Of a stretch of 64,000 nucleotides of DNA, positions 1-64,000 are shown piece after piece. Location: positions 1,302,001-1,366,000 of the forward strand of contig CAKKNE010000003.1 of the NCBI GenBank assembly GCA_918797485.1, written 5' to 3'. Source of the stretch: Pelagomonas calceolata (taxonomy: Eukaryota). The notes beneath the pieces were generated by a model. It was not told where the DNA came from. It saw only the letters and a program-made list of their open reading frames with translations, and did no database searches. The translations under genes and the position numbers were made by a program. Position 1 is the stretch's first letter; the number at the start of each line of letters is the position of its first letter.

Positions 1-2409
1 CAGAAGCGCACGAATGAAGTACTGGCGGCCTTCGAGACGTCCTTCGATGGCGGCGCGTCCAAGGCCTTCGTCGCGGCGGGCGGGGGCAGCTACCAGCCGA
101 CGGAGCCGGCCCGGCCCGTGCAGCCCCACCGGGCGCAGAAGAAGGGTAAGCGCGCGATGGACGAGTTTCTGGAAGAGCTGAAAGCACGGGACGGTTTGCG
201 GGATCGGGGCTTTACGCTGGATCGCGGCCGGGCGACCTACAATCCTCCTCCAGCAGAAAGGGAGACGTACCAAGGTACGACGAACCTCGTGATAAACAAC
301 ATGGCTCCTACCGTGACCGAAGAAACGCTCACGAAGGCCTTCGGCCAGTACGGCGATGTCTACTCTGTGAAAGTGATGTGGCCCCGTTCTGAAGATGAGA
401 GAAGAAGAGGCCGGAACCGGGGCTTCGTGAGCTTTAGAAGCAGGGAGGACGCCGACGACGCGTTGCAGGCCATGGACGACTCGTTGTTGGAGGGCGTGCG
501 CATCTCCGTGGCCTGGGGCCGGGCCTTGAAGGACCAGCCCGGTGCGGGTGGTGTGGGCTCGACGGCCGCGTCGCGGAGCGCGTACGGCCGAACGCAGCCA
601 CCGAAGCCGCCGGCGAATCCTACGGTCGCTGCTGCGTTAGAAAAGGCCCGGATGCTGGCCGCCCAACCCCCAAAGCGCGTCGCGAGCGCGGCGGGCGGCG
701 CTTCTGCCTTCCAAGGAGCTGCATTATCTATGAGACGGTCGCGCTGGGATCAGGTGCACACGCAAAGTGGGGACGGTTTGTCTCAACAAGACTTCGACCA
801 GGCGCATAAAGTTGTGGTCGTAGCTCCACAAGATGATACTTTAAGACGATTGGCTGATTTGACGGCGAGATTTGTCGCCGCTGACGGGCGGACGTTCGAG
901 GACTTTATAAGGTTGCGAGAACGGGACCACGGCGACTTCTCCCAACTACTGGACGTGTCGTCCCAAGCGGGCCGCTACTACCGCTATAGAGCTTGGGAGG
1001 CGGCCATGGCCCAGGCGTCGCCCGAGCCGTTCCGCGAGTACGACTTCGAGGGACGGCGCGTCAAGGCCCACCGCATCCAGTGCGGCGGGCCCTTCTGGGT
1101 CGCTCCCGACGTGGCTACTACCGCACAACCGTTGGATGCCGTGAAGAGCATGCCCGCTCTGACGCGGGCCGACGCGCAACGGAAGGCCGAACACGATTTG
1201 ATGGAACGGTCGCGCGAGAACGAGGCGCAGTTGTACGAGAAAAGAGGTGCGAGACGGGGCGACGCGAAGCTCAAGATTAGTGACGCGCTGCAGTTCACCG
1301 AAACGCTGGCCTCGATCAAGCCGTCGCGCGCTGAGGTGAGAGACGCCATGTGCTTCGCTCTGGATAGAGCTGATGCAGCTAGGGAGCTCTCGGAACTACT
1401 AGGCAACGCGCTGACGGAGCCGGCCCAATCTAATGCGTCGGACGAAACGCGCCTCGCGCGACTCTACGTCGCGTCGGATATTTTGCATAATGCGGCGGCG
1501 TGCGGCCGCGGCGCGCGCATGATGCGTTCGCTGTTGAGGCCCTACCTGGCGGCGGCGCTGCACCATCTAGGAACCCGATTACTCGGGCAAAAAGGTTCAA
1601 CATTAGAGCTCGCGAAGACGAACTCGATCATCGACAAGGTCGCCGCTTTATTACAAGTCTGGGGCCGCTGGGCCCAGGTCTTCCCCGCGAACTGGACGTT
1701 TGGTTTGGAGAGCGCGTTCTTCGAGCGGCGCGAGCGGTCGACCGCGCCCGCGACGGACGAAGAGATTGATGAGGAAGCGTTGCGACGGGACGCGCGCATC
1801 GCCGGGTTGTACGACGGCGCCGCGCCCTCCGAACTCAAAGCGTCGCTCGCGCGGCTGCGCTACTACATTAGACATCGGACGATCGGGCTCCCGCCTTCGG
1901 AAGCGTACCGCGAGGCGGCGCGCGAGCACGACGCCCGGGTCGCTTCCATGGCGGTCCCGGCGCCGGTTCCACCAGAATCGGACGACGAGGACGTCGACGG
2001 CGAGGCGTGCGACGACGTCGATGATTTATTGGCGGACGTCGCCGAGGCGCCGGCGTTCGCGCCGTTTCCGGTCGTCGCGCCTCCGGTCGCCCCGGTGCCG
2101 GCGCCGGCGCCGGCGTTCGCGCCGTTCCCCGTCAATGTTCCTCCTGTTGCCCCGGTGGTGCCGGTGGCGGCGCCGCCCGCGCCCCCGCCGGCTGTCGCGG
2201 CGATCGCCGCGCGCGCCGCCGCCGCCCACGCGCAACGTTCTTCGCCCTCGGAGCGCGGCCGGAGCCGGTCCCGCGAGCGCCGCCGCGGTCGGTCGCGGTC
2301 GCGCTCGCGCTCTCGGTCCCGCCGGCGGTCGCGGAGGCGCCGGAGCCCGTCGTCCTCGTCGTCGCGGTCGCGCTCAAGGGGGCGGCGGGACTATCGGCGG
2401 CGGCGTTGA
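1..2409 (+). CDS. U2SURP: U2 snRNP-associated SURP-motif protein (SR140), 5'-partial
   Basis: Frame open from base 1. RRM (TTNLVINN..VKVMWPRSEDERRRGRNRGFVSF), SURP-like region, CID (ARLYVASDILHN) and C-terminal RS domain. Confidence 0.9.
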   Translation, partial: QKRTNEVLAAFETSFDGGASKAFVAAGGGSYQPTEPARPVQPHRAQKKGKRAMDEFLEELKARDGLRDRGFTLDRGRATYNPPPAERETYQGTTNLVINNMAPTVTEETLTKAFGQYGDVYSVKVMWPRSEDERRRGRNRGFVSFRSREDADDALQAMDDSLLEGVRISVAWGRALKDQPGAGGVGSTAASRSAYGRTQPPKPPANPTVAAALEKARMLAAQPPKRVASAAGGASAFQGAALSMRRSRWDQVHTQSGDGLSQQDFDQAHKVVVVAPQDDTLRRLADLTARFVAADGRTFEDFIRLRERDHGDFSQLLDVSSQAGRYYRYRAWEAAMAQASPEPFREYDFEGRRVKAHRIQCGGPFWVAPDVATTAQPLDAVKSMPALTRADAQRKAEHDLMERSRENEAQLYEKRGARRGDAKLKISDALQFTETLASIKPSRAEVRDAMCFALDRADAARELSELLGNALTEPAQSNASDETRLARLYVASDILHNAAACGRGARMMRSLLRPYLAAALHHLGTRLLGQKGSTLELAKTNSIIDKVAALLQVWGRWAQVFPANWTFGLESAFFERRERSTAPATDEEIDEEALRRDARIAGLYDGAAPSELKASLARLRYYIRHRTIGLPPSEAYREAAREHDARVASMAVPAPVPPESDDEDVDGEACDDVDDLLADVAEAPAFAPFPVVAPPVAPVPAPAPAFAPFPVNVPPVAPVVPVAAPPAPPPAVAAIAARAAAAHAQRSSPSERGRSRSRERRRGRSRSRSRSRSRRRSRRRRSPSSSSSRSRSRGRRDYRRRR

Positions 2410-2788
2410 CCTATCTAATTTATATTCTGTGTGATTCACTCTCCGGCGGCGTTGGGCGTCCCGGCGCGGCGGAAAAAAATCGTCCGCTTTGTTGCCGCAG
2501 GACAGCGCGATACGTCCTCCGGTGATCGCGACCTCTGCTGTACCTTTTCGCATGCGTTGCTGCGGGCTCGATTTTTCACTTTTTTGAGCAGCTCTGTCTG
2601 GCAAAGGTGCGGCCTGGTTGCAGCGCCTAGGACACTTGGAACGCTGTGGATCAAGAGGTCGCAGATCTTGCATGGTGCGCTGATCGCCGGTTTACAGTAT
2701 CGAAAGCGCCCAGCAACAAGAGATTGAGTGCTAAACAACAGCACAGACTTTTTTCAAAGTTCTCGAACGCGTCCCTTATTGCTCGAAC

Positions 2789-2863
2789 GAGAAGTGTACA
2801 AGGTGCCCACGACAATATAGAACGGTAGAGAACGTGTGCAGGGTGCCCACGACGATATAGAAC
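2789..2863. repeat. Imperfect 2-copy tandem repeat, period ~40 bp, just upstream of an ATG
   Basis: GTGTACAAGGTGCCCACGACAATATAGAAC versus GTGTGCAGGGTGCCCACGACGATATAGAAC. Confidence 0.85.
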
Positions 2864-2872
2864 CCGTTCACC

Positions 2873-4066
2873 ATGGCTGCTCTCACGCTCGTAAAGCAGA
2901 AATCCCTCAAAGCGCTCGAGAGCGCCAAGTCGATGCTGTCCGGCGGCAAGAGTAAGCCGCCGCCGCCCCCGCCGCGGCTCACCGTCACCACGGGGCGCGA
3001 CAGCGACGTGCTCCTCGAAACGACCTTCTTCGGGTCGCGGCTCGGAATCAAGCTCGTGCTGGCGCTGGCCGAGGGCCGCACGGACATCGTCGTGGAGGAG
3101 GTCGTCGCCGGCGTCGGCCCGGAAGGCCTCTGCCCGAGAGACGTCCTCGTCGCGGTGGATGGCGGGAAGGTCACCGTGCCGCGGCCCGACGCCTTCGACG
3201 CCTGGATCGCCAAGCTACGGAAACGGCCGCGGCCCCTCGTGCTGACCTTCGCGCCCGGCGCGGGGCGCGGCGCGGCGCAGAAGAAGCAAGTTATGAGGGA
3301 CCGGCGGCTGCGGACGACGGCGGCTTTGAAAGCATTCGAGGCGAAGGACGACGACGGCGAAGCGGCGTACAACGCTGCCATGCTCAAAGCGAACGGCATC
3401 GGCGGGCCCAAGGACCCGATCGCGGCGGTCCAGCTGCTGCGGAAGGCGGCGTTTTTGGATGTTGTCAAGGCCCAGGTGGCGCTCGGCCATTTGTACCGGC
3501 AGGGCTCGAGCTCCGTCGCGAAGAACGACGACGAGGCCTTCCGGTGGTACGAAAAGGCCGCGCTCATCCGGCGCGACCCGGAGGCGTTGTATCAGCTCGG
3601 CAAGTACCACCGCGACGGGACGCCGTCGCGCGCCGCGGACGTGACGAAAGCTAGAGAATGCTTCGAGGCCGCCGCGGCGATCGGCGGCCGCGACGCCTAC
3701 GCCGAGGCGCTCGCGGCCCTCGAGGCGGACCTCGACCGCCAGGCCGTCATCGACTCCGTGGTCCAGTCCGTCAAGTCCGTCGTGGGGACGCCGTCCAAAA
3801 ACGACGGCGGAGGCCTCTACGAGACGCTGGTCGACGACGAGACGGTCTCGCCCTTCTCGACGGCGTCGCGCGGCTCGCGCGACGACCCCGAGCCGGCGAC
3901 GCGCGCGCGCTCCACGGACTCGCGCGACATGGAGTACGTGCCGCCGACGCCGGAGTACATGCGGCGGCGCGGCCGGTCGGACAGCCCGCCGCTCGGACGG
4001 CCAGCACCGGCGCCGCTCCTGCACGTGGGCCGGGCGCACCTGTTGCACGAGGACAGGATGGTGTAA
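2873..4066 (+). CDS. Sel1-repeat protein with N-terminal PDZ-like region
   Basis: Sel1 motifs (AQVALGHLYRQG..KNDDEAFRWYEKAA; EALYQLGKYHRDG) and a PDZ-like segment (LGIKL..GLCPRDVLVAVDG..RPLVLTF). Confidence 0.75.
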   Translation: MAALTLVKQKSLKALESAKSMLSGGKSKPPPPPPRLTVTTGRDSDVLLETTFFGSRLGIKLVLALAEGRTDIVVEEVVAGVGPEGLCPRDVLVAVDGGKVTVPRPDAFDAWIAKLRKRPRPLVLTFAPGAGRGAAQKKQVMRDRRLRTTAALKAFEAKDDDGEAAYNAAMLKANGIGGPKDPIAAVQLLRKAAFLDVVKAQVALGHLYRQGSSSVAKNDDEAFRWYEKAALIRRDPEALYQLGKYHRDGTPSRAADVTKARECFEAAAAIGGRDAYAEALAALEADLDRQAVIDSVVQSVKSVVGTPSKNDGGGLYETLVDDETVSPFSTASRGSRDDPEPATRARSTDSRDMEYVPPTPEYMRRRGRSDSPPLGRPAPAPLLHVGRAHLLHEDRMV

Positions 4067-4090
4067 CTAAGCTTTTACGGTACGATCGTG

Positions 4091-4112
4091 GCTAGTGTCT
4101 TACGCCGCTGAG
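4091..4112 (+). promoter_or_regulatory. CTAG-box intergenic motif (right arm degenerate)
   Basis: GCTAGTGTCTTACGCCGCTGAG, ~220 bp upstream of ATG 4312. Confidence 0.6.
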
Positions 4113-4311
4113 GCTGCTGGCGCATAATCGCGTCACGTGGAACGTCGGCGGCGCGCGACGCCGCAATCAAGCGACCACAGCGGCTGCGCGGCGTTAATTT
4201 ATAGCCGCAGCGGCTACGTGAACTTGTCGCAGCGCGACCGGCCCAACCTATTATAATCAGCGCTTTGCATTCACAGCGCCTTGGCTCGCGCGCGGCGGAC
4301 GCGGAGCAACG

Positions 4312-5748
4312 ATGCGAACAATATGGTTCACAGCGCTGGTCCTCGGCGTCGCATCTGCGGTCGACTCGGCTGCAACTCCGGCGCCGCAGTCGCGCCCGAC
4401 GCCGCAGACGGCGCGCCCGAGGCCGAAACCGCGGCCGAGGCCGCGGCCAACGCCAACGCGCCCACCTACGGGTCGACCGATGGAGGAGCGGGTCGCAGAT
4501 CTGGAGCGCGAGAACGAAAAGCTCCGGCAAACCCTCCAACCGCCGGCACCGGCGCCGACCGAAAGGCAAGACGAAGACGCCGAGCCACCGAAGCCGAAGG
4601 CCGAGCCGCCAACGCCAAAGGCCGAGTGTTTGCTCGCGAGCGTCCCGCGCAAGGAGCTGTCCGCGTGCGTCCTGGCGAACGGCTTCTGCGTCGCGTCACA
4701 GACCGAGTGCACCGAGCTCGGTGGCCGCTATGACTCGAAAGGGTGCGGCGGCGGCGGCGACTGCGCGTGCTGCGAGGGGATACCCGAGGAGCCTACTCCG
4801 AAGCCGACGCCGGCGCCCACAGTTCCGAGGCCGACACGCAATGAATGTCCGCTTCAGCGGGTACCGCGGAAGTCGTTGTCCGCGTGCGTACTCGCAAATG
4901 GCTTCTGTGTAGGAAGTCCCGACGAGTGCACCGAGCTCGGCGGGCGCTACGATGCGCGGGGCTGCGGCGGCGGCGACGAGTGCGCCTGCTGCGAGGCCAT
5001 CCCAACCGAGCCACCATCACCGCGGCCGACGCTCTCGCCCGCGCCGAGCTCAGACAGCGCTTGCGAGCTCACTGAGGTCTCGCCGAGCTCGCTGCGCACG
5101 TGCATCAAGACGGGCGGCTACTGTGTGGCGACGGCGCGCGAATGCGAGGCGCTGGGCGGCACCTTCGACGCCGTCGGTTGCGGGCCCAGCGCGTCCTGCG
5201 GCTGCTGCGGCGACGTGCCCGACGACGAGGACGAGGACAAGGAGGAGGCCGCGAACGAGGAGCCGGCAGCGAAGCACCTGCGCGCGTCGACGCCGGCGCC
5301 CTCCGTCGGACGCCGGACGCCGCGGCACGCCTACTGGTGGACGCCGCGGCCGACGTTCGCGCCCGTGCCCCCGCCGCCGCCGCCCCGGATCTTCCTCTAC
5401 GTCCGGCTCGTCGCGGTACTGATGGGTCTGGCGGCCCTGGCGGCGGCGCTGCCGGAGCCGACGCATCCGGCCCTGAAGATCCTGCGCTGGCCGTTCTACC
5501 AGCTGTTCGTGTGCATGCGCGCCGGCGTCGTCGGCGCCTGCGGCCTCTGCTTCTCGTTCGGCGACGGCATCGCCGAGTCGCGGCCGCCGCGTCCCCCGAC
5601 CAAGGTCGAGCTCTCGAAAGTGCGCTCCGACGGGTCAGACGACGCGCTCCTCGGCGACGGCGACCTCAACGACGCGTTCGCGGAGTTCGAGAACGAGCAC
5701 GACAAGAACCCGTTCAACCTCTCGGCGACGACGAGTCGGCGCCGGTGA
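4312..5748 (+). CDS. Predicted cell-surface protein with three 8-Cys modules
   Basis: Signal peptide (MRTIWFTALVLGVASA), Pro/Thr linkers, three C-x12-C-x6-C-x6-C-x11-C-x5-C-x-CC repeats and hydrophobic segments near the C-terminus. Confidence 0.75.
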   Translation: MRTIWFTALVLGVASAVDSAATPAPQSRPTPQTARPRPKPRPRPRPTPTRPPTGRPMEERVADLERENEKLRQTLQPPAPAPTERQDEDAEPPKPKAEPPTPKAECLLASVPRKELSACVLANGFCVASQTECTELGGRYDSKGCGGGGDCACCEGIPEEPTPKPTPAPTVPRPTRNECPLQRVPRKSLSACVLANGFCVGSPDECTELGGRYDARGCGGGDECACCEAIPTEPPSPRPTLSPAPSSDSACELTEVSPSSLRTCIKTGGYCVATARECEALGGTFDAVGCGPSASCGCCGDVPDDEDEDKEEAANEEPAAKHLRASTPAPSVGRRTPRHAYWWTPRPTFAPVPPPPPPRIFLYVRLVAVLMGLAALAAALPEPTHPALKILRWPFYQLFVCMRAGVVGACGLCFSFGDGIAESRPPRPPTKVELSKVRSDGSDDALLGDGDLNDAFAEFENEHDKNPFNLSATTSRRR

Positions 5749-6254
5749 GGTGTATAAGCTATGTGTGAACTGTGTTTAGATTCACGGGAGGGGGACGCTC
5801 GCAAGAGACCGATGCCATGTTTCGGTCCCCGCGGCGGGGGGAGGGAAGCCTTCAAGAGGACCAAGCGCCACATTTTGGCCCCCAAGGCGGTAGCCTTTTC
5901 ACTGGTCTTGGGATGTGCTAAAAGTACCACATAACCCTACCCCTAGCCTAGGCTTTATTTTTTGCCTCCTAAATTAACGCACCTACGGTCTAAAAATATA
6001 GACAAAAATTTGGACGATAAATACGTATACTTTTTAGGTATAAATGCTATAACTCACGCTAAGACTTTATACATATATGTATACCTCCTTACCTGCTGAA
6101 ATGAAGTCACCGGTAGAAAATCGTTTGTTGGGGCCGAAGAAAGAACCCTCGCATCACTAAGGCGCCTCCGAAAGTTATTCAACCGCAACGCCTAACGCGG
6201 ACGACGACAGTCAATTCACACTTGAAATAAGTTACTTCTGCGATCATCCTCACC

Positions 6255-7475
6255 CTAGAAGTTGAACATGTTCGAGATATTCGCTCCGCTCGGCTGTAAG
6301 ATGTTGTGCTTCATGGGCGGTGAAGAGCAGCTGGCCGGCGGCGGAGGCGGCGGCGGCGGCGGGAACGACGCCGCCCAGCCGCCGTTGTGAGGCGGCTGCG
6401 GCGCCGAGGCGCCGCGCGAGAGCGGCACCGCCGGCGGCGGGAGCCCGAACGCGGCGAAGGCCGGCGCCGACGGCGCGCGCGCGGGCGGCGGCGCCATCGC
6501 GAGGCGGCCCATGGACGAGATCGCGTGCGCCGCGTCGGGCCGCGCGACGCCGAGGGCCATGGGCTGCGGCGTGAAGGCGGCGCCGTTCATGGGCGCGCCG
6601 TTCATTCTCGACCCATTCATCATCGGCGCGGCGCCGTTCATCATTGGCGCCGCGTGGCCGTTCGACGCCGGCGCCGCGTGGCCGTTCGCGTGGCCGTTCG
6701 TCGCGGGCGTCGGCTTCAGGACGCCGCTGTCGCCGAAGGGGTCGAAGGAGGCATCCGCGGCGGGCGCCGGCGCCGGCGACACGACCTTGGCGCCGCCGAA
6801 GGCGGCGAACGGCGCCGCGGGCGGCGCCGCCGGCGCGGCCGCGAACAAATCGGCGGGCGCGGCCGGCGCGGACTCGAAGGCCGCGAAGCCGGCCGGCGCC
6901 GCCTTGGGCTCCCCGGGCGGCGGCGCGATGAAGGCGAAGCCCGACGACGACGCCGCCGCGGCCGGTGGCGCCGGCGCCGGGTCGTCGAGGCAGAGCAGGT
7001 CGACGGCCGGCGTGACCTGGCGCACCTGCGGTGCTTTGCGCAGCTTCGGCTTCACGGCCTTGCGCGGCTTCGGCACGTCCTCCTCTTTATTAGACACGAC
7101 GGCGCCCTCCTGGTACCACAGCTTCTCGTTGTACGCGAGGGCCACGAAGGTCTTCGCTGCTTGTAAACTAACCCCGGGCTTGATCGCGTTCGAGGGGTCC
7201 ATATTGGCCAAAAAAGTAGCGCGGGCGCGCTTGTTCCCACCCTTCCGCAGCTGGTCGACCTCCTTGTGCGTCCAGAAGCTCATCGTCACGGACTTGCACA
7301 GATGCGAATAGGACTGGTGCGCGGACTTGCACGTATGACACACGAAGATGCCGTACTTCATGACGACAGCTCCATGCCCGTGCTGCGCGAAGGCCTGGCA
7401 GTTCGCGCACTTCAGGTTGTGCGGGAGCTTCTTGAGCTTGTCTAACGCCTTCTCGGCGCCGGGTTCGCTCGACAT
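6255..7475 (-). CDS. ArfGAP-domain protein (AGFG-like) with low-complexity tail
   Basis: NLKCANC..GIFVCHTCKSAHQSYSHLCKSVTMSFWT..GGNKRA zinc finger. The canonical arginine after the fourth Cys is not evident. Confidence 0.85.
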   Translation of the reverse strand: MSSEPGAEKALDKLKKLPHNLKCANCQAFAQHGHGAVVMKYGIFVCHTCKSAHQSYSHLCKSVTMSFWTHKEVDQLRKGGNKRARATFLANMDPSNAIKPGVSLQAAKTFVALAYNEKLWYQEGAVVSNKEEDVPKPRKAVKPKLRKAPQVRQVTPAVDLLCLDDPAPAPPAAAASSSGFAFIAPPPGEPKAAPAGFAAFESAPAAPADLFAAAPAAPPAAPFAAFGGAKVVSPAPAPAADASFDPFGDSGVLKPTPATNGHANGHAAPASNGHAAPMMNGAAPMMNGSRMNGAPMNGAAFTPQPMALGVARPDAAHAISSMGRLAMAPPPARAPSAPAFAAFGLPPPAVPLSRGASAPQPPHNGGWAASFPPPPPPPPPASCSSPPMKHNILQPSGANISNMFNF

Positions 7476-7900
7476 TTTTTTGTCGTTTTGTTTTGTTTAT
7501 GTCGACGTCGGCTATCAGTGCGTCTTCCCAAACGATGCAAATGCACAAAACGCAGCGTCGCAGCGTCGCACCGTAATCCGATTTCTTGTAAGATTATTGG
7601 GATGACTGGCTATTTGTGCAACCGCACTTTATGGACTATCGCTGCAGCCAGCAGAGATTATGAGCGACTCCGCGCAGGGCTGCAAACACCCAAATGTCGT
7701 AAAACCAGCGAGAGCGCAGCCGTTTTGCGGGTGCCACGTTGTGTCCTATTTTTTTTTAGCCTCGCTTGCGCGCGGCGCGCTCCGGAGGGATCAAATCGAT
7801 CGATGAAGTCTCCGTGGGTTCGTTTTGATGTGACAGGTACGTGGTATCTTCAGTGTAGGGCCGTTTTGCGACGACGTCCCCGTCGACGTTCGCGGCGCTC

Positions 7901-7951
7901 GTTGCTTTGCTTAGAGCTAGGCTGCTAGCCACCAGCCGCCGCGGGGTCTGC
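7901..7951. repeat. ~50-bp dispersed repeat, copy 1
   Basis: GTTGCTTTGCTTAGAGCTAGGCTGCTAGCCACCAGCCGCCGCGGGGTCTGC, near-identical to 37073-37123. Confidence 0.85.
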
Positions 7952-7980
7952 TCGTTGCTGCTTGGAAAACAAAGATATAC

Positions 7981-9513
7981 TCAAGACACATCGTTATCCT
8001 CCTCAGAATCCTCCCGCTCGCCAAAAGCCGCCCGCTCGGCCGCCCCGCGCACGGCGCGCGCGAGCGCGTCGACGGCCGCGCGGGCGTCGTTCGCGGCCAG
8101 CGACGCGAGGATCGCGTCGAAGCGCTTCGCGTCGCGCGCGGCGAGGCGCGCGCCCGCGCGCCGCGCGTGCCGCGCGCCGCCGGCGCCCAGCGCCGCCGCC
8201 GCCTCGAGGTGGCCGAACGCCTCGGCCGCGTCGTCGCACGCCGGCGACAGGCCGAGCTCGAGCCGCGCCCGCGCGCGCAGCGCGCGCGGCGCGTCGCCCC
8301 GCGCCTCGAGCGGCGAGTACTCGTCGCGGCCGTCGGGCGCCGCGAGCGCCGCCGCGTCGAGCACCGCCACGGCCTCGGCGAGCGCGTCGCGCCGCGCCGC
8401 GGCGTCGTCCTGGAGCGCGCGCGACAGCTCCAATAGAGCCGCACCGCGCCGCCGCGCGTCGCGCGCGTGCTCGGCGCCGTGCTCGAGGACGTCGCGCAGG
8501 TCCGCCGCGGCTAATGCTGCTCTACCAGGCACGCGGTTCGCCGCGCACGCACGTAAAGCCAGCACGCGCTCGCGCAGCGGACTGCCGGGCGGCGCGTGCG
8601 GCTCCGCCGCGTCGAGCAACCGTAATACGTCGTCGAGCGCGCCGCCGTCGTCGTTGTCGTCGTCCGCCTTTCCTGGAGAAAAAGAGGCCTCGACGACGAT
8701 ACGCGACGCCTGAGACGTCGTCCGCTTCCGCGACCGCGTTTCTAAGGCATCGGAATACCGCGCCGTCGCGAGATTGAACAAAGTGCCCGGCGCGTGGGGC
8801 TCGATCTCCAGCGACTTCTCGAGCGCCCCTCTCGCGAGAGAACGCTCGCCTCTGGCCAGTAAAATAGTAGCGACGTTGTTCAGCAGCGGCGCGTTCGGCG
8901 GGAAGTCGGGAGAGGGCGCCGCGTGTAAAGCTCGCGCGTAGACCTCCAACGCGTCGCCCGCCGCGTCGCACTGGTGCAGGGCGTTGCCCAGCGCGTGTAA
9001 AGCTCTAGCGTCGTCCGGCGCCAATCGAGCCGCCTCCTTGAGCGGACCCAACGCGTCCGCGCTCCGTCCACTGAAAGCTAAATAAGACCCCGCGTTGATT
9101 AATAATGCTGCTCTATACGGTGCGTCGTCGGGCGTCAGCTCCAAGGCTTTCTCGAAGGCGTGCGCCGCGGCGCGGGGGCGGCCGCGTTGCGCGGCCTCGA
9201 AGGCGCGCCGCGTCCACCTTTGTGCTGCTTTAGCGGCTCTAGCCTCGTCGTCGTCGTCGTCATCCGGCTCGTCGTCGACGTCGTCGTAGGGCTCGTCGTT
9301 TTCATCATCATTGCCGCCGCGTGGCACGCCGAGTGCTCGCAGCGCCTGTGGTCGGGGCTCGCCGTCGTCAGCATCGGCGCCGCTGCCGCGTGTCACACTG
9401 AGTGCTCTCCTCAGTGGTCGTCTGCGCAGGCCGCCGGAGATTTTTAGAACCAGCGCGAGCAGCAGAATGACTCGATGAGAGAATGTCATCTCAACGAGGC
9501 GAGCTCTCGGCAC
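7981..9513 (-). CDS. TPR-repeat protein with probable signal peptide
   Basis: TPR helices (AFEKALELTPDD; ALHALGNALHQC; ALEKSLEIEPHAPGTLFNLA) and a hydrophobic leader from Met 9489. Confidence 0.75.
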   Translation of the reverse strand: MPRARLVEMTFSHRVILLLALVLKISGGLRRRPLRRALSVTRGSGADADDGEPRPQALRALGVPRGGNDDENDEPYDDVDDEPDDDDDDEARAAKAAQRWTRRAFEAAQRGRPRAAAHAFEKALELTPDDAPYRAALLINAGSYLAFSGRSADALGPLKEAARLAPDDARALHALGNALHQCDAAGDALEVYARALHAAPSPDFPPNAPLLNNVATILLARGERSLARGALEKSLEIEPHAPGTLFNLATARYSDALETRSRKRTTSQASRIVVEASFSPGKADDDNDDGGALDDVLRLLDAAEPHAPPGSPLRERVLALRACAANRVPGRAALAAADLRDVLEHGAEHARDARRRGAALLELSRALQDDAAARRDALAEAVAVLDAAALAAPDGRDEYSPLEARGDAPRALRARARLELGLSPACDDAAEAFGHLEAAAALGAGGARHARRAGARLAARDAKRFDAILASLAANDARAAVDALARAVRGAAERAAFGEREDSEEDNDVS

Positions 9514-9558
9514 GGCTATGCCAACAAAAATATTGACTCAACTAAGTCTTATTGGACG

Positions 9559-9581
9559 CCTAGTGTCTTACTGCCGCTAGC
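9559..9581 (+). promoter_or_regulatory. CTAG-box intergenic motif
   Basis: CCTAGTGTCTTACTGCCGCTAGC in a divergent spacer. Confidence 0.7.
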
Positions 9582-9869
9582 GCGCCCGTGCGCGATCTGG
9601 ACGTTTGATATCTTCGAAGACTCCCTCACCCCCCGCATACACGTGACGTGGCTCGGATCACAGGTCCTGCTGAAACCGCCCCATCATCGAGGCAGCCAGC
9701 AATCCAAGTCATTTGCGCGCGATATTGCTTGCCTGGTGGAACTGCACAGCGAATAGAGCCGTCCACGACTGCTTTTGAGCCCCTGTCTTGCATTTGCTGC
9801 CTGCGCGCCAGTTTTGTGCACCTCGCCGAGGCACAGTGAAAGGCGGGAGCCTCGCCACAGCTCGCAGCG

Positions 9870-10832
9870 ATGAAGACACGGATACGATGCCTGCTCGCCG
9901 CGTTGATAGCAACCAACGTCGCGCCGATGCGCGGCCCCGCGCTCAGCCCGTCCGTCGCGCTCGCGCCGCGGCGACGTAAAGTAAAGCCGTACGTGCTCGG
10001 CTGCGCCGCGGCCGGCGCGCTGTCGACGTGCGTGAGCCACACGCTGACCCTGCCGCTCGACGTGCTCAAGACGCGGATCCAGAGCGACGCGGCGCTGGCG
10101 GGCATGAGCCTCGCGGCGGTCTGCCGGCGCATCGTCGCGGCGGAGGGCCCCCGCGCGCTGCTCGCGGGCTTCACGGCGAACGGCTGCGGCTACTTCATGC
10201 AGGGCGCCATCAAATTCGGGCTGTACGAGGCGTGCAAGCGGCGGATCTTCCGCGAGCTCGAGGCGCGGGGCGTCGACGGGCGGACGCGGCACCGCGTGCC
10301 GGTCTGGGTCGCGTCGTCGGCCTGCGCCGAGGTCGTGGCCTGTCTGGCCCTGTGCCCCATGGAAGCCACCAAAATTCGCCTCGTGACGGACCCGCTCTAC
10401 GCCTCGTCGACGCTCGGCGCGCTCCGACGGGTCATTTCCGAGAACGGCGTCACGTCGCTGTGGCAGGGCGTCGCGCCCATTTTGGTACGACAAGTACCAT
10501 ACACGGTAGCCAAGCTCGCGGGCTACGAGGTCATCTCCCAGCATTTGCGGAATCCGCTGGCCGCCGGTGTCTTGGCGGGCAGCGCGGCGGCCGTCGTGTC
10601 GCAGCCCGGCGACGTCGTCCTCGCGCGGCTCTGCGGCGGCTCGGCCCAGGCGCGGCTGACCGGTGTGTGTGCTTTGGAGGACGCGTCGGTCGGCGCGGTG
10701 CTGTCGTCGATTACAAACCCGGCACAGCTCTTCGTCGGCCTCTACCCGCGGGCATGTATGTGCGCGCTCGTCTGCGCGTCGCAGTTCTTCCTCTACGAGG
10801 CGCTCCGGCCGAAGGTCGTAACTTCTTCGTAG
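9870..10832 (+). CDS. Mitochondrial carrier family protein, phosphate-carrier-like
   Basis: PLDVLKTRIQ and PMEATKIRL signature motifs; GYFMQGAIKFGLYE and RQVPYT are typical of SLC25A3/Mir1. The hydrophobic N-terminal leader may redirect localisation. Confidence 0.88.
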   Translation: MKTRIRCLLAALIATNVAPMRGPALSPSVALAPRRRKVKPYVLGCAAAGALSTCVSHTLTLPLDVLKTRIQSDAALAGMSLAAVCRRIVAAEGPRALLAGFTANGCGYFMQGAIKFGLYEACKRRIFRELEARGVDGRTRHRVPVWVASSACAEVVACLALCPMEATKIRLVTDPLYASSTLGALRRVISENGVTSLWQGVAPILVRQVPYTVAKLAGYEVISQHLRNPLAAGVLAGSAAAVVSQPGDVVLARLCGGSAQARLTGVCALEDASVGAVLSSITNPAQLFVGLYPRACMCALVCASQFFLYEALRPKVVTSS

Positions 10833-10890
10833 TCGTCTCTCTCGAGGCTCGTAGTCGCGCCCATGGCGTCGAATACGGACTTGTCCGTTT

Positions 10891-10914
10891 GCTAGTGTCT
10901 TACATGCCGCTAGC
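10891..10914 (+). promoter_or_regulatory. CTAG-box intergenic motif (consensus-like copy)
   Basis: GCTAGTGTCTTACATGCCGCTAGC. Confidence 0.75.
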
Positions 10915-11195
10915 CCACCGTAACTTTACGTAAAGCGCAGAGCGCCAAGCGCGCGTACCGCTGCGCTTCTCTCGCTGTCGCTGGTCGGAAGGCAGCAGTC
11001 TTACCAATCAATAGTGTGCGCATCGATTGCGCTCACCTCACAGCGCATCTATTGCCTCTTTAAAACAAGGGCCACTCAGAGCGCCTCACACAGCAACTGC
11101 AGGAGCGTTGGCGCGCGAATCGCTGCATCTGAACTATATATCAGACGCGCGACCGCATTTTGCACCAAGACTGTCACGGGCTAACTGAGCGAATC

Positions 11196-12842
11196 ATGGC
11201 GCAAGAGGCCAAGCGCGACGAGCCGCCGCCCCCGCCGAGCTACGACCTGGAGTCCAACATGTCCAGCATGAGCGACTCGAACATCGGGTTCCGACCGGTG
11301 GCGCGCCAGCGCTCGGAGTCCCAGCTGCCGCCGCACTGGTCCCGCCGCGCAACGCCGCCGCAGACGCGGCCGATCGAAAAAGTACGATCAACGACGATGC
11401 GCTTCCTCGACAATTTCACGCGCAGTTCCAGCACGCTGGACCCGGACTGTACGCGGACGGCAAGCGTAAAGGACAAACAGATCATGCGGTGCAAGGACAA
11501 GCAGAACCGGCTTGTGGACCGCCTCGACGCCTTCGCGCAGTCGCGCGGCAAGATCCGCATCGTGCGGCAGCACGTGTCGAACCGGCTTGCGTACCGCGAC
11601 GTGTTCCATTCGATTGTGGAAGCCCCTCTGCGCAAGATCATCCCCGGACTTACATTACTGTACCTCGTCAACTGCATATTCTTCGCGCTGCTCTGGTGGG
11701 CGGCGAGCAAGAATTGCGACGTCGGCATCCGGAACTTTAACAACGCGTTCATCTTCTCTACGTTCACCATAATGACGATCGGCTACGGGACGCGCGACGT
11801 GTTCTTCGACAACTGCTGGGAGGCCTCGGTCTTGATCTTCCTGGAGTCCATCGTCTCGATCCTCCTCGATTGTATTAGTCTGGGCATCGTCTACAGCCAC
11901 ATTTCCTCTGGGCGGCGGCGCGCGACGTCAATTCTGTTCTCGGACCGCGCGGTCATCCACCGCGTCCACGGCGAGCTCTTCCTTGCCTTTCAAGTGGTAG
12001 AACAAAAAAAACATCCATTGGTGGAAGCCCATGTGCGGTGCTACGCCGTGCGCGACGAGACGGACGCCTGGGGTAGACGGGTCGAGTTCCAGCCCTGCGC
12101 CATGCGCCTCGAGAAGCCGGACGACGAGATGGGCGCGATGCTCTTCCTGTCGCTGCCGTCGCTCGTCGTGCACCGGTTGGATGCGTGGTCTCCACTGGTC
12201 CCCCCGGATTGGTGGGTCGAGGCCTACTACCGCCGTAAACGAGGGGACGCGCCGCGCAAGACGTCGGTCGTCGACGACGCGGCCTCGTTCGCGGACTTCG
12301 CCGAGTACGCGTATCGGTACCCGGCGCCGCTGCGGCGCGCGTCCGACGCGGAGGCGGGGTATAGGACGTCGCGGCGGTGCAAGATCTGTGGGCAAGGTTT
12401 TGAAACGATTCGGGACCTGCGGCTCCACCACGCCGACGAGCATCCGAACGAGCCGCTCGACTGCCCGAAGCCGTCGACGCATGACCCTGAGGTGATCAAG
12501 GTCGTCGTGCGGCGTCGTACATACTATTGGGGACCGCCTCGACGCCGTCGACGCGTGCCGCCATCGCAGGCCTACATGTCCGAGTCGCGCGTCGAGATCA
12601 TCTGCTTGGTGGAGGGCGAGGACTCGATCATGTCGACGTGCGTCCGCGGGCTCCACTCGTACCAGGCGCCTCCCTTAAACGCCTGGGACGACTTCGCGCA
12701 GAGCGACATCGCCTGGGACGCTGCCTTCGCGCCGTGCGTCACGAGGCTTCCCAATGGAAGCTGTCAAGTGGACTTCGACGCCTTGCACGATCTGGTGGAT
12801 GTGCGGGACGCGCACCCGCCGCCTCCGGTGTCGCAGTCGTGA
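11196..12842 (+). CDS. Inward-rectifier potassium channel (Kir), probable in-frame intron 12501-12569
   Basis: Two TM helices around the TIGYG filter, RRATSILFSDRAVI and EIICLVEG motifs. A 69-nt GT..CAG segment encodes implausible Arg-rich sequence. Confidence 0.88.
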   Translation: MAQEAKRDEPPPPPSYDLESNMSSMSDSNIGFRPVARQRSESQLPPHWSRRATPPQTRPIEKVRSTTMRFLDNFTRSSSTLDPDCTRTASVKDKQIMRCKDKQNRLVDRLDAFAQSRGKIRIVRQHVSNRLAYRDVFHSIVEAPLRKIIPGLTLLYLVNCIFFALLWWAASKNCDVGIRNFNNAFIFSTFTIMTIGYGTRDVFFDNCWEASVLIFLESIVSILLDCISLGIVYSHISSGRRRATSILFSDRAVIHRVHGELFLAFQVVEQKKHPLVEAHVRCYAVRDETDAWGRRVEFQPCAMRLEKPDDEMGAMLFLSLPSLVVHRLDAWSPLVPPDWWVEAYYRRKRGDAPRKTSVVDDAASFADFAEYAYRYPAPLRRASDAEAGYRTSRRCKICGQGFETIRDLRLHHADEHPNEPLDCPKPSTHDPEVIKVVVRRRTYYWGPPRRRRRVPPSQAYMSESRVEIICLVEGEDSIMSTCVRGLHSYQAPPLNAWDDFAQSDIAWDAAFAPCVTRLPNGSCQVDFDALHDLVDVRDAHPPPPVSQS

Positions 12843-12905
12843 ACTGCGACACTGAGGGCCTGGGGCTGTGCTTTAATTGAATTATCTATAACATGACCCG
12901 TCGAT

Positions 12906-12933
12906 TAACATATCCCGTCGGCGGGATATGTTA
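12906..12933. terminator. Perfect 12-bp stem with 4-nt loop between convergent genes
   Basis: TAACATATCCCG-TCGG-CGGGATATGTTA. The function is unproven. Confidence 0.4.
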
Positions 12934-13876
12934 TCTACTACTACGCGGCGCGTAGAGCCACCCGAAGATGGAGTAGCGCGACCGGTCTCCCGTCACTTTC
13001 GTGACCTCGTGGAGGCGCGGCACCTGTGTGGAAATCAAATTTCGGGCGCCCCACGCCATCGGCGCGATATTTTCTCCGTAGCTCCGTCTGCTCGATGGCG
13101 TGAAGTTTCCAGGCCATCGACGCGACGTTGTCGCCGATCGCGTCGGCTCGATGGCGTGGAGCGTCACAAAGGTCCACGCAATATTTCTCAGGATAATCTA
13201 ACTCACTGGTTGACTTCCACACAGCTCTCACGCGAAACGCGACGAGCGTGTTGTGGACCGGCGCGAGGCGCCGACCCGTCGCGTGGTCCACGAAGAGCCC
13301 GCCGAGCGAGGCGTCCCAGGTCGGCTCGCCCGTCAGGTAGTACACGAGCGCTATTCGGCGCTCGTGCGGCACGCCGTCTATCTCAACTACGGCGGCGTCG
13401 TCGTGTTTGACGATGTGGTCGCCTCGGCCGTAGCGCCCGAGCTGCAGCCGCGGGACTAGCCGACGCGCCCGCAGCCACTCGCTCGGGGCCACGCTCTCGA
13501 GCACGCTCTGTATTAGCGCCTCGACGTCGGCGTCCGGCGCGTCGACGCCTCCGTCGCCGACGGCGTAGCTGTGCCGCGTCGTATTCGTTTTTTTGCCGTG
13601 GGCCTTTGCGTCTGTCTTGGCCGACGAGCGGCGCCAGGCCTCCTCTGGCGCTTGCCTGACGAGGTCCGCGGCGGCAGCGGCCGCCTCCGGTGGCAGGAGT
13701 CCAGAAATGCGCACGAACCCGCCGGCGAGCGCGCGCGCGGCGATGCATGAGCCGTCTACATCGTCGCGCCGCCGTTTTTTGCCTGCTTTCTTGTGTTTTT
13801 TTGCTTTCCGTTTTACTGGCGGAGGCACCCAGCTCCCGCCGAGAGGCGCGGCCGCGGCAGCTAGCGCGTCATCCAT
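12931..13876 (-). CDS. 2OG-Fe(II) oxygenase (prolyl-hydroxylase-like); exons 13876-13232 and 13023-12931
   Basis: HDD motif, IALVYYL..W...GGLF. Splicing restores LVAFR|VPRLHEVTKV..RYSIFGW (second His and RxS). Confidence 0.85.
13024..13231 (-). mobile_element. Introner intron, subfamily A (208 nt)
   Basis: TIRs CTGTGTGGAAATCAA (13024) and TTGACTTCCACACAG (ends 13224). Donor GTGAGAG, TSD eroded; removal restores the oxygenase frame. Confidence 0.9.
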
Positions 13877-14139
13877 TGATGCGCCCTTGAGGGCAGCTTG
13901 CAGCCAGTGCACCACCCAAGGTGGCAAGTTTGAGGAATCGATGCGGCGAAACAGCGCGAACCGATTGATAGTTGATCGCTTGAGTTTCTGAGCAGCGATG
14001 CGAGATTGGAACCGCTCGCTCCGAGGTGCAGCCCGGCTGCACTCGACAAGCTTGCAAGCTCTCAGACTAATGTGCGGGTCGTACGGCTCTACGACGAGAC
14101 AAATGTAGCAACACACCAGGATTCATCACAATCATATTA

Positions 14140-15351
14140 TTAAAACTCCTCCGCTGGAGAAGAATCGACCTCGACCTCGGCCAGCGCCCCCGCGTCCAGC
14201 GCGTCGACCGCGGCGACCTCGGTCGTCGCGAGGGACCGCCGCGACGCGACGAGGTACAAGTCCACAGCGAGCAGGAGCGCGAGGAACAGTTGCACGGGCC
14301 ACCAGCGGAACGATTTGGCAGGTTCTGGCGGCGGCGGCGGCGCGGCGCGCGCGTCCATGGCGTCTAATTTCTCAGAAGCATCCTGTTCGCCGCCAGCAAT
14401 CACGTCGGCGAGAGCGATGCCCCGGGCGGTGCGAGGAAACGCGCGCCGCGGCACGCCGACTTCTTCGAGCGCCGCGGCTGGGTCGGCGCCGCCGCACACG
14501 ACAAACTGCAGCAATTCCCTCGTCTCCGCGTCGAGGATGGGCTCGACGACGCGCCACGCTGCTCTCGCGACCAAAGGAGCGTCGATGACGACGTTGCGCC
14601 AGACGGCGTCCGCGTACATCCGTTCCGTGAGGCGCGCGTAGGCCGAGGCCAGCGACACCGTTTCTCTCCTTGCAAGAGCAGCATAGGACGCGTCCTCGCA
14701 GTCGCAGACGAAGACGCACTTGTAGACGCGGTGCGGGCCCCGCTTCCTCTGACACGCGGACAGGCGCTGGAGCGCGTCCAATGCTTGCACGCGCAGCCTT
14801 AGTACAGCATCGATCGGCATCTCCAGCAATCGGTCAAAGTCCACGTCCTTGACCCGCTCGACCACAATCAGGTGGCCCCACGGGTCCCGTCCCACGATCT
14901 CCGTCGGCCAGATCGCTCTGTGAAAGTCCGTGGGCGACAGGGACCCGCCGAGCGGCGGCTCGGGCGTCGTTCTATATCTGGCCCTTAGCGTCGTGACCTC
15001 CTCTATAATACATCGCTTGCGCTCGCCGTCGGCTCTTCGAAAGCCCCTCACCAACCGCAGGAAGAGGAGGTCGTCCCGCCTCAGCTCCGTCTTCGCCGTA
15101 TCACTCAAAACCTTCCAGAGCGCGTCGCGCTGCGTCCCTTCGTCGGCCGTCCAGCCCTCGCTCTCGCTCGGCCGCTCGAAGCGCCGCGGCGCCGGCGGCT
15201 GCTCGTCGCTCTCCTCCGTCAAGTCGTCCTCGGAGAAGGTCCGCCGCAGCGGCGTCGGGTAGCCCAGCGCCGCGGCGGTCGCCGGGAAGGTTTGAGTGGT
15301 CTGCTCGGTGAGCTCGTCGGTGAGCTTGCTGAGGTCGAAGTAGCTGCTCAT
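14140..15351 (-). CDS. CRAL-TRIO (Sec14-like) lipid-binding protein with C-terminal TM anchor
   Basis: DDLLFLRLVRG, GRDPWGHLIVVER, VIDAPLVARAAWRVVEPILDAETR. Confidence 0.8.
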   Translation of the reverse strand: MSSYFDLSKLTDELTEQTTQTFPATAAALGYPTPLRRTFSEDDLTEESDEQPPAPRRFERPSESEGWTADEGTQRDALWKVLSDTAKTELRRDDLLFLRLVRGFRRADGERKRCIIEEVTTLRARYRTTPEPPLGGSLSPTDFHRAIWPTEIVGRDPWGHLIVVERVKDVDFDRLLEMPIDAVLRLRVQALDALQRLSACQRKRGPHRVYKCVFVCDCEDASYAALARRETVSLASAYARLTERMYADAVWRNVVIDAPLVARAAWRVVEPILDAETRELLQFVVCGGADPAAALEEVGVPRRAFPRTARGIALADVIAGGEQDASEKLDAMDARAAPPPPPEPAKSFRWWPVQLFLALLLAVDLYLVASRRSLATTEVAAVDALDAGALAEVEVDSSPAEEF

Positions 15352-15508
15352 TTTTGTGGTGTCCAGAGAGCAGGTTCCAGCGCTCGCTGTTGGTTCAAAT
15401 TTGGCGCAGTGCTGCGTGCACCGTCAGAGCTTACACTTAGCGTGTTTACGCGTGCATGCTGTACGCAAGGCCATCTATATCCGTGCCGATGCCAAGCCGA
15501 GCTAGAAA

Positions 15509-15530
15509 GCTAGTGCGTCTAAGACGCTAG
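15509..15530 (-). promoter_or_regulatory. CTAG-box intergenic motif
   Basis: Minus strand CTAGCGTCTTAGACGCACTAGC in a divergent spacer. Confidence 0.55.
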
Positions 15531-15682
15531 TGATCGTTGAGGCCCGGAGCGCCAGCCAGCCAGTACTTCACGTACTCACGCGTGGCAGACGCCCGCGAGT
15601 CGTACTGCTGTCTTATTGATCGCGCTGCGCGCCGCGACTCGCTTACTTTTGTGTGCAGCGGTCTCGCCAACACAACTTCACA

Positions 15683-16564
15683 ATGGCACGCCATCGCCGC
15701 GGAGCACGACGGCGGGCGCTAGCAGTCTTATCCAGCGCAAGCGCGCTGCAGTGCCCGCAGCCGCCGCGGCGCCGGACGGTCCGTTTCAGCGACGCCACGC
15801 CGCCCGAGGCCGAGACGGTCGTCGAAGAGGCGGTGGTAGAGCCGCAGATGGTCGCGGCGCCCGTCGAGACGCCGGAGGAGCGCGCGGCGCGCGACGAAGA
15901 TGGCCCTTTGAAGGAGTTCGACTGGGACGCCCACCTCGCGAGGATCGAAGCGGACGACGAGGAGGCACGAGCGGCGGCCGCGGAGGAGGAGCGCCAGGCC
16001 TTAGCCGGTGGTGATGAATACCTGGCGGACGATCTCGACCAACTCCAGCCCGAACCGGTCGTCGACGACGAGCCCGAGTTCCTCAAGCCGAGGTGGGACG
16101 AGGTCGATCCCGCCGATGTCGACTTCCGAAACCCGCCCGCGTCGCGCGGCGCGACGTGGTCGCGCATCCACATAAAGTCGGACTGGTGGCAGTTCGAGGA
16201 CGGCGAAAGGCTGAAGACCGAGGAGGGCTGGGAGCGGTTTGATCATCGGGGCTACTCCGTGCCCGAGGGTCTTTTTGAACCTACGTTGGAGTTTACGTAC
16301 GGGAAGTTGGATCTGGACGTGGTGGAGCGCATCAGACCGGCCATGGACATCCTGTCGGGCTGTTCTTTATTGGAGGCGGCCGATGGTATTGTTAGAATCA
16401 AGTACATGGGCCCCGCGCGGAACCGCGTCGGCGTCGAGGCCTACGCCACTGGTTTAGTGGGGGACCTGTACCCGGAGATGACCTCTCTAAAGTTCGAGGC
16501 GCGCTTCGTGTCGGACTACCTTGATGGAAGTAGTGCGCATGCGATGGACGGGTGGCGGCAGTAG
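15683..16564 (+). CDS. Hypothetical, possibly plastid-targeted, acidic protein with a C-terminal NifU-C-like domain lacking CxxC
   Basis: Long ORF with leader; VVERIRPAMDIL..DGIVRIKYMGP resembles NifU-C. Confidence 0.55.
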   Translation: MARHRRGARRRALAVLSSASALQCPQPPRRRTVRFSDATPPEAETVVEEAVVEPQMVAAPVETPEERAARDEDGPLKEFDWDAHLARIEADDEEARAAAAEEERQALAGGDEYLADDLDQLQPEPVVDDEPEFLKPRWDEVDPADVDFRNPPASRGATWSRIHIKSDWWQFEDGERLKTEEGWERFDHRGYSVPEGLFEPTLEFTYGKLDLDVVERIRPAMDILSGCSLLEAADGIVRIKYMGPARNRVGVEAYATGLVGDLYPEMTSLKFEARFVSDYLDGSSAHAMDGWRQ

Positions 16565-16616
16565 GTCCGGCGCGTGTCTAACTGAACTTGAAGTTATAGT
16601 CTACTTGTTTTTGCCT

Positions 16617-16734
16617 CTTGCGTCGCCGCGATGGCGTCGATCGGCCTGCGTAGAGCCCGCGAGTCCGGACGCGTTGCCTTGCGTCGCCTCGATGGCGTCG
16701 ATGGGGTTGCGCAGAGCCCGCGAGTCCGGACGCG
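16617..16734. repeat. 2-copy tandem repeat, period 61 bp
   Basis: CTTGCGTCGCCnCGATGGCGTCGAT..GCGnAGAGCCCGCGAGTCCGGACGCG at 16617 and 16678. Confidence 0.85.
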
Positions 16735-17224
16735 ACGGTCGCAATAACCACGCTCTTGTGCTCAAGACTGCCGCGGCGACTCGGAGGACCGCAACATGAT
16801 CGCCGCGGCGCCTATTCCGTGCATCGAATGTGGTGCGGGTTTTTCGGCTTGGTTTTCGGCGCGAGTACCTCTCTGAGCCGTCGACGCAGGCTAAAGGACG
16901 GCCGTAGACGAGTGATAGAGGCGTTTTTAGAGCAGACGCTGTGTGAGCCAAAAACAGGCACTGTGATCAGCCCGCCGTCGCTGTGCCCGTGCTCGTGCCA
17001 TGGCGAGCAATTTACTGGGCACTCGCCATGAGAGGCTCGTGTTGCAGTGTAGATTCAATCGCAAAGGAGAACGGAGGTTGCAATCCCCTCTGTAAACGAG
17101 AGCAGAGACGTCAAGATTAAAGTAAATCGGGCACAATTCGCGCGCCGCAATTGCGCAAGGGCCCATAGAGCTGTATTTGGTTCTTCCAGGCCCGCTGGGC
17201 CGCTGGCCCAAATCCGCGGCCCGG

Positions 17225-18418
17225 ATGGCCCAAAAAAACGAAGTCGTCCGACACCGCACCGCTAAAAGAAACACAAGAAACGGGGCGCCCGCCGGCACCG
17301 ATCGAGGCCTGCCGGCACCGAATCGACGCAACGCCGTCACCGAATCGACACCACACAGGTATCCAAGCACGCTAGGCATCGACTTCCGCAAGCTCGGCCC
17401 CGAAGCTTTAAGGACGTACGTGAACCGCTACCGCTTGGATGCCGCCCCGGACGCGCCCGACAGCGAGCTAGCAAAAGTAGTAGCCAAGCACTTCGAGGCG
17501 ACGCCCGTCGACGAGGAGGCCATCGTGGCCCGGTTTTTCGAGCATCTTGATGACGTCGACGCGGCCAGGGCGGGCGAGAACGACACGGGCGTCGCGCGCG
17601 TCCACGAGCAGGTCGCGGCCAAGGTCAGTACGACGGACGAGAACGGGTCCTGGATTCTAGCGAGCGTCGTGCGTTATGACGCTACTTCCGACGCCTACGC
17701 GGTGCAGGACGAGGACGACCAGAAGATCTTGGAGCTGCCGGCGTCGCGCATCCGCAGACTGGGCGTTGCGGATGACAACTTAGATGAATTGCAGAAGGGT
17801 GAGAGAGTGGTAGCAATCTTCCCCGAGACGACGTCGTTCTACCGCGCGATGGTCTCGAAGGCCCCCAAGCGCGGGCCGGGCGGTTCACCACCTAGGGAAG
17901 TCGTCCTGAAATTCGAGGACGACGAGGACGACAGTGGAAGGACGCCTCATAGAAGAGTGTCATTGCGCTATGTGTTGCGAGAGCGGCCCCAAGCCAAGGC
18001 GCCGCGGCCTCCCCCCAGACCGCGCCCGCCGCCGCAGCCCAAGAACACGGAGCCCCAGCCGGCCACGGCGGCCCTGCCGACGCCGCGGCCGCCCCAGGGC
18101 CAGGCCTGGGCCGACAAGGCAAGTGGAGGCGCCCCGGCCGACGCCGACGTCGCCGCGCGGCCCGGCGGCGCGACCTACTCCGACATGATCGCCCACGCCC
18201 TCAAGAAGCTGCCCGACGAGCACGGCGACTTCAAGGACATCTGCAAGGTCATCGAGCAGGACTTCTTCGAGCAGCTGAACTGGAAGCTCGAAAGTGATTT
18301 GAGAAAGACGCCGGTCTGGAAGTCGTCCGTGCGCAAGATCCTCTACTCGAACGCGCGCTTCCGCCACAACCTGCCCGCGGCCGACAAGAACATCTTCACG
18401 TTCTCGGCCTACGCGTGA
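17225..18418 (+). CDS. SGF29: SAP30 Sin3-binding-like domain + SGF29 tandem Tudor + winged-helix protein
   Basis: QVAAKV..ENGSWILASVV..YAVQDED and VVAIFPETTSFYRAMV..LKFEDDED match SGF29. N- and C-terminal domains are described in findings. Confidence 0.8.
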   Translation: MAQKNEVVRHRTAKRNTRNGAPAGTDRGLPAPNRRNAVTESTPHRYPSTLGIDFRKLGPEALRTYVNRYRLDAAPDAPDSELAKVVAKHFEATPVDEEAIVARFFEHLDDVDAARAGENDTGVARVHEQVAAKVSTTDENGSWILASVVRYDATSDAYAVQDEDDQKILELPASRIRRLGVADDNLDELQKGERVVAIFPETTSFYRAMVSKAPKRGPGGSPPREVVLKFEDDEDDSGRTPHRRVSLRYVLRERPQAKAPRPPPRPRPPPQPKNTEPQPATAALPTPRPPQGQAWADKASGGAPADADVAARPGGATYSDMIAHALKKLPDEHGDFKDICKVIEQDFFEQLNWKLESDLRKTPVWKSSVRKILYSNARFRHNLPAADKNIFTFSAYA

Positions 18419-18984
18419 TCAACTGGGGGCTAAGCTTCTTTCTACACACCATTCTTCCTTCTTCCTTCCTTCCGGTGCCCCACTAGTCCCGATCTGCCCC
18501 GTACTGTACACTACGGGCGGCGCGGCGGCGGCACAGGGGCGCGCTGCGACGGCGTGGACGGATATATATTGTTACGGTGAAGGACTAGTTGGCGGAGCCC
18601 CTGGGTGGAGACGGCGTGGACGGTGCCGGTAGGCTCAGGCTCAGGCTTGTTACGTCGCAGGTTCCCCGGGGGGTATCCCTAGTATGTTACAGGTAGCTGC
18701 TCACGCCTCGGCCGCTGAGCGGTAAAACGTGCCGCTGTGCCCTTGGTACGACTGCCGACGGCGGCGGCAGCCGTCTGAATTGGTCTAGGCCAGCGCGAGC
18801 CGGGCGGCAGCGGCCGTTGGCAGGATCGAGCCCACTCCTAGGGAGTCCTGTAGAGGCACGCGCAACGCGCCCCAGCGATTTTCACAGCGCTCACCCTGTA
18901 CTGTCGTTGAGGCGAACCGACACATAAAAAACCTCACCGCGCGGATTCGCAAAACGCAAACGCCGTCGACACAACCCAACAAAG

Positions 18985-20267
18985 ATGGCGTCCTCGAAGA
19001 GCGGAGCCAAGAAGTTCTACCACACAACATCACAACAAGCCTACTACATGCGGCCGAGCGAGGCCAAGGTCGTGAGCTTAGAAGGCGCGAGACCGGTCGA
19101 CGACGCCCAGAAGGTGCGGTTAGGTATTGTTTCCATGACGAAGCGGCCGGCGGACCTGGAACAGTGGCTCGCGTATCACAGAAGAGTAGTGGGCGTCGAG
19201 AAGTTTTTTTTACAAATTGAGGATACTCCCGAATTAGCTGCTCTACTCTTGAGACCGCCCTGGAACGGTTGTGTGGATGCGACCTTCGTCGCCAAAACCC
19301 ATAGAGATTACTTCGTGCAGATGGACCGCCAGGCCGTGAATGTCGCGTGTGCGGTCGAAAGGGCAAAAGCGCACGGGATTGAATGGCTGCTCCATGTGGA
19401 CGACGACGAGATGCTGCACTGCCCGGCCGGTGCTGGTGCTATGCACGCCGCGTTGTCAGCGTTACCTACACAATGCTGCGACGCGCACATCAAGAATTTG
19501 GAAGCGCTCGCGCCGGCGCCTTCATGTACTAAACCTTTTGAGGAGTGCGTCACTTTTGTCGCGTCCACCTCGAAATTCGCGTCGTACACGAACGGCAAGA
19601 GCTTTGGAAGGGTGGGTGCTCCCGGTCTGCGGGCCCACGGCCCGCACCATTTCAGGGGAGATTCATTAAATGGCGCGACGCGCGACCTGCCGCCGTCCAT
19701 CGCGGTAGTGTTACATTATGAGTCCGTGGCCTACGAGCGCTGGACGACGAAGTTCTCGGAATTAGCAGCTAGACACGGCCACGACGCGAAGATCCTCGAG
19801 AAGCTGCCGTTCCCCTTCTACCGGGCATCTTTATCAGCGGTGGGCCGGCTGACGACGGTCTCCGATCGCGACAAGGCCAAGGCCGCCGACGACGCGTTCC
19901 GCGTGTGGTCGCGGTCGAAGCTGGTGGGCGAGTGCGCGCTCGCGCAGAAGGACAAGGTCGTCGTCTGTGTGGAAATCAACCAGTGCGTCGGATGACGCGG
20001 CCGTCCTGGCTCAGTCGAGCGGTGAGGAACCGGCATCGCCACGCCATCGAGCAGGCGTCGCGTCGATGGCGTGGAGGACGACGCGATGACTCAGCACGAA
20101 CGCGCCGTAAAATTTTGATTTCCACACAGGTCGTCGTGACAGCTATACGAGACGCATTAGCTCGACTGAACCTGCCGGAGGCGTCGGAAGCGGACCGCGC
20201 GCCGGCCGCGGCGCCGCCACCAAAACGGGCCAGTCTGGCGGCGAACCCGCCGCTGCCCAAGATCTGA
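18985..20267 (+). CDS. GT-A fold glycosyltransferase (GT2/GT92-like); exons 18985-19956 and 20130-20267
   Basis: LEQWLAYH..GVEKFFL, WLLHVDDDE (DxD), NGKS, LHYES. The frame is restored by removing the introner. Confidence 0.8.
19957..20129 (+). mobile_element. Introner intron, subfamily A (173 nt), perfect TIR and TSD
   Basis: TSD GTCGTCGT at 19957-19964 and 20130-20137; 15-bp TIRs CTGTGTGGAAATCAA and TTGATTTCCACACAG. Confidence 0.95.
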
Positions 20268-20355
20268 ACCATTGCCCGCGCGCGCGCCCGGCGACGGCGA
20301 CGCTGCGCACACCCATCTTTAAAGTTTATTTTCTCTTCACTCACGTTACCCCTCT

Positions 20356-21574
20356 CTACTTCTTCCCCTTCATTTTGTCCTCGATCGCCTTGATCCGCCG
20401 TTGCACCGCTGACATCCCCTTCGTGGATTCGTCGTCGAGGGCGTTCGCCAGCGCCGTGCTGCGCGTCGAGAGCTGGACGTCCAGCTTTCGCGCGGGAGGC
20501 TTCGCCGCGGCGGGCGGCGGGACCGGGGCCGGCGCCGCAGCTGGCGGCGGAACGGGCGGCGCGCTCGACGCCTTCTTGTGCGCCGCGAGCGCGGTCGCGA
20601 CAGCCGCCACAGCGGCCTCGATGGCCGAATTCAATTCCTCGCACGCGTCGCGCTCCGCGGACTTGCGCGCCACCGAGTTCGCGGTCGCGGCCTGCGCGGC
20701 CAGGCCGTAGGCCGACCGCGCCGCGTCGACGGCGGCCCGCGCCGCGTCGAGGGGCGCGCCCGCGGCGCAGGCCTCGAGGGCCGCCGTCGCGGCATTTTTG
20801 GTTGAGGCCGCCGTGGCGTCGGCCTCGCTATCCCTAGGATCGAAGTTGCCCCGGAGCCTATCTAATTTCCGCATGAAGCGCATCGCCGTCCGGCAGGCCT
20901 TGTCCGCCGCGGCGACCTCGGGCAGCTCTTCGGGGTCGAAGGGTCTATCTACGGTGCCCTCCTCCTTGCCCTGGTTCTTGATCGCGTTGAGCGGCGCGAC
21001 CTGCGCACAAATCAAACAGTGAGTCGGGTGCTCCGTGATATATCTGAATCGAGTGGCGTAAGACCACACCACCACGCCATCGAGCTGGCGTCGCGTCGAT
21101 GGCGTGAAGGTCATGATTCAGCAGTGGCCGAGACGCGCCGCGACAATTTGATTTATATGCACTGCGCGCCACGGCTTTGGTGTTGAGGCGTTCCTTGAAC
21201 GCCTGGAAGTCCTTCTCGATGTTCGAGGGCCGGCCCGCCCTTTTGGGCGAGAAGTTGTGGGCCATGCACGCGTTCTCAAGCTCCTTTTTCAGCGCGGCGA
21301 TGACCGCGGGGTCAACCTTGCTCGGCGCGGCCTCGCGTCCCTCGACAGCCTCGAGCCGCGTCAGCAGCTCCGCGAGGCGCGTCTTGGCGGCTTGCCCGCT
21401 GGTCGTCGGCGGAGTCCACGCATCGATGGCGGCCCGCAGGTCTCCGCCGCCGTCCGCGAGTTTGCCTTCGACGATTGCTAGGCGCTCCAGCAGCGCGATC
21501 AAGCGCGGCTCGCCGGTGGCCGCCACGGCTGCCTTCAGCTCATCGGCCTCGGAGACTTCGGTGAGGGCACTCAT
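20356..21574 (-). CDS. Hypothetical Ala-rich coiled-coil protein; exons 21574-21173 and 21000-20356
   Basis: Two ORFs join in frame (NTKA|VAPLNAIK) across an introner. Confidence 0.7.
21001..21172 (-). mobile_element. Introner intron, subfamily B (172 nt)
   Basis: Ends CTGCGCACAAATCAA and TTGATTTATATGCACTG; TSD GTGGCGCG/GTCGCGCC; internal CACGCCATCGA..TCGATGGCGTG hairpin shared with subfamily A. Confidence 0.88.
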
Positions 21575-21666
21575 TTGACACCGCGGGGCAGCGCCGTCGA
21601 ATGAATTTGCGAGCAGCGCACTTCGTTCACCGCGGGGCAGCCCCACAGCAAAAATCTGCTCTGTTT

Positions 21667-21690
21667 CTAGTGTGTATTACTGACGCTAGC
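21667..21690 (+). promoter_or_regulatory. CTAG-box intergenic motif
   Basis: CTAGTGTGTATTACTGACGCTAGC in a divergent spacer. Confidence 0.6.
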
Positions 21691-21736
21691 TCTGCCCATC
21701 TCCAAAGCCGTCGATTCGCCGTCATTTGTCGCATTC

Positions 21737-22048
21737 ATGCAATTTTCAGTCTTCATAGCTATTTTGGCATCGGTACGGTCACTATCAGGGTCTCCAACGC
21801 GCCGCAAGCTCCTGCTTGGTAGTAGTGCTGGGGCTGCAGTCGCACTGCCAGCGCTTGCCGAGGACGACGAGGCCGCCCGCGCAGCAGCATTGCAAGCCAA
21901 GCTGGCGGAGCGCCGGAAATTGATGGAACTATCGCGCAGTTCGAATGATAGACAACGCTACTTCGACCTGAGTCGCCAACGCGCCAGTGCGGTCTACAAC
22001 ACGACATATCGGGGTGCGTCATGCGTGCCGGGATTGCCTTGTATCTAG
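21737..22048 (+). CDS. Small predicted thylakoid-lumen protein
   Basis: Signal peptide, then a twin-arginine TRRKLLLG..ALPALA leader; C-terminal CVPGLPCI. Confidence 0.6.
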   Translation: MQFSVFIAILASVRSLSGSPTRRKLLLGSSAGAAVALPALAEDDEAARAAALQAKLAERRKLMELSRSSNDRQRYFDLSRQRASAVYNTTYRGASCVPGLPCI

Positions 22049-22761
22049 CAGTCGGGCTGGCCAGTGCGGACCGCCTCCTCGAAGCGACCGTACGCGAGGC
22101 AGCGATGAGCAGCCCCGAGTGGTGGGAGGCGCACCATCAACTGGCCAAGCTGCAGCCCGGGACGAGCTGGTTCGGCCCCATCGGCCGCGCGATCGCCCAG
22201 GACATCGCGAAGAACTACACTCGAAGCTGCGCGCTCGGCGACGCCGTGGTGCTCGGCAGCGGCTTTTCGAAGACGCCTTATTGGTTGGCGCGCACCGGAG
22301 CGTTCCGACGCGTCTACGGGATTGATAGCTCAATTTCGGCCGTGAGGGCGATGAGCCGCTACGCGAAAGCGCTCGACCACGGCGGTCGCGGATGGGACAT
22401 CGTTCGGTACGTGAGAGCGGATTTGACGCGACCGGGACAATTCCGAAGGGACGCGTCGCTTGTGCTGGACGAAGGAGTCCTAGATGTCCTCCAGGCGGGC
22501 CCGGGCATCGATCCCGCGGCGCGTTCCGCCGCGAGACAAGTGATGGAAATATATCTCGAGCGCGCCTCCGCACTCATTAGGCCAGGAGGAATTTTTGTGG
22601 TTGTCGGATACGCGGGCAATCCGGCGGTCGTCAACCAAACTACCTTGGAGCTCTCCTGCTGGACGCGGGGCGGCGGATTTCTCGGCCTCGACGCGCTGGG
22701 CGCCGACCCGCGCCGCGCCTGCTCGCCGTGGGGGCCCGGTGCATACGTCCTCACGCGATGA
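22021..22761 (+). CDS. Class I SAM methyltransferase (EEF1AKMT4/METTL13-N-like); start 22021 or 22105
   Basis: EWWEAHH..SWF, VVLGSGFS, VYGIDSS, ADLT, LVLDEGVLDVL, IRPGGIFVVV. Confidence 0.7.
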   Translation: MRAGIALYLAVGLASADRLLEATVREAAMSSPEWWEAHHQLAKLQPGTSWFGPIGRAIAQDIAKNYTRSCALGDAVVLGSGFSKTPYWLARTGAFRRVYGIDSSISAVRAMSRYAKALDHGGRGWDIVRYVRADLTRPGQFRRDASLVLDEGVLDVLQAGPGIDPAARSAARQVMEIYLERASALIRPGGIFVVVGYAGNPAVVNQTTLELSCWTRGGGFLGLDALGADPRRACSPWGPGAYVLTR

Positions 22762-22853
22762 CGGCGTCTTGAACTCTCTGGTTCGCGCCGCGAAGTGCGC
22801 CGAGCCTGTCCTCCGAAGAGCTGTGTGTAAGAAGTGTACAACAAACATATGTA

Positions 22854-24242
22854 TTACACAGCCCTCCCGTGCAGCGCCAGCCGCGGCTGCAGGAACCGGT
22901 CCCCGCACAGCGCGCTCACCGCTTCAAGAGAGAGGTGCTGGTGCGCCGCGTCGTGGTGGAGGTCGTTGAAGTAGAGGAAGCTCCCGTCCACGCGGACGAA
23001 GACGACGTAGTGCCGCGTCGAGTGGTGGTAGCAGATCAGCGACGAGAGCGCGTAGCCGTCCGGCGCCTCGCCGCAGGCAAGCACCAACGCGCGCACGGAG
23101 GGCACGTCCAAGGGCGGCCACGGGAGGTCGAAGGCGACGAGCGTGCCTCCCTCCAGATCGAAGACCGGCCCGAGCTCGCTCCAGACGTCCGCGAACGCCG
23201 GCGCCTGCTTGGAAGCCATCAACGGCGCATACCTCAACCCCGCCCCGCACTCCCTCATGGCCGGCGAGTCGCTCACATCCAAGGCCGACCGCAGCGCGCA
23301 GTAGGCCTCGGAGGCGTCGCCGTAGCCGTTGGCCGGGTCCGCGACGTCCCCAAACGCCTCGGCGAGCGCGTCCGCCTTCAAAATGCCTTCATTTTGATGG
23401 AAGGCGGCCCAGCAGCGTCTCAATGCATCAACCTTCGCGGCCGGCGACCGCGGCGGCGGCGGCTTTGTCGCCTCCCGCGTCTCGGTCGTCGCGAGCGCCG
23501 CGTCGAAGGCGGCGCGGAAGCCGGGGTCGTGCCAGAGCGCTTGAGCTAAAGCAGACAACCAGCAGGTCCGCGCGCGCGCGTTCGCGAAGCCCCGGGGGAA
23601 GCCTGGCGGCGTCTCCCTACATGCTTTTGGTCTTCCCGGCGCCGTGCCGTCCTCGAAGGCGCGGTCTATTTGTTCTTCAGAGAAGCCCGCGACGCCCGCG
23701 AGCTGGCGCCGCGTCGCCTCCAGCCTAAATCCCAGGCGCACGCGCGTGGCGCCGGTCGCCGCCTCGAAGGCCACCTTCCGCGCCTGTAATAATGATGCGA
23801 CGGCGGCGCCGTCCTTATCATCGGCGGCGGCGGGCGCCGGCGCGGCGGCGTCATCATCATCTCCGCCGTCGGTCCCGGGACTCGCGGGCGGCGCCGGCGG
23901 CGCGACGTCCTCCTCCAGCACGCGCGGCCGCAGGCGGGCCGGCCTCGCGCAGGCCACGAGCCGCAGCCGCCGTTCGCCTCGATCGCGCCGCCGCGCGTAG
24001 CACGGCGGCTCGCGCCGGACCTCGAGCCAGCCGCCGACCTCCGCGGGCACCGCGCGGAAGCGCTCGCCCTCGCTCACGACGCCTATGACCTCACTCGCGA
24101 GGTCCGGCTTCTCGCGCAGGCGCCAGCTCCCGTAGACAGACCCCCGGGGCAGCCAGTAGTCGGCCTCGGCCTCGTCGAGGTCCGAGTCGCTGTCGTCCTG
24201 GTGCGCGACGGCGGCCGCGGGTCGGTTTAGGCAGAGGCCCAT
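22854..24242 (-). CDS. USP/C19-like cysteine peptidase with N-terminal acylation motif and SH3b-like domain
   Basis: MGLC start; LREKPDLASEVIGVVSEGERF..GWLEV; Cys box GFANARARTCWLSALAQALWH; His box YALSSLICYH..HYVVF..FND. Confidence 0.7.
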   Translation of the reverse strand: MGLCLNRPAAAVAHQDDSDSDLDEAEADYWLPRGSVYGSWRLREKPDLASEVIGVVSEGERFRAVPAEVGGWLEVRREPPCYARRRDRGERRLRLVACARPARLRPRVLEEDVAPPAPPASPGTDGGDDDDAAAPAPAAADDKDGAAVASLLQARKVAFEAATGATRVRLGFRLEATRRQLAGVAGFSEEQIDRAFEDGTAPGRPKACRETPPGFPRGFANARARTCWLSALAQALWHDPGFRAAFDAALATTETREATKPPPPRSPAAKVDALRRCWAAFHQNEGILKADALAEAFGDVADPANGYGDASEAYCALRSALDVSDSPAMRECGAGLRYAPLMASKQAPAFADVWSELGPVFDLEGGTLVAFDLPWPPLDVPSVRALVLACGEAPDGYALSSLICYHHSTRHYVVFVRVDGSFLYFNDLHHDAAHQHLSLEAVSALCGDRFLQPRLALHGRAV

Positions 24243-24519
24243 GAGTTAGCCGTGCCCAAGTCCTGGTGCGAGGCTGCCCTTTGATGAAGGTACTCCTCCC
24301 CTCGCCTTGGATAGAGCACTGCCTTTTCACTGCCTTCGTATGCACGGCGCTGCCGGTGTCCAATAAAAAGTTGGCAGGCTGCCCGCTCATCCCCCTACTC
24401 CCGAGTCCCGACGAACGAGACGAACGAGAGGCCTCACGAGCACCCACCCGTCCGGCGCCGACGCGTCGCAGTACCGATGGAACGATCCGACACAGACCCA
24501 AGAACTTACGCGCGCGCCC

Positions 24520-24975
24520 TCACCCGCCCTCGGCCGCGAGCGCCTCCTCGGCCCAGGCCGGCAGCTTCAGCCCCGCCTCCTTGGCGCGGACGATGTCCTC
24601 GTGCGTCGGCTGCTCGAACTCCGGTTCGAACGGCTTACTGCTCTTCCCGCGGAACTCCTGGAGCACGATCTTCTGGCCGCAGGCCATGCAGACCGGCCCG
24701 CCCACGAGCTCCATGACGTACTTCGGGGCGTCGACCTTGTTCGTGCATCCCTGCACGACGCACTCCTCGCCCAACAATCGATACGTCTGCGTCATCGTTT
24801 CTTTGAGCTCGGCGTAGGGCGCGAGGCGGCCCTGGCCGTCCCAGCCCTGGCACTGGGTCACTTTGGGGCCTCGTAGGGCTTCCTTCAGCGCCTCGTCGAG
24901 CTCCGGGACGGCGCGAGGTGCCAAACCATTCTCTCGGATGTATTTTTGGGCCTCAGTCTCCACCGCGGCGGCCAT
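24520..24975 (-). CDS. Small hypothetical protein with Cys pairs
   Basis: ORF from Met 24975 with coding-like codon use; CVVQGC..CMAC. Confidence 0.55.
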   Translation of the reverse strand: MAAAVETEAQKYIRENGLAPRAVPELDEALKEALRGPKVTQCQGWDGQGRLAPYAELKETMTQTYRLLGEECVVQGCTNKVDAPKYVMELVGGPVCMACGQKIVLQEFRGKSSKPFEPEFEQPTHEDIVRAKEAGLKLPAWAEEALAAEGG

Positions 24976-25475
24976 TGTGCGGCGTGGGGCTGCTTCAGAT
25001 CGTGCGTACGCGGTCGCTGGCGCCGCGTCCGGTCGCTGCGTGCAAATGAGTCCGCGTTCAGCGCGAAATGCCAGCCACAAGTGGACTAAACCGAGGACGT
25101 GCGGGTTCCCTTGCTACGATTGCTGCGATTGCTAAAGACGTCAACCGCATCGTCCCCGGGCACGGCGGGCAGCCAGACAGGGCTAAAGCCCCTTTCAGAA
25201 CCGTGCTAGAGTGTCGACACACGCTACATAATCTCAACTGCTTGGCCGGCCGCGCGTCCTGACAGCCGAGTACATACGTGTCTGCTTACCGATACTATAC
25301 CGAGACACAATCCTCTCGGCCAAGTGTCGCTCGCCCGACAAAAAGTACAACCGCAAGAGCGACAGCAGCCTAAAAACGAAGGCCCAGTGGCAGGCGAAAC
25401 AATTGGAATTCGTCGCCGCGTCGCGCGCGAACGCAGCGTTGAAACGCAGCCTCGAAACGCACAAATCGAGAAAAA

Positions 25476-27656
25476 ATGGTCCTAGAACGCGACCCCGACA
25501 TGATGTCCCTCACGGACGACGAGCAGGACGTCGCGAGCCGCCTGCCGACGCCGCAGAAGGCGCCGCGCGCTCCGGTGGATGAGAACCTCTCGCCCACGGC
25601 CCTCGAGGCCATCAAGGCCGCGGAGCAGCGGCGCCGGCCGCGGCGGCCGCCGCCGCCCATGCCGCGGACGACGCCGCCGGGCGCGCGGCCGCCGACGCAC
25701 CGCGCGCACCGCGCGCCCGTCACGTCGGGGTCCCTCGACGACGACGAGAGCTCCGAGAGTTCCATGACCGAGGACCCGCGCGAGAACAACGACGACGAGC
25801 GCCGCGCGAGCGAGTCGCACGACGCGCCGTCCGAGGTCTGGACGCCCGTCGGGCCCCTCGCCACGGCGCTCGGTTCGAAGCCGTCTTCCGGGAGTCCGCG
25901 CGCGGGCTCGCCGCGGCCCTCTCTCCTAGATCGGGCGCGGCGCATCTCGCCGCCGCCCTCGCGGTCGCAGAGCCCGCCGACGGCGCCTCCAGCAAAAGAG
26001 TGGCCGCCCGAGAAGCCTCTCACGAAACCTCCTGTCGTGACGTCGAGCGACGCGACGCGGCCGAGCCCGGCCTCGTCCCTGGATTCCGAGCCGTTAAAAA
26101 GGAGGAGCCCCGGGTCGCCGCAGGGGTGGAGAAGGCGGCGGTCGCAGCTCCACGCCGACGCGCGCGTGAAGGCCCTTGAGGAGGAGGCCTCGGCGACGCG
26201 GCGGCGGCACCGGGAAGATTTGCAGAGCATCCGCGAGGCGAGGGAAAGAGCGGCGTCCGATCTCAAGGAGACCAAAGCTCGATTAGAAGCGGGCCGCGAC
26301 CGCGCGAAGAAGGCCGCGGCGCGTTTACTGGCGCGCCTGCCCGCGAAGCGGTCGACGCGGGGGGCCTTCTCGCGCTGGCGCGGCCGGCCGGCGCCGTCGC
26401 CGGGCCGCGCGCGCCGCGAGAAGGCCCTCGGGCTGGTGCGCGGCCTCGCCTCGCTGGCCGTCCTCATGGTCATGGTCGCGGGCGCCTATCAAACAGCGAG
26501 CGACCTCGGCTACTTTTTAGGGGAAGCGCCCACCTCAAAAAACTGCCGCCAGCTCGCGGGGAGCGCTTCGTTCAGTTCGTCGGAGGACGCCGCGCTCTGG
26601 CGGCCGTCGGAAGCTGTGGTCACGGCCGGCGGCCTGCGGTCGGCCTTCTACGAGGGCGGTAATGATGAAGGAGCGTTGTTTGCGGTGACGCTCGCGGACG
26701 AGACGTCGACCTTCGTCCAGTCGCTCCAATATATTGGACTGGTGCCGACCTACGACGTCGAGCCGCGCGCGCGGCGGTTGGTGGTGGAGGACTGGCCGTC
26801 GGACAAGAAGTTCCGGCCCCACGGGATTTACGTGCGCAAGCCGCAGATTTTTGTCGTGAACCACGGCGTCGAGCAAGGGAGCTCGCTGGAAGTTTTTGAA
26901 GGTATTGATAATGGGACGTTGGTGGGGGCGAAGTGGTTGAGAAGCGTCGAGCACCCATTCATCAATGGCCACGGCCTGCCTAATTCGGTCGTGGCCGTTG
27001 CCAGTGATGAGGTCTACGTGACGACCTGGCGTTACTGGTCACTGCCGGTCCGGGGCGTCGCGCGCGCGTCAATCCTCGAGCGCCTCCAGCTCTCGCTCCA
27101 GTTCGCCGCGAGCGTGCTGCGCCTGCCCGTGACGCGCGTCTACCGCTGCGTCTTTAACGACGAGGCGACGTCGTGCTCGCCGGTGGGGGCGCGCCACGCC
27201 ATGGCGAACGGCATCGCGCTCCGCGGCAATATGATTTACGTGGTGGACGTGCTGCGCTTTTCGGTCACGGTCTACGAGCGGCGGCGCGACGGCTCGCTCG
27301 TGGTCAACGACACCATATCATTGCCGCACGCGGCGGACAACGTGTATGCGCTATCTGATGGGTCTTTATTGTTGGGTTCGATGCCGAAATTACACCAGTG
27401 CCTCGACCCGCTCGCGCAAAAGCCGCCCGTCGCCGGCGCGCTGACGCTCGCCGTGCCTCGGCCGCCGTCTCCGAAGGACGACCGCGCCGTCGGCGTGCGA
27501 GGCTATGGTGATTCGCGCTGGACTTTTAGGGATATCGTGCGCACGGACGGCGGCCAGGTCTCGGGCGGCGCGCTCGTCGGGACGCGCGCGCTCGTCGGGT
27601 CGCCGTGGGACCGCGGGGCGCTGCTCTGCGAGCTGCTGGGGCCGGATGAAGTCTAA
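25476..27656 (+). CDS. Membrane-anchored paraoxonase/arylesterase-like beta-propeller protein
   Basis: KNC..SEDA, FRPHGI, IFVVNH, PNSVVAV, ANGIAL, ADNV; preceded by a low-complexity region, coiled coil and TM helix. Confidence 0.8.
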   Translation: MVLERDPDMMSLTDDEQDVASRLPTPQKAPRAPVDENLSPTALEAIKAAEQRRRPRRPPPPMPRTTPPGARPPTHRAHRAPVTSGSLDDDESSESSMTEDPRENNDDERRASESHDAPSEVWTPVGPLATALGSKPSSGSPRAGSPRPSLLDRARRISPPPSRSQSPPTAPPAKEWPPEKPLTKPPVVTSSDATRPSPASSLDSEPLKRRSPGSPQGWRRRRSQLHADARVKALEEEASATRRRHREDLQSIREARERAASDLKETKARLEAGRDRAKKAAARLLARLPAKRSTRGAFSRWRGRPAPSPGRARREKALGLVRGLASLAVLMVMVAGAYQTASDLGYFLGEAPTSKNCRQLAGSASFSSSEDAALWRPSEAVVTAGGLRSAFYEGGNDEGALFAVTLADETSTFVQSLQYIGLVPTYDVEPRARRLVVEDWPSDKKFRPHGIYVRKPQIFVVNHGVEQGSSLEVFEGIDNGTLVGAKWLRSVEHPFINGHGLPNSVVAVASDEVYVTTWRYWSLPVRGVARASILERLQLSLQFAASVLRLPVTRVYRCVFNDEATSCSPVGARHAMANGIALRGNMIYVVDVLRFSVTVYERRRDGSLVVNDTISLPHAADNVYALSDGSLLLGSMPKLHQCLDPLAQKPPVAGALTLAVPRPPSPKDDRAVGVRGYGDSRWTFRDIVRTDGGQVSGGALVGTRALVGSPWDRGALLCELLGPDEV

Positions 27657-27817
27657 ATCACATATAGTTACACTAACGGGACAGCTGCTGCCTCCGCAGC
27701 CCGCGCTTGAAGTCCTCGACCGGTTCCCGGGGCATCTACTCGATCTCTTTGGGAGCCCTGCCCCCCGGCTACGTCGTCGCCGAAAGCCGTGGTGCGCAAT
27801 CGGTCGCGCCGCCGATG

Positions 27818-27841
27818 GCTAGTGTCTTTACAGGCCGCTAG
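27818..27841 (+). promoter_or_regulatory. CTAG-box intergenic motif
   Basis: GCTAGTGTCTTTACAGGCCGCTAG; no confidently called gene start nearby. Confidence 0.7.
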
Positions 27842-28860
27842 GTCAGCTGACAGACCAAAGACGCGTCCCTCACCCGCCGTTCGATAGTAGGTCGGAAGCT
27901 CATAAGGCGAGTACCGATCACCACTCCCCCGAAACTTCAAGCGCGCGCGGCCGCCGAGCAGAAAACTCACCACTTGAGCTTGGTCGACCAGTGTAGATAC
28001 ACCCCAAATAACCCCCGCGCGCGCACCTCACAAAATCGCCACGGCCAGAAAACGCGCGGCGCCGATCGCCTCGAGCGCGCGGTCGCCGACGCCGCGCGCG
28101 CGCACCGCGTCGCGCCCCGCACGGACGTCGCCGCGCTCGCATCCCAAGTTCCATGACATCGGAGGATCATCAATGCCATATGTAGATGACTTCTCTTCGG
28201 CAGAACGCCGTGTCCGTGGACCTGGCGATCGAGGGAAACGCTATTCGCGCGGCGAAGCCCGTCGCAATGTTGAATACCGCCGCCGGGTGAAGGTCGACTA
28301 CCAACTACCTGATGCGGATGTCCCTGACACGTTATTTTGGATGCCGCAGCAAATTCAAGTGCCACAATCAGTACGTGAGAAACCCATGACATATTTACGC
28401 ACACGCCGATAAGAACACTCTGGCAACATCGCGAAATGCGCCGCGACGACCCCCACAAATCGCCGTGCATCCGCCACCGGAGAGATACGCATAGCGGGCG
28501 CGTAGCGCTTCGACGCCATCGAAAAAAACGTTCATCGGACTGTACGAACGCTAGCTCGATTGTCTGTGAACGCGCGGAGGCGTTGGAAGGCCCCCACAAT
28601 TTCATTCGTTTCGCGTCGAAGCCTGCCAAATGCGTCGGAGGCCCCGTACCAGCAGCCCGACCGGCCCAGCGCGTTGACAGTTGACGACTTGCCGATGGTG
28701 TGCGATACAAGACATACAGGGCGTCCATGCGACCAGAGCGTCCTGTGCTGCCGGCGGCGCGCGGCGGCGGCGAGTTATATCGCGCCCCGCCACCGAGCTG
28801 TCTCGGCCGTAGTATATAATTTACATCTTACACAACTCCCGCCCGGAGAGACGCGCGCGC

Positions 28861-29823
28861 CTAGGAGAGTCCGTAGAGCGCGTCGAGGTCCTCGTCCTCG
28901 AGCCGCTCGCGGTCCTCGTCTGTCGCGCCGTCGGGCAGAGGCGGCGCCGCGACGACCGCTAAGCCGAACTCCGCGCACCGAATCACGCAGTCGATCTCCC
29001 GCCTCTCCTTGTCCGCGACCGCGTCCGCCGCCATCTCCGCGCGCTCCTCCTCCTTCTTCTTGGCATCGCCTACAACGTCGTCATTTTTCCCACAGGTATT
29101 CGTAGAATGCGGCGCATGCCACCCGCGCACGACCTTGTTCGTGGCCGTCGCGCACCGCAACTCATCCGTCACGTACCGCACCTCGAAGCCCCGCCTCTCT
29201 GCGTACATGCTCTTGGGGTCCGAGAGCCGTTTGAGCGCCTCCTGGATCTGCTGAAGGCTCGGACCGGACTCTCCCCAAGGGCCCTTGTCCTTAGACATTT
29301 TCGTTGGATTGTCGTAGCGGAGCCACTCGCCGTCGCCGTCGCCCTTGACGGACCGGATGTCGACGCTGCCCTCGACGTAGCCCTCCTCTTCCTTCTTCTT
29401 CGGCGGCGCGCCCGCGACGACGAACGCGGCGGCGGACACGCTCGCCAGGTGCTTCGTGAGGGCGCCGCGCACCTTGGCAGCGTTGAGCTTTTTTGGCTGC
29501 TGCTTGGAGGGTAAAGTTGCAAGTATAGCTTTCACGACCGGTATCGCAATGTGATTGTAACCCTTGTTCTCCTTGGCGACTCGCTCCACGAGTTCGGCCG
29601 CGTTCTCTCTTTCTTGTGGCTCCCACCCGCTGGCGTGTTTGTCGGCGTGCTTTCGGAACGCTTTTGCGGCTTCCTTGGCTTGTTCGGTGAGCTCGGCCGT
29701 CGGCGCCTCGGCCGGCGCCGCGCCGCGCGGCTTCTTGGACGCGTCCTGCGCGTTGGCGCCGCCGGCGTTCTCGTCGCCCAGCGGTCTCTTCTGCGGATTC
29801 GCGGCCATAACTACCTCCGCCAT
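28861..29823 (-). CDS. Hypothetical protein
   Basis: 320-aa ORF with coding-like composition; its C-terminus is shared with the next gene. Confidence 0.65.
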   Translation of the reverse strand: MAEVVMAANPQKRPLGDENAGGANAQDASKKPRGAAPAEAPTAELTEQAKEAAKAFRKHADKHASGWEPQERENAAELVERVAKENKGYNHIAIPVVKAILATLPSKQQPKKLNAAKVRGALTKHLASVSAAAFVVAGAPPKKKEEEGYVEGSVDIRSVKGDGDGEWLRYDNPTKMSKDKGPWGESGPSLQQIQEALKRLSDPKSMYAERRGFEVRYVTDELRCATATNKVVRGWHAPHSTNTCGKNDDVVGDAKKKEEERAEMAADAVADKERREIDCVIRCAEFGLAVVAAPPLPDGATDEDRERLEDEDLDALYGLS

Positions 29824-30110
29824 CTTCGACGTAGAAGCGCGCGGCGTCTTAGGCTAATGAGGTGAGAGCTGGGTGATCGGGCGCTACCTTCTTGCGTGCG
29901 CGCGTGCCTCCGGCACTCGCGCGGGCGCAGAAGTGGCGCTGCGCGCAGCAGGCAGTTGATTGGCAGTGCGCGGCCGCCCGCGCAACGTTTAGACTCGTTC
30001 CAAGCGGCGCGCGGTGCGTCGCGGTCGGTCTGCGCTGCTGTGAGGACGGGCGCGTGTCAATGCGCGCCTGTACGGCAAACAGGAGGGCAACGCGTTCCAG
30101 GGCTGAGTTT

Positions 30111-30132
30111 GCTAGTGCCTTAGTACGCTAGC
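30111..30132 (+). promoter_or_regulatory. CTAG-box intergenic motif
   Basis: GCTAGTGCCTTAGTACGCTAGC. Confidence 0.6.
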
Positions 30133-30284
30133 TCTTGCATGCGCATCGCTCGATGTCGAGTATCGTGGTTCCTGTAGTCGTCGTCCGTCGTCGTGTCGTC
30201 GTCGCCGTGGGGACTGGTGTTGGTAGAAGAAGAGTACACAAGTCACTTACACAAACCCACCCCAGGCGAGGGGCGGTCGCGCGC

Positions 30285-30767
30285 CTAGACTCCGTAGAGC
30301 GCGTCGAGGTCCTCGTCCTCGAGCCGCTCGCGGTCCGCTTCGGTCGCGCCCTCGGGCAGAGGTGGCGCCGCGACTACCGGTAGTTCAAGCATCGCGCACT
30401 CAGCCACGTACTCGGCCTCCTCCTTCTCCCTCAATAATCGCGCCTCGCGTTCCGCCTCGCGTATATCTACGGCTGCCGCGGGCGGCGGGGCGAGGTCGCG
30501 CTGGACCCACAGGCCACGCGCGACGACGTCGTCCTCTTCACCCTGGGGCGTCACGAGCTGCATCTCGGCGCGGAGCTGGCGCTGCTTTTGCGGCGTCCGC
30601 TTGCTATCTACGCGCTTCAAGCTGCTGCCGTCCTCCGGGGTGATAACTCGCTTGGGCGCCCTGTCCTTCGCGGTTGGCGACACGGACATGCTGCGGTGCA
30701 GCTGAGCAGCCGCACCATCCACGGCGTCGGGCGTGCCCGCGGGCCGGTTCTGCGTATCGTCCGCCAT
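30285..30767 (-). CDS. Hypothetical protein
   Basis: ORF from Met 30767; C-terminal VVAAPPLPEGATEADRERLEDEDLDALYG is shared with 28861-29823. Confidence 0.6.
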   Translation of the reverse strand: MADDTQNRPAGTPDAVDGAAAQLHRSMSVSPTAKDRAPKRVITPEDGSSLKRVDSKRTPQKQRQLRAEMQLVTPQGEEDDVVARGLWVQRDLAPPPAAAVDIREAEREARLLREKEEAEYVAECAMLELPVVAAPPLPEGATEADRERLEDEDLDALYGV

Positions 30768-30865
30768 GCGAGCAGTGTCGCTGGCAACAGCGCCGGCACA
30801 AATCGCCTCGCGCCGAGCAATTGGACTAGCCGGCTTGCAGAGGTGCGCTTGCTTGCCAGGCATCC

Positions 30866-30888
30866 CTAGTGTCTTACGTGCCGCTAGC
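30866..30888 (+). promoter_or_regulatory. CTAG-box intergenic motif
   Basis: CTAGTGTCTTACGTGCCGCTAGC. Confidence 0.72.
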
Positions 30889-30902
30889 AAAAACAACAAT
30901 AC

Positions 30903-32483
30903 TTACTCAGGAGACCACATCCTCCGCGGCATGGTAAGATCTGGCAGAGCGACCGCATCCTTCGCTTTCGGCGCTCGAAAGGCGGTGGCCTCGGCGCGTA
31001 GCGACGGCGACCAGTCAGCGCGATTCGCGTCCAACCACGAGCGATCGGTGAACGCGTCACAGGAAAGTTTCGCATCAACCTTTGCTAAACGAGCAAAACC
31101 ATCATCGCCGCGCGCACCAACACGGCGCCGCTTAACTTTGGCATCGCCTGCAAACGAATAGTCCTCGTCCGCGGCGCCGGCCCCGTCGGATTCCAACTCG
31201 TACCTGTGAGGACCAGTGAGTCAGGTTAACGATATAAATTTGATTCTACGTCGAGCTCGTACCAGAGGAATTGCGTATTCGTCTGTTGAGTTACATAAGG
31301 GTTCTTTGGGTCCAGGCCCACGGAAAACGCTGCGAGGCCGCGGGCCGCCGCCGCCCGGTCCTTGGCCAAGTTATCCGTCTTGGCCTGTGCGCAAATCAAC
31401 CAGTGAGTCGGGTGTGCGTCGCGTCAAAAATTTGATTCGTGCACTGCCGCGGACGTCGTCGGCGACGATCCGTGCCGTCGCGTCGTCGACGTAGGTCCTC
31501 AAGCGAACGCAGCCCGTCTCCCACAGGGCAGACGCATCTACGGCCTGACCCTTAGAGGCCAGTTTGGCAGCAAGCGCCAGGTGGAGCTCGGCATCCTTGC
31601 GGCTTAACTCCTGGAGCAACGGGATGTCGTCGGGGTTGTTCGTGCGCGGATTGCTCTTCTGCGCAAATATACGACGGCTCTCCGTAGATCCCGCCTCGTC
31701 TCCGGCACCGAGCAAAGCGAGCGCTCGGTCCGCACCAGCGTTTCGTGCTCTTATAGCGTCTCCAACGCGATCGTGGGCCTTTTCAGCACTTCCGAACGCA
31801 GCGGCCGCTGCCGCATAATCTCCTTCGCGCAGAGCCGCTCGCCCGAGCAGCTCGTAGGTAAACGGGTTCTTCTGCTCAAGGTTCTCCAAGTTGTCGTCCA
31901 GTGCCAGTGCCGCGGCGGCGTCCTCGCGGGCCGCCGACCAGGCGCTGCGCGCGAATTCGAGCCTCGCTCGGAACAGCAGCGCCCGGGGTAGTTCAGCCGG
32001 GTCGGCCGCGGCGGCGCCCGGGCCGCGGAGCAGCCGCACTACCTCCGTCAAGTCCGCCTCTGCTTTGTCCGGGGCGCCCAAGCGATTGCGGGCGTCGGCA
32101 CGCAGCCGATACAAACCAGCTAATTCATCGTCCGGCAGTTTCTCGCTCTTCCAGGTGGTGATGGCCTTGTCGAGCTTTGCGACGGCGTCGGGCTTCTGCT
32201 GAGATGACGACTCCAGCGCGCTCTGCACTATTTGCAGCGCTGCTGGCGACGGATCGATGGCATAAGCTGGCACTGCCGTTGCTGAGAGAATGCCGGCTAG
32301 CAGTGCTGCTTTTGCGATGCATTTTCGATCGGTGCGCGTTGTTGAAGGGTGCTGAGTGCACAGTGCTGGCGCGGCTGCATGTGCCGCATGAATGCATTCA
32401 TGGCTAAGTACTGGTCGTGCTGGCACACGCTGCACCCTGAGCGCTCTGACGCCCAAGCTGAGCAGCAGACAGCGCCTCATCAT
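30903..32483 (-). CDS. TPR-like protein with plastid/lumen-type leader; exons 32483-31455, 31384-31263, 31203-30903
   Basis: Two GT-AG introns join three frames without stops; leader ends AVPAYA; TPR-like helices. Confidence 0.72.
31204..31262 (-). mobile_element. Highly eroded introner-derived intron (59 nt)
   Basis: TSD GTACGAGC/GTACGAGT; remnants GAATCAAATTT and GACTCACTGG..CACAG. Confidence 0.7.
31385..31454 (-). mobile_element. Internally deleted introner intron, subfamily B (70 nt)
   Basis: Ends CTGTGCGCAAATCAA and TTGATTCGTGCACTG; TSD not preserved. Confidence 0.82.
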
Positions 32484-32516
32484 CGTGCATGCGCCGCTGC
32501 CGATGCTGCTGCATTC

Positions 32517-32539
32517 CTAGTGTCTTACAGTCCGCTAGC
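32517..32539 (+). promoter_or_regulatory. CTAG-box intergenic motif
   Basis: CTAGTGTCTTACAGTCCGCTAGC in a divergent spacer. Confidence 0.72.
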
Positions 32540-32891
32540 TCTCGCACTGTTTTTCAGGTTTCGCACGAGACCGTAACGCGCGTACGTTCAGCCATACTCA
32601 CTGGCGGGGTTTCTATCGGAGTGAAGCTAAAACCGTGCCACTGCTCTCTGAATTAAATAACATTGACTCAGGATTCCTGGGAGGCTAGTTTAGGACTTTG
32701 GTCGACTGCAGCGATCGCGCCGGTGTGAGAGACGATGCCGCTCAGGCTCGGAATTTTCGGGAGCACTGTCATAAAACGGCGTCCGAGTTTACGCTCCACC
32801 AAACGATCGCGTCGCCGCCCCGCCCCGCCACCGTCCGGCAAAACTTGGATACACGACAACGACGCCGCGTAACGCGCAGGCGGACAAATTT

Positions 32892-33277
32892 ATGGCCCTC
32901 GCGAAGGAGTCCGAGTCCTTCGACGAATATAGCATCGAGAAGCGCGGCAGCAGCGTCCGCCTCGAAAAGCAAATTGGCCAGTTCCAGTGCTCCTTCTGCT
33001 CGGAAGAGACGGACTTCTACGACATACAATTCGAGGACACGCACTGGTCCGTGGTCCCGCGACAAAACATGAGCCCCTCCGGAAGACGCATGACGGCCGA
33101 GGAAGTCGAGGAACTGGAGCGGCTCCAGGCCGCGGTCACTCATCTCAAGGTGAAATTCTGTGCGGAAATTTATGGCGCGCTCACCCCCACGCCATCGACG
33201 CGACACAGGTCAAGTTCGACCTCATCAACAAGGGCCAGGTCTCCAAGTCGAAGAGCACGCGCAACGCGAGCCTATAG
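32892..33277 (+). CDS. Small hypothetical protein; exons 32892-33149 and 33209-33277
   Basis: Frames join at THLK|VKFDLINK across a 59-nt intron. Confidence 0.65.
33150..33208 (+). mobile_element. Eroded introner intron, subfamily A in reverse orientation (59 nt)
   Basis: TSD GTGAAATT/GTCAAGTT. CTGTGCGGAAATTTATGGCGCG and CCACGCCATCGACGCGAC match the reverse complement of the 19965-20129 copy. Confidence 0.8.
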
Positions 33278-33295
33278 AAGTACTATAAGTAAGTG

Positions 33296-35863
33296 TTATT
33301 GCCCGAGCCCGTCGTAGCACGTACAGCCGACCGCGTTTTCGATGGTATCATCAGCCCCTTGCTGAATCAAATATTCGGCCAATGTCCCCTCGGAGTCGTA
33401 CGCCATGGCGAAGTGCAGCGCGGTGTTGCCCGACGAGTTCCGGTGGTTCACGTCGCAGTTCCGATTAATCAGCATCTCGCACATCTTCAGATTTAAGTTT
33501 TGCGCGGCGCACATGAGTAAAGTGTTGCCCTTTTCGTCTTCTTTGTCCACCGGGAACCCGAGGTTCAGCGACTCGCCGAGGCGCTTCACGCGGCCGTTCC
33601 TACATTGACTGAACACCACGTCCGTGGCAGGCATGGCCACGCCGTCCCGCTCCCGTTCCGCGTGCTCCTCCCGCAAGACGAGGGCCTTTTTGACGTGGTC
33701 CGTCTCGGACAGCGGTCGCAGTTTATCTCGTCCCAGGATGACCTTCCGCACGTGCAGCTTGTGCTCCATGCCCAAGACTTGCACCAAGTCCTCCTCGCGT
33801 AACTCGAGCAAGAAGTCGCCGTCGACCGAAGCTTCTCGGAACGCGTCCTTGTACTGGCCCAAAGATAACGTATCCAACCATCTGGCAACGTCCGACACAG
33901 ACCACAGCCGCATCTCGGGAGGGAAGGGCTCGGCCTTCGACCGTTTAGCCTCCTGCTCGGCCAACCGAGCAGCTGCTAATTCAGCCTGCTTCTTCTTGAG
34001 CGTGCCCATGGCCACGTCCTCGGCCCCCAGCTTCATGTGTTTTATGCTAGGGACGTTCGCCGCCGTTGCCGCGGCTGCTGCTGCCGCGGCGGCGTCCGCT
34101 GATGAGGCCACTGCGGCAGTGGTGGTATCAGCGTTCATCTCGCGCAGCTGCTGGAGCATATTTAACGAAGAGAAATAGGACAAGGACATGGACATGAACT
34201 GGAACTTCATCAATTCTTCCGTCTGGTTGAACATGGTCGCGGCGCGTTTTTCGTGCTCCTTTGCCCGTAAGGCGGTCGCTGTGGCCGCGGCGGCTGACGT
34301 CGCCGTCGCCGTTTCTAGCTCAATACCTTTTTCTCGTAGCGTATCCAGCTCATATTTCTGCTCTTGGAGTAACTCCATGAGGTTCCTTTGCAGTCTTGAA
34401 AACTCCCTATCTTTCCTCACTCGTGTAGCATCCATGTCGGCGATTGACACTTCCAGCCGCTCCAGAGCATGTTTCTTGCGCGACACCTCCTGGAACACGG
34501 CGGCGAACTCCGCTTCGAGCTCCTGGCGCTTCCTTTCCCTCTCGGCTCGCTTTCTGTGAATAGCCACCTCCAACGCATGCGCGTCCGCCTGCAATCGTCT
34601 CTCAGCAGTCGACGTGCCCGGCTCGTCGTCGACGTCCTGCGACGGTGCCAACAGAGCATCGTCATCCATGGACGGGTGCCCTTCCGGCAACAGAGCCAAC
34701 ACGTCAGGAGGCTTGCCCGAGCCCATGCGCGGCGGTTCTCCGGTCGACGCGATGCCCGCCGCACCCGTGATTTTGAGCTGCAACACTTCTCGTTCATGCG
34801 TCAGTTCATGCAAATCCCGCTCGATCTGGTCGATTTCTTGGAGTTCCCGCTCTAACACAGCTAGTTCCTTCTCTGATTCTCGTAGTTCCGCATGGATATG
34901 CGACACGCGATTCTCGGCCTTCTCCTGGGACCGGTGCAAGGCGTCAATCTCCTCCTGCTGCCTTTCAAACGCTACTTTAGATTCCTCGATGAGTCGCAGT
35001 CCCAGTTTTAACCTCTCGGGACCCGGCTCGGCATTTTCCCAGTCTCGTCGTCTATGTGTTCGTCGTCGTCCCAGATGGCCTCGGTACACCCTCTCAATCT
35101 CGAGAGCCGCGACCATGTGCACCCTTAATAACTGGAACTCCTCCCTCGTGACCTTCATGCGCCAAGCAGCTTGTATTTTACAAGCGCTTTCAGCTCTTAA
35201 TCGCAAGTGTTCGAGGCGCGCCCGTTCCATGCTTGCGACGTGCCGTCCCCGACAGCCCCGATACCACCGCTGCATCAGCGCGATCGCGGCGCGTTCGCGT
35301 TTTATCCTCGCGATCTCCCGGCCGAACATGCCTCTTACAATGCGCTGGATATGTGTGGCAGAAGCCCCAAGCACCAGATTCCTAGTCTCGAGCTCATGAA
35401 ACATGCGCACGAACCGCCTCCCGAGCGCGCCGCGGATGGCCCTTTGTATACGCAATGCCGCCTTCGCCTCCTCGACGACCCTCTCAAACCGCTCCCGCGC
35501 CTCGTTCGCCTCCCGCTTCCCCGAAACCATGCGCGCCATGCCCTGGATGCGCCGCGCCATCTCGCCGAACAAATCGAGTTGCTCCTGCATCATCATACCC
35601 TGGAGCTTTTCTTCCCGTTCCACCTGCGCCGTCTCCATTTCTCTTTTGACTTCCCGGTCTCTTGCTGGTGGCGGCATGCGATTAAAGTCCCGTAAGGTTC
35701 GGACGACGTGGGGCTGCGCTCCCCTCGCATGCTGAGAGACCGGTGCCAACAACAAAGCGTCGTCGACGCTGTCGAGGAAGTCGTCGACGGACGCCATGCG
35801 CGACGGCGTCTCGTTCGGTTCGTAGTCCAGGCCCCGGCGGCTCGAGCGCTGCTGGTCTGCCAT
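33296..35863 (-). CDS. IQ-motif, coiled-coil, SAM and ankyrin-repeat protein
   Basis: IQRAIRGALGR and IQRIVRGMFGR; SAM (WSVSDVARWLDTLSLGQYKDAF..VDGDFLL); ankyrin (GNTLLMCA, GNTALHFA). Confidence 0.88.
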   Translation of the reverse strand: MADQQRSSRRGLDYEPNETPSRMASVDDFLDSVDDALLLAPVSQHARGAQPHVVRTLRDFNRMPPPARDREVKREMETAQVEREEKLQGMMMQEQLDLFGEMARRIQGMARMVSGKREANEARERFERVVEEAKAALRIQRAIRGALGRRFVRMFHELETRNLVLGASATHIQRIVRGMFGREIARIKRERAAIALMQRWYRGCRGRHVASMERARLEHLRLRAESACKIQAAWRMKVTREEFQLLRVHMVAALEIERVYRGHLGRRRTHRRRDWENAEPGPERLKLGLRLIEESKVAFERQQEEIDALHRSQEKAENRVSHIHAELRESEKELAVLERELQEIDQIERDLHELTHEREVLQLKITGAAGIASTGEPPRMGSGKPPDVLALLPEGHPSMDDDALLAPSQDVDDEPGTSTAERRLQADAHALEVAIHRKRAERERKRQELEAEFAAVFQEVSRKKHALERLEVSIADMDATRVRKDREFSRLQRNLMELLQEQKYELDTLREKGIELETATATSAAAATATALRAKEHEKRAATMFNQTEELMKFQFMSMSLSYFSSLNMLQQLREMNADTTTAAVASSADAAAAAAAAATAANVPSIKHMKLGAEDVAMGTLKKKQAELAAARLAEQEAKRSKAEPFPPEMRLWSVSDVARWLDTLSLGQYKDAFREASVDGDFLLELREEDLVQVLGMEHKLHVRKVILGRDKLRPLSETDHVKKALVLREEHAERERDGVAMPATDVVFSQCRNGRVKRLGESLNLGFPVDKEDEKGNTLLMCAAQNLNLKMCEMLINRNCDVNHRNSSGNTALHFAMAYDSEGTLAEYLIQQGADDTIENAVGCTCYDGLGQ

Positions 35864-36122
35864 GGCTCCTGGGCAGCCCGTGGGTGCCCCTCCCCGGGCG
35901 AAACGGCTGCCCGCTGCTTGGACGCGTTATAGTTCGAGCTGGGGCGCGGCTTTTTCGCTTCCGGCAGCTCCCCGGTTGGGCCCCAGGCGGCGCTATTGCT
36001 CCCTCTCCCAACAGGGCGTTGGTCCTAGAGGGGGCCGCGAGCCACCGCGGGAGCCGCTCTCCGACTCCGTCTGCTCTTGCCTATGGATGCCTGTAGTGAG
36101 AAACGGGTTCCGGAGGCCACTT

Positions 36123-36146
36123 GCTAGTGTCTTACAGGCCGCTAGC
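36123..36146 (+). promoter_or_regulatory. CTAG-box intergenic motif
   Basis: GCTAGTGTCTTACAGGCCGCTAGC in a divergent spacer. Confidence 0.75.
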
Positions 36147-36338
36147 TCGACTAGCCCGGCTCGAGCAAAAACTCAGGCTGGCACGGCGTAACCGTCTTCA
36201 TTTATCACTCTGAGAGCGGCAAATCATTCCTGTACGTGCCTGCTTCGAGTGCTTTGAACGCTCGGGCAAGAATAAGGCAGTGCAGAGCCTGCACACTGCA
36301 TTGAGCTGGCGTCGCATACGTCGTCGCTGCGATAAGCC

Positions 36339-37067
36339 ATGGCCCAAGCGACCTTCGCCCAGAAGGCCGCCAAGACGACGCTCTTCGGCGGTTTGGTCGG
36401 TGGCACGTTCTCGCTCGGCTGCTGGCAGACGCAGCGCTACGGCTGGAAGACGGAATTACTGGAAAAGCGGCGCGAGAACCTGTTGAAGGCGCCGCTGCCG
36501 CTGCCGGCGGGCGCGACAACGTCATCGCTCCCCCCGGACCTCGCGGAGCGCGGCCGCCGCGTCGTCGTGTCTGGCTCGTATCTAGCAGAAAGGACCGTGA
36601 AGGTCGGGCCGCGGTCGCCGCCGCCCGGCCTCTTCGAGCGCGCGCCTGGTTTAGGAACGGGTCCGCAGGGCTTCACGAACATCACGGTCCTGCGACGAAA
36701 AGACGGCTCCGAGGTGCTCGTGGATAGGGGATGGTCTCCTAGAGGTATGGAAACGGCGTGTCCCACTACTACGTGTGAGGTAGTCGCTGTGAACTCGCCC
36801 GGCGAGACGAAGGGCACCTTCTCGCCCGAGAACACCGATAAACACTGCCTCTGGGTCGACCTGCCGTTTCTGCGGAAGCGTTTAAAGGTTGCCGACGACG
36901 CTTTATTGCTGTGCGCCTGCCCGAGCGACAGTAGAGAGGAATGGCCTAAACCGCGCGCGCCCGAGCACCTCGTCACGGCGGCCGTGACGCCGCAGACGCA
37001 CGCGGGCTACGCCGCGACGTGGTTCGCGCTCTCGGCGGCGGGCGCGGCGATGTGTGTGTATATCTGA
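36339..37067 (+). CDS. SURF1: SURF1 cytochrome c oxidase assembly factor
   Basis: TFSLGCWQTQRYGWK, VLVDRGW, HAGYAATWFALS. Confidence 0.92.
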   Translation: MAQATFAQKAAKTTLFGGLVGGTFSLGCWQTQRYGWKTELLEKRRENLLKAPLPLPAGATTSSLPPDLAERGRRVVVSGSYLAERTVKVGPRSPPPGLFERAPGLGTGPQGFTNITVLRRKDGSEVLVDRGWSPRGMETACPTTTCEVVAVNSPGETKGTFSPENTDKHCLWVDLPFLRKRLKVADDALLLCACPSDSREEWPKPRAPEHLVTAAVTPQTHAGYAATWFALSAAGAAMCVYI

Positions 37068-37072
37068 TTCTA

Positions 37073-37123
37073 GTTGCTTTGTTTAGAGCTAGGCCGCCTA
37101 GCCACCAGCCGCCGCGGGTCTGC
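37073..37123. repeat. ~50-bp dispersed repeat, copy 2
   Basis: GTTGCTTTGTTTAGAGCTAGGCCGCCTAGCCACCAGCCGCCGCGGGTCTGC. Confidence 0.85.
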
Positions 37124-37176
37124 GTGAACGCATGCCCGCCCCCGCCCCCGGCCCTCATACGCCGTCGCCCCGAGTG

Positions 37177-37835
37177 TTAGCTCGGAGGTCCGGGTAGTTC
37201 AGCGCACCGATGCGGGGGCCGCCGGAGGGAATCCGGCGACGCGACCTCAAAAGACGGGACTCGCGCGGCGAGCGCGTCGAAGGTACTCCGGAGAAGGAAA
37301 TCGATAGCGTCGGGCGGTGCGGCCGCACACTGCCCTCTGGGTGCCCGGCACGCGTGGCCGAAGGTCAGCGCCCCGACGGCGCGCGCGCCGGCGCGCTGGA
37401 GCCGCTCGACGGCCGGCGTGGACGGACGCTCGGGCGTCGCGCCGGTCGCGTTCCGCAGGAAGTCTAGGAGCGAGAAGTGGCGCCGCCGCCAGCGCGACGC
37501 GAATGCCTTCTCGGGGATTCGTAGCACTGCGGACTCGACGTCGACGTGGCCCGCGAAGGGCAGGACCATTTTGTCCGAGATGATTATAGGTATGCAGCCC
37601 GCCGCGAGCGTAGAAAACAAACCTGTGCACAAATCAACCAGTGCGTCGGGTACGGTGACGCGCAGTGTTGGCTGAAACGATCGGTGAGACCACACGGACG
37701 CGCCGCGACAATTTGATTTATGCACTGAAACAAAACGCTTCGTGTGCGCGGAGTCGCCGCGCGGGCAGGGGCAGAAGACCGATGCGCCGTAGAGAGCTCC
37801 AATGTCTAGTTTCGCGTTGAGTCCGCGCCAGTCGT
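37177..37835 (-). pseudogene. Exostosin/GT47 glycosyltransferase C-terminal fragment (5'-truncated)
   Basis: Spliced sequence SVFCPCPRGDSAHTKRLFSTLAAGCIPIIISDKMVLPF; no GT47 N-terminus upstream. Confidence 0.7.
37623..37736 (-). mobile_element. Introner intron, subfamily B (114 nt, in frame, stop-free)
   Basis: Ends CTGTGCACAAATCAA and TTGATTTATGCACTG; TSD AAACAAAC/AAACAAAAC; interrupts the GT47 motif. Confidence 0.88.
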
Positions 37836-38321
37836 ATGCTGCGGCGCCTTGGCGACTCGAAACGCAACACGCTCGCCGCACAGAGCAATCTTGCAAACAC
37901 GTATCAAAGCGTTGGACGGTTTGAGGAAGCCAACCGCATGATGCGAGACGTATACGCCGGAAATTTGAAGCTCTATGGCGAGGAACACCAAGAGACACTT
38001 GAAGTAGCCATCAACTACGGGTTCTCGCTAGGTCAACTAAAGCGATTTGAAGAGGCTAAATCACTCTTGCGCAAAGTGATGCCCGTGGCGCGACGGGTTC
38101 TTGGCGCAAGGAATGAAAATACGCTCAAAATGCGGTGGCTTTACGGGCGGGTGCTCTACAGGGCCCCCGGCGCCACGCTCGACGATCTCCGCGAGGCCGT
38201 GACGACGCTCGAGGAGACGGCAGGGATCGCGCGGCGCGTGTTTGGGGGCGCGCACCCGCTCACAAATTGGATTGAGGAGGAATTTCCGGACGCACGAGCC
38301 GCGCTCGCTTCGCGCCCGTGA
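37836..38321 (+). pseudogene. Kinesin-light-chain-type TPR fragment, probably the 3' half of a MYND-RING-TPR family gene
   Basis: SNLANTY..GRFEEA, LYGEEHQETL, ARRVLG and ARRVFGGAHP; similar to the TPR region of 58570-60063. Confidence 0.65.
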
Positions 38322-38443
38322 GACGCCGTCGCCGCGCTAGCCAACGTTCTAGCCAATGCGCACTATTACAATAACATAAATAACAAAACCAAGGGAAGGA
38401 ACATCCTAGGTATCAGAAGAAAAAAACACAACAAGTTAGCTAT

Positions 38444-39730
38444 CTAATCGCAAGCATCCAGCGCCTCCGTGTCGACGTTGAACACGGCCTGGTCGAAGCG
38501 GTCGAGGAGCACCTCGAGACCCAACGGGTCGCCGGCGGCGCACCAGTTCCGCAACCTCGCGCGCCATGCGTCCCGGTCGGGCGGAGAACCCATCCGTGCG
38601 ACCACAACCCTATTGATGTCGTCATCGGTCGGATCACAAATACGGATGTCGTCGAAGACAGCGCGCAAATCTACCATCGCCTTTGAAAACGCCTTCTCCG
38701 AGCGCGCGACGATGTTGACAATGCACACGCCGCCGGGCCGGAGGACTCGCTTCACCTTTCGCAGGTAGGCCGGTTCCAGGAACGCGGACGGCGGGCAGGA
38801 CATGCCCAGGCTCGCGTCCTTCGCGTCTACATCGATTACCACGACGTCCGCTTCCGATACGTCATCGAACGCAGTCAGCCCGTCGCCGACGGTCACGTCG
38901 ACGCCGGCGCGACTGAAGCCGAACCAGCGCTCGGCGACGTCGACGACCGCTTCATCTAGCTCCACGACCCGGATCTTCACGGCTGGCAGGAGCGCTTGTA
39001 AAGCTGTCGCCAGCGCGCCGCCGCCGAGGCCGACCAGCACGACGTCTTCCACCGCTGTATCGAGTCGCGACGTCGCGACCGCCGCGAGGATGGCCCGATG
39101 ATACGCCGAACGCACGTCGGCGCCGTCGACGCGCCACTGCGCCTTGGCCTTGGACTTCTTCTTCTTGCCGTTCGACGTTTTGGGCGGCTTGACTTTTGAT
39201 ACGGCGACCTCGGTCTGGATGCTCCGCGGGTTGCTCCTGAAGAGCAGGCGCCGCAGCGTCCGCGACCCGTCCAAGACTTGCTCGACGACGTAGGCGTCGC
39301 CCGAGTCCATCGCGCCTGTCGCGACGACGTCTCGTCTGCCGAGGTCATTGCCTGCGGTCATGACTGGTACCGTTCCCGCACCAGGTGGCGCCAGGTCCTT
39401 GATCAGCGGTTCGAGCTCCCGCTGCACGGCCCGCACATCCCCATAGCTGTGGCCCGCGCGTTGCGGGTCCAGGTTCACGACAAGTAGTCGAGCGCATTTC
39501 GCGGATCCGGCCACTTGCTTTAAACCTTCATCGCTGCTGAAGACGAACTCGTGCTCCCGGCCGCGCGGCACGACAAAGCACGCGCACGGCGTCTGCGCCT
39601 CCTCGGCAACGTCCAGCGTTTTGATGGCGTAGCGCGGCCGCTCGTCGTCCGGGATTTGGACTGTGGTCGTGCGTCCCTTTTTTAATGGGGCTGCTGCGAG
39701 GGTCAGGGCGGCCATGGCTTGGGCAGACAT
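38444..39730 (-). CDS. METTL13: METTL13 C-terminal (spermidine-synthase-like) methyltransferase domain protein
   Basis: CACFVVPRGREHEFVFSSDEG, RRLLF..IQTE, VGLGGGAL, DVDAKD..GMSCPP. The N-terminal MTase domain is absent. Confidence 0.8.
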   Translation of the reverse strand: MSAQAMAALTLAAAPLKKGRTTTVQIPDDERPRYAIKTLDVAEEAQTPCACFVVPRGREHEFVFSSDEGLKQVAGSAKCARLLVVNLDPQRAGHSYGDVRAVQRELEPLIKDLAPPGAGTVPVMTAGNDLGRRDVVATGAMDSGDAYVVEQVLDGSRTLRRLLFRSNPRSIQTEVAVSKVKPPKTSNGKKKKSKAKAQWRVDGADVRSAYHRAILAAVATSRLDTAVEDVVLVGLGGGALATALQALLPAVKIRVVELDEAVVDVAERWFGFSRAGVDVTVGDGLTAFDDVSEADVVVIDVDAKDASLGMSCPPSAFLEPAYLRKVKRVLRPGGVCIVNIVARSEKAFSKAMVDLRAVFDDIRICDPTDDDINRVVVARMGSPPDRDAWRARLRNWCAAGDPLGLEVLLDRFDQAVFNVDTEALDACD

Positions 39731-39990
39731 GCTGCCTATTAGTTGCAGGCAGTGGCTGAATTGCTGCTTGTTGCAGGGGTGGGCTGTTGCAATGCAGTGG
39801 CTCAGCCTGACGTTGCAAGCAGTGGTTGTGGGCACGACTTTGTGACAAATTGTAACAGAACTTGACCGACGCTGCTCTTTTTTTGGCCTTTCTTGCGGCG
39901 ATTGCGGCCGGCTGCTCTCTGAAGCTACCCTAGGTAGCCCCTCTAGCCCACGAAAAACCTCCTCCCTGCTCATCACCGGTACCAAAACAA

Positions 39991-40770
39991 TTACACACCA
40001 CCAATCTCCCCGCCACTGTCCCGCGCCGCGAGCAACCGCACGGCCTTGCGCCGCTCCGACGCCTCGCGCTCGAGGCGCCGCTTCCGGAGCGCCGCGAACT
40101 CGTCGTCGCGGCCGCGCCGCCGCCGCGACCGGTCCCGGTCACGCCTTCGCCGTGACCGGTCCCGCGATCGTGAACGCCGCCGCCGCTCGCGCTCGGGCGC
40201 CGGCAAAGCAGGAGGCTGCGCGCCGCGCCGCGGGATGTGCACGAGCCCGCGCATCGGGTCCTGCTCGCGCCGCCGCCGGTCGTCGCGCGCCTGGCGCGCC
40301 GCGCCGCCCTTCAATGGTGGTGGCGCGGCTTCGGCCTCGGCGCCCGCGTCGACCTCCGCGGACGGCGCCGACGCGTACCAGGGCGCCGGCCCTTGCGGTT
40401 TGAGTGCGACTGGCGCGGCAAACATCCCGAGCCGTTTCCGTTCTCGCTCCTCGCGGCGCTGCTCCCGCTCGAACTCCTCCTCGGTCTTGCCGCCGAGGGC
40501 CGCGGCCGCCGCGCGCTCCTCCCGCGCGAAGAGGCGCACGGGCGTTGGTTCGGGCGCCGGCGCGGCGACGACGAGCGCTTCGTCGTTCTCGCCCGTCGCC
40601 CGGCGCTTCATCTCTTTGACTCTTTCGACGGCCGCGTCCTGGCGCTCTTTTTCCTCTTCTTGTGCCTCGCGCTCGGCCGCCGCGGCCTCGTCGCGGCGGA
40701 CGCGCTCGATGTTCTTCGGGTCCCAGACGTTCCATGATTTTTTGGGGAGGATTATTAGGCGGCCGGACAT
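39991..40770 (-). CDS. LENG1: LENG1-like (CIR N-terminal domain) splicing-associated protein
   Basis: ILPKKSWNVW..NIERVRRDE, PWY, DP, LRKRRLERE..ER. Confidence 0.8.
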   Translation of the reverse strand: MSGRLIILPKKSWNVWDPKNIERVRRDEAAAAEREAQEEEKERQDAAVERVKEMKRRATGENDEALVVAAPAPEPTPVRLFAREERAAAAALGGKTEEEFEREQRREERERKRLGMFAAPVALKPQGPAPWYASAPSAEVDAGAEAEAAPPPLKGGAARQARDDRRRREQDPMRGLVHIPRRGAQPPALPAPERERRRRSRSRDRSRRRRDRDRSRRRRGRDDEFAALRKRRLEREASERRKAVRLLAARDSGGEIGGV

Positions 40771-40930
40771 GGTGTTGTGCTATGCTGGGCTGCAGCGCGT
40801 CGGGAGGCGTTCAGCGCTTGGTTTGTTCGCTGAGGCGTGCGATGGGCTCGACAAATGCGACCTCTGGGGACGCTCCTTGGTCTCCCTGAGCCCGTTTAGG
40901 CTGCGCAAAAGCCTACGACAAAAGCCGTGA

Positions 40931-40952
40931 GCTAGCGTCACATGGACTCTAG
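40931..40952 (-). promoter_or_regulatory. CTAG-box intergenic motif (degenerate)
   Basis: Minus strand CTAGAGTCCATGTGACGCTAGC in a divergent spacer. Confidence 0.45.
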
Positions 40953-41199
40953 TTTTGCCACCTGTAACATTCGCAGCCTCACGGCCCGCGTAATAGCTCC
41001 CCGCACGGCCCGAGGCCTGTCGCCTGTTCATAGTACCCACGCTGTCCAGCGGGGTAGCTTGCTTGGCTCGCCGGCGTCCCCGCGGCGCCCAATAGCGAGT
41101 AGGCTCCTCCGGCGTCTTCGGCCGACCTGAGCGCATCCGAGCGCCGCCGCGCCGACTTGAGCTCCGCGTGAGGCCACAGCGCCGCCCGCGAGCGCCGAG

Positions 41200-41700
41200 A
41201 TGGCGTCCTTGTTGACCCCAGGCGCCTTCGGCGGCGCCGACGCCGGCCCGCCGTCGATCCTCGCGCCCTCGCAAAACGCGCCGTCCATCCTCGCGCCCTC
41301 GCAAAAGGCGCAGCCGCCGTCCATCCTGAACCAGGGCCCACCCTCGATCCTGGCGCCGGCCCCGACGGGCCCGACGAAGCCGCCGGCCCCGAAATCAGCA
41401 CAGAAAAAGAAGAAGCCCCAGAAGGCCAAGCAGCCCGACCCCGAACGCACGACGGTCCCCGTCGGCGACGCCGTGGCACCCGAGCCGGCCATGGCGCGCA
41501 AGGACAAGAAGGAAAAGCAGCAAAAAAAGAAGAAACCGGCTCCCAAGAAGGAGCCGAAAGCCTCGCCCAAGAGCGAAGAGCAGAAGGAGGCGGCCGAGCC
41601 GAGCTCGCCGCCGCACTACGCGTTCAGCGCGTTCCAGATCAGCCCCGAGCCGAGTTCGCTGCCGAAGCCGAGCTTTAGCTTCGGCAAGAAGAAGACGTAG
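41200..41700 (+). CDS. PNRC/Edc1-like decapping-activator motif protein
   Basis: C-terminal HYAFSAFQISPEPSSLPKPSF resembles the YAG-x-F..SP-x-P-x-x-LP-x-P motif; N-terminal PSIL repeats x4. Confidence 0.7.
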   Translation: MASLLTPGAFGGADAGPPSILAPSQNAPSILAPSQKAQPPSILNQGPPSILAPAPTGPTKPPAPKSAQKKKKPQKAKQPDPERTTVPVGDAVAPEPAMARKDKKEKQQKKKKPAPKKEPKASPKSEEQKEAAEPSSPPHYAFSAFQISPEPSSLPKPSFSFGKKKT

Positions 41701-42116
41701 ATGAGCGCTGGGCGGTGTTGCCCGCCGGTCGTCGGCGCGACAGAGGACAATTTTCTTGGCGCAAAGAGCACGCAGGTTTCGTTGTAAGACGTGCCCCGCC
41801 GAACGTCCCCGTTTCGCGCCGCCGGCCGGTCGCCGACGCCGCCCCAGCCCTTCTCTCCCGTACCCCTCCGACGTAAGGTCACTCATCCATACTACGTTGG
41901 TTGTTTGGGGCTTTGCGTCGATGGCGCTGGGGAACGTCGTGCTAGCCGGACCTGTGAACTCAGCGTGGAGCCCAGGCGCCGGCCGGCGTGGCCCGCCGCG
42001 CGTCGCCGATTCATCGGCGGCGGGCCCGGGCCCCGTCTTTCATAAGAGCATACCTCCTTCTAAGCAGAACCGCGTCGGCAACCCCCCCTGAACATGTGAG
42101 GATATATATGTAATCC

Positions 42117-42140
42117 GCTAGTATCTTACGGCACGCTAGC
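42117..42140 (+). promoter_or_regulatory. CTAG-box intergenic motif
   Basis: GCTAGTATCTTACGGCACGCTAGC, ~220 bp upstream of the SF3A1 ATG. Confidence 0.7.
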
Positions 42141-42340
42141 TCGGTCCTTTGCCGAGTCGCCCAAGCGCCGCCGACGGCCTGTGCGGCAGCTTGAGGTCGA
42201 AAGCACTCGTGAGAAGCGCTCGCGCCGGCGTTTAGACGCGCTCCGTGCACTTGCCTTGCTCCCCGCGCCGCCGCTTGTGGGCAGCGACACAAAGGAGTAA
42301 ACAGCGCAGGCGACGCGCGCGTCGCGCAGAGGAAAAAAAG

Positions 42341-44422
42341 ATGAGCACCGCCATGGCCGTCGACCCGCCCAGCGACCTAGCAAATGACCTCCAGGAGGCC
42401 GCTCCCTCATCCGGGGAAGTCACGGGAGTCATCCGCCCGCCGCCTGATATCAGGGCCATCGTCGACAAGACCGCGCTGTTTGTGGCCAGAAATGGGAAAC
42501 AATTCGAGGCTAGAATACAAGCGTCGGCGGAGGGCCAGTCGCAAAAATTTGCCTTTATGAGACCCAACGACCCCTATAACGCGTACTACGAGTTCAAGAT
42601 CCGGGAGGTGGAAGAAAATGATGGGGAGCTGAAAGTTGTCGAAAAGCCTAAGGTAGAAGCACCTGTGACGACCGAAGTGAAAGCCGCGGCGTCGACCGTG
42701 TCGAAGCGAGCCACGGTCGCCGCTCCCGTCCAACGGGCCCTGCAAGGTCTAGGTGAAGAAACGACACCTCCCGTACCGTTGACGGCGCAACTCACGACTC
42801 CATCCAGTGTCACACCGTTAGATGCGGAGATCATCAAGCTCACGGCACAATATACGGCCGCGTCCGGCCGACAGTTCTTGGCCGGATTAGCTCAGAGAGA
42901 ACAGCGGAACCCGCAGTTCGACTTCCTGAAGCCGACGCATGTGTTATTCTCCTATTTCACGCAGTTAGTAGACGCCTACACGCGTGCCTTGGCACCTCCA
43001 CCGGAGTTACGGGCCGAGGTCAAGCGCGTCGAGGACCCCGAACACGCCCTCAAACGATGCGCGCGACGGTGGGACTGGAGTAGAAGAGTCGACGAGAAGG
43101 AGCGACGCGAGAAGGCGCTGCGGGACGCGGACCGGGCGTCGTTCCAGGCAGTAGATTGGCACGATTTTGTAGTTGTGGAGGTCATCGACTTTCCCAAGGA
43201 CGAGCTCGCGCTGCCGGCACAAGGTGGCGTCAGTGTGGAGGAGCCGGGCGCGCCGGGCATGCAGGGCACGGCCGTGCCGCCGCCGCCGCCCCCGCTACCC
43301 CCGGCCGCGGATATTCAAGTGGTGCAAGATTATGTTCCTCGGGTCGCGTCCGGTGGCGTCGAGGCGCCGCGGACGATGAAGGATCCGTTGACGGGCGACG
43401 AGGTACCCATCGAACGCATGACGGAACACATGCGCATCCAGTTGTTGGACCCGCGATGGCGGGAAGAGCAGCGCAAACTCGCGGCACGCCGAGGCGAGGA
43501 CGACCGCGGCGACCGCGCCGGCGGCGAGGAGATCGCCCAATCCTTGGCATCCTTCGCGGCGAAGCGCAACGACATCTTCGGGAGCACCGAGGCCGAGGAG
43601 GCCGAGATACTGGAGGCCAAACAGAAGGACGAGCCTTCCAATAGTGGCGGCATCATCTGGGACGGCCACGGTGGCAGTATCAATAGGGTGCAGGCGCGCG
43701 TGTTGGACATTCTCAACGAACAGAACGCTGGTCAGGGTACGTTGCAGCAGTCTACCGGTAGTGCCGCGCCGACGGTCCCGGGCTACGCGCCGCCTCTGGC
43801 CGGGGCGCCGCCGGGCATGCGGGCGGCGCAGCCGATGGACACGAGCGCGCCGCCGCCGCCGCCGCCGCCCCCACCACCTCCTCCACCGCCGCCGCCGATG
43901 AGCGCGCCGCCGAGCGCGCCGCCGCCTCCACCGCCGCCGCCGCCGCCTCCACCACCGCCGCCGCCCACAGGACCGGTGTTAGTGGGCGGCATGCTCGTCC
44001 ACGGCGCCGCCGCGGCGGCCGCGCGCGCCGCCGCGCCGCCGCCGCCGCCGCCGCCGCCGCCCGAAGCGCCGCAACCGAAGCGGCCGCGCGTCGACCCGAG
44101 TACGGGCCTCATGTCTGCTGCGGACTTCGCCGAGTCGTTGGGAGCCAACCGGACGGTCACGGTGCGCGTCAAGTGCCCCCTCGACGACTCGAACGCCGCG
44201 TGGTCTTTATTGGGCCAGGAGGTGTCCGTCGAGGTCGACTGCGACTGTACGATCAAGGAGGTCAAGTCGCGGCTCAAGGCCCAGTTGGGGATGCCCGAGA
44301 ACAAGCAGCAGCTCAAGCACTCTCGGTTGGGCTTCCTCAAAGATGCGTTGTCGCTCGCGCACTTCAACGTCGCGTCGGGGACGTTATTGGATCTGGTGGT
44401 CCGGGCGCGCGGGCGGCGCTGA
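42341..44422 (+). CDS. SF3A1: Splicing factor 3A subunit 1 (Prp21)
   Basis: Two SURP domains (IVDKTALFVARNG; IIKLTAQY..NPQFDFLKP), DWHDFVVVE, EHMRIQLLDPRW, C-terminal ubiquitin-like domain. Confidence 0.95.
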   Translation: MSTAMAVDPPSDLANDLQEAAPSSGEVTGVIRPPPDIRAIVDKTALFVARNGKQFEARIQASAEGQSQKFAFMRPNDPYNAYYEFKIREVEENDGELKVVEKPKVEAPVTTEVKAAASTVSKRATVAAPVQRALQGLGEETTPPVPLTAQLTTPSSVTPLDAEIIKLTAQYTAASGRQFLAGLAQREQRNPQFDFLKPTHVLFSYFTQLVDAYTRALAPPPELRAEVKRVEDPEHALKRCARRWDWSRRVDEKERREKALRDADRASFQAVDWHDFVVVEVIDFPKDELALPAQGGVSVEEPGAPGMQGTAVPPPPPPLPPAADIQVVQDYVPRVASGGVEAPRTMKDPLTGDEVPIERMTEHMRIQLLDPRWREEQRKLAARRGEDDRGDRAGGEEIAQSLASFAAKRNDIFGSTEAEEAEILEAKQKDEPSNSGGIIWDGHGGSINRVQARVLDILNEQNAGQGTLQQSTGSAAPTVPGYAPPLAGAPPGMRAAQPMDTSAPPPPPPPPPPPPPPPPMSAPPSAPPPPPPPPPPPPPPPPTGPVLVGGMLVHGAAAAAARAAAPPPPPPPPPEAPQPKRPRVDPSTGLMSAADFAESLGANRTVTVRVKCPLDDSNAAWSLLGQEVSVEVDCDCTIKEVKSRLKAQLGMPENKQQLKHSRLGFLKDALSLAHFNVASGTLLDLVVRARGRR

Positions 44423-44767
44423 GGAGCTGGGGTGTCCTAAGGCGGTCTTTGAGTACGTCGTTCTGTTGGGACTAGTGGGCCGCGTCTTTCGCTCCCGCCG
44501 CAGGAGGAGTTTGAAACGTCCTCCTTGTGTGGTCAGGCTTCGAGAGGCATCACGAGGGGACTCAGCACAAGGAGTAGGCTTCCGTTGCAAAAGCTAGTAT
44601 GTCTCAGCTAATAACTCAATTCAAACAGCCGCGCTCTCTTCACTAAAACGGTGCAACGCCCGCGAGTTTTACAGCCACAAGCTGTCAAAAGGCGTGCCTA
44701 ATTGACATCCAGCTGCTCCTAAACGCGGAGCGCCAACCAGCCTCTGTAAAGCGCGAAACTCAAAACC

Positions 44768-45901
44768 ATGGTCCAGGGCGGCTCCATGAAGAAGGGCTCG
44801 TCGAGCAAGGGCGGCTCCTCCAGCCAAAAGCTATCCGACAAGAAGATGCGCAAGATGGAGGCGCGCGTGCTCGAGGAGAAGCTCGTCACGCTCCGGGCCG
44901 CGGTCTTCGAGCCGGATGGCAAGGACCGCAACGTCTGCGCGCCCTTAGCGCCGTTCATGAAGTACGACCGCAACGGTTTGGATTGCACGATTGATTTCTA
45001 CTCGAAACTCCCGGCGGACGCGAAGCTCTGGGCCTTTGAGCTCGTGAAGACCAACATGGAGGAGCTGTACGACGAGGCGGGCTACGGCTGGGACGACCAG
45101 GACAAGTTATCTGAGCTCAGCGAGGACGGGACTAGATTCTTAGTAGCTCGCAATAAGTCGGGAGAGCGCATTGCGTTCGCCCATTTTCGATTCACGGTCC
45201 AGGGCGACGTCGTGGATCAGATGCGGGGCGACACGGTGCTCATGGTCCACGACCTCCATGTGGTTGATGAATGCCAAAGAAAAGGTTTAGGTCGTCATTT
45301 AATGACTCTGATGGAGATGGTGGCCCGCAAGACGAACATGTCGCGCGTGTCGACCATGTGCATGATGGGCGACGAGAATACGAGAGCGTTCTTATCAAAG
45401 CTCAAGAAGGGCGCCTTCGCGCCCGACGAGTCCATGGTTGAGGTTTGTGGCTTCGACCCGGACCTCGAAGGTTTTGAAGTTATCTCTCTGGCGCTCGCGA
45501 TGCCGCCGAAGCCTCCCGTGGAAGAGGAAGAAGAAGTCGACGAGGAGAAAGAGTTAGAACAGGCCAAGCAGCTCGTGCTGGAGAAAGTAACTCAAGCCTT
45601 CGCCCAGAAGCACGGCCGCGACCCGACCCAACAGGAGCAGGCGGCCATCGCGGCCGCCGCCGAGGCCAAATTGCAAGGCTTCACGACGGGCTCGCAGACG
45701 GGCAAGGAGCGCCGCGCGGCCAACCGCGAGGCGCGCGAGAAGGCCTCCGCGGCCTTCGAGAAGGCCGAGGGCCGCAAGCCGACGCCGGCCGAGCTCGACG
45801 AGGTCCTGGCCGTCGTCGCGCCCGAGGCGATCCAGACGCCGGCGAAGGCACCTCCTTCGGAAGTGGAGTCGCCGACGTGCGTGGCCGACGTGCCCGTGTA
45901 G
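44768..45901 (+). CDS. NAA40: N-alpha-acetyltransferase 40 (NatD)
   Basis: FMKYDRNGL, WAFELVKTNMEELY..GW, AFAHFRF, QRKGLGRHLM. Confidence 0.88.
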   Translation: MVQGGSMKKGSSSKGGSSSQKLSDKKMRKMEARVLEEKLVTLRAAVFEPDGKDRNVCAPLAPFMKYDRNGLDCTIDFYSKLPADAKLWAFELVKTNMEELYDEAGYGWDDQDKLSELSEDGTRFLVARNKSGERIAFAHFRFTVQGDVVDQMRGDTVLMVHDLHVVDECQRKGLGRHLMTLMEMVARKTNMSRVSTMCMMGDENTRAFLSKLKKGAFAPDESMVEVCGFDPDLEGFEVISLALAMPPKPPVEEEEEVDEEKELEQAKQLVLEKVTQAFAQKHGRDPTQQEQAAIAAAAEAKLQGFTTGSQTGKERRAANREAREKASAAFEKAEGRKPTPAELDEVLAVVAPEAIQTPAKAPPSEVESPTCVADVPV

Positions 45902-45964
45902 TATGGTGCCTCACATAAGTCACCTTACTATATCTAGGGCAGCGCCATCGCCGCGACCGCCCAT

Positions 45965-46420
45965 CTAGTGGGCGAGCTCCAGCAGCACGACGCCCGCGAC
46001 GATGACCGCGAGGGCCCCTACTTTCTGCGTCGACAGCGCCTCACCGAACATCGCGGCGCCGATCAAAGCGGTCAACGCGGTGCCGACGCCCGACCAGATC
46101 GCGTAGGCGACGCCGAGCGGCATCTTCCGCAGCACGAGGGGAAAAACGGAAAAGCACGAGCCGTAGCCAACCACAGTACCGAGGTGCCAGATCGGCCGCG
46201 TCGACGCGAGTTTCATGCTCGTGGTCGCGAAGACCTCGAGCGCGATCGTGAGCGCGAGCAGGGCGCGACCGCCGCCGCCGCCCGCGCCGACTGGGGTCGC
46301 TTGCAGCGCGCCGCCGCGCGTCACACGGCGCGCCGCTTGGGCAACCGGCAGCCGTGGCCTGCGACATGGCACGAGTGCAGCGGTGGTGCTAAGCAGCAAG
46401 AGTGGGCCTAGAACTCGCAT
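45965..46420 (-). CDS. SMR-family (EmrE/QacE-like) small transporter with N-terminal targeting presequence
   Basis: IALEVFATTSMK (conserved TM1 Glu), PLGVAYAIWSGVG, FGE, GVVLL; leader MRVLGPLLLLSTTAAL plus an Arg-rich segment. Confidence 0.88.
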   Translation of the reverse strand: MRVLGPLLLLSTTAALVPCRRPRLPVAQAARRVTRGGALQATPVGAGGGGGRALLALTIALEVFATTSMKLASTRPIWHLGTVVGYGSCFSVFPLVLRKMPLGVAYAIWSGVGTALTALIGAAMFGEALSTQKVGALAVIVAGVVLLELAH

Positions 46421-46596
46421 CTGAGTCCGTGCAGAGCAGTGCTGAGTGTGCAGTGGGCTGTAGTAGCGGTGGAAGCAAGTTACGCTTCACGAGAAGCAAC
46501 AGGACGGTCCCTGGTTTATATATCTGCAATTCTGTCCACTGATGCGGCTCACCAGTGCGTGCAAGGTGCAAACTGGTGCCGCTTTTTTACAAGGCC

Positions 46597-46620
46597 GCTA
46601 GTGTCTCTACAGCCGCTAGC
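46597..46620 (+). promoter_or_regulatory. CTAG-box intergenic motif
   Basis: GCTAGTGTCTCTACAGCCGCTAGC, preceded by a partial copy TTTACAAGGCCGCTAG that shares the CTAG. Confidence 0.72.
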
Positions 46621-46741
46621 ACGCGCTGCTGCGCGCCAAACGAGTCGCGCCAGCTCGCTGGGCTGCGATTTCAACGCATATTCTAGCGCCGAGGCAACCG
46701 CTGCGGTGGCGCGATCGCTGCGAGGCGAGGACAACTCGACA

Positions 46742-47227
46742 ATGTCCTGCACGGGAGACCTGCTCTGCGTGCTGACCTACGGCGATGGCTCCGCGGCGGA
46801 CGCGAAATTGGACATAGCGATCAACTACACGCTGCTGTTCGCCACGGCTGCGCTGTTCATTTTTGGCGGTCCGCCGAAACGGCGTGCGGCGATCCTCGCG
46901 TTCTTCGCCGCGTTTCAGCTCGGCTTATGCTATGTTATTGGATGTGCTGGAGTATCGATGATATGGTGTGCGTGCGCGGGCGGCGGTGCCTTGGACCACC
47001 ACAGCGGCCGAAGACTCGTCGCGTTCCGCGTCGTCTCCGCGGCGGTCGTCGCGTCGCTCATCTACTACGCCATGGTTGCCGAGGCGATCACGGACATAGC
47101 GCATGTCTGTGCGCTCACGATGGGCTTCCTCGTCGTGCAGGCCGACGAATTATATACGCGCCGGCTCGAGCGCGACGCGGACTACGAGACGCTACCGCCC
47201 GGGACGCCGCGAGCGCGGCTATTGTGA
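46742..47227 (+). CDS. Small multi-pass membrane protein, unknown function
   Basis: Several hydrophobic segments from Met 46742. Confidence 0.55.
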   Translation: MSCTGDLLCVLTYGDGSAADAKLDIAINYTLLFATAALFIFGGPPKRRAAILAFFAAFQLGLCYVIGCAGVSMIWCACAGGGALDHHSGRRLVAFRVVSAAVVASLIYYAMVAEAITDIAHVCALTMGFLVVQADELYTRRLERDADYETLPPGTPRARLL

Positions 47228-47275
47228 TGATTTAACTGTAGCTGTGTCTCTTATAGTACCACAGCTACCTCGAGT

Positions 47276-47299
47276 GCTAGCGGCATGTAAGGCACTAGC
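47276..47299 (-). promoter_or_regulatory. CTAG-box intergenic motif
   Basis: Minus strand GCTAGTGCCTTACATGCCGCTAGC. Confidence 0.75.
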
Positions 47300-47451
47300 A
47301 AATCAGCCCGGGGAGGGTGATGACGGCAGCCGGCTGATGGCACCAATGCTCGACGTATGAGTGATGCAATACTAGGTCTTGTGACAGATCAACCACGCCT
47401 TCGACGGCTGCTGCTCTACCGCTCGCTTAAACATGGTTGCATAGCACTGCA

Positions 47452-48864
47452 ATGACCACAATGCGCTGCTGCTGCCTCCTGCTCACTGCAGCAGCGCTGG
47501 CCCCGCCACCAAAACGACCAGCACCCCTCAAAGCCACGGACCCCCTCAGCCAAGAGGAGCTCACGAAGATGAGGTTCGAAGAGGCGACGGACCCGCTTTC
47601 AAGACTACGATTAGCCATCGTCACGCACGCGCAAGTGTACAACAGCACGGACGTCGACGAGGACTTTGTCGTGCCGGAGACGTGGCCCCAACCTTTACGA
47701 GGCTTGGAGTTAGGTGCTGCAGTGGCCTCTCTAAGACGTCTAGAAGCCTCGGCCAATCTTGATAGAAGAAAACGACGCCCGCTCACGCACAAGTACTCGG
47801 GGGAAGAGTTAAGGAGAGATGCCTCCTCACCACGCCCATCAAAAACGGGCTGGGGCCGCAAGCTCACGGAGATCGGCTTCGAGTGGAATCCTTCGTATAG
47901 TGTGGGAGACGAGAAACATTTCGCACGGATCGTCAGCGCCTTAAAAGCCTACGAGGAGGAACACGCCGATCTCTTATTACCGCGATCATTTAGGGTACCA
48001 TCAAGACCGCCCTACCCCGCAGCTCTCGCGGGCGTGGACCTCGACAGGGCGGTCTACGACCTTTCCTTCTACCGGACGTTTCTGGCGGGTCGACCGGAGC
48101 GGCAGTCGGTACTACGAGAATTGGGTTTTTGCTGGGGCCGGCTGCAGCCCGAGTTCAATCTGGTCATTGAGGCATTTATCGTCTACAAAGAGCTGAATGG
48201 GGATTTACTGGTCCCCTCGACCTACATCGTACCGCGCGACGATGAGAGGTGGCCCGACTCGACGAGGGGCATGCCCCTCGGGAGGCGTGTGAGGCAGATT
48301 CGGCGGCGCAACGACTATCTGGGGAACGATCCCGCGCGGTGGAGAAGCTTGGACGAGCTCGGCTTCTGCTGGGAGCCGAAAAGGACCAAACGAAGTGTGG
48401 TAGCAAGGGCATTTAGACGCTATGAGGAGCTAAAAATGAACCCGGAAGCACCATTATCAGATTACGAGGAAATACTGAGCAAGGAAGACATCGACTGGAA
48501 CGCCGCGAAGGTTCCCCGAAACTTTGTCATTGGGGAGGACGATACGAGGTACCCGCGCGAGTGCCGCGGCTTGCAGCTCGGGGCGCGCGTCGCGGCGTAT
48601 CGACGGCCCCTCGCGAAGAGTAGGGAGGGCGCCTTCTCGCAGTTTCTTGTCGAGTTAGAAAGATATGTGGCGGAATTTGGGAACGCGGACGTACCACAAA
48701 ATTACAAAACGAAGGCGGGCTACCCGCTGGGCACGCGCGTCGCGGCCGTGCGCTCGCGGGGCCAATATATGAAAGGTGAACTGAAGGAGGAACGGCGGCG
48801 CCGGTTGGACCAACTGGGCTTCGTCTGGAAGAAGCAGAAGGGTCGGAGACGAGTAAGTACATAA
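47452..48864 (+). CDS. Helicase-associated (HA) repeat protein with targeting leader
   Basis: Repeated ALKAY..H/NGDLLVP..WP..GxxLG..LDELGFxW units. Confidence 0.8.
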   Translation: MTTMRCCCLLLTAAALAPPPKRPAPLKATDPLSQEELTKMRFEEATDPLSRLRLAIVTHAQVYNSTDVDEDFVVPETWPQPLRGLELGAAVASLRRLEASANLDRRKRRPLTHKYSGEELRRDASSPRPSKTGWGRKLTEIGFEWNPSYSVGDEKHFARIVSALKAYEEEHADLLLPRSFRVPSRPPYPAALAGVDLDRAVYDLSFYRTFLAGRPERQSVLRELGFCWGRLQPEFNLVIEAFIVYKELNGDLLVPSTYIVPRDDERWPDSTRGMPLGRRVRQIRRRNDYLGNDPARWRSLDELGFCWEPKRTKRSVVARAFRRYEELKMNPEAPLSDYEEILSKEDIDWNAAKVPRNFVIGEDDTRYPRECRGLQLGARVAAYRRPLAKSREGAFSQFLVELERYVAEFGNADVPQNYKTKAGYPLGTRVAAVRSRGQYMKGELKEERRRRLDQLGFVWKKQKGRRRVST

Positions 48865-48916
48865 CATGGTTAACAGTTCAAGGTGGCGCGTCGAAGGCGT
48901 GGGGACTGGCGCTAGG

Positions 48917-50316
48917 TCAACATCGGCCCTTGCGAACGGCGTCCTGTAACCGTCGCTCGGAGAACTCCTTGCCAAAAAAACCGGGGTAGATGCGCTCGAG
49001 CATGCCGTGGCCGAAGAGGTACGACGTCGGGCCGCACGTCGGGTTCTCTTTCTTGATGCGTCTCATCATCAAGTCTTTGAGTTGCGCGTCGGAGAAGTTC
49101 CGCGCGAAGTAGGCGTTGAACCTTCCTTTGGACGCGTTCACACCATCCGGGTAGATCTTCACGTCCAGCGCCGCGGGGCCGTAGGTTTGCGCGTCCGCGG
49201 GACCGTCCAACTTCACGACGTTGCCTAATTTACAACCTGCAGCTGATACCCAGCGCTCCCAGTCCGTGGCCCAGCCATTATCGGTGATGCCTGGGACTTG
49301 GCCTAGATCCTTTAGTACCTGTGTGCGTTGTGACCGTGACATCGGCGATGGCGTGCTGGTGGGAACAAGATCTCCCCGCCACGCTGTCGCCGTGCCAAAA
49401 CACATTGAAAGCTAGTACACCGCCGACGCACGAGGCTCCGTCTCAGTAGCGACGCGACGAAGAGCTCCTCGGACGAGACGCCGGGCCAGAAGCGCGGCTT
49501 GTTTCGGCGCCAGACTTTTGTTTCTTTGGACGTTTTCAACTCTGACAGAGTCTTTTCATTATAGCCCGGGAACATCAGATCAGACCCGGCCATCATCGCG
49601 AACCAGTGGTCCGCCGGGCAGGGGTCCCACCTCGTTAAGTGCGCGCCGTCGAGTGTCAAATCGAAGGCCTCGGGCGCGGCCGCGTCCGTCGTTAGGGCAC
49701 TGAGCAACGGCCGCAGCGCTTCAGATGATCCAACCCAGGTCATCTCGAACCAGGCCCAGACCGCGTCTCTCTGACTCGTGATCGTTTCGAGGAATTTTGT
49801 AAGGGACGCGTCGTCCCGGAATTTTAGTTTCGCGTCGAAGCGGATTTTGACCAGCACATCGAAGGCGTGGCCGTGCCTTTTTTCATTATGGTCGACCTGT
49901 TTCAACACTAAAGCGTGCTTGTACCACTGCCGCAACCAGAACGGCAAGCGCTTCTGGGCATTCATCTCTCGCTCTGTGAGTTCTCGTATATGTACGTTCG
50001 TGAGAGTCTGGCGGATTTTTGTCCCATCATAAGGCGGCTCCGTCGTGATGAACACGGGCGTCGGCTTTTGTAAAACTCGTGTTAATGATTGGGCCAGGGT
50101 TTGTATCGTCTCCAGGCCTTCCCTTGATTCGCGGTATGCCGCTGGGACCAGTATAGCGGCTCTACAATCGGCGCCGACGACGCATTTACTTTTTTGTGGT
50201 CTTTGTGCTGGCTTGTGGTCGAGGCTCTCGAGCACTTCGGGCCAGAACGCGGCCGTGCGCCAGTCCCGAGCGCTTGTGCTTGCCAGCAGCAGGAGTGCTA
50301 TTGTGTAGTGCAGCAT
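48917..50316 (-). CDS. Secreted hypothetical (glycosyltransferase-like) protein split over two frames near 49412-49431
   Basis: Signal peptide; QWYK..FDVLVKIRFD. The frames can be joined by a 20-nt GT-AG segment or by a frameshift. Confidence 0.55.
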
Positions 50317-50792
50317 GCTGGGGCAGCCTCTAACGGGGGCGCATTACTTGCATGGCTGCTAGCACATGTTGCGTACCATCTGTCGACCTCGCACGGTCTA
50401 TTTTAAGCGCCGGGCGCCGCGCCGCAGATGCCTTGCGTGCGGGGTCATGAGCGAAAGGCGGGAAGCAAAATTTGCGACGATCCTACATCAGGGACATCTC
50501 GAGGAGGCCATGGAGACGTGTAGACAAGCTTTGCGCCGAGTTTTTGATCCGCTTGACGCGGTGACCTCATGCCTGCACTGCGCAATCTTGGCAATCGTAC
50601 GCCCCCGGGAGACCCTTTCGCAAAGGGTGAGGCTCGGCTCCGGGACCCCACAGTACTTGACAGCTAGCGTGTGCAACGGCGCAGCGTAACTCGCTTCAGA
50701 AAGCATCCTTGGACAGCATCTAATGGACTAGATCCCTTTTGTGCCCATACTCCTTTGCCTGCTCTATACATATTGCCCTTTGTTCATTAAAG

Positions 50793-51500
50793 ATGCATGT
50801 TTTTACTCTACTGGCGTTTCTCCTGCCAGTGACAGCGCTGCGGCCCAATGGGCGCCGCTCAACGTACACGCGCCGCTCGGCGGACGCCATCACGTTCCCG
50901 CAGCGAGATTTCATCGGCGATCTTGGCGCGCGGTACCAGCAGCTCGTTAAGGATCACTACGTGCCGATGGCCTGTTTACAAGCCGCGGTGCTAGCGGGCG
51001 GCGCCGACATCGCCACCCAAACCCTCGAGCATGCGCAAGCTTTAGATTACTCTCATGTGGCAGCCATGTCCACCGTCGCGTCCACAATGTCCGGTGGTGC
51101 GAACGCCGTCTGGCTCCGCATGCTCGAGGATAAGTATCCGGGCCGCGAGACCGACGCGATATTTAAAAAGACGATGATCCACGCCGTCATCCTCGCGTCG
51201 ATTATCAACAGCGCGTACCTCGCCGGCGTGCCTGCCCTCACGGACATCTATTCCTCGGGATTACCGATCACGGAGGGCGTCGAGGGCTGGACGGTGCCCG
51301 AATTTATCACGTTGACCAAGCTCGAGGTCTGCATGTTCATCCCGTACAACACGCTCGCCTTCTCCTTCGTGCCGCCGCGCGTCCGGCCGCTGACGCACGC
51401 CATGGTCTCGGCGACGTTCAACGTCGCCGTGTCGGCCGTGACGCTGGGCTACTGGGACGCCTGGGTGCGCGGCGCGGCGCACCTCGCCCACCTGAACTAG
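50793..51500 (+). CDS. Mpv17/PMP22-family membrane protein with targeting leader
   Basis: YQQLVKDHY..GADIATQ, W..LEDKYP, FIPYNTLAFSFVPPRVRPL. Confidence 0.8.
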   Translation: MHVFTLLAFLLPVTALRPNGRRSTYTRRSADAITFPQRDFIGDLGARYQQLVKDHYVPMACLQAAVLAGGADIATQTLEHAQALDYSHVAAMSTVASTMSGGANAVWLRMLEDKYPGRETDAIFKKTMIHAVILASIINSAYLAGVPALTDIYSSGLPITEGVEGWTVPEFITLTKLEVCMFIPYNTLAFSFVPPRVRPLTHAMVSATFNVAVSAVTLGYWDAWVRGAAHLAHLN

Positions 51501-51584
51501 CGCACGAGATTGCGCTCCCCTTCCCCCAACCAACAAAAAAAGTAAGGAATGTAAACGTTATCCCAAAATGATTACCCAGGAAGA

Positions 51585-53639
51585 CTAGAGGTCCTCGAGC
51601 GCCTGCCGCTCCATCGGGTCCAAATGATTGAGCAATAACCGCGGCAACTGGCCGCCGCGCGTCGCGTCGCGGATGTGCGCCTTCAGGCGGCGCGCGAGAT
51701 CCGCGAGAGTAGCCCTCCTCCGGTCCGCCTCCCCGAACTTCGCCTTGAGGGAGGGCAATTTCGCTTTTGTTTGGGACCACTGGTGCTCTACTTCATTAAC
51801 TTCCGCGTGCTTGTGGTCGAGGTCGGCCTTCAGCCGCTCCAAGTGTTCTTCCAGTAGCTCCATGTGTTCGGACAAATTCGCCTTTTCGTGGCCGAGCGTG
51901 ACGCATCTGACACGTAGCGTGTCGAGCCGCGCGTCCGCTAATTTCAGCTGGGCCCCCGCACAGGCGTCGACCGCTTCAGAAGCCTCCGCGACACATCTAG
52001 ATTGCAATCTAGAGACGTCGTCCGCTCGAGCCGCGGCTCGCGCCACGGCACCATCTAGCTTTTCTCGTAACCGCGCGTCGACGCGCTCCTGCCCCCGCAC
52101 CACCGACTCGACCTGCTGGTCCAACTCGTGCAACAGACTCTCGGCGGCTACTTTTTTTGACTCAATAGCGTTCATGCGCAAGGCGACCGCTTGGCGGGCG
52201 CCGTCGGCGTCGCGCTTCGCCGAAGCATTGGCTTCGCTCAGCCGCTCCTCGTCGCGCTTCGCCGCTAATCTGTGTTTGGCCTCGTCCTCGAGTAGTGAGG
52301 AACGCTCCTCGGTCAACGTATCCAGACACGCTTTACAGCGCTCCTCCACGGCTTCGGGCGCCTTCGTCGAGACGGCCCGGCCTAGAGCATCACCACTTGT
52401 AGGCTCCTTCTCTAAACAATCAGACAAAGTAGGACCCAGCCTCCCGCGATACGCCTGCAACCACAGCTCCGCCCGTCGTGAGATAGGTGCTCCTTCCTCG
52501 TCATCCTCATTGATGGCGCCGTCGGCTTGCGTCGCGAGTGCATCTAACGCTTGATCCGCGAGCTTCTCGGACCTTTCGGAAGCCTTCTGGGAGGCGCGTT
52601 GGATACAGGATTGCGCCGCTTGACGCATCGTCTCCCTTAGTTGAGTCGTCGGCACCGGAGGTGCTTTCCGAGCTTGCTTGGGCGGAGGCGCGACGGCTGT
52701 AGTTCTCTCAGAAAATTTCGTGAGGGCGTCGTCCGCCGCTTTCTTCAGGGCCGCTTCTAGACTAGAACCTCTTAAGTCCATGCGCTCGGCCTCATTTATA
52801 TCCTTGGCATGTGCGCTCGTTGCCTCACTCAAAGCTGTTTCATGTAATTCTTCAACAGCAGCAGTCCAGGCGTCCACTAAGGACGCTTTCCGGCAGTCCG
52901 CTAATCCATCCAGTAAAACCTCGACCTCCCTTCTTACCATGTTTCCCGTAGGGGCTCGTCCTAAGCAAGGTTTGGGCCGCGCCGCGTCGGCAGCTCGCTC
53001 CAAAAAGGCGTCGCGGGCCGCCTCCCTTCTTACAAACATGGACGTGATCAAGAGTCGCGCGTTGTTCCTTCTGGATTCCGCCTCCCCGAAACCTTTTTCG
53101 GACGCGAGGACCGTCTTTTCGAGCTGCCGCTGGGCCGTGCCCTCCTCAGAATCTCCGGAAAAGCACCACAGCAGCACGGGCATGGCCTCCCTCAAGCCTT
53201 CTCGTTCGGGTTCGAGCGACGCGTCCCGGTCGGTGTGGTACCGCGCGGCCTGCAACGCCTTGCCGAGGCACTCCCAGGGCGCGAGCTGCTGGACGGCGTC
53301 GCCCTCCGCTTTATACGCCACGACGGAAGCACTCAGTAACAAACAGCAGAGCGCGTCGGCGTTGTCGTCGCTCGTCCAATCGAGAAGCTCGACGTACGTC
53401 GCGCGGCAGCCGCGCGCCGTCGCGAGCGGCCGCGCGTGCGCCCAGGCCACTACACTATCATCGGTCGGCGGCTCAGTCAAAGTCGCGCGGAGGGGCGACG
53501 CGCCGAGGCCCAGGGCTATGGAGGCGTGGCCCTCGTCGCTTTTTAGGAGTGCCGCGCCGTCGGCGTGGAGTTCGAGCTTGCCCTGCTTGCGTTCCAGGAG
53601 TTTGACCCAGGTGCCGCTGCCTTCGAAATAAGCAGCCAT
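51585..53639 (-). CDS. Long coiled-coil protein with a degenerate GBP/atlastin-like N-terminal domain
   Basis: VKLLERKQGKLELHADGAALLK, LLLSASVVAY, MPVLLW, NNARLLITSMF; no recognisable P-loop. Confidence 0.55.
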   Translation of the reverse strand: MAAYFEGSGTWVKLLERKQGKLELHADGAALLKSDEGHASIALGLGASPLRATLTEPPTDDSVVAWAHARPLATARGCRATYVELLDWTSDDNADALCCLLLSASVVAYKAEGDAVQQLAPWECLGKALQAARYHTDRDASLEPEREGLREAMPVLLWCFSGDSEEGTAQRQLEKTVLASEKGFGEAESRRNNARLLITSMFVRREAARDAFLERAADAARPKPCLGRAPTGNMVRREVEVLLDGLADCRKASLVDAWTAAVEELHETALSEATSAHAKDINEAERMDLRGSSLEAALKKAADDALTKFSERTTAVAPPPKQARKAPPVPTTQLRETMRQAAQSCIQRASQKASERSEKLADQALDALATQADGAINEDDEEGAPISRRAELWLQAYRGRLGPTLSDCLEKEPTSGDALGRAVSTKAPEAVEERCKACLDTLTEERSSLLEDEAKHRLAAKRDEERLSEANASAKRDADGARQAVALRMNAIESKKVAAESLLHELDQQVESVVRGQERVDARLREKLDGAVARAAARADDVSRLQSRCVAEASEAVDACAGAQLKLADARLDTLRVRCVTLGHEKANLSEHMELLEEHLERLKADLDHKHAEVNEVEHQWSQTKAKLPSLKAKFGEADRRRATLADLARRLKAHIRDATRGGQLPRLLLNHLDPMERQALEDL

Positions 53640-53805
53640 GGCGGGGGGTGGTTGGCCCTGGATCCAAATTTGCTGCGCGTCAAACGACACCACGCCTGGA
53701 TTGTCGCCACCAGTCGTTCAGTTAACGACCTTAGACAATGCGTATGGCGTCCAGTGGCTGCACCTGCAGGATTACGCGCAATTTGCCGCGCCCGGTTTGC
53801 TTGGT

Positions 53806-53829
53806 GCTAGTGTCTTATATGCCGCTAGC
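53806..53829 (+). promoter_or_regulatory. CTAG-box intergenic motif
   Basis: GCTAGTGTCTTATATGCCGCTAGC. Confidence 0.75.
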
Positions 53830-54000
53830 TGATTATTTCACAGCACAGCGAGTCGACGCTAAGTCGCTAGCCGTGGCAAATACGCGGGTCTACGCGGTGT
53901 TACACGTCGCACTTATTATTGATTTTCACACCAGCGCACAAAATTGTCCGTCCGACAGCTGCAAATTGCAACCTGGAAATTTCAGTGGGAAGGATGGCGC

Positions 54001-54060
54001 CGAGCCAGGTCGGCCGTGTCGTCGCCGAGACTTGTCGGACACTAGTTGATTTCCACACAG
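54001..54060 (+). mobile_element. Orphan half of a subfamily A introner
   Basis: Ends TTGATTTCCACACAG. CGAGCCAGGTCGGCCGTGTCGTCGCCGAGA is the near reverse complement of 57720-57749. No partner TIR found. Confidence 0.75.
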
Positions 54061-54481
54061 GCTCCACCCCGCCGGCGGACTCGCGGCTCCTCGCGCACTA
54101 CATGACGCCGCCGCCGGAACCGGCGTCGGTCAAGCTCCGGCGGAAGGCCAATAACGACGCCGGTGGAGCGTTTCGACGGTGGGCGCGGCGGCGACGGAAA
54201 ATAGCTCCTCTCCCGGACTCCGGGGCTACCTACTGCGGGCAGCGTCCGGGCTATATATGCCGCGGCCACGGCAGCGAGAAGCGGTGTCTCCCGGACGCCT
54301 CGTGCAAGTAAACTGGACAGCTAGCACGGGGGCGGACCCCAAATTTGAGATTCGAGTTCCCAGCCACTTGGCCGGGGGCGATTTTGGCTAAGGGTCCTCG
54401 AACGTGCTATCGGGGTGACACTGCTCGTCGTGGCGCCGCGCGATCCTTACAGATTTAACGATTTTTTACAAGTAGAGGTTT

Positions 54482-55663
54482 CTACCGGCGGCACCAAGAT
54501 TGGCACGCAATGTCTTCACCCCCCATCTTCACCGTCCGGTGCTGCCCGCAGGGCCCGCGGTAGCGCAGCTTCTTGAACGTGTAGAGCTTGCGCGTATCCA
54601 TGAAGTCGGCGATGATCACCGTCCGCCCGCGCTTTCCATCGCTCCGACCTTTATGGATCGTGTTGGTATCGAACAGGAAGCCTCCGCCGCGTGGCCCGAC
54701 CAGCTGCACGACGTCGTAATTGCTAGAAATATACTCGTCCGAGAAGCGGCTCTGTAAAAGATCTTTGTATTCGTAGTAATGCGTCCGGTGCGACGCCTCA
54801 GCAATTAAGGTCGGCCGTCCGTCGGCCTTGACATCGTGCAAGAACAAGAAGGCTTTAACCCGCCTTCCACACCTATCATGGTGCCAAAAACCGGAAGGGT
54901 ACCCAAGCAGGTTCGGCTCCGCCCCGGAGTAGGGCGCCGTGAGCCGATTCGTCAGGCGCAGCGCCCCGATTCTTGTGCGTACGTAGGCCTTGGCCCCGAG
55001 GTAGGCGTCGAGGGCCGCCCGGAGCCGCGGCGACGCGAGCCAGGCCGCCACGTCGCCGGGGAGCAGCGTCGCCTCGACGACGCCGGCCGTCAGGTTCTGC
55101 TTGCGTGCTTCTCTGCCGAGCGCCGCGTGGGCTTTTAGCGAGATCCGCGTCACATTTTCGAACGACAACCCCCAGTCGTCAATAATTGCAGCGCCCGTCG
55201 CGTCGAGGCGGCCCGCGTCGTGGGCCGCGAGGCGCCGCCTCGAGTTTCTCGCATCGTCACCGGTCGCACCGATCTGGTCCGCGTCGACCGTTGCGAGGCG
55301 CCGCCTCTCTGAACGCATGGCGTCGTGGTCAGCCGCTGTAAGGCGCCGCCCCGCCAAAGTGTCGTGCCGCAGCATGGCCCGGTCCACCGGCTGGTGCGCA
55401 ACGACCGTCTGGGCGAACTTCTCGAACGCGTCGTCTCGTGCATCGCGGGGGAACGCCACGCCCAGCGCGTTCCAGTGCAAGCCGCGGCCGACGGCGTCGC
55501 GGATGATCGCGTCGCCGCCCTTCCGCCGCAGCGCGTCGAGTTTGCGACGCCGCTTCTCCAAAACGCCAGTAACGTGGTCTCGAAAGACGTACGCGGCCGA
55601 GTCGTTGCGCGCCCAGGGTGTGAAGGCGGCTACTGGCACCACAGTGAGCAGGAGGAGGATCAT
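54482..55663 (-). CDS. Phytanoyl-CoA dioxygenase (PhyH)-like 2OG oxygenase with signal peptide
   Basis: WHHD, VKAFLFLHDV, ASH, GPRGGGFLFDTNTIHKG..R. Confidence 0.78.
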   Translation of the reverse strand: MILLLLTVVPVAAFTPWARNDSAAYVFRDHVTGVLEKRRRKLDALRRKGGDAIIRDAVGRGLHWNALGVAFPRDARDDAFEKFAQTVVAHQPVDRAMLRHDTLAGRRLTAADHDAMRSERRRLATVDADQIGATGDDARNSRRRLAAHDAGRLDATGAAIIDDWGLSFENVTRISLKAHAALGREARKQNLTAGVVEATLLPGDVAAWLASPRLRAALDAYLGAKAYVRTRIGALRLTNRLTAPYSGAEPNLLGYPSGFWHHDRCGRRVKAFLFLHDVKADGRPTLIAEASHRTHYYEYKDLLQSRFSDEYISSNYDVVQLVGPRGGGFLFDTNTIHKGRSDGKRGRTVIIADFMDTRKLYTFKKLRYRGPCGQHRTVKMGGEDIACQSWCRR

Positions 55664-55797
55664 GGTCGCATCGCTGGGCTGCCCTTCGACGCTGCTGCCT
55701 CGCGATACTCAGGAGGTATAAATCGTCTCCCAAAAGTCCGCTTGGCGACGGATGTGCATCAGAGGCAGCCAGAGCCAATAAAATTAATTAATCATTC

Positions 55798-55820
55798 CTA
55801 GTGTCTTACCGCCCGCTAGC
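55798..55820 (+). promoter_or_regulatory. CTAG-box intergenic motif
   Basis: CTAGTGTCTTACCGCCCGCTAGC in a divergent spacer. Confidence 0.72.
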
Positions 55821-55996
55821 TAATCTTCGACGCCGACCAAGCGCGTGCACGCGTCCAGGTCGCATCTTGCAAGCTTCGCGCCTGCAATTGCAGCCAGACC
55901 CGTTTCGCCGCCGCAGCAGTCCTTGCACCGCGCACGTGGAATCCCTGCAAACACGTAGTCAGCTCTCCCAAAGCTCCCCAGCCGTACAGATCAAAA

Positions 55997-58446
55997 ATGG
56001 CAATGATCGCCCGCCGCCTCGCCCTAGGAGCAGCGGCAGCCACGTCCTTATTCAACGAGCGCGTGCAAGCGCTCAGCGCCGCTGCCAAATCGAAGGCCGT
56101 GCCGCCCGTGGCCCCTCGCCGACCGAAGGACATCCTCTTCGGCAAGGTCGCCGGCGAGGACCGCGGCCCGAACCCCATGGACCCGCCCATCGTCCGCCAG
56201 GACCCCTACTTTTGGTTAAGGGACGACACGCGCAAGGACAAGGACATCCTCGCGCACCTCGACGCGGAGAACGCCTACTCCCAGGCGCAGACGGCGCATC
56301 TGGAACAGTTCCGCGAGTCGCTCTATCAGGAGATGTTGTCTCACGTCAAAGAAGACGACGATACGGTGCCGTACAAAGATGGGGACTACATGTACTGGTC
56401 GCGGACCGTCAAGGGGCTCTCGTACAGACAGTACCTCCGCAAGCGCGTCGGGACCGAAGATGAAGTAATATACCTAGACGTCAATGAGGTCAGCAAGACC
56501 TTACCCAATCCAAAACAGTGCGTCGTGAACCAGGTCGAGGCGTCGCCGGACGGGAGCAAGATCGCCTACGCCGTCGACGGGACCGGATATGAGACTTACG
56601 ACATCGTCGTCAAGTACTTAGATGGTTCGAAGCCGGACGAAACGATCACGAAGACCATGGGCGGCGTCGCGTGGAAGGATGAAAAGACCTTTTATTACGT
56701 GGTGGAGGACAAGAGCCACCGCCCTTATCAAGTGTGGCGGCACGTTTTGGGCGAAGCCCAAGATCAAGACCAGCTCGTCTATGAGGAGCTCGACGATCTG
56801 TACAACGTTGCGTGTTGGCGATCTTTAGATGGGTCGCTGATCTTCATCGAGGCCGAGTCCAAGGAAACGACGGAATTGAGATTCATCCCACAAAGCGGGA
56901 CGGAGCCGGTCTTAGTGAGAAAGCGCGAGCCGGGCGTGCGCTACGACGCCGCTTCTCATGCACCCTCGTCTTCGCTGATCCTCACGTCGAACATCGGCGG
57001 CCTGCGCAACCGTGCTTTATTTACGGCACCCGTTTCGGCACCGGCGGACTGGACGCCGCTCATGGATTCTGAAGGCGCCGCCGTGCTGCCCCACGACGAG
57101 GGCCGGTCGCTGGACAACCCGCGCGCTTTTAAGGACTTCGTCGTCGTTACTGGGAGGGAAGATGGCTTCACGCAGATCTGGGTCGCGCCGCTTACGGCGT
57201 CCGGCGACCAGGAGTGTTCCGCGCCCGTCGCGGCGCAGGCGCACCGAATGCAGTTCGAGGCCGACGCGTTCACGGCTCGCTTAGGCGCCAACGCGGAGTT
57301 TGACCCCCAGCAACAGCTGCGCGTCACCTATTCCTCGACCGTCGCGCCCGGCTCGACGATGCAGTACGACATCGCCACTAAGGGTTACGAGGTCCTCAAG
57401 GTCGCGCCCGTCCCCAACTACGACGCTACCTTGTATGATACGGAGCGCCTGGAAGTGCCGGCGCGCGACGGCGTGAAGATCCCGGTGACGTTGTTTTGGC
57501 GCAAGGACCAGAAAAAGCCGAAGATGCCCACGCACTTGTATGGGTATGGTTCTTATGGGATTTCCATGGATCCCTCCTTCTCCGCGTCGCGGCTAGCCTT
57601 AGTGGACCGCGGCATCTGCTACGCCATCGCCCATATCAGAGGAGGCGGCGAGATGGGCCACCACCTGTGTGGAAATCAACCAGTCTGTCGGGTGCCCCGA
57701 CAATCTTCACTAAGTCATTTCTCGGCGATGACGCGGCCGACCTGGCTCGGTCGAGCGGCGAGGAACCGGCATCGCCACGCCATCGAGCAGGCGTCGCGTC
57801 GACGTCGTGGAGGACGACGCGATGATTCAGCACGAACGCGACGTAAAATTTTGATTTCCACACAGGTCATCACGAGTGGTACGAAAAACAAGGTAAATAT
57901 CTGGCGAAGAAGAACACGTTCCATGATTTTGTGGACTGTGCGCGATACCTCAAAGAGAAAGGCATCAGTGGCGACATGTCCTGCGAAGGCCGAAGCGCCG
58001 GTGGACTGTTAGTCGGCAACGCGGTCAACCTCGCCCCGGAGGCCTTCAACGCCTGCATCGCCGGCGTCCCTTTCGTGGACTTGATGACGACGATGTGCGA
58101 CCCGTCCATACCACTAACGACGGAGGAGTGGGAGGAGTGGGGCAATCCTAATGAGGCGAAGTATCACGACTACATGCTCTCGTATTCTCCGATTGACAAC
58201 GTGCAGGCGGGCGTGACGTACCCCCAGATGTTGTTGGTGAGTGGCCTAAACGACCCGCGCGTCGCCTACTGGGAGCCGGCGAAGTGGGCTCAAGTATTAA
58301 GGCACGAAATCGCGAACGGCGACGAGACGCTCGTGAAGATGGATATGAGCGCTGGTCACTTTAGTGCGGCGGACCGCTACCGCTACCTGCGCGAGCTGGC
58401 CTTCGACTACGCCTGGCTGCTGGACGTGTTCGGGAAGGCGGAGTAG
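55997..58446 (+). CDS. ptrB: Oligopeptidase B (peptidase S9A); exons 55997-57656 and 57866-58446
   Basis: DPYFWLRD, LYGYGSYG; spliced HIRGGGEMGHHEWYEKQGK..KNTFHDF; catalytic GRSAGG, DPRV and GH. Confidence 0.93.
57657..57865 (+). mobile_element. Introner intron, subfamily A (209 nt, GC-AG)
   Basis: Perfect 15-bp TIRs at 57665 and 57851-57865; TSD GCCACCAC/GTCATCAC; the 3' two-thirds is near-identical to the 19965 copy. Confidence 0.93.
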
Positions 58447-58569
58447 TCGCCTCGCTTCGACGGCGTCGACCACACGACGCGTCGATGGCGTGGAGGTGGA
58501 CGCGAGCCAACGCGGCGGGCGCGCGATGAGAGGAGTAGTGTGCTAAGTTTATTCTATCAACATTCAAAA

Positions 58570-60063
58570 TTAAGCATACCTGTATGCCTGCACGCAGGAG
58601 ATAGTGGAAAAAGCGCCGAGCGTCCTCGCGAGATACGAGTTATAAAAGTCGGGCTGGCGATACGCGAAGACCATCAAAAAGAACGCAACGACCAGATAAC
58701 TATCACTTCTCACCTTGGGCACTTGTTTGTCGTCGGCACAAAGAGGCGGTCTCCGTAACGGCCCGCCCCTGCAAGTATACGATTTTCCCCCCAGAAGGTA
58801 GTTCACGCAGTCTACCGCGATGAACCACCAAACAGCGAACACCGCCACGACCAGGGCATAACAACATGCACGCGCCGCTCCAGAGCAGTACAACGAAATC
58901 AGAGCAGGGACCGCACCAAAAATGCAAGCAAATCCAGTCCAAACGTTCGCATACGCAAGTGCTCCTGTAACTTCTGCCTCGTAGCGCACCGCGCCTGTAA
59001 TTTCTGCCTCGGCACCGAAGAGATTCTCTACCTTCGTCTCTAGACTATCGAGTCCATCGGCACCCATGAGATTCGAGTAGACCTGCCAAGCTGTCCTTTC
59101 TTCGCCAAAGCTGTCGACTCGCAGGAAACGAGCGCGAAATTTGAGGGCGTGGCGTTGGCTCACTTCGGGGCCGCACCCGCCGCTGCGTAGCAAAAACCGC
59201 ATAGCCTCGTCGTAGCGTCTGAGTCCACAAAGCACACTCGTCAAATTATTGACCGCGACAATTGTACGTTCGTTCCCCTCTCCGTACAAATCCAAGGTGT
59301 CGACGAAGATATCGATCGACCGTTGCAGCGCTTCCTCCTTCCGGCCGAGCCTATAATGGCACTTGGCGATTTGCGCCCGACACCAGAGAATCGCTTCGGG
59401 TCGAGCCAAGTTACGTTGGAAGCAGCCTAGTGCCGCCTCCAGGACAGGAAATGCTTCTTCCACGCGGTCTAAATGCCCTAGACAGATTCCCAACCCAGTA
59501 ATTGCAAAGATCCGAAGCTGATCGTCCTCTGGTCGGCTCAAGTAAGTCTTCCAACACGCCCAGCCCAGTGCAGGGTATAAATCGTTATCGAAAACACACT
59601 TGCAAACACCGCACGATCTCCATCGAGTCCACCTTGAATTTAAGCTCAGAACTGGGTCCGCGTCCGAGTTATAGTCGTAGTCGTCCTCTACCACCATACG
59701 CGCGCGTCGCACAAGGCACGACAAGTGCACAAAGCTCGTGTCAGTCGCACCGCTATATGCGCATTCGCATCCGCACACGAGGCCCTCTCCGGTATCCTCC
59801 AAGCATATGTAGCAGGTCGCGTCCTCCGGTATGTATTCGGCGCAAGCCTCGACCGCGAACGCGACGGCCTCCTTATATTTTTTGTCGGCATGATATTGTT
59901 CCGCGCCTCCGCCGCGGTGTATTTTCTTGCAGATCTGCTTGTGGCCGCGGCGCCAGTGGTCTAAGCGGCAGGGCATATCACAATACCTCACTTGGCACCT
60001 CTCACATCGCGGCGCGTCGTGGGCCAGTGGGGCGGCGCAGGCGGCGCAATTTATGAGGATCAT
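58570..60063 (-). CDS. MYND zinc finger + RING-variant + TPR protein with hydrophobic C-terminus
   Basis: CAAC..CERC..YC..C..HW..HKQIC; CYICLE..CGCEC..HLSCL..W..CGVC; TPR helices. Confidence 0.8.
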   Translation of the reverse strand: MILINCAACAAPLAHDAPRCERCQVRYCDMPCRLDHWRRGHKQICKKIHRGGGAEQYHADKKYKEAVAFAVEACAEYIPEDATCYICLEDTGEGLVCGCECAYSGATDTSFVHLSCLVRRARMVVEDDYDYNSDADPVLSLNSRWTRWRSCGVCKCVFDNDLYPALGWACWKTYLSRPEDDQLRIFAITGLGICLGHLDRVEEAFPVLEAALGCFQRNLARPEAILWCRAQIAKCHYRLGRKEEALQRSIDIFVDTLDLYGEGNERTIVAVNNLTSVLCGLRRYDEAMRFLLRSGGCGPEVSQRHALKFRARFLRVDSFGEERTAWQVYSNLMGADGLDSLETKVENLFGAEAEITGAVRYEAEVTGALAYANVWTGFACIFGAVPALISLYCSGAARACCYALVVAVFAVWWFIAVDCVNYLLGGKSYTCRGGPLRRPPLCADDKQVPKVRSDSYLVVAFFLMVFAYRQPDFYNSYLARTLGAFSTISCVQAYRYA

Positions 60064-60232
60064 TTTGCGTTGGTTTGGCGTATATGAGGTTCGCGCGGCG
60101 GCGAGTGCTTTTTGGCAAAGTAACCACAGTCAAAACGGGTTTTCGCGCGGACGCATGCGTCTGCAGAGGCTAGCTACGATAAGCGACGTAAGCAATAAAC
60201 GTAACTGTTATACACGAGAAGCAAGCACGAAT

Positions 60233-61177
60233 CTAGGAGCCAATCTGCAAACCGTAGCCGAACTTGAACGAGTCCCGCGGCTTGCCCGGCTCCGCCGCCC
60301 AGCCCAGCGTCATCTCCGCGCTGAACAGCAACTTGGCCGCCGGCGACAGGACCGCCTCGACGCAGGACTGCATCCGCCCGCTGCCGTCGACCGCGAGGTT
60401 GACCCTCGACTGCTTCAACGCAAATTCCGCACCAGCACTGAACGACGCGTCGCCCGTCGCGGGCGCCACGTTCAGCTCCGTGCCCAGCGTGACGCGGTTC
60501 GGACTGACGGTTCGCGCGTAGCCCAGCGCCAACTGGCCGGGCTGCGCCGGCGGCCCCGCGCTCCAGGACGCGACGCCCGACCACTTGTCGCCCGTCCACT
60601 TGAGGGCCGACGTGAACGTCGCCGCGGGCGCCGCCGCCTGGAGGATGCCCTCGCCACCTAAAGCTAGTCGCTTCGTGATGGCCTGGACGTAGCTGCAGCC
60701 GAGGTGCGTCCCGTTCACCCCATGAATGTTCCGCGCGACCTTGAGCTGCGACGACGACGTCGTGCCAATGTAGTCCAAATCGCAAATGCCCACAAAGGCC
60801 TGGGGGTCGTTGGGCAAATTAAAAATGAGCTTGCCCTGCAAGGGGCCGGCGACGGCCCCGACGATCTGGCCCTCCACGGTCCCGTACTGGTCGACGGACC
60901 CGAAGCACACGCGCTCGTTGTCGCCGAGCGTCGCGCCGAACTTGTAATGCTGGTTCGCCGACGGGTAGTGGCTCCCGCCCAACCAGAAATTATGGTTCAC
61001 GGCGAAGGTCGGCGTGAGCGGCTTGCTCACGTCGAACTTCACGCCCTCAAAGGTGTTGCAGTGGACGACCCTCCGGCAGTCGTCGTGGAGCCGCTCGAAC
61101 GGGCCCGGGTTCTTCGGGCCCTGCGTGTCGTCCTCCGCCGGAGCTAATTCGAGGCATCGGGACGCTTTCGCGCCCAT
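60233..61177 (-). CDS. TOM40: Mitochondrial import channel TOM40
   Basis: NPGPFERLH, FEGVKFDVSK, SYVQAITKRLALGGE, KFGYGLQIG. Confidence 0.92.
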   Translation of the reverse strand: MGAKASRCLELAPAEDDTQGPKNPGPFERLHDDCRRVVHCNTFEGVKFDVSKPLTPTFAVNHNFWLGGSHYPSANQHYKFGATLGDNERVCFGSVDQYGTVEGQIVGAVAGPLQGKLIFNLPNDPQAFVGICDLDYIGTTSSSQLKVARNIHGVNGTHLGCSYVQAITKRLALGGEGILQAAAPAATFTSALKWTGDKWSGVASWSAGPPAQPGQLALGYARTVSPNRVTLGTELNVAPATGDASFSAGAEFALKQSRVNLAVDGSGRMQSCVEAVLSPAAKLLFSAEMTLGWAAEPGKPRDSFKFGYGLQIGS

Positions 61178-61388
61178 GGTTGGCTAGGCGCGCGCGTCCG
61201 CGGCGGCAGCGCTCGCTGGAGAGTGCTTGTGCCTCTCGCTCGCTGGAGGGGGCTGGCGTCGAAAGTGCTGGCGGGTACGGCTTGACAGCTTCGCGTACGT
61301 TTCGCCGGCGTCTTAGAGCTATTTCTAGCTCGCAGCGGTGTGACAACGCGTACAGCGCTGGCAAAACCACGGCGGCGCAGGCGGCAGG

Positions 61389-61412
61389 GCTAGCGTTCAA
61401 AGACACACTTAG
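61389..61412 (-). promoter_or_regulatory. CTAG-box intergenic motif (degenerate)
   Basis: Minus strand CTAAGTGTGTCTTTGAACGCTAGC in a divergent spacer. Confidence 0.5.
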
Positions 61413-61695
61413 GTCCTTAGGGAGAGCTAGAGCGCAAAACGCTGCGAACCGGGCATACGGTCAGTCCGGCCAGCGTGAGCGCCTCCAGCACGTCTCCTAC
61501 TGCTGCGCGGAGCCAGCCCTACAGCTTGACCCCAGAGACGTCCAAGCCTTGCAAAGCTGCAGCCGGCTGCCGCGACGCCAATCGGGGACGCGCGCGCGAT
61601 AGGGAGGCTCTGATCGCGCCGAAGACGCGACCTTGGGCGACGCGTCGACTGCGCAAAAAGCTTGCTGCAAAACAGCCACGTGCGCGACGAGAGCA

Positions 61696-64000
61696 ATGTC
61701 AAACCTCGCCCTATTACCGCCCACGGCCCACTGCGCCGTCGCCGACCGCGTCGAGCCCTACGGCCTCGTAGCCAACGGCTACGGCCCCTGCACGGCGCTC
61801 TCATTAGATAAGAGCGGCCGCCACGTCGCCGCCGGCTACGAGCGCGGCGCGCTGTTCGTCTGGGATCTCAGCGTGCGGGACGCGGCGCCGGCGCGCGCGG
61901 CGGTCGCGGCGCACGCGGCTGGCGTGCGCGCCGTGACGTGGCTCTCCTCGACGAGCCTCGCGACGAGCGGCGGCGATCAGAGCATAACGGTCTGGCGCCT
62001 GCATTTGGGACGAGGCCGGCTGTTCTGTCGCGCGCGCGCGGCCTTTGACGGCGTTTCGTTGGATTCATATGATCGCTCGTTGTTGGCCGTATCTACACAA
62101 GTCCCGCCGCGCGTCTTTGCCTGCCGCGACCTGCCGCTCGGAAATGAAACTGAATTTGAGGTCGGCGACCGCGTCCAGGCGCGGTGGAATGGGGAGCCCA
62201 CATGGTATGTCGGGACGCTTACGTCCGTAAATCCCTACGCTATTGACTACGACGACGGCGACCACGAGGATGATGTGGACTTGTCATTAATTCGCGCGTC
62301 GCGCCTGCCGGACCCGCCCCGGTACCCGACGCCCGATGCCGCGCCGCCGACCTGTTCCACAGTACTAGAGGGGCGCGACGTCGGCGCCCTCTGCGACGTG
62401 GCCTGTTTTGCGAACGACGGCGTCTTCGCGGCCAAGGGCGAGGACTGCTGGTGCGGCGAGGCAACTCTAAAATTGCATGGTAAAGTAAAAGCCGTCGCTT
62501 CTGCGTCAAAACATGTCGCTTGTGCCTGCAGTGACGGCGCCGTGCGCATCCTCAAGGTGGATACATCTATCATATTGTTACATTCCCTGAGGAACCCCAT
62601 CGACAAGGTCCAGTTCTCTTCACCAAGTTTCGGCGCCGGCGGCGAGCATTTGGTAGCAGCGGCGCACGTCGGGTCGCAGGTCCAATTTTACGTGTGGGAG
62701 GTCCAGAGCGGCCACTGTCTGGCGCGGCCGCGCGACGACGACAAGGACTCGCAGGACCGCGGGCCAATTCAAGCACTCGCGTGCCACGCGAACGGGGCCG
62801 TGATCTGCACGGCGGCCGCGCACGCGTCCCAGCACGCGATCCGCGTCTGGGCGGCGCCCGACGGTTTTAGTTGGCGGGCCTACGCGCCGAACTTTGAAGA
62901 ATTACACGAGAACATTACTTATAACGAGCGCGAGGACGAGTTCGACACGACCGTGGATAGCAAGGCCCCGTCGCATCCGCAAGCGGAGATTGAGGCGCTG
63001 CTGGGCGCGCATGGGTGCACTCTAGACGATGTTTTGAGGGTGGAACCGACGGTCTTCGACGCGGCGTCGGGCGAGTGGGTGCCGAACGCGGACGGGACCG
63101 AGGAGCTCGCCTTCGACGATACGTGGTCGGCGCCGGAGCGCGCGCGCTTCCGCCGGGCGCTCGCCGCGCTGCAGGGCGAGGATGAAGCGGAGGCGCCGGC
63201 GGCCGTGGAGGTGGAGGTCGTCGCGGAGGAATCGGAGCTGCTCGACGCCGTCGGCCTCCCGCCGCGGTCGCGGTCGCGGTCGCCCTCGCCCGCGCCGTCC
63301 TGGTCGTCAGAGGAGGACGAGGAGCCGCCCGCGTCGCCGGCGTCGTCGCCGTCGCTGCCGTCGTCGTCGCCGTCGCTGGAGCCGGCCCCGAAGGTGACGC
63401 CGCCCTCGCCGCCGGCCTCGCCGCCGCGGGAGACGACGAAGGCGTCGCCGCTCCGAGTGAAGCAGGTCGCTCGGCAGAGGAAGACCGCGCCGCCGCCTCC
63501 AGCCGTTGGCGGGGTCGCGGCGGCACCCCCACGGCAGAGGAAGGCCGTGCCGCCGCCACCGCCGCCGCCGGCCGTTGTTGAGCTCGCGGCGGCACCGCCG
63601 CTCCATCGTGCCACGCCCGCGGCCGGCGACTGGCGCATCATTGGCGCGCATGTACAAGATTCCGACGATGCGACGGTGCGCGGCGTCGTGACCGATTGCA
63701 CCCACGCTTTCAAGGAAGTAACGACGACGACTGGCTCCGTGGTGATGATGCGACGCTCAAAATTGACGCGAACGACGCTGACGGACGAGGAAGTTGCGCT
63801 CTGCGCGCGCCCAACGTCACTGAAGGACTACGTGCAAGCACGGATTGACGGCACGATACGGGTGAGCCACGGCGAGAACGGTCGAGAATTTAAGAACTGC
63901 TACACGTGCGCGGACGGCACGGAGCGGCGGCAATTCGAGGTCAAGGCTACTCATGTTCGGTGTGCCCTCTGTGGTGATGCGCATACGTGGTCCTTGGAAA
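61696..64000 (+). CDS. RBBP5: RBBP5/Swd1-like WD40 protein with inserted Tudor domain, 3'-partial (absent from the ORF track)
   Basis: My translation: MSNLALL, WD40 repeats, and WRAYAPNFEELHENITYNEREDEFD matching the RbBP5 acidic hinge. The frame stays open to the window end. Confidence 0.75.
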   Translation, partial: MSNLALLPPTAHCAVADRVEPYGLVANGYGPCTALSLDKSGRHVAAGYERGALFVWDLSVRDAAPARAAVAAHAAGVRAVTWLSSTSLATSGGDQSITVWRLHLGRGRLFCRARAAFDGVSLDSYDRSLLAVSTQVPPRVFACRDLPLGNETEFEVGDRVQARWNGEPTWYVGTLTSVNPYAIDYDDGDHEDDVDLSLIRASRLPDPPRYPTPDAAPPTCSTVLEGRDVGALCDVACFANDGVFAAKGEDCWCGEATLKLHGKVKAVASASKHVACACSDGAVRILKVDTSIILLHSLRNPIDKVQFSSPSFGAGGEHLVAAAHVGSQVQFYVWEVQSGHCLARPRDDDKDSQDRGPIQALACHANGAVICTAAAHASQHAIRVWAAPDGFSWRAYAPNFEELHENITYNEREDEFDTTVDSKAPSHPQAEIEALLGAHGCTLDDVLRVEPTVFDAASGEWVPNADGTEELAFDDTWSAPERARFRRALAALQGEDEAEAPAAVEVEVVAEESELLDAVGLPPRSRSRSPSPAPSWSSEEDEEPPASPASSPSLPSSSPSLEPAPKVTPPSPPASPPRETTKASPLRVKQVARQRKTAPPPPAVGGVAAAPPRQRKAVPPPPPPPAVVELAAAPPLHRATPAAGDWRIIGAHVQDSDDATVRGVVTDCTHAFKEVTTTTGSVVMMRRSKLTRTTLTDEEVALCARPTSLKDYVQARIDGTIRVSHGENGREFKNCYTCADGTERRQFEVKATHVRCALCGDAHTWSLE

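What the first reader, a model, noticed from the sequence alone, without database searches (positions are those of the whole stretch)
4091..61412. Recurrent ~24-bp CTAG-box element, one per gene-start spacer
Seen: at least 17 copies of GCTAGTGTCTTACAnGCCGCTAGC, at 4091, 9559, 10891, 15509(-), 21667, 27818, 30111, 30866, 32517, 36123, 40931(-), 42117, 46597, 47276(-), 53806, 55798 and 61389(-). Weaker traces occur near 18679, 25205 and 44593. Two CTAG palindromes bracket an asymmetric TGTCTTA core at near-constant spacing, and flanking sequence is not shared. All copies are intergenic, essentially one per spacer, and 16 of 17 lie about 30-380 bp from a called start codon. I found none in CDS or in the short convergent spacers. 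Inference: a genome-wide cis-element bound by a dimeric factor (promoter organiser, nucleosome-array boundary or insulator, or replication origin), or a domesticated transposon footprint. A motif this long at such a high fraction of genes is unusual for a eukaryote, and I know of no description of it.
Basis: partly seen in the sequence, partly recalled or inferred. Interest (0 to 1): 0.9.

Follow-up and report, generated by a model that had tools for sequence, protein, structure and literature searches.

The report
Long shared promoter motif in Pelagomonas
A 29-base two-part DNA motif sits in about half of the gene-start gaps of this tiny ocean alga, 13-43 bases from where transcripts begin, and likely marks the spot where a still unknown protein would set up transcription in both directions.

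Summary
All 17 listed places hold a copy: 14 are strong (about 0.9 expected by chance) and 3 are degenerate. The refined consensus is GCTTG-CTAGTGTCTTAC-(2-4 nt)-CGCTAG-CT. No strong copy lies in coding sequence. In the window, 13 of 27 promoter-bearing gaps carry a strong copy, against 1 of 12 convergent gaps.

A metagenome scan gave 121 further loci with unrelated flanks. Their named protein relatives are all Pelagomonas calceolata. In these loci the motif faces at least one gene start in 50 of 52 cases, mostly in head-to-head gaps, and in either orientation.

Stranded RNA reads place 11 of 21 transcript 5' pile-ups 13-43 bp from a copy, and all 11 point away from it.

The motif is not a transposon remnant, because the flanks are unconserved. 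It is not a hairpin, because there is no covariation and folding is weak.

Best reading, at 0.6: it is the binding site of an unknown general promoter factor that organises bidirectional initiation. I found no description of it in the searchable literature.

Still untested: the binding protein, the effect on chromatin, exact start sites, and whether other pelagophyte genera have it.

The parts
4089..4114 (+). motif copy, box A intact, box B degenerate; tandem gap before gene 4312-5748(+)
   Evidence: (15.2 bits)
9558..9581 (+). motif copy in head-to-head gap (genes 7981-9489(-) and 9870-10832(+))
   Evidence: 24.8 bits; minus-strand RNA 5' pile-up at 9516, 43 bp from motif start
10887..10916 (+). 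motif copy, exact 24-mer; tandem gap before gene 11196-12842(+)
   Evidence: (34.4 bits)
15509..15532 (-). degenerate copy in head-to-head gap
   Evidence: fuzzy hit 15510-15531; no 5' pile-up listed
18679..18702 (+). weak copy; tandem gap before gene 18985(+)
   Evidence: plus-strand RNA 5' pile-ups at 18715-18722 in all 4 runs, 13-20 bp past its end
21667..21692 (+). copy with an inserted base in box A; head-to-head gap
   Evidence: 10.4 bits; minus-strand RNA 5' pile-up at 21625, 42 bp from motif start
25205..25228 (+). weak trace in head-to-head gap; unproven
27814..27844 (+). copy with 1-nt insertion; the exception: 1.2-kb gap between convergent ORFs, only faint plus-strand RNA downstream
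   Evidence: 23.1 bits; depth about 1 or less; no convincing ORF
30106..30134 (+). short-spacer copy; tandem gap before gene 28861-29823(-), opposite orientation to that gene
   Evidence: (8.4 bits)
30862..30890 (+). motif copy before gene 30285-30863(-), opposite orientation
   Evidence: 28.3 bits; minus-strand RNA 5' pile-ups at 30826-30834 in 4 runs, 32-40 bp from motif start; plus-strand RNA also present downstream
32513..32541 (+). motif copy before gene 31371-32483(-) and a plus-strand transcript
   Evidence: 30.5 bits; plus-strand RNA depth 12-18 in 32836-33502
36119..36148 (+). motif copy, exact 24-mer and full 29-bp consensus; head-to-head gap (SAM/ankyrin gene and SURF1 gene)
   Evidence: 37.8 bits; plus-strand RNA 5' pile-up at 36165, 19 bp past motif end
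40931..40954 (-). degenerate copy in head-to-head gap
   Evidence: 5' pile-ups at 40894 (minus RNA) and 40991 (plus RNA), 37 bp on either side
42117..42143 (+). motif copy; tandem gap before SURP/PRP21 gene 42341-44422(+)
   Evidence: 18.1 bits; plus-strand RNA 5' pile-up at 42165, 25 bp past motif end
44593..44616 (+). weak copy; tandem gap before gene 44768-45901(+)
   Evidence: plus-strand RNA 5' pile-ups at 44633/44637 (19 and 21 molecules), 17-21 bp past its end
46597..46622 (+). motif copy in head-to-head gap
   Evidence: 18.3 bits; 5' pile-ups at 46565 (minus RNA, 32 bp) and 46644 (plus RNA, 24 bp)
47274..47302 (-). motif copy; tandem gap before gene 47452-48864(+), opposite orientation
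   Evidence: (23.2 bits)
53805..53831 (+). motif copy; tandem gap before gene 51585-53639(-), opposite orientation
55794..55822 (+). motif copy in head-to-head gap (gene 54482-55663(-) and prolyl oligopeptidase gene 55997(+))
61389..61412 (-). degenerate copy in head-to-head gap

Best explanation
This 29-bp two-part motif lies in the untranscribed stretch between or just upstream of transcript starts, and it is likely the binding site of an unknown sequence-specific general promoter factor that would open the promoter and fix where RNA polymerase II starts on one or both sides.

Shown directly:
- The motif is GCTTG-CTAGTGTCTTAC (box A), a 2-4 nt spacer, then CGCTAG-CT (box B).
- It lies in gene-start gaps, with a preference for head-to-head gaps.
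- It occurs in either orientation relative to the genes.
- RNA 5' pile-ups lie about 13-25 bp past box B and about 32-43 bp before box A, so divergent starts are about 80-100 bp apart with box A near the middle.

Inferred:
- A protein binds it. The variable spacer suggests two DNA-reading modules or two subunits.
- That binding positions the start sites or keeps the region free of nucleosomes.
For: 1. Far above chance and confined to non-coding DNA.

2. Tied to gene starts.
- Window: 13 of 27 promoter-bearing gaps against 1 of 12 convergent gaps hold a strong copy (Fisher p = 0.028). Counting the 6 degenerate or weak copies, it is 19 of 27 against 1 of 12 (p = 0.0004).
- Metagenome loci with a gene called on both sides: start/start 32, start/end 11, end/start 7, end/end 2 of 52. 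Two of 124 instances fall inside a predicted ORF.

3. Close to transcript starts.
- In the two 20-kb stretches laid with stranded polyA RNA reads, 11 of 21 clusters of RNA 5' pile-ups lie 13-43 bp from a copy, and all 11 point away from it.
- 9 of the 16 copies in the laid DNA have such a pile-up.
- Strandedness was checked on spliced GT..AG introns.

4. Genome-wide, not a mobile element.
- 114 unique instances have flanks with no conservation beyond -5 and +2.
- No locus overlaps the window.
- Named cluster-mates of 6 loci are all Pelagomonas calceolata proteins, on contigs of five different lengths from 3.9 to 6.3 Mb.

5. Conserved as an island. In the related promoters L015 and L105 the motif matches at 30 of 31 positions inside a gap-ridden, diverged spacer. 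In L037 and L075 it sits at the same place but inverted.

6. Two motif-less promoters with mapped 5' pile-ups have A-rich TATA-like runs at a similar distance. This hints that the motif is an alternative promoter type.
Against: - The 5' pile-ups come from ordinary fragmented polyA RNA-seq of one sample, not from cap-based mapping. The tool lists only the best-supported rows. 7 of 16 laid copies show no listed pile-up.
- The gene maps are my own ORF and codon-bias calls, not an annotation.
- The loci were both fished out with the exact motif, so its conservation there is partly by selection.
- In metagenome gaps that were not used for fishing, only 1 strong and 1 weak hit occurred in 11 promoter-bearing gaps (0 of 17 convergent). 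The share of promoters with the motif may therefore be well below the window's 48%.
- Copy 27818 has no visible gene start.
- The distances on the two sides differ, although gene direction does not follow orientation.
- The window's strand bias (12 of 14 on +, p = 0.013) is unexplained.
- No binding protein, chromatin data or reporter test exists.
Confidence: 0.6

Rival explanations
1. It is the site of an ordinary transcription factor that controls one very large regulon (for example a diel, growth or stress programme), not a general promoter organiser.
For: - Only 13 of 27 promoter-bearing gaps in the window carry a strong copy.
- Only 1-2 of 11 unselected promoter-bearing gaps in metagenome loci carry one.
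- Other promoters use A-rich boxes.
Against: - The genes beside copies are functionally mixed: K+ channel, SURP/PRP21 splicing factor, SURF1, prolyl oligopeptidase, SMR transporter and TPR proteins.
- The narrow distance to 5' pile-ups is more typical of core or proximal architecture than of a regulon site.
- About 29 conserved positions is far more than needed to pick out a regulon.
Confidence: 0.15
2. It is a directional core-promoter element that replaces the TATA box and is read by the basal machinery, driving the gene on its box-B side.
For: On the box-B side, 5' pile-ups sit at a tight 13-25 bp in 5 of 6 cases. This puts the motif at about -20 to -48, overlapping the usual TATA position (the TATA position is recalled knowledge).
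Against:
- In metagenome loci it points with the gene 7 times and against it 11 times.
- The related promoters L037 and L075 carry it inverted.
- 5' pile-ups also occur on the box-A side.
Confidence: 0.12
3. It is mainly a boundary element: an insulator between neighbouring transcription units, or a roadblock that stops read-through from the upstream gene.
For: - Copies can lie only 14-100 bp past the stop codon of the upstream gene (window 4091 and 10891; distances). Upstream transcripts must therefore end at or before the motif.
- There is essentially one copy per gap.
Against: A pure terminator or boundary should be common between convergent genes. Only 1 of 12 such gaps in the window, 2 of 52 in metagenome loci and 0 of 17 unselected convergent gaps have one.
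Confidence: 0.07
4. It marks replication origins or recombination hotspots that happen to coincide with promoters.
For: The window shows a strand bias of 12 of 14 copies on one strand, which transcription does not explain.
Against: - Density of about one copy per 4.6 kb in the window (14 in 64 kb) is very high for origins.
- Neighbouring copies in metagenome contigs are co-oriented only 5 times of 13.
- There is no GC-skew switch in the window.
Confidence: 0.04
5. It is the remnant or terminal repeat of a miniature transposon that spread into promoters.
For: - High copy number.
- Two GCTAGC palindromes at the ends.
- One pair of related promoters carries it inverted.
Against: - There is no conservation beyond -5 and +2 in 114 instances, no longer body and no flanking duplications.
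- A 29-bp unit is too short to be mobile.
- None was found in 2.9 million viral contigs.
Confidence: 0.02

Closest known systems
General regulatory factor sites of budding yeast (Reb1, Abf1, Rap1) - recalled knowledge
   Same: Sequence-specific sites found in a large share of promoters of functionally unrelated genes. They lie inside the nucleosome-free region, often between divergent genes, and can also block read-through.
   Different: The yeast sites are 7-13 bp, lie further upstream of the start, and act directionally. This motif is about 29 bp, bipartite with a variable spacer, lies 13-43 bp from the 5' pile-ups, and is orientation-independent with respect to genes. No effect on nucleosomes has been shown here.
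TATA box / TBP (recalled knowledge)
   Same: Similar distance upstream of transcript starts on the box-B side. Motif-less promoters in the window have A-rich TATA-like runs at a similar distance.
   Different: The sequence bears no resemblance to TATAWAW. The motif is GC-rich, four times longer, and gene direction does not follow its orientation.
Housekeeping-promoter motifs of animals (Drosophila DRE and Motif 1; human NRF1, ZNF143 SBS, TCTCGCGAGA) - recalled knowledge
   Same: Positioned motifs a few tens of bp from the start of TATA-less, often bidirectional promoters.
   Different: Those are 8-18 bp and each covers a few percent of genes. Here one 29-bp motif covers 13 of 27 promoter gaps in the window. 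The sequences are unrelated.
Oomycete INR-FPR core promoter (another stramenopile) - recalled knowledge
   Same: A lineage-specific, unusually long (16-19 nt) core promoter element in a stramenopile.
   Different: INR-FPR overlaps the start site and is directional. This motif lies 13-43 bp away from 5' pile-ups and works in either orientation. There is no sequence similarity as far as I recall; I made no alignment.
Earlier scan note e1-567069: ~25-bp promoter motif in Ostreococcus gene gaps (AI note, unchecked)
   Same: A long shared motif in the short gene-start gaps of another compact marine picoalga.
   Different: A different lineage (green alga), AT-rich context, next to a TATA-like box. 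Its sequence was not shown to me and was not compared.

Membership tests
TATA box | TATAWAW-like sequence | tested here: not met
   Consensus is GCTTGCTAGTGTCTTACAGGCCGCTAGCT. It holds no TATA-like run.
TATA box | About 25-35 bp upstream of the start, directional | tested here: inconclusive
   The distance on the box-B side fits (13-25 bp from motif end to pile-up). Orientation does not follow gene direction.
Initiator-type element (Inr, oomycete INR-FPR) | Overlaps the transcription start | tested here: not met
   All 11 nearby 5' pile-ups lie 13-43 bp outside the motif.
Transposon / MITE | Conserved body between terminal repeats, target-site duplications | tested here: not met
   Information content is about 0 beyond -5 and +2 in 114 instances. 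The flanks are all different.
Structured DNA or RNA hairpin | Stable stem with compensatory changes | tested here: not met
   DNA folds of 4 copies give -1.1 to -3.6 kcal/mol, z -0.25 to -1.4. When position -1 is C (15 cases), position +1 is G once. The 11 nearby 5' pile-ups lie outside it.
General regulatory factor / promoter organiser site | Present in many promoters of unrelated genes, absent from coding and convergent gaps | tested here: met
General regulatory factor / promoter organiser site | Bound by a protein; creates a nucleosome-free region; loss shifts or weakens initiation | not testable with these tools
   Needs pull-down or DAP-seq, ATAC or MNase, and reporter mutagenesis.
Known RNA gene or Rfam family | Match to a curated covariance model | tested here: not met
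   0 matches in the whole window at gathering score.

The most novel reading that the evidence does not exclude
Pelagomonas, one of the most abundant picoalgae of the open ocean, runs a third to a half of its nuclear promoters on a lineage-specific 29-bp bipartite 'promoter organiser'. An unknown multi-module factor reads it and nucleates initiation about 40 bp to either side of box A. This would be a general promoter grammar unlike TATA/Inr logic and unlike any described eukaryotic core element.
Probability: 0.4. Interest if true: 0.85.

Novelty: new variant of a known kind. Interest (0 to 1): 0.72.

Why it matters
- **Unusual information content.** Promoter grammar is almost unknown outside animals, fungi, plants and a few parasites. 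A single motif of about 29 conserved positions at roughly half of the gene starts in a 64-kb sample carries far more information than is needed to find promoters in a genome of about 32 Mb (size from the passages of PMC9481584 seen). This points to an unusual reader protein, or to several functions packed into one site.
- **Better gene models.** The motif gives a direct sequence handle for predicting transcript starts and bidirectional promoters in Pelagomonas genomes and in ocean metagenomes and metatranscriptomes, which improves gene models.
- **Genetic tools.** It offers a compact candidate part for building expression tools in a group that has none that I know of.
- **Testable evolutionary question.** How do thousands of near-identical 29-mers arise and persist without a mobile element?

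Tried and rejected
- **Own genome:** not held, so no genome-wide scan was possible.
- **Viral contigs:** 0 matches.
- **Whole metagenome records behind five loci:** could not be scanned because the records are not held.
- **Orthologues of the window itself:** none among the 121 loci. The only shared stretches are repeats and a TPR gene family.
- **Unbiased motif frequency from metagenome gaps:** too few unselected gaps were reached, 11 promoter-bearing and 17 convergent.
- **Position-specific signal outside the motif:** none by column. The only signal is a T-run excess in the 30 bp after box B.
- **Extra CTAG, GCTAGC or CACGTG clustering around copies:** none.
- **Hairpin or cruciform:** rejected.
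- **Rfam and tRNA scans:** nothing relevant.
- **Co-orientation of neighbouring copies:** 5 same and 8 opposite, so the window's strand bias does not generalise.
- **Coding ORF downstream of copy 27818:** none convincing.
- **Other pelagophyte genera:** among the ORFs next to motifs that I sent for look-up (20 ORFs from 18 loci, 15 found in the collection), 6 loci had cluster-mates that name a species, and all 6 are Pelagomonas calceolata. Presence in Aureococcus, Chrysophaeum or CCMP2097 stays open.
- **Earlier scan notes:** nothing for this genome or this sequence.
Full report
**1. Organism and setting**

The window is GC-rich (56-70% in 2-kb steps) and densely packed with long ORFs.
- An 855-aa ORF has its best named relatives in pelagophytes: Aureococcus 81%, and Chrysophaeum and Pelagophyceae sp. 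CCMP2097 74%.
- No whole genome is held for the window.
- I built a gene map from ORFs scored with a codon model trained on the window's own long ORFs. I curated it with stranded RNA depth and Pfam hits.
- The map has 40 genes and 39 gaps: 12 head-to-head, 15 tandem and 12 convergent. This map is my own inference, not an annotation.

**2.

- All 17 listed places carry a recognisable copy.
- The rigid 24-mer with up to 3 mismatches finds 7 copies, with 0 in 100 shuffles.
- A flexible two-box pattern finds 15, against a mean of 0.9 and a maximum of 3 in 30 Markov-2 shuffles. One of these, at 15719 in coding sequence, is probably chance.
- A profile HMM built from metagenome copies finds 14 hits of 8 bits or more.
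- Three listed copies (15509, 40931, 61389) and the three 'weak traces' are degenerate.
- None of the 14 strong hits lies in coding sequence, which covers 76% of the window.
- A strong copy is present in 6 of 12 head-to-head gaps, 7 of 15 tandem gaps and 1 of 12 convergent gaps. With the six degenerate or weak copies, the first two counts become 10 of 12 and 9 of 15.
- The convergent exception (27814-27844) lies in an unusually long 1.2-kb gap. It has only faint plus-strand RNA downstream and no convincing ORF.

**3. The motif elsewhere**

- An exact-pattern scan (box A, 2-4 nt, box B) found nothing in viral contigs.
- These stretches hold 126 instances, of which 124 are unique. The inner spacers are 4, 3 or 2 nt in 82, 38 and 6 cases.
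- In the 114 unique instances with at least 80 bp on both sides, conservation extends only to TTG (weakly GCTTG) before box A and C(T) after box B. Every column further out has information content near zero.
- The consensus is GCTTG CTAGTGTCTTAC AGGC CGCTAG CT.
- No locus overlaps the window. The shared stretches are introner-like repeats, a TPR gene family and one 100-bp repeat.
- I sent 20 ORFs next to motifs (from 18 loci) for an exact look-up, and 15 were found in the collection. Six loci had cluster-mates that name a species, and all six are Pelagomonas calceolata. One ORF is 100% identical to its Rab28. The contigs have five different lengths between 3.9 and 6.3 Mb.
- The motif is therefore spread over the genome of Pelagomonas-like algae. 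Whether other genera have it was not testable here.

**4. Relation to genes**

In the metagenome loci, 52 instances have a gene called on both sides, using the same ORF caller.
- 32 lie between two gene starts.
- 18 have a gene start on one side only: 11 on the box-A side and 7 on the box-B side.
- 2 lie between two gene ends.
- In addition, 2 of 124 instances fall inside a predicted ORF, one of them right at a doubtful start.
- Distances to the start codon are similar on both sides, mostly 50-270 bp.

Orientation therefore does not predict gene direction. In the related promoters L037 and L075 the motif sits at the same place but inverted.

In gaps of the metagenome loci that were not used for fishing, hits are rare: 0 of 17 convergent, 0 of 6 tandem, and 1 strong plus 1 weak of 5 head-to-head. 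The numbers are small, but they warn that the window's 48% may overstate the genome-wide share.

**5. Relation to transcripts**

- Public polyA RNA runs of the same organism exist as raw reads. I laid four runs from one sample on 27500-47499 and on 4000-23999.
- The library is stranded, with the first mate antisense. Reads across a GT..AG intron on the plus strand (19954>20128) have the first mate on minus. Reads across a CT..AC intron (20998>21171) have it on plus.
- In the tool's table of places where many molecules begin or end, the 'end' rows are RNA 5' ends. At 36165, six molecules 'end' although the bin to the left has a depth of only 0.29.
- These rows form 21 clusters. Eleven lie 13-43 bp from a motif copy and all eleven point away from it.
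  - Past box B, by distance from the motif end:
    - 36165: 19 bp
    - 42165: 25 bp
    - 46644: 24 bp
    - 44633/44637: 17-21 bp (weak copy)
    - 18715-18722: 13-20 bp (weak copy)
    - 40894: 37 bp (degenerate copy)
  - Before box A, by distance from the motif start:
    - 30826-30834: 32-40 bp
    - 46565: 32 bp
    - 9516: 43 bp
    - 21625: 42 bp
    - 40991: 37 bp
- Two copies show both partners: 46565 with 46644 (79 bp apart) and 40894 with 40991 (97 bp apart).
- Three clusters lie in gaps without a motif (7699-7729, 16980, 17048). Two of them have A-rich runs about 20-35 bp upstream.
- Seven clusters are inside genes.
- Nine of the 16 copies in the laid DNA have a pile-up. The others lie beside weakly expressed genes, or their rows were not listed.
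- If starts were spread evenly over the roughly 170 bp between motif and start codon, about one in five would fall in a 31-bp band. Eleven of eleven would be very unlikely. This is my rough estimate, not a tool result.
- These are fragment-end pile-ups, not cap-mapped starts.

**6. What it is not**

- **Not a transposon.** There is no shared body or flank.
- **Not a hairpin.**
  - DNA folds of four copies reach only -1.1 to -3.6 kcal/mol, no better than shuffles.
  - The positions flanking the two CTAG boxes do not covary.
  - The eleven 5' pile-ups near copies all lie outside the motif, so those transcripts start beyond it.
- **Not a known RNA family**.
- **Not primarily a terminator or boundary.** Convergent gaps lack it.
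- **An origin-like role is unlikely.**
  - The density is very high, 14 copies in 64 kb.
  - Neighbouring copies in metagenome contigs are co-oriented only 5 times of 13.
  - The window's 12-of-14 plus-strand bias (p = 0.013) remains unexplained.

**7. Mechanism**

The best-supported reading is a protein-binding site at the centre of a narrow promoter region that can fire to both sides.
- The two boxes share GCTAG and are separated by a spacer that varies by two bases. This suggests two DNA-reading modules joined flexibly, or two subunits. This is inference.
- A T-run excess in the 30 bp after box B may be a further part of the promoter. There are 54 TTTT words in that stretch, against 0-8 per 10-bp bin further out.
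- The related promoters L015 and L105 keep the motif at 30 of 31 positions inside a spacer full of gaps and changes. Both loci were selected for having the motif, so this is only partial evidence of constraint.

**8. Comparison with known systems**

These comparisons rest on recalled knowledge, not on tests.
- It works most like yeast general regulatory factor sites or animal housekeeping-promoter motifs.
- It is two to four times longer than those, is bipartite, lies closer to the starts and is indifferent to orientation.
- It is not a TATA box or an initiator, as the membership tests show.
- An earlier, unchecked note of this scan (e1-567069) reports a ~25-bp promoter motif in Ostreococcus gaps. 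Long shared promoter motifs may be a feature of compact picoalgal genomes.

**9. Literature**

- The genome paper PMC9481584 has no occurrence of 'motif', 'promoter', 'intergenic' or 'palindrom' in its main text. I saw passages only, not the supplements.
- Searches for Pelagomonas with motif or promoter, for pelagophyte or Aureococcus promoter motifs, and for stramenopile bidirectional or core promoters listed nothing relevant by title or abstract.
- One preprint, 10.1101/2025.04.21.649811, was checked by passages and is unrelated.
- The 12-mer box A occurs in one listed paper, on yeast diphthamide, which I judged unrelated from its title alone and did not open. Its reverse complement occurs in none. 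The shorter 10- and 11-mer words occur only in papers that are unrelated by title.
- Subscription journals and supplements are not covered, so 'undescribed' means not found in these searches.

**10. Verdict**

- The element is real, genome-wide and promoter-linked.
- The promoter-organiser reading is well supported by position, but it is untested for binding and function.
- I rate it a new variant of a known kind, with interest 0.72.

Noticed in passing
window 19954-20128, 20998-21171, 57663-57866; loci L009, L020, L044, L045, L052, L074: Introner-like repeats of about 170-200 bp. Two lie inside introns that the RNA reads show spliced (173 and 172 nt). Copies of 76-100% identity occur in unrelated metagenome contigs, and very many partly matching reads come from elsewhere in the genome. 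Introners are known from the related Aureococcus (recalled).
   Followed up: partly
window 41996-42098; L062 837-913; L066 2218-2321: A 100-bp repeat lies about 20-80 bp before box A of the motif in all three places. Its first 30 nt are shared with a highly expressed RNA from another locus (103-432 reads per run with uniform foreign flanks). There is no Rfam match.
   Followed up: partly
window 7730-7765 and 16940-16960: Motif-less promoters with mapped 5' pile-ups (7699-7729 and 16980) have A-rich TATA-like runs about 20-35 bp upstream. One is an A9 run.
   Followed up: partly
window, all copies: 12 of 14 strong copies (16 of 20 with weak ones) lie on the + strand whatever the gene direction (p about 0.013). 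Neighbouring copies in metagenome contigs show no such bias (5 same, 8 opposite). Unexplained.
   Followed up: partly
L037 1154-1174 and L075 552-573: Two related promoters (74% identity in the adjoining gene) carry the motif at the same distance from the conserved block but in opposite orientation.
   Followed up: yes
L015 1370-1520 and L105 155-300: Besides the motif, two further conserved islands sit in this diverged promoter: one of about 22 bp and one containing CACGTG.
   Followed up: no
30 bp after box B in 104 instances: TTTT words are enriched at 25, 13 and 16 per 10-bp bin, against 0-8 further out. A weaker mirror-image A-run excess lies before box A.
   Followed up: partly
window 17032-17357: A joint that skips 324 nt with non-canonical ends (AG..AC as printed, movable by 3) is seen in 40-111 reads per run on the plus-strand RNA. 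It would remove the predicted start codon of gene 17225-18418.
   Followed up: no
window 31384-31414, 33183-33206, 37650-37704, 13023-13068: Short 20-30-nt pieces where hundreds of reads join to other places or strands with variable flanks. They look like conserved words of multi-copy gene families such as the TPR family at 37836-38321.
   Followed up: no
window 40487-40569: ARAGORN calls an 83-nt tRNA-Arg(CCT) inside a minus-strand ORF. Rfam does not. It is probably a false call.
   Followed up: no

What the first reader, a model, noticed from the sequence alone, without database searches (positions are those of the whole stretch)
19957..20137. Textbook introner: a transposon that is a perfectly spliced intron
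Seen: a 165-bp element with perfect 15-bp TIRs flanked by a perfect 8-bp duplication GTCGTCGT. The donor GT is the start of the left TSD and the acceptor AG is the end of the right TIR, so splicing 19957-20129 regenerates the pre-insertion coding sequence. An internal 12-bp hairpin (20039-20050 with 20063-20074) is shared by other copies. Established: this mechanism was described for introner elements of the pelagophyte Aureococcus, and 8-bp TSDs are typical of hAT transposases. The intact TSD suggests a young insertion.
Basis: partly seen in the sequence, partly recalled or inferred. Interest (0 to 1): 0.7.

Follow-up and report, generated by a model that had tools for sequence, protein, structure and literature searches.

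The report
Algal transposon spliced out as intron
A short mobile-DNA insertion in a gene of the marine alga Pelagomonas is cut out of most messenger RNAs so exactly that the original gene sequence is restored, an ordinary example of the already described 'introner' elements.

Summary
Real and already known. The 165-bp element has perfect 15-bp TIRs and a perfect 8-bp TSD. It lies in a glycosyltransferase-like gene whose protein matches a named Pelagomonas calceolata record.

Poly(A) reads splice exactly 19957-20129: 128, 107, 104 and 24 sense-strand junction reads in four runs of one sample. Two metagenome contigs at 98-99% amino-acid identity show the empty site with one TSD copy, so splicing restores the pre-insertion sequence.

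- Splicing is exact but incomplete: about 15-21% of transcripts appear to keep the element.
- The copy has a 36-37-bp internal deletion against its ~202-bp family, and the insertion is shared with other haplotypes, so it is recent but not brand new.
- hAT parentage is unproven: the ends fail the hAT YARNG motif and no hAT transposase was found.

P. calceolata introners (956 putative, ~210 nt) and the TSD-donor/TIR-acceptor mechanism are published. One lead: three window copies have a YARNG-type end and a single acceptor end, possibly a half-way step from transposon to two-way introner.

The parts
18985..19956 (+). Exon 1 of host gene (324 codons; glycosyltransferase family 2-like)
   Evidence: ORF from ATG 18985; PF13704, E 4e-7, above the curated cut-off; sense-strand poly(A) depth about 90-250
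19957..19964 (+). Left (intronic) 8-bp TSD; its first GT is the 5' splice site
   Evidence: joint skips 173, GT..AG
19965..19979 (+). Left 15-bp TIR
19965..20129 (+). 165-bp TIR element (MITE-like), a deletion derivative of a ~201-202-bp family
   Evidence: (tables 5, 5c)
19991..19992 (+). Breakpoint of a 36-37-bp internal deletion relative to the family; creates the in-frame TGA at 19993-19995 in unspliced RNA
   Evidence: 1894 (X21) and 1773 (X22) reads from other copies carry extra letters here; alignment with 57665-57865
20039..20074 (.). Internal 12-bp hairpin (arms 20039-20050, 20063-20074)
20115..20129 (+). Right 15-bp TIR; its last AG is the 3' splice site
20130..20137 (+). Right (exonic) 8-bp TSD, kept in mRNA as the start of exon 2
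   Evidence: a single copy at empty sites
20130..20267 (+). Exon 2 coding part (45 codons plus stop)
21001..21172 (-). Related copy (164 bp plus 8-bp TSD), asymmetric-end subfamily, spliced with its interior in the opposite orientation
   Evidence: joint skips 172, 43 and 20 reads; absent from L002/L003
57657..57865 (+). Full-length sibling (201 bp plus 8-bp TSD, GC donor) in a prolyl oligopeptidase gene; splicing inferred
   Evidence: removal gives a 746-aa ORF with the GxSxGG motif; not tested with RNA
13024..13231 (-). Older sibling (201 bp; GT donor 7 nt from the TIR) in a 2OG-Fe(II) oxygenase gene; splicing inferred
   Evidence: only the 208-nt removal gives a plausible C-terminal His/Arg motif; not tested with RNA
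31385..31454 (-). Short asymmetric-end copy (62 bp plus 8); splicing inferred
   Evidence: frame open after removal; not tested with RNA
33150..33208 (+). Degenerate copy (51 bp plus 8-bp TSD, 6/8 match); splicing inferred
   Evidence: not tested with RNA
37623..37736 (-). Asymmetric-end copy (105 bp; GT 9 nt from the end); splicing inferred
   Evidence: not tested with RNA

Best explanation
The element is a short non-coding insertion with inverted ends and an 8-bp target duplication, likely placed by a cut-and-paste transposase, that is spliced out of the mRNA from the GT of its left duplication to the AG at the end of its right inverted repeat, restoring the empty-site coding sequence exactly. 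Shown: the anatomy, the junction in RNA, the empty site in close relatives, and a multi-copy family. Inferred: mobilisation in trans by an unidentified DDE transposase making 8-bp staggered cuts; removal by the ordinary spliceosome; survival in exons only where the target begins with GT or GC, because those insertions are nearly silent. The cost is incomplete splicing. About 15-21% of poly(A) transcripts appear to keep the element and would encode a 336-aa protein lacking the C-terminal tail. A predicted 15-bp TIR stem that buries the 3' splice site is a possible cause (untested).
For: Junction 19957-20129: X21 128 reads (43 starts), X22 107 (42), X23 104 (46), X24 24 (15), all on the sense strand; also one contig each in X3, X7 and X15. 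In the narrow 99%-likeness lay the joint table was shown in full, and no 170- or 167-nt joint from the two other in-frame GTs of the TSD was listed (threshold 3 reads at 2 starts). Empty site in 6 of 6 loci that span the position (L001-L006, 71-99% aa); L001 and L006 keep one perfect TSD copy. L006 carries unspliced family elements elsewhere and L003 spans several genes over 12.5 kb, so both look like DNA. Seven two-ended copies and one solo end lie in 64 kb; 5 of the 7 have a GT or GC exactly 8 nt before the element, the other two at 7 and 9 nt. The dominant family variant is about 202 bp, giving a 210-nt intron, which matches the published length peak. Fold z -4.2, largely because of the TIR stem.
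Against: No transposase or autonomous parent was found: no genome was held, the TIR pattern gave 0 hits in viral contigs and 1 contig-end hit in prokaryote genomes, and the held part of the species' annotation has no hAT-type Pfam or InterPro entry. Cut-and-paste mobility is therefore inferred from anatomy. The four raw runs are one sample, so they are not independent. X3 and X7 are 'RNA?' by guess. L001 and L006 are 86-93% identical in DNA, so segregation within one species is not shown. The empty sites could in principle reflect intron loss, though outgroups are also empty. The retention figure could include pre-mRNA or identical siblings, and the X7 contig across the exon/element border has under 31 letters on each side.
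Confidence: 0.95

Rival explanations
1. An old ordinary intron, lost in relatives, that later acquired repeat-like ends.
For: Precise intron loss gives the same empty-site sequence as absence of insertion.
Against: Empty in 6 of 6 spanning loci, including 71% and 83% outgroups. The intron's first 8 nt duplicate the next exon's first 8 nt, and the 165 bp between TSDs is a multi-copy family with perfect TIRs.
Confidence: 0.01
2. The family spreads through an RNA route (reverse splicing or circularised introns), not DNA transposition.
For: No transposase was found. A small joint running from the element's end back to its start appears in 8 and 6 reads and one metatranscriptome contig.
Against: Each copy has its own site-specific 8-bp duplication, and TIR boundaries exclude the intronic TSD. 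Copies are spliced in both interior orientations. Reverse splicing would copy the whole intron with a fixed 5' end, in one orientation. The back-joint does not match this locus (6, not 10, shared letters; absent at 99% likeness) and fits a tandem pair elsewhere equally well.
Confidence: 0.03
3. The true splice uses the second GT of the TSD (19960), adding one Val, as in the public gene model CAH0370851.1 (370 aa); the element is then not sequence-neutral.
For: The named record has exactly one extra Val; the TSD holds three in-frame GTs.
Against: All listed junction reads skip 173 nt; no 170-nt joint was listed. In one search, 84 weaker joints were hidden, so alone does not exclude it. Of 15 listed cluster members, 11 have three Val, 1 (the gene model) has four, and 3 read into the element.
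Confidence: 0.01

Closest known systems
Pelagomonas calceolata putative introner elements (Guerin et al., PMC9481584 / bioRxiv 10.1101/2021.10.25.465678; passages and supplement searches seen)
   Same: Same species by protein identity; intron length peak about 210 nt; GT or GC donors, AG acceptor, conserved TIRs; 956 putative copies.
   Different: This copy is 173 nt because of an internal deletion. 'TSD' had 0 occurrences in the main text and the searched supplements, so the TSD-donor geometry is not stated in what I saw. I could not see Figure S3 or the IE table (file cut), so I did not check whether this copy is among the 956.
Aureococcus anophagefferens introner elements (Huff, Zilberman, Roy 2016; paper not held, known here from passages of Roy et al. 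bioRxiv 10.1101/2020.10.14.339549 and Gozashti et al. PMC9860276)
   Same: One splice site carried by the element and the other recruited from the TSD; the Roy passage-nt-TSD, either-orientation classes similar to the A. anophagefferens pattern; MITE-like with TSD and TIR.
   Different: Different genus. Sequence homology to the Aureococcus families was not tested, and nucleosome-linker bias is not testable here.
hAT-superfamily MITEs (PMC3517528, PMC3014272; passages seen)
   Same: 8-bp TSD, short TIR (5-27 bp), non-coding, high copy.
   Different: The focal ends start CTGTG, not YARNG; no hAT transposase was found; only one end of the three asymmetric copies starts CAGTG.

Membership tests
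Introner, Aureococcus/Pelagomonas type | Removed from mRNA as an intron | tested here: met
   173-nt GT..AG joint in four raw runs of one sample and in three contig sets
Introner, Aureococcus/Pelagomonas type | Multi-copy family of similar introns in unrelated genes | tested here: met
   seven two-ended copies in 64 kb; thousands of reads from other loci pile on the element
Introner, Aureococcus/Pelagomonas type | 3' splice site carried by the TIR, 5' splice site taken from the 8-bp TSD | tested here: met
Introner, Aureococcus/Pelagomonas type | Splicing restores the pre-insertion sequence (empty site with one TSD copy) | tested here: met
   L001 and L006
Introner, Aureococcus/Pelagomonas type | Intron creation in either orientation | tested here: met
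   Focal copy and copy 21001-21164 are both spliced in RNA with opposite interior orientation. These are different subfamilies; reversal within the symmetric subfamily is only inferred (33158 copy).
Introner, Aureococcus/Pelagomonas type | Insertion bias to nucleosome linkers | not testable with these tools
   needs the genome-wide copy set and nucleosome maps
hAT superfamily | 8-bp TSD | tested here: met
   not diagnostic, since Merlin also makes 8-9-bp TSDs
hAT superfamily | Short TIRs (5-27 bp) | tested here: met
   15 bp; range from PMC3517528
hAT superfamily | Terminal motif YARNG | tested here: not met
   Focal ends are CTGTG (T at position 2); motif from PMC3014272. Met at one end only of three other copies.
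hAT superfamily | hAT transposase or autonomous element sharing the TIRs | tested here: inconclusive
   No genome held. In the held part (14,639 rows; file cut; 16,667 genes in all) of the published annotation, PF05699, IPR008906, PF04937, PF02892 and PF14291 have 0 hits; the only gene labelled transposase is Tc1-like. Repeats were masked before ab initio prediction, so a parent could be missed.
Merlin superfamily | Terminal GG and TIRs of 24-462 bp | tested here: not met
   Ends CT..AG, TIR 15 bp; definition from PMC8101967
P-element superfamily | THAP-domain transposase with 8-bp TSD (definition recalled, from no call) | tested here: inconclusive
   PF05485 has 0 hits in the held part of the annotation; terminal motifs not compared

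The most novel reading that the evidence does not exclude
The window preserves the step by which a hAT-type MITE became an introner. A YARNG end cannot finish in AG, so it offers no 3' splice site. One A-to-T change at TIR position 2 creates the acceptor. Three copies (21001, 31385, 37623) have one CAGTG end and one CTG end and can splice one way only, while the focal subfamily has both ends converted and can splice either way. This would name the parent superfamily and a one-base route to intron creation. The direction of change is not established, and no parent transposase is in hand.
Probability: 0.2. Interest if true: 0.6.

Novelty: already known. Interest (0 to 1): 0.3.

Why it matters
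As found, it is a clean teaching example of intron gain by a transposon, with junction reads and empty sites in hand, in a species where such elements are already reported. Smaller additions: the public gene model appears to use the wrong donor (one extra Val); the apparent 15-21% retention puts a number on the cost of a 'silent' insertion; and protein records suggest a second, independent insertion 99 nt upstream in other haplotypes, which points to ongoing intron gain in wild Pelagomonas. I found no paper naming the enzyme that moves these elements (most subscription papers and Huff 2016 are not held). The asymmetric-end copies offer a testable lead on that open point.

Tried and rejected
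- Whole-genome search for copies or an autonomous element: impossible, no genome held.
- TIR pattern: 0 hits in viral contigs; 1 hit at the end of a 2.7-kb contig in a prokaryote MAG, probably algal contamination, uninformative.
- Huff et al. 2016: not held under PMC id, DOI or PubMed id.
- Earlier scan notes: none by place or by sequence.
- Paper searches with no result: hAT TIR position wording; Pelagomonas + transposable element + hAT + transposase.
- 10-bp TSD reading: rejected, because it would cut the terminal CT/AG off a perfect TIR and the other copies use 8.
- Enumerating alternative GT/GC-AG pairs by ORF length: many pairs give open frames, so it does not discriminate; RNA decided.
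- De novo TIR+TSD scan: found only the focal copy and GC-rich noise, because the siblings' TSDs have decayed.
- 14 of the 20 loci (L007-L020) were not examined: they match at most residues 1-85 of the 124-aa query and do not reach the site.
- RNA contigs from metatranscriptomes cannot tell a spliced from an empty allele, so X15 was not counted as an empty site.
- TSD mismatch as a clock: doubtful. In three siblings 5 of 6 TSD differences fall at third codon positions of the exon frame (read by eye), which suggests exon-side synonymous change or recombination; the sample is very small.

Full report
1. Observation. The sequence is as described. The inverted arms 19965-19979 and 20115-20129 are 15/15 complementary, GTCGTCGT flanks both sides, and the 12-bp internal hairpin is at 20039-20050 / 20063-20074. 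The direct repeat is 10 bp because the exon ends in AG like the TIR; the TIR boundary and the sibling copies fix the TSD at 8 bp. In 100 order-5 Markov windows, 99 perfect 15-bp inverted pairs arose and 0 of them had an adjacent 8-bp duplication.

2. Host. The window is a gene-dense eukaryotic sequence of 56-70% GC. The element interrupts an ORF from ATG 18985 with a glycosyltransferase-2 match (PF13704). Removing 19957-20129 gives 369 aa; leaving it in stops the ORF at 336 aa; removing only TIR to TIR shifts the frame. A named record, CAH0370851.1 of Pelagomonas calceolata, is identical to the two exons except for one extra Val. That fixes the species and implies the public model uses the GT at 19960.

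3. Splicing. Raw poly(A) reads show one joint, skipping 173 nt GT..AG, on the sense strand only: X21 128 reads from 43 starts, X22 107 from 42, X23 104 from 46, X24 24 from 15. These four runs are one sample. Contigs of X3 and X7 (other samples, RNA by guess) and of the metatranscriptome X15 show the same joint; X18 showed no contig with it. In one search the joint table was complete and listed no 170- or 167-nt joint, so the extra Val of the public model is unsupported at a threshold of 3 reads. One search hid 84 weaker joints.

4. Retention. At 99% likeness, depth just past the copy's deletion breakpoint (19995-20009) was 27.8 sense and 1 antisense in X23, and 6.2 and 1 in X24. In X23, 25 of 27 sense reads at 20090 lacked the T that about 97% of family reads carry there. 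This gives about 15-21% retention depending on the denominator. Pre-mRNA or identical siblings could inflate it. A retained transcript would encode 336 aa with the glycosyltransferase match intact. As I found no later intron in this gene, junction-dependent decay may not act (inference from general knowledge). The predicted fold pairs the two TIRs and buries the acceptor AG, leaving the donor unpaired; a link to retention is a hypothesis. Gozashti et al. report introners as generally spliced better than other introns (passage); I had no control intron to compare.

5. Empty and filled sites. A metagenome scan with the last 124 codons of exon 1 gave 388 pattern matches and 20 confirmed loci; 6 span the site and 6 of 6 are empty. 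L001 (98% aa) and L006 (99% aa) have one perfect copy of the 8-mer and no element. Their DNA identity to the window is 86-93%, so they are close relatives, not proven conspecifics. L006 carries unspliced family elements further on, and L003 is a 12.5-kb multi-gene contig that also lacks copy 21001, so these look like DNA. Among 15 listed members of the protein's 76-member cluster, 11 run straight through the site (transcript or empty allele, not separable), 1 is the gene model and 3 read into the element: P0055 with the same deletion stop, P0046 with a Val-to-Ile change in the intronic TSD and an interior unlike the deleted copy, and P0057. Chimeric assembly inside a repeat is possible for the interiors. 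The insertion is therefore recent on the scale of the genus but shared among haplotypes.

6. Family. Seven two-ended copies and one solo end lie in the 64 kb. The nearest sibling (57665-57865, 201 bp, 94% over 145 bp) and about 1,800-1,900 reads per run show that the focal copy lost 36-37 bp at 19991. The commonest variant is about 202 bp, giving a 210-nt intron. Five of the 7 copies have GT or GC exactly 8 nt before the element; TSD matches are 8, 7, 6, 6, 6, 2 and 2 of 8. Copy 21001-21164 is spliced in RNA (43 and 20 reads) with its interior reversed. For the other five, splicing is inferred from restored frames only. Three copies form an asymmetric subfamily starting CAGTG and ending CAG in intron orientation; their other strand ends in TG and offers no terminal acceptor.

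7. Mechanism. Shown: TIR and TSD anatomy, exact splicing, empty sites, repetition. Inferred: a non-autonomous DNA element moved by a transposase that cuts 8 bp apart. When the target begins GT or GC, that dinucleotide in the upstream duplicate becomes the donor and the TIR's AG the acceptor, so element plus one duplicate leave and the other duplicate stays. The enzyme is unknown. No genome was available. In the 14,639 held rows of the published annotation (file cut) there is no hAT-type or THAP accession and a single Tc1-like transposase.

8. Comparison. Guerin et al. report 956 putative introner elements in P. calceolata with a ~210-bp peak, GT/GC donors, AG acceptors and TIRs (passages and Supplementary Note 3; Figure S3, the IE table and one scanned file were not visible and may bear on how much of this geometry is in print). 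Roy et al. describe the Aureococcus pattern of one carried and one TSD-derived splice site, and liken 8-nt-TSD, either-orientation classes to it (passages). Gozashti et al. 2022 and 2025 were seen as passages. Huff et al. 2016 was not seen. The element meets every testable introner feature. It meets the hAT TSD and TIR-length features but not the YARNG terminus (passages of PMC3517528 and PMC3014272), and it fails Merlin's GG ends (passages of PMC8101967). It works like an 8-bp-TSD MITE; it should not be filed as hAT. PMC10629977 was checked (passages) and is not relevant.

9. Verdict. Real, correctly read by the first stage, and already known as a class and in this species. Interest 0.3. The boldest reading left open is that the asymmetric copies are a half-converted hAT-type ancestor (probability about 0.2).

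Noticed in passing
window 19858-19865 (site empty in the window); proteins P0002, P0007, P0062, P0063, P0072, P0073: Six protein records read into a different insertion 99 nt upstream of the focal donor. P0062 and P0072 carry it in frame (33 and 32 aa, ending in Gln then repeating Val) and run through the focal site without an insertion. Likely a second, independent introner in the same gene in other haplotypes; DNA not seen.
   Followed up: partly
window 19957-19962; record CAH0370851.1 (P0050): The public gene model has one extra Val, implying the donor at 19960; the RNA reads support 19957.
   Followed up: yes
window 21001-21164, 31385-31446, 37623-37727: Asymmetric-end subfamily: one end CAGTG (fits hAT YARNG), the other supplies the acceptor; all three are in the reversed interior orientation.
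   Followed up: partly
window 20127 back to 19955 (reads from another locus): Reads joining an element's end to an element's start (8 and 6 reads, one X18 contig at depth 33). They differ from this locus in the spacer: a tandem pair elsewhere or a circular intron.
   Followed up: no
window 10887, 30861, 32512, 36119, 42113, 53802, 55793: A 29-bp repeated motif (core CTAGTGTCTTAC, then GCTAGC) in seven copies, mostly between or at the starts of ORFs; promoter-like element or small repeat, unexplained.
   Followed up: no
window 20356-21574 versus L003:3809-4801: The gene downstream of the host is inverted in the relative L003 while its neighbours keep their orientation; L001 and L006 diverge from the window just after the host's 3' end.
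   Followed up: no
window 53919-54060: Solo TIR end at 54046-54060 with partial interior and a second degraded end in the same direction at 53919; no partner end found within about 330 bp.
   Followed up: partly
window 13225-13231, 54061-54067; L006:1531-1537: Three copies have a GT 7 nt rather than 8 nt before the TIR; for 13024-13224 the 208-nt removal restores the oxygenase C-terminus, so the intronic TSD seems to have lost a base.
   Followed up: partly
window 21001, 33158, 57665 copies: 5 of 6 differences between paired TSDs fall at third codon positions of the exon frame, so TSD decay may not be a clean age clock.
   Followed up: no
window 28866-29008 and 30287-30429: 143-bp direct repeat at 82% identity in two neighbouring minus-strand ORFs, probably a tandem gene duplication.
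   Followed up: no
L021:2655-2673: Family TIR at the end of a contig filed in a proteobacterial MAG; probably algal contamination of the bin.
   Followed up: no
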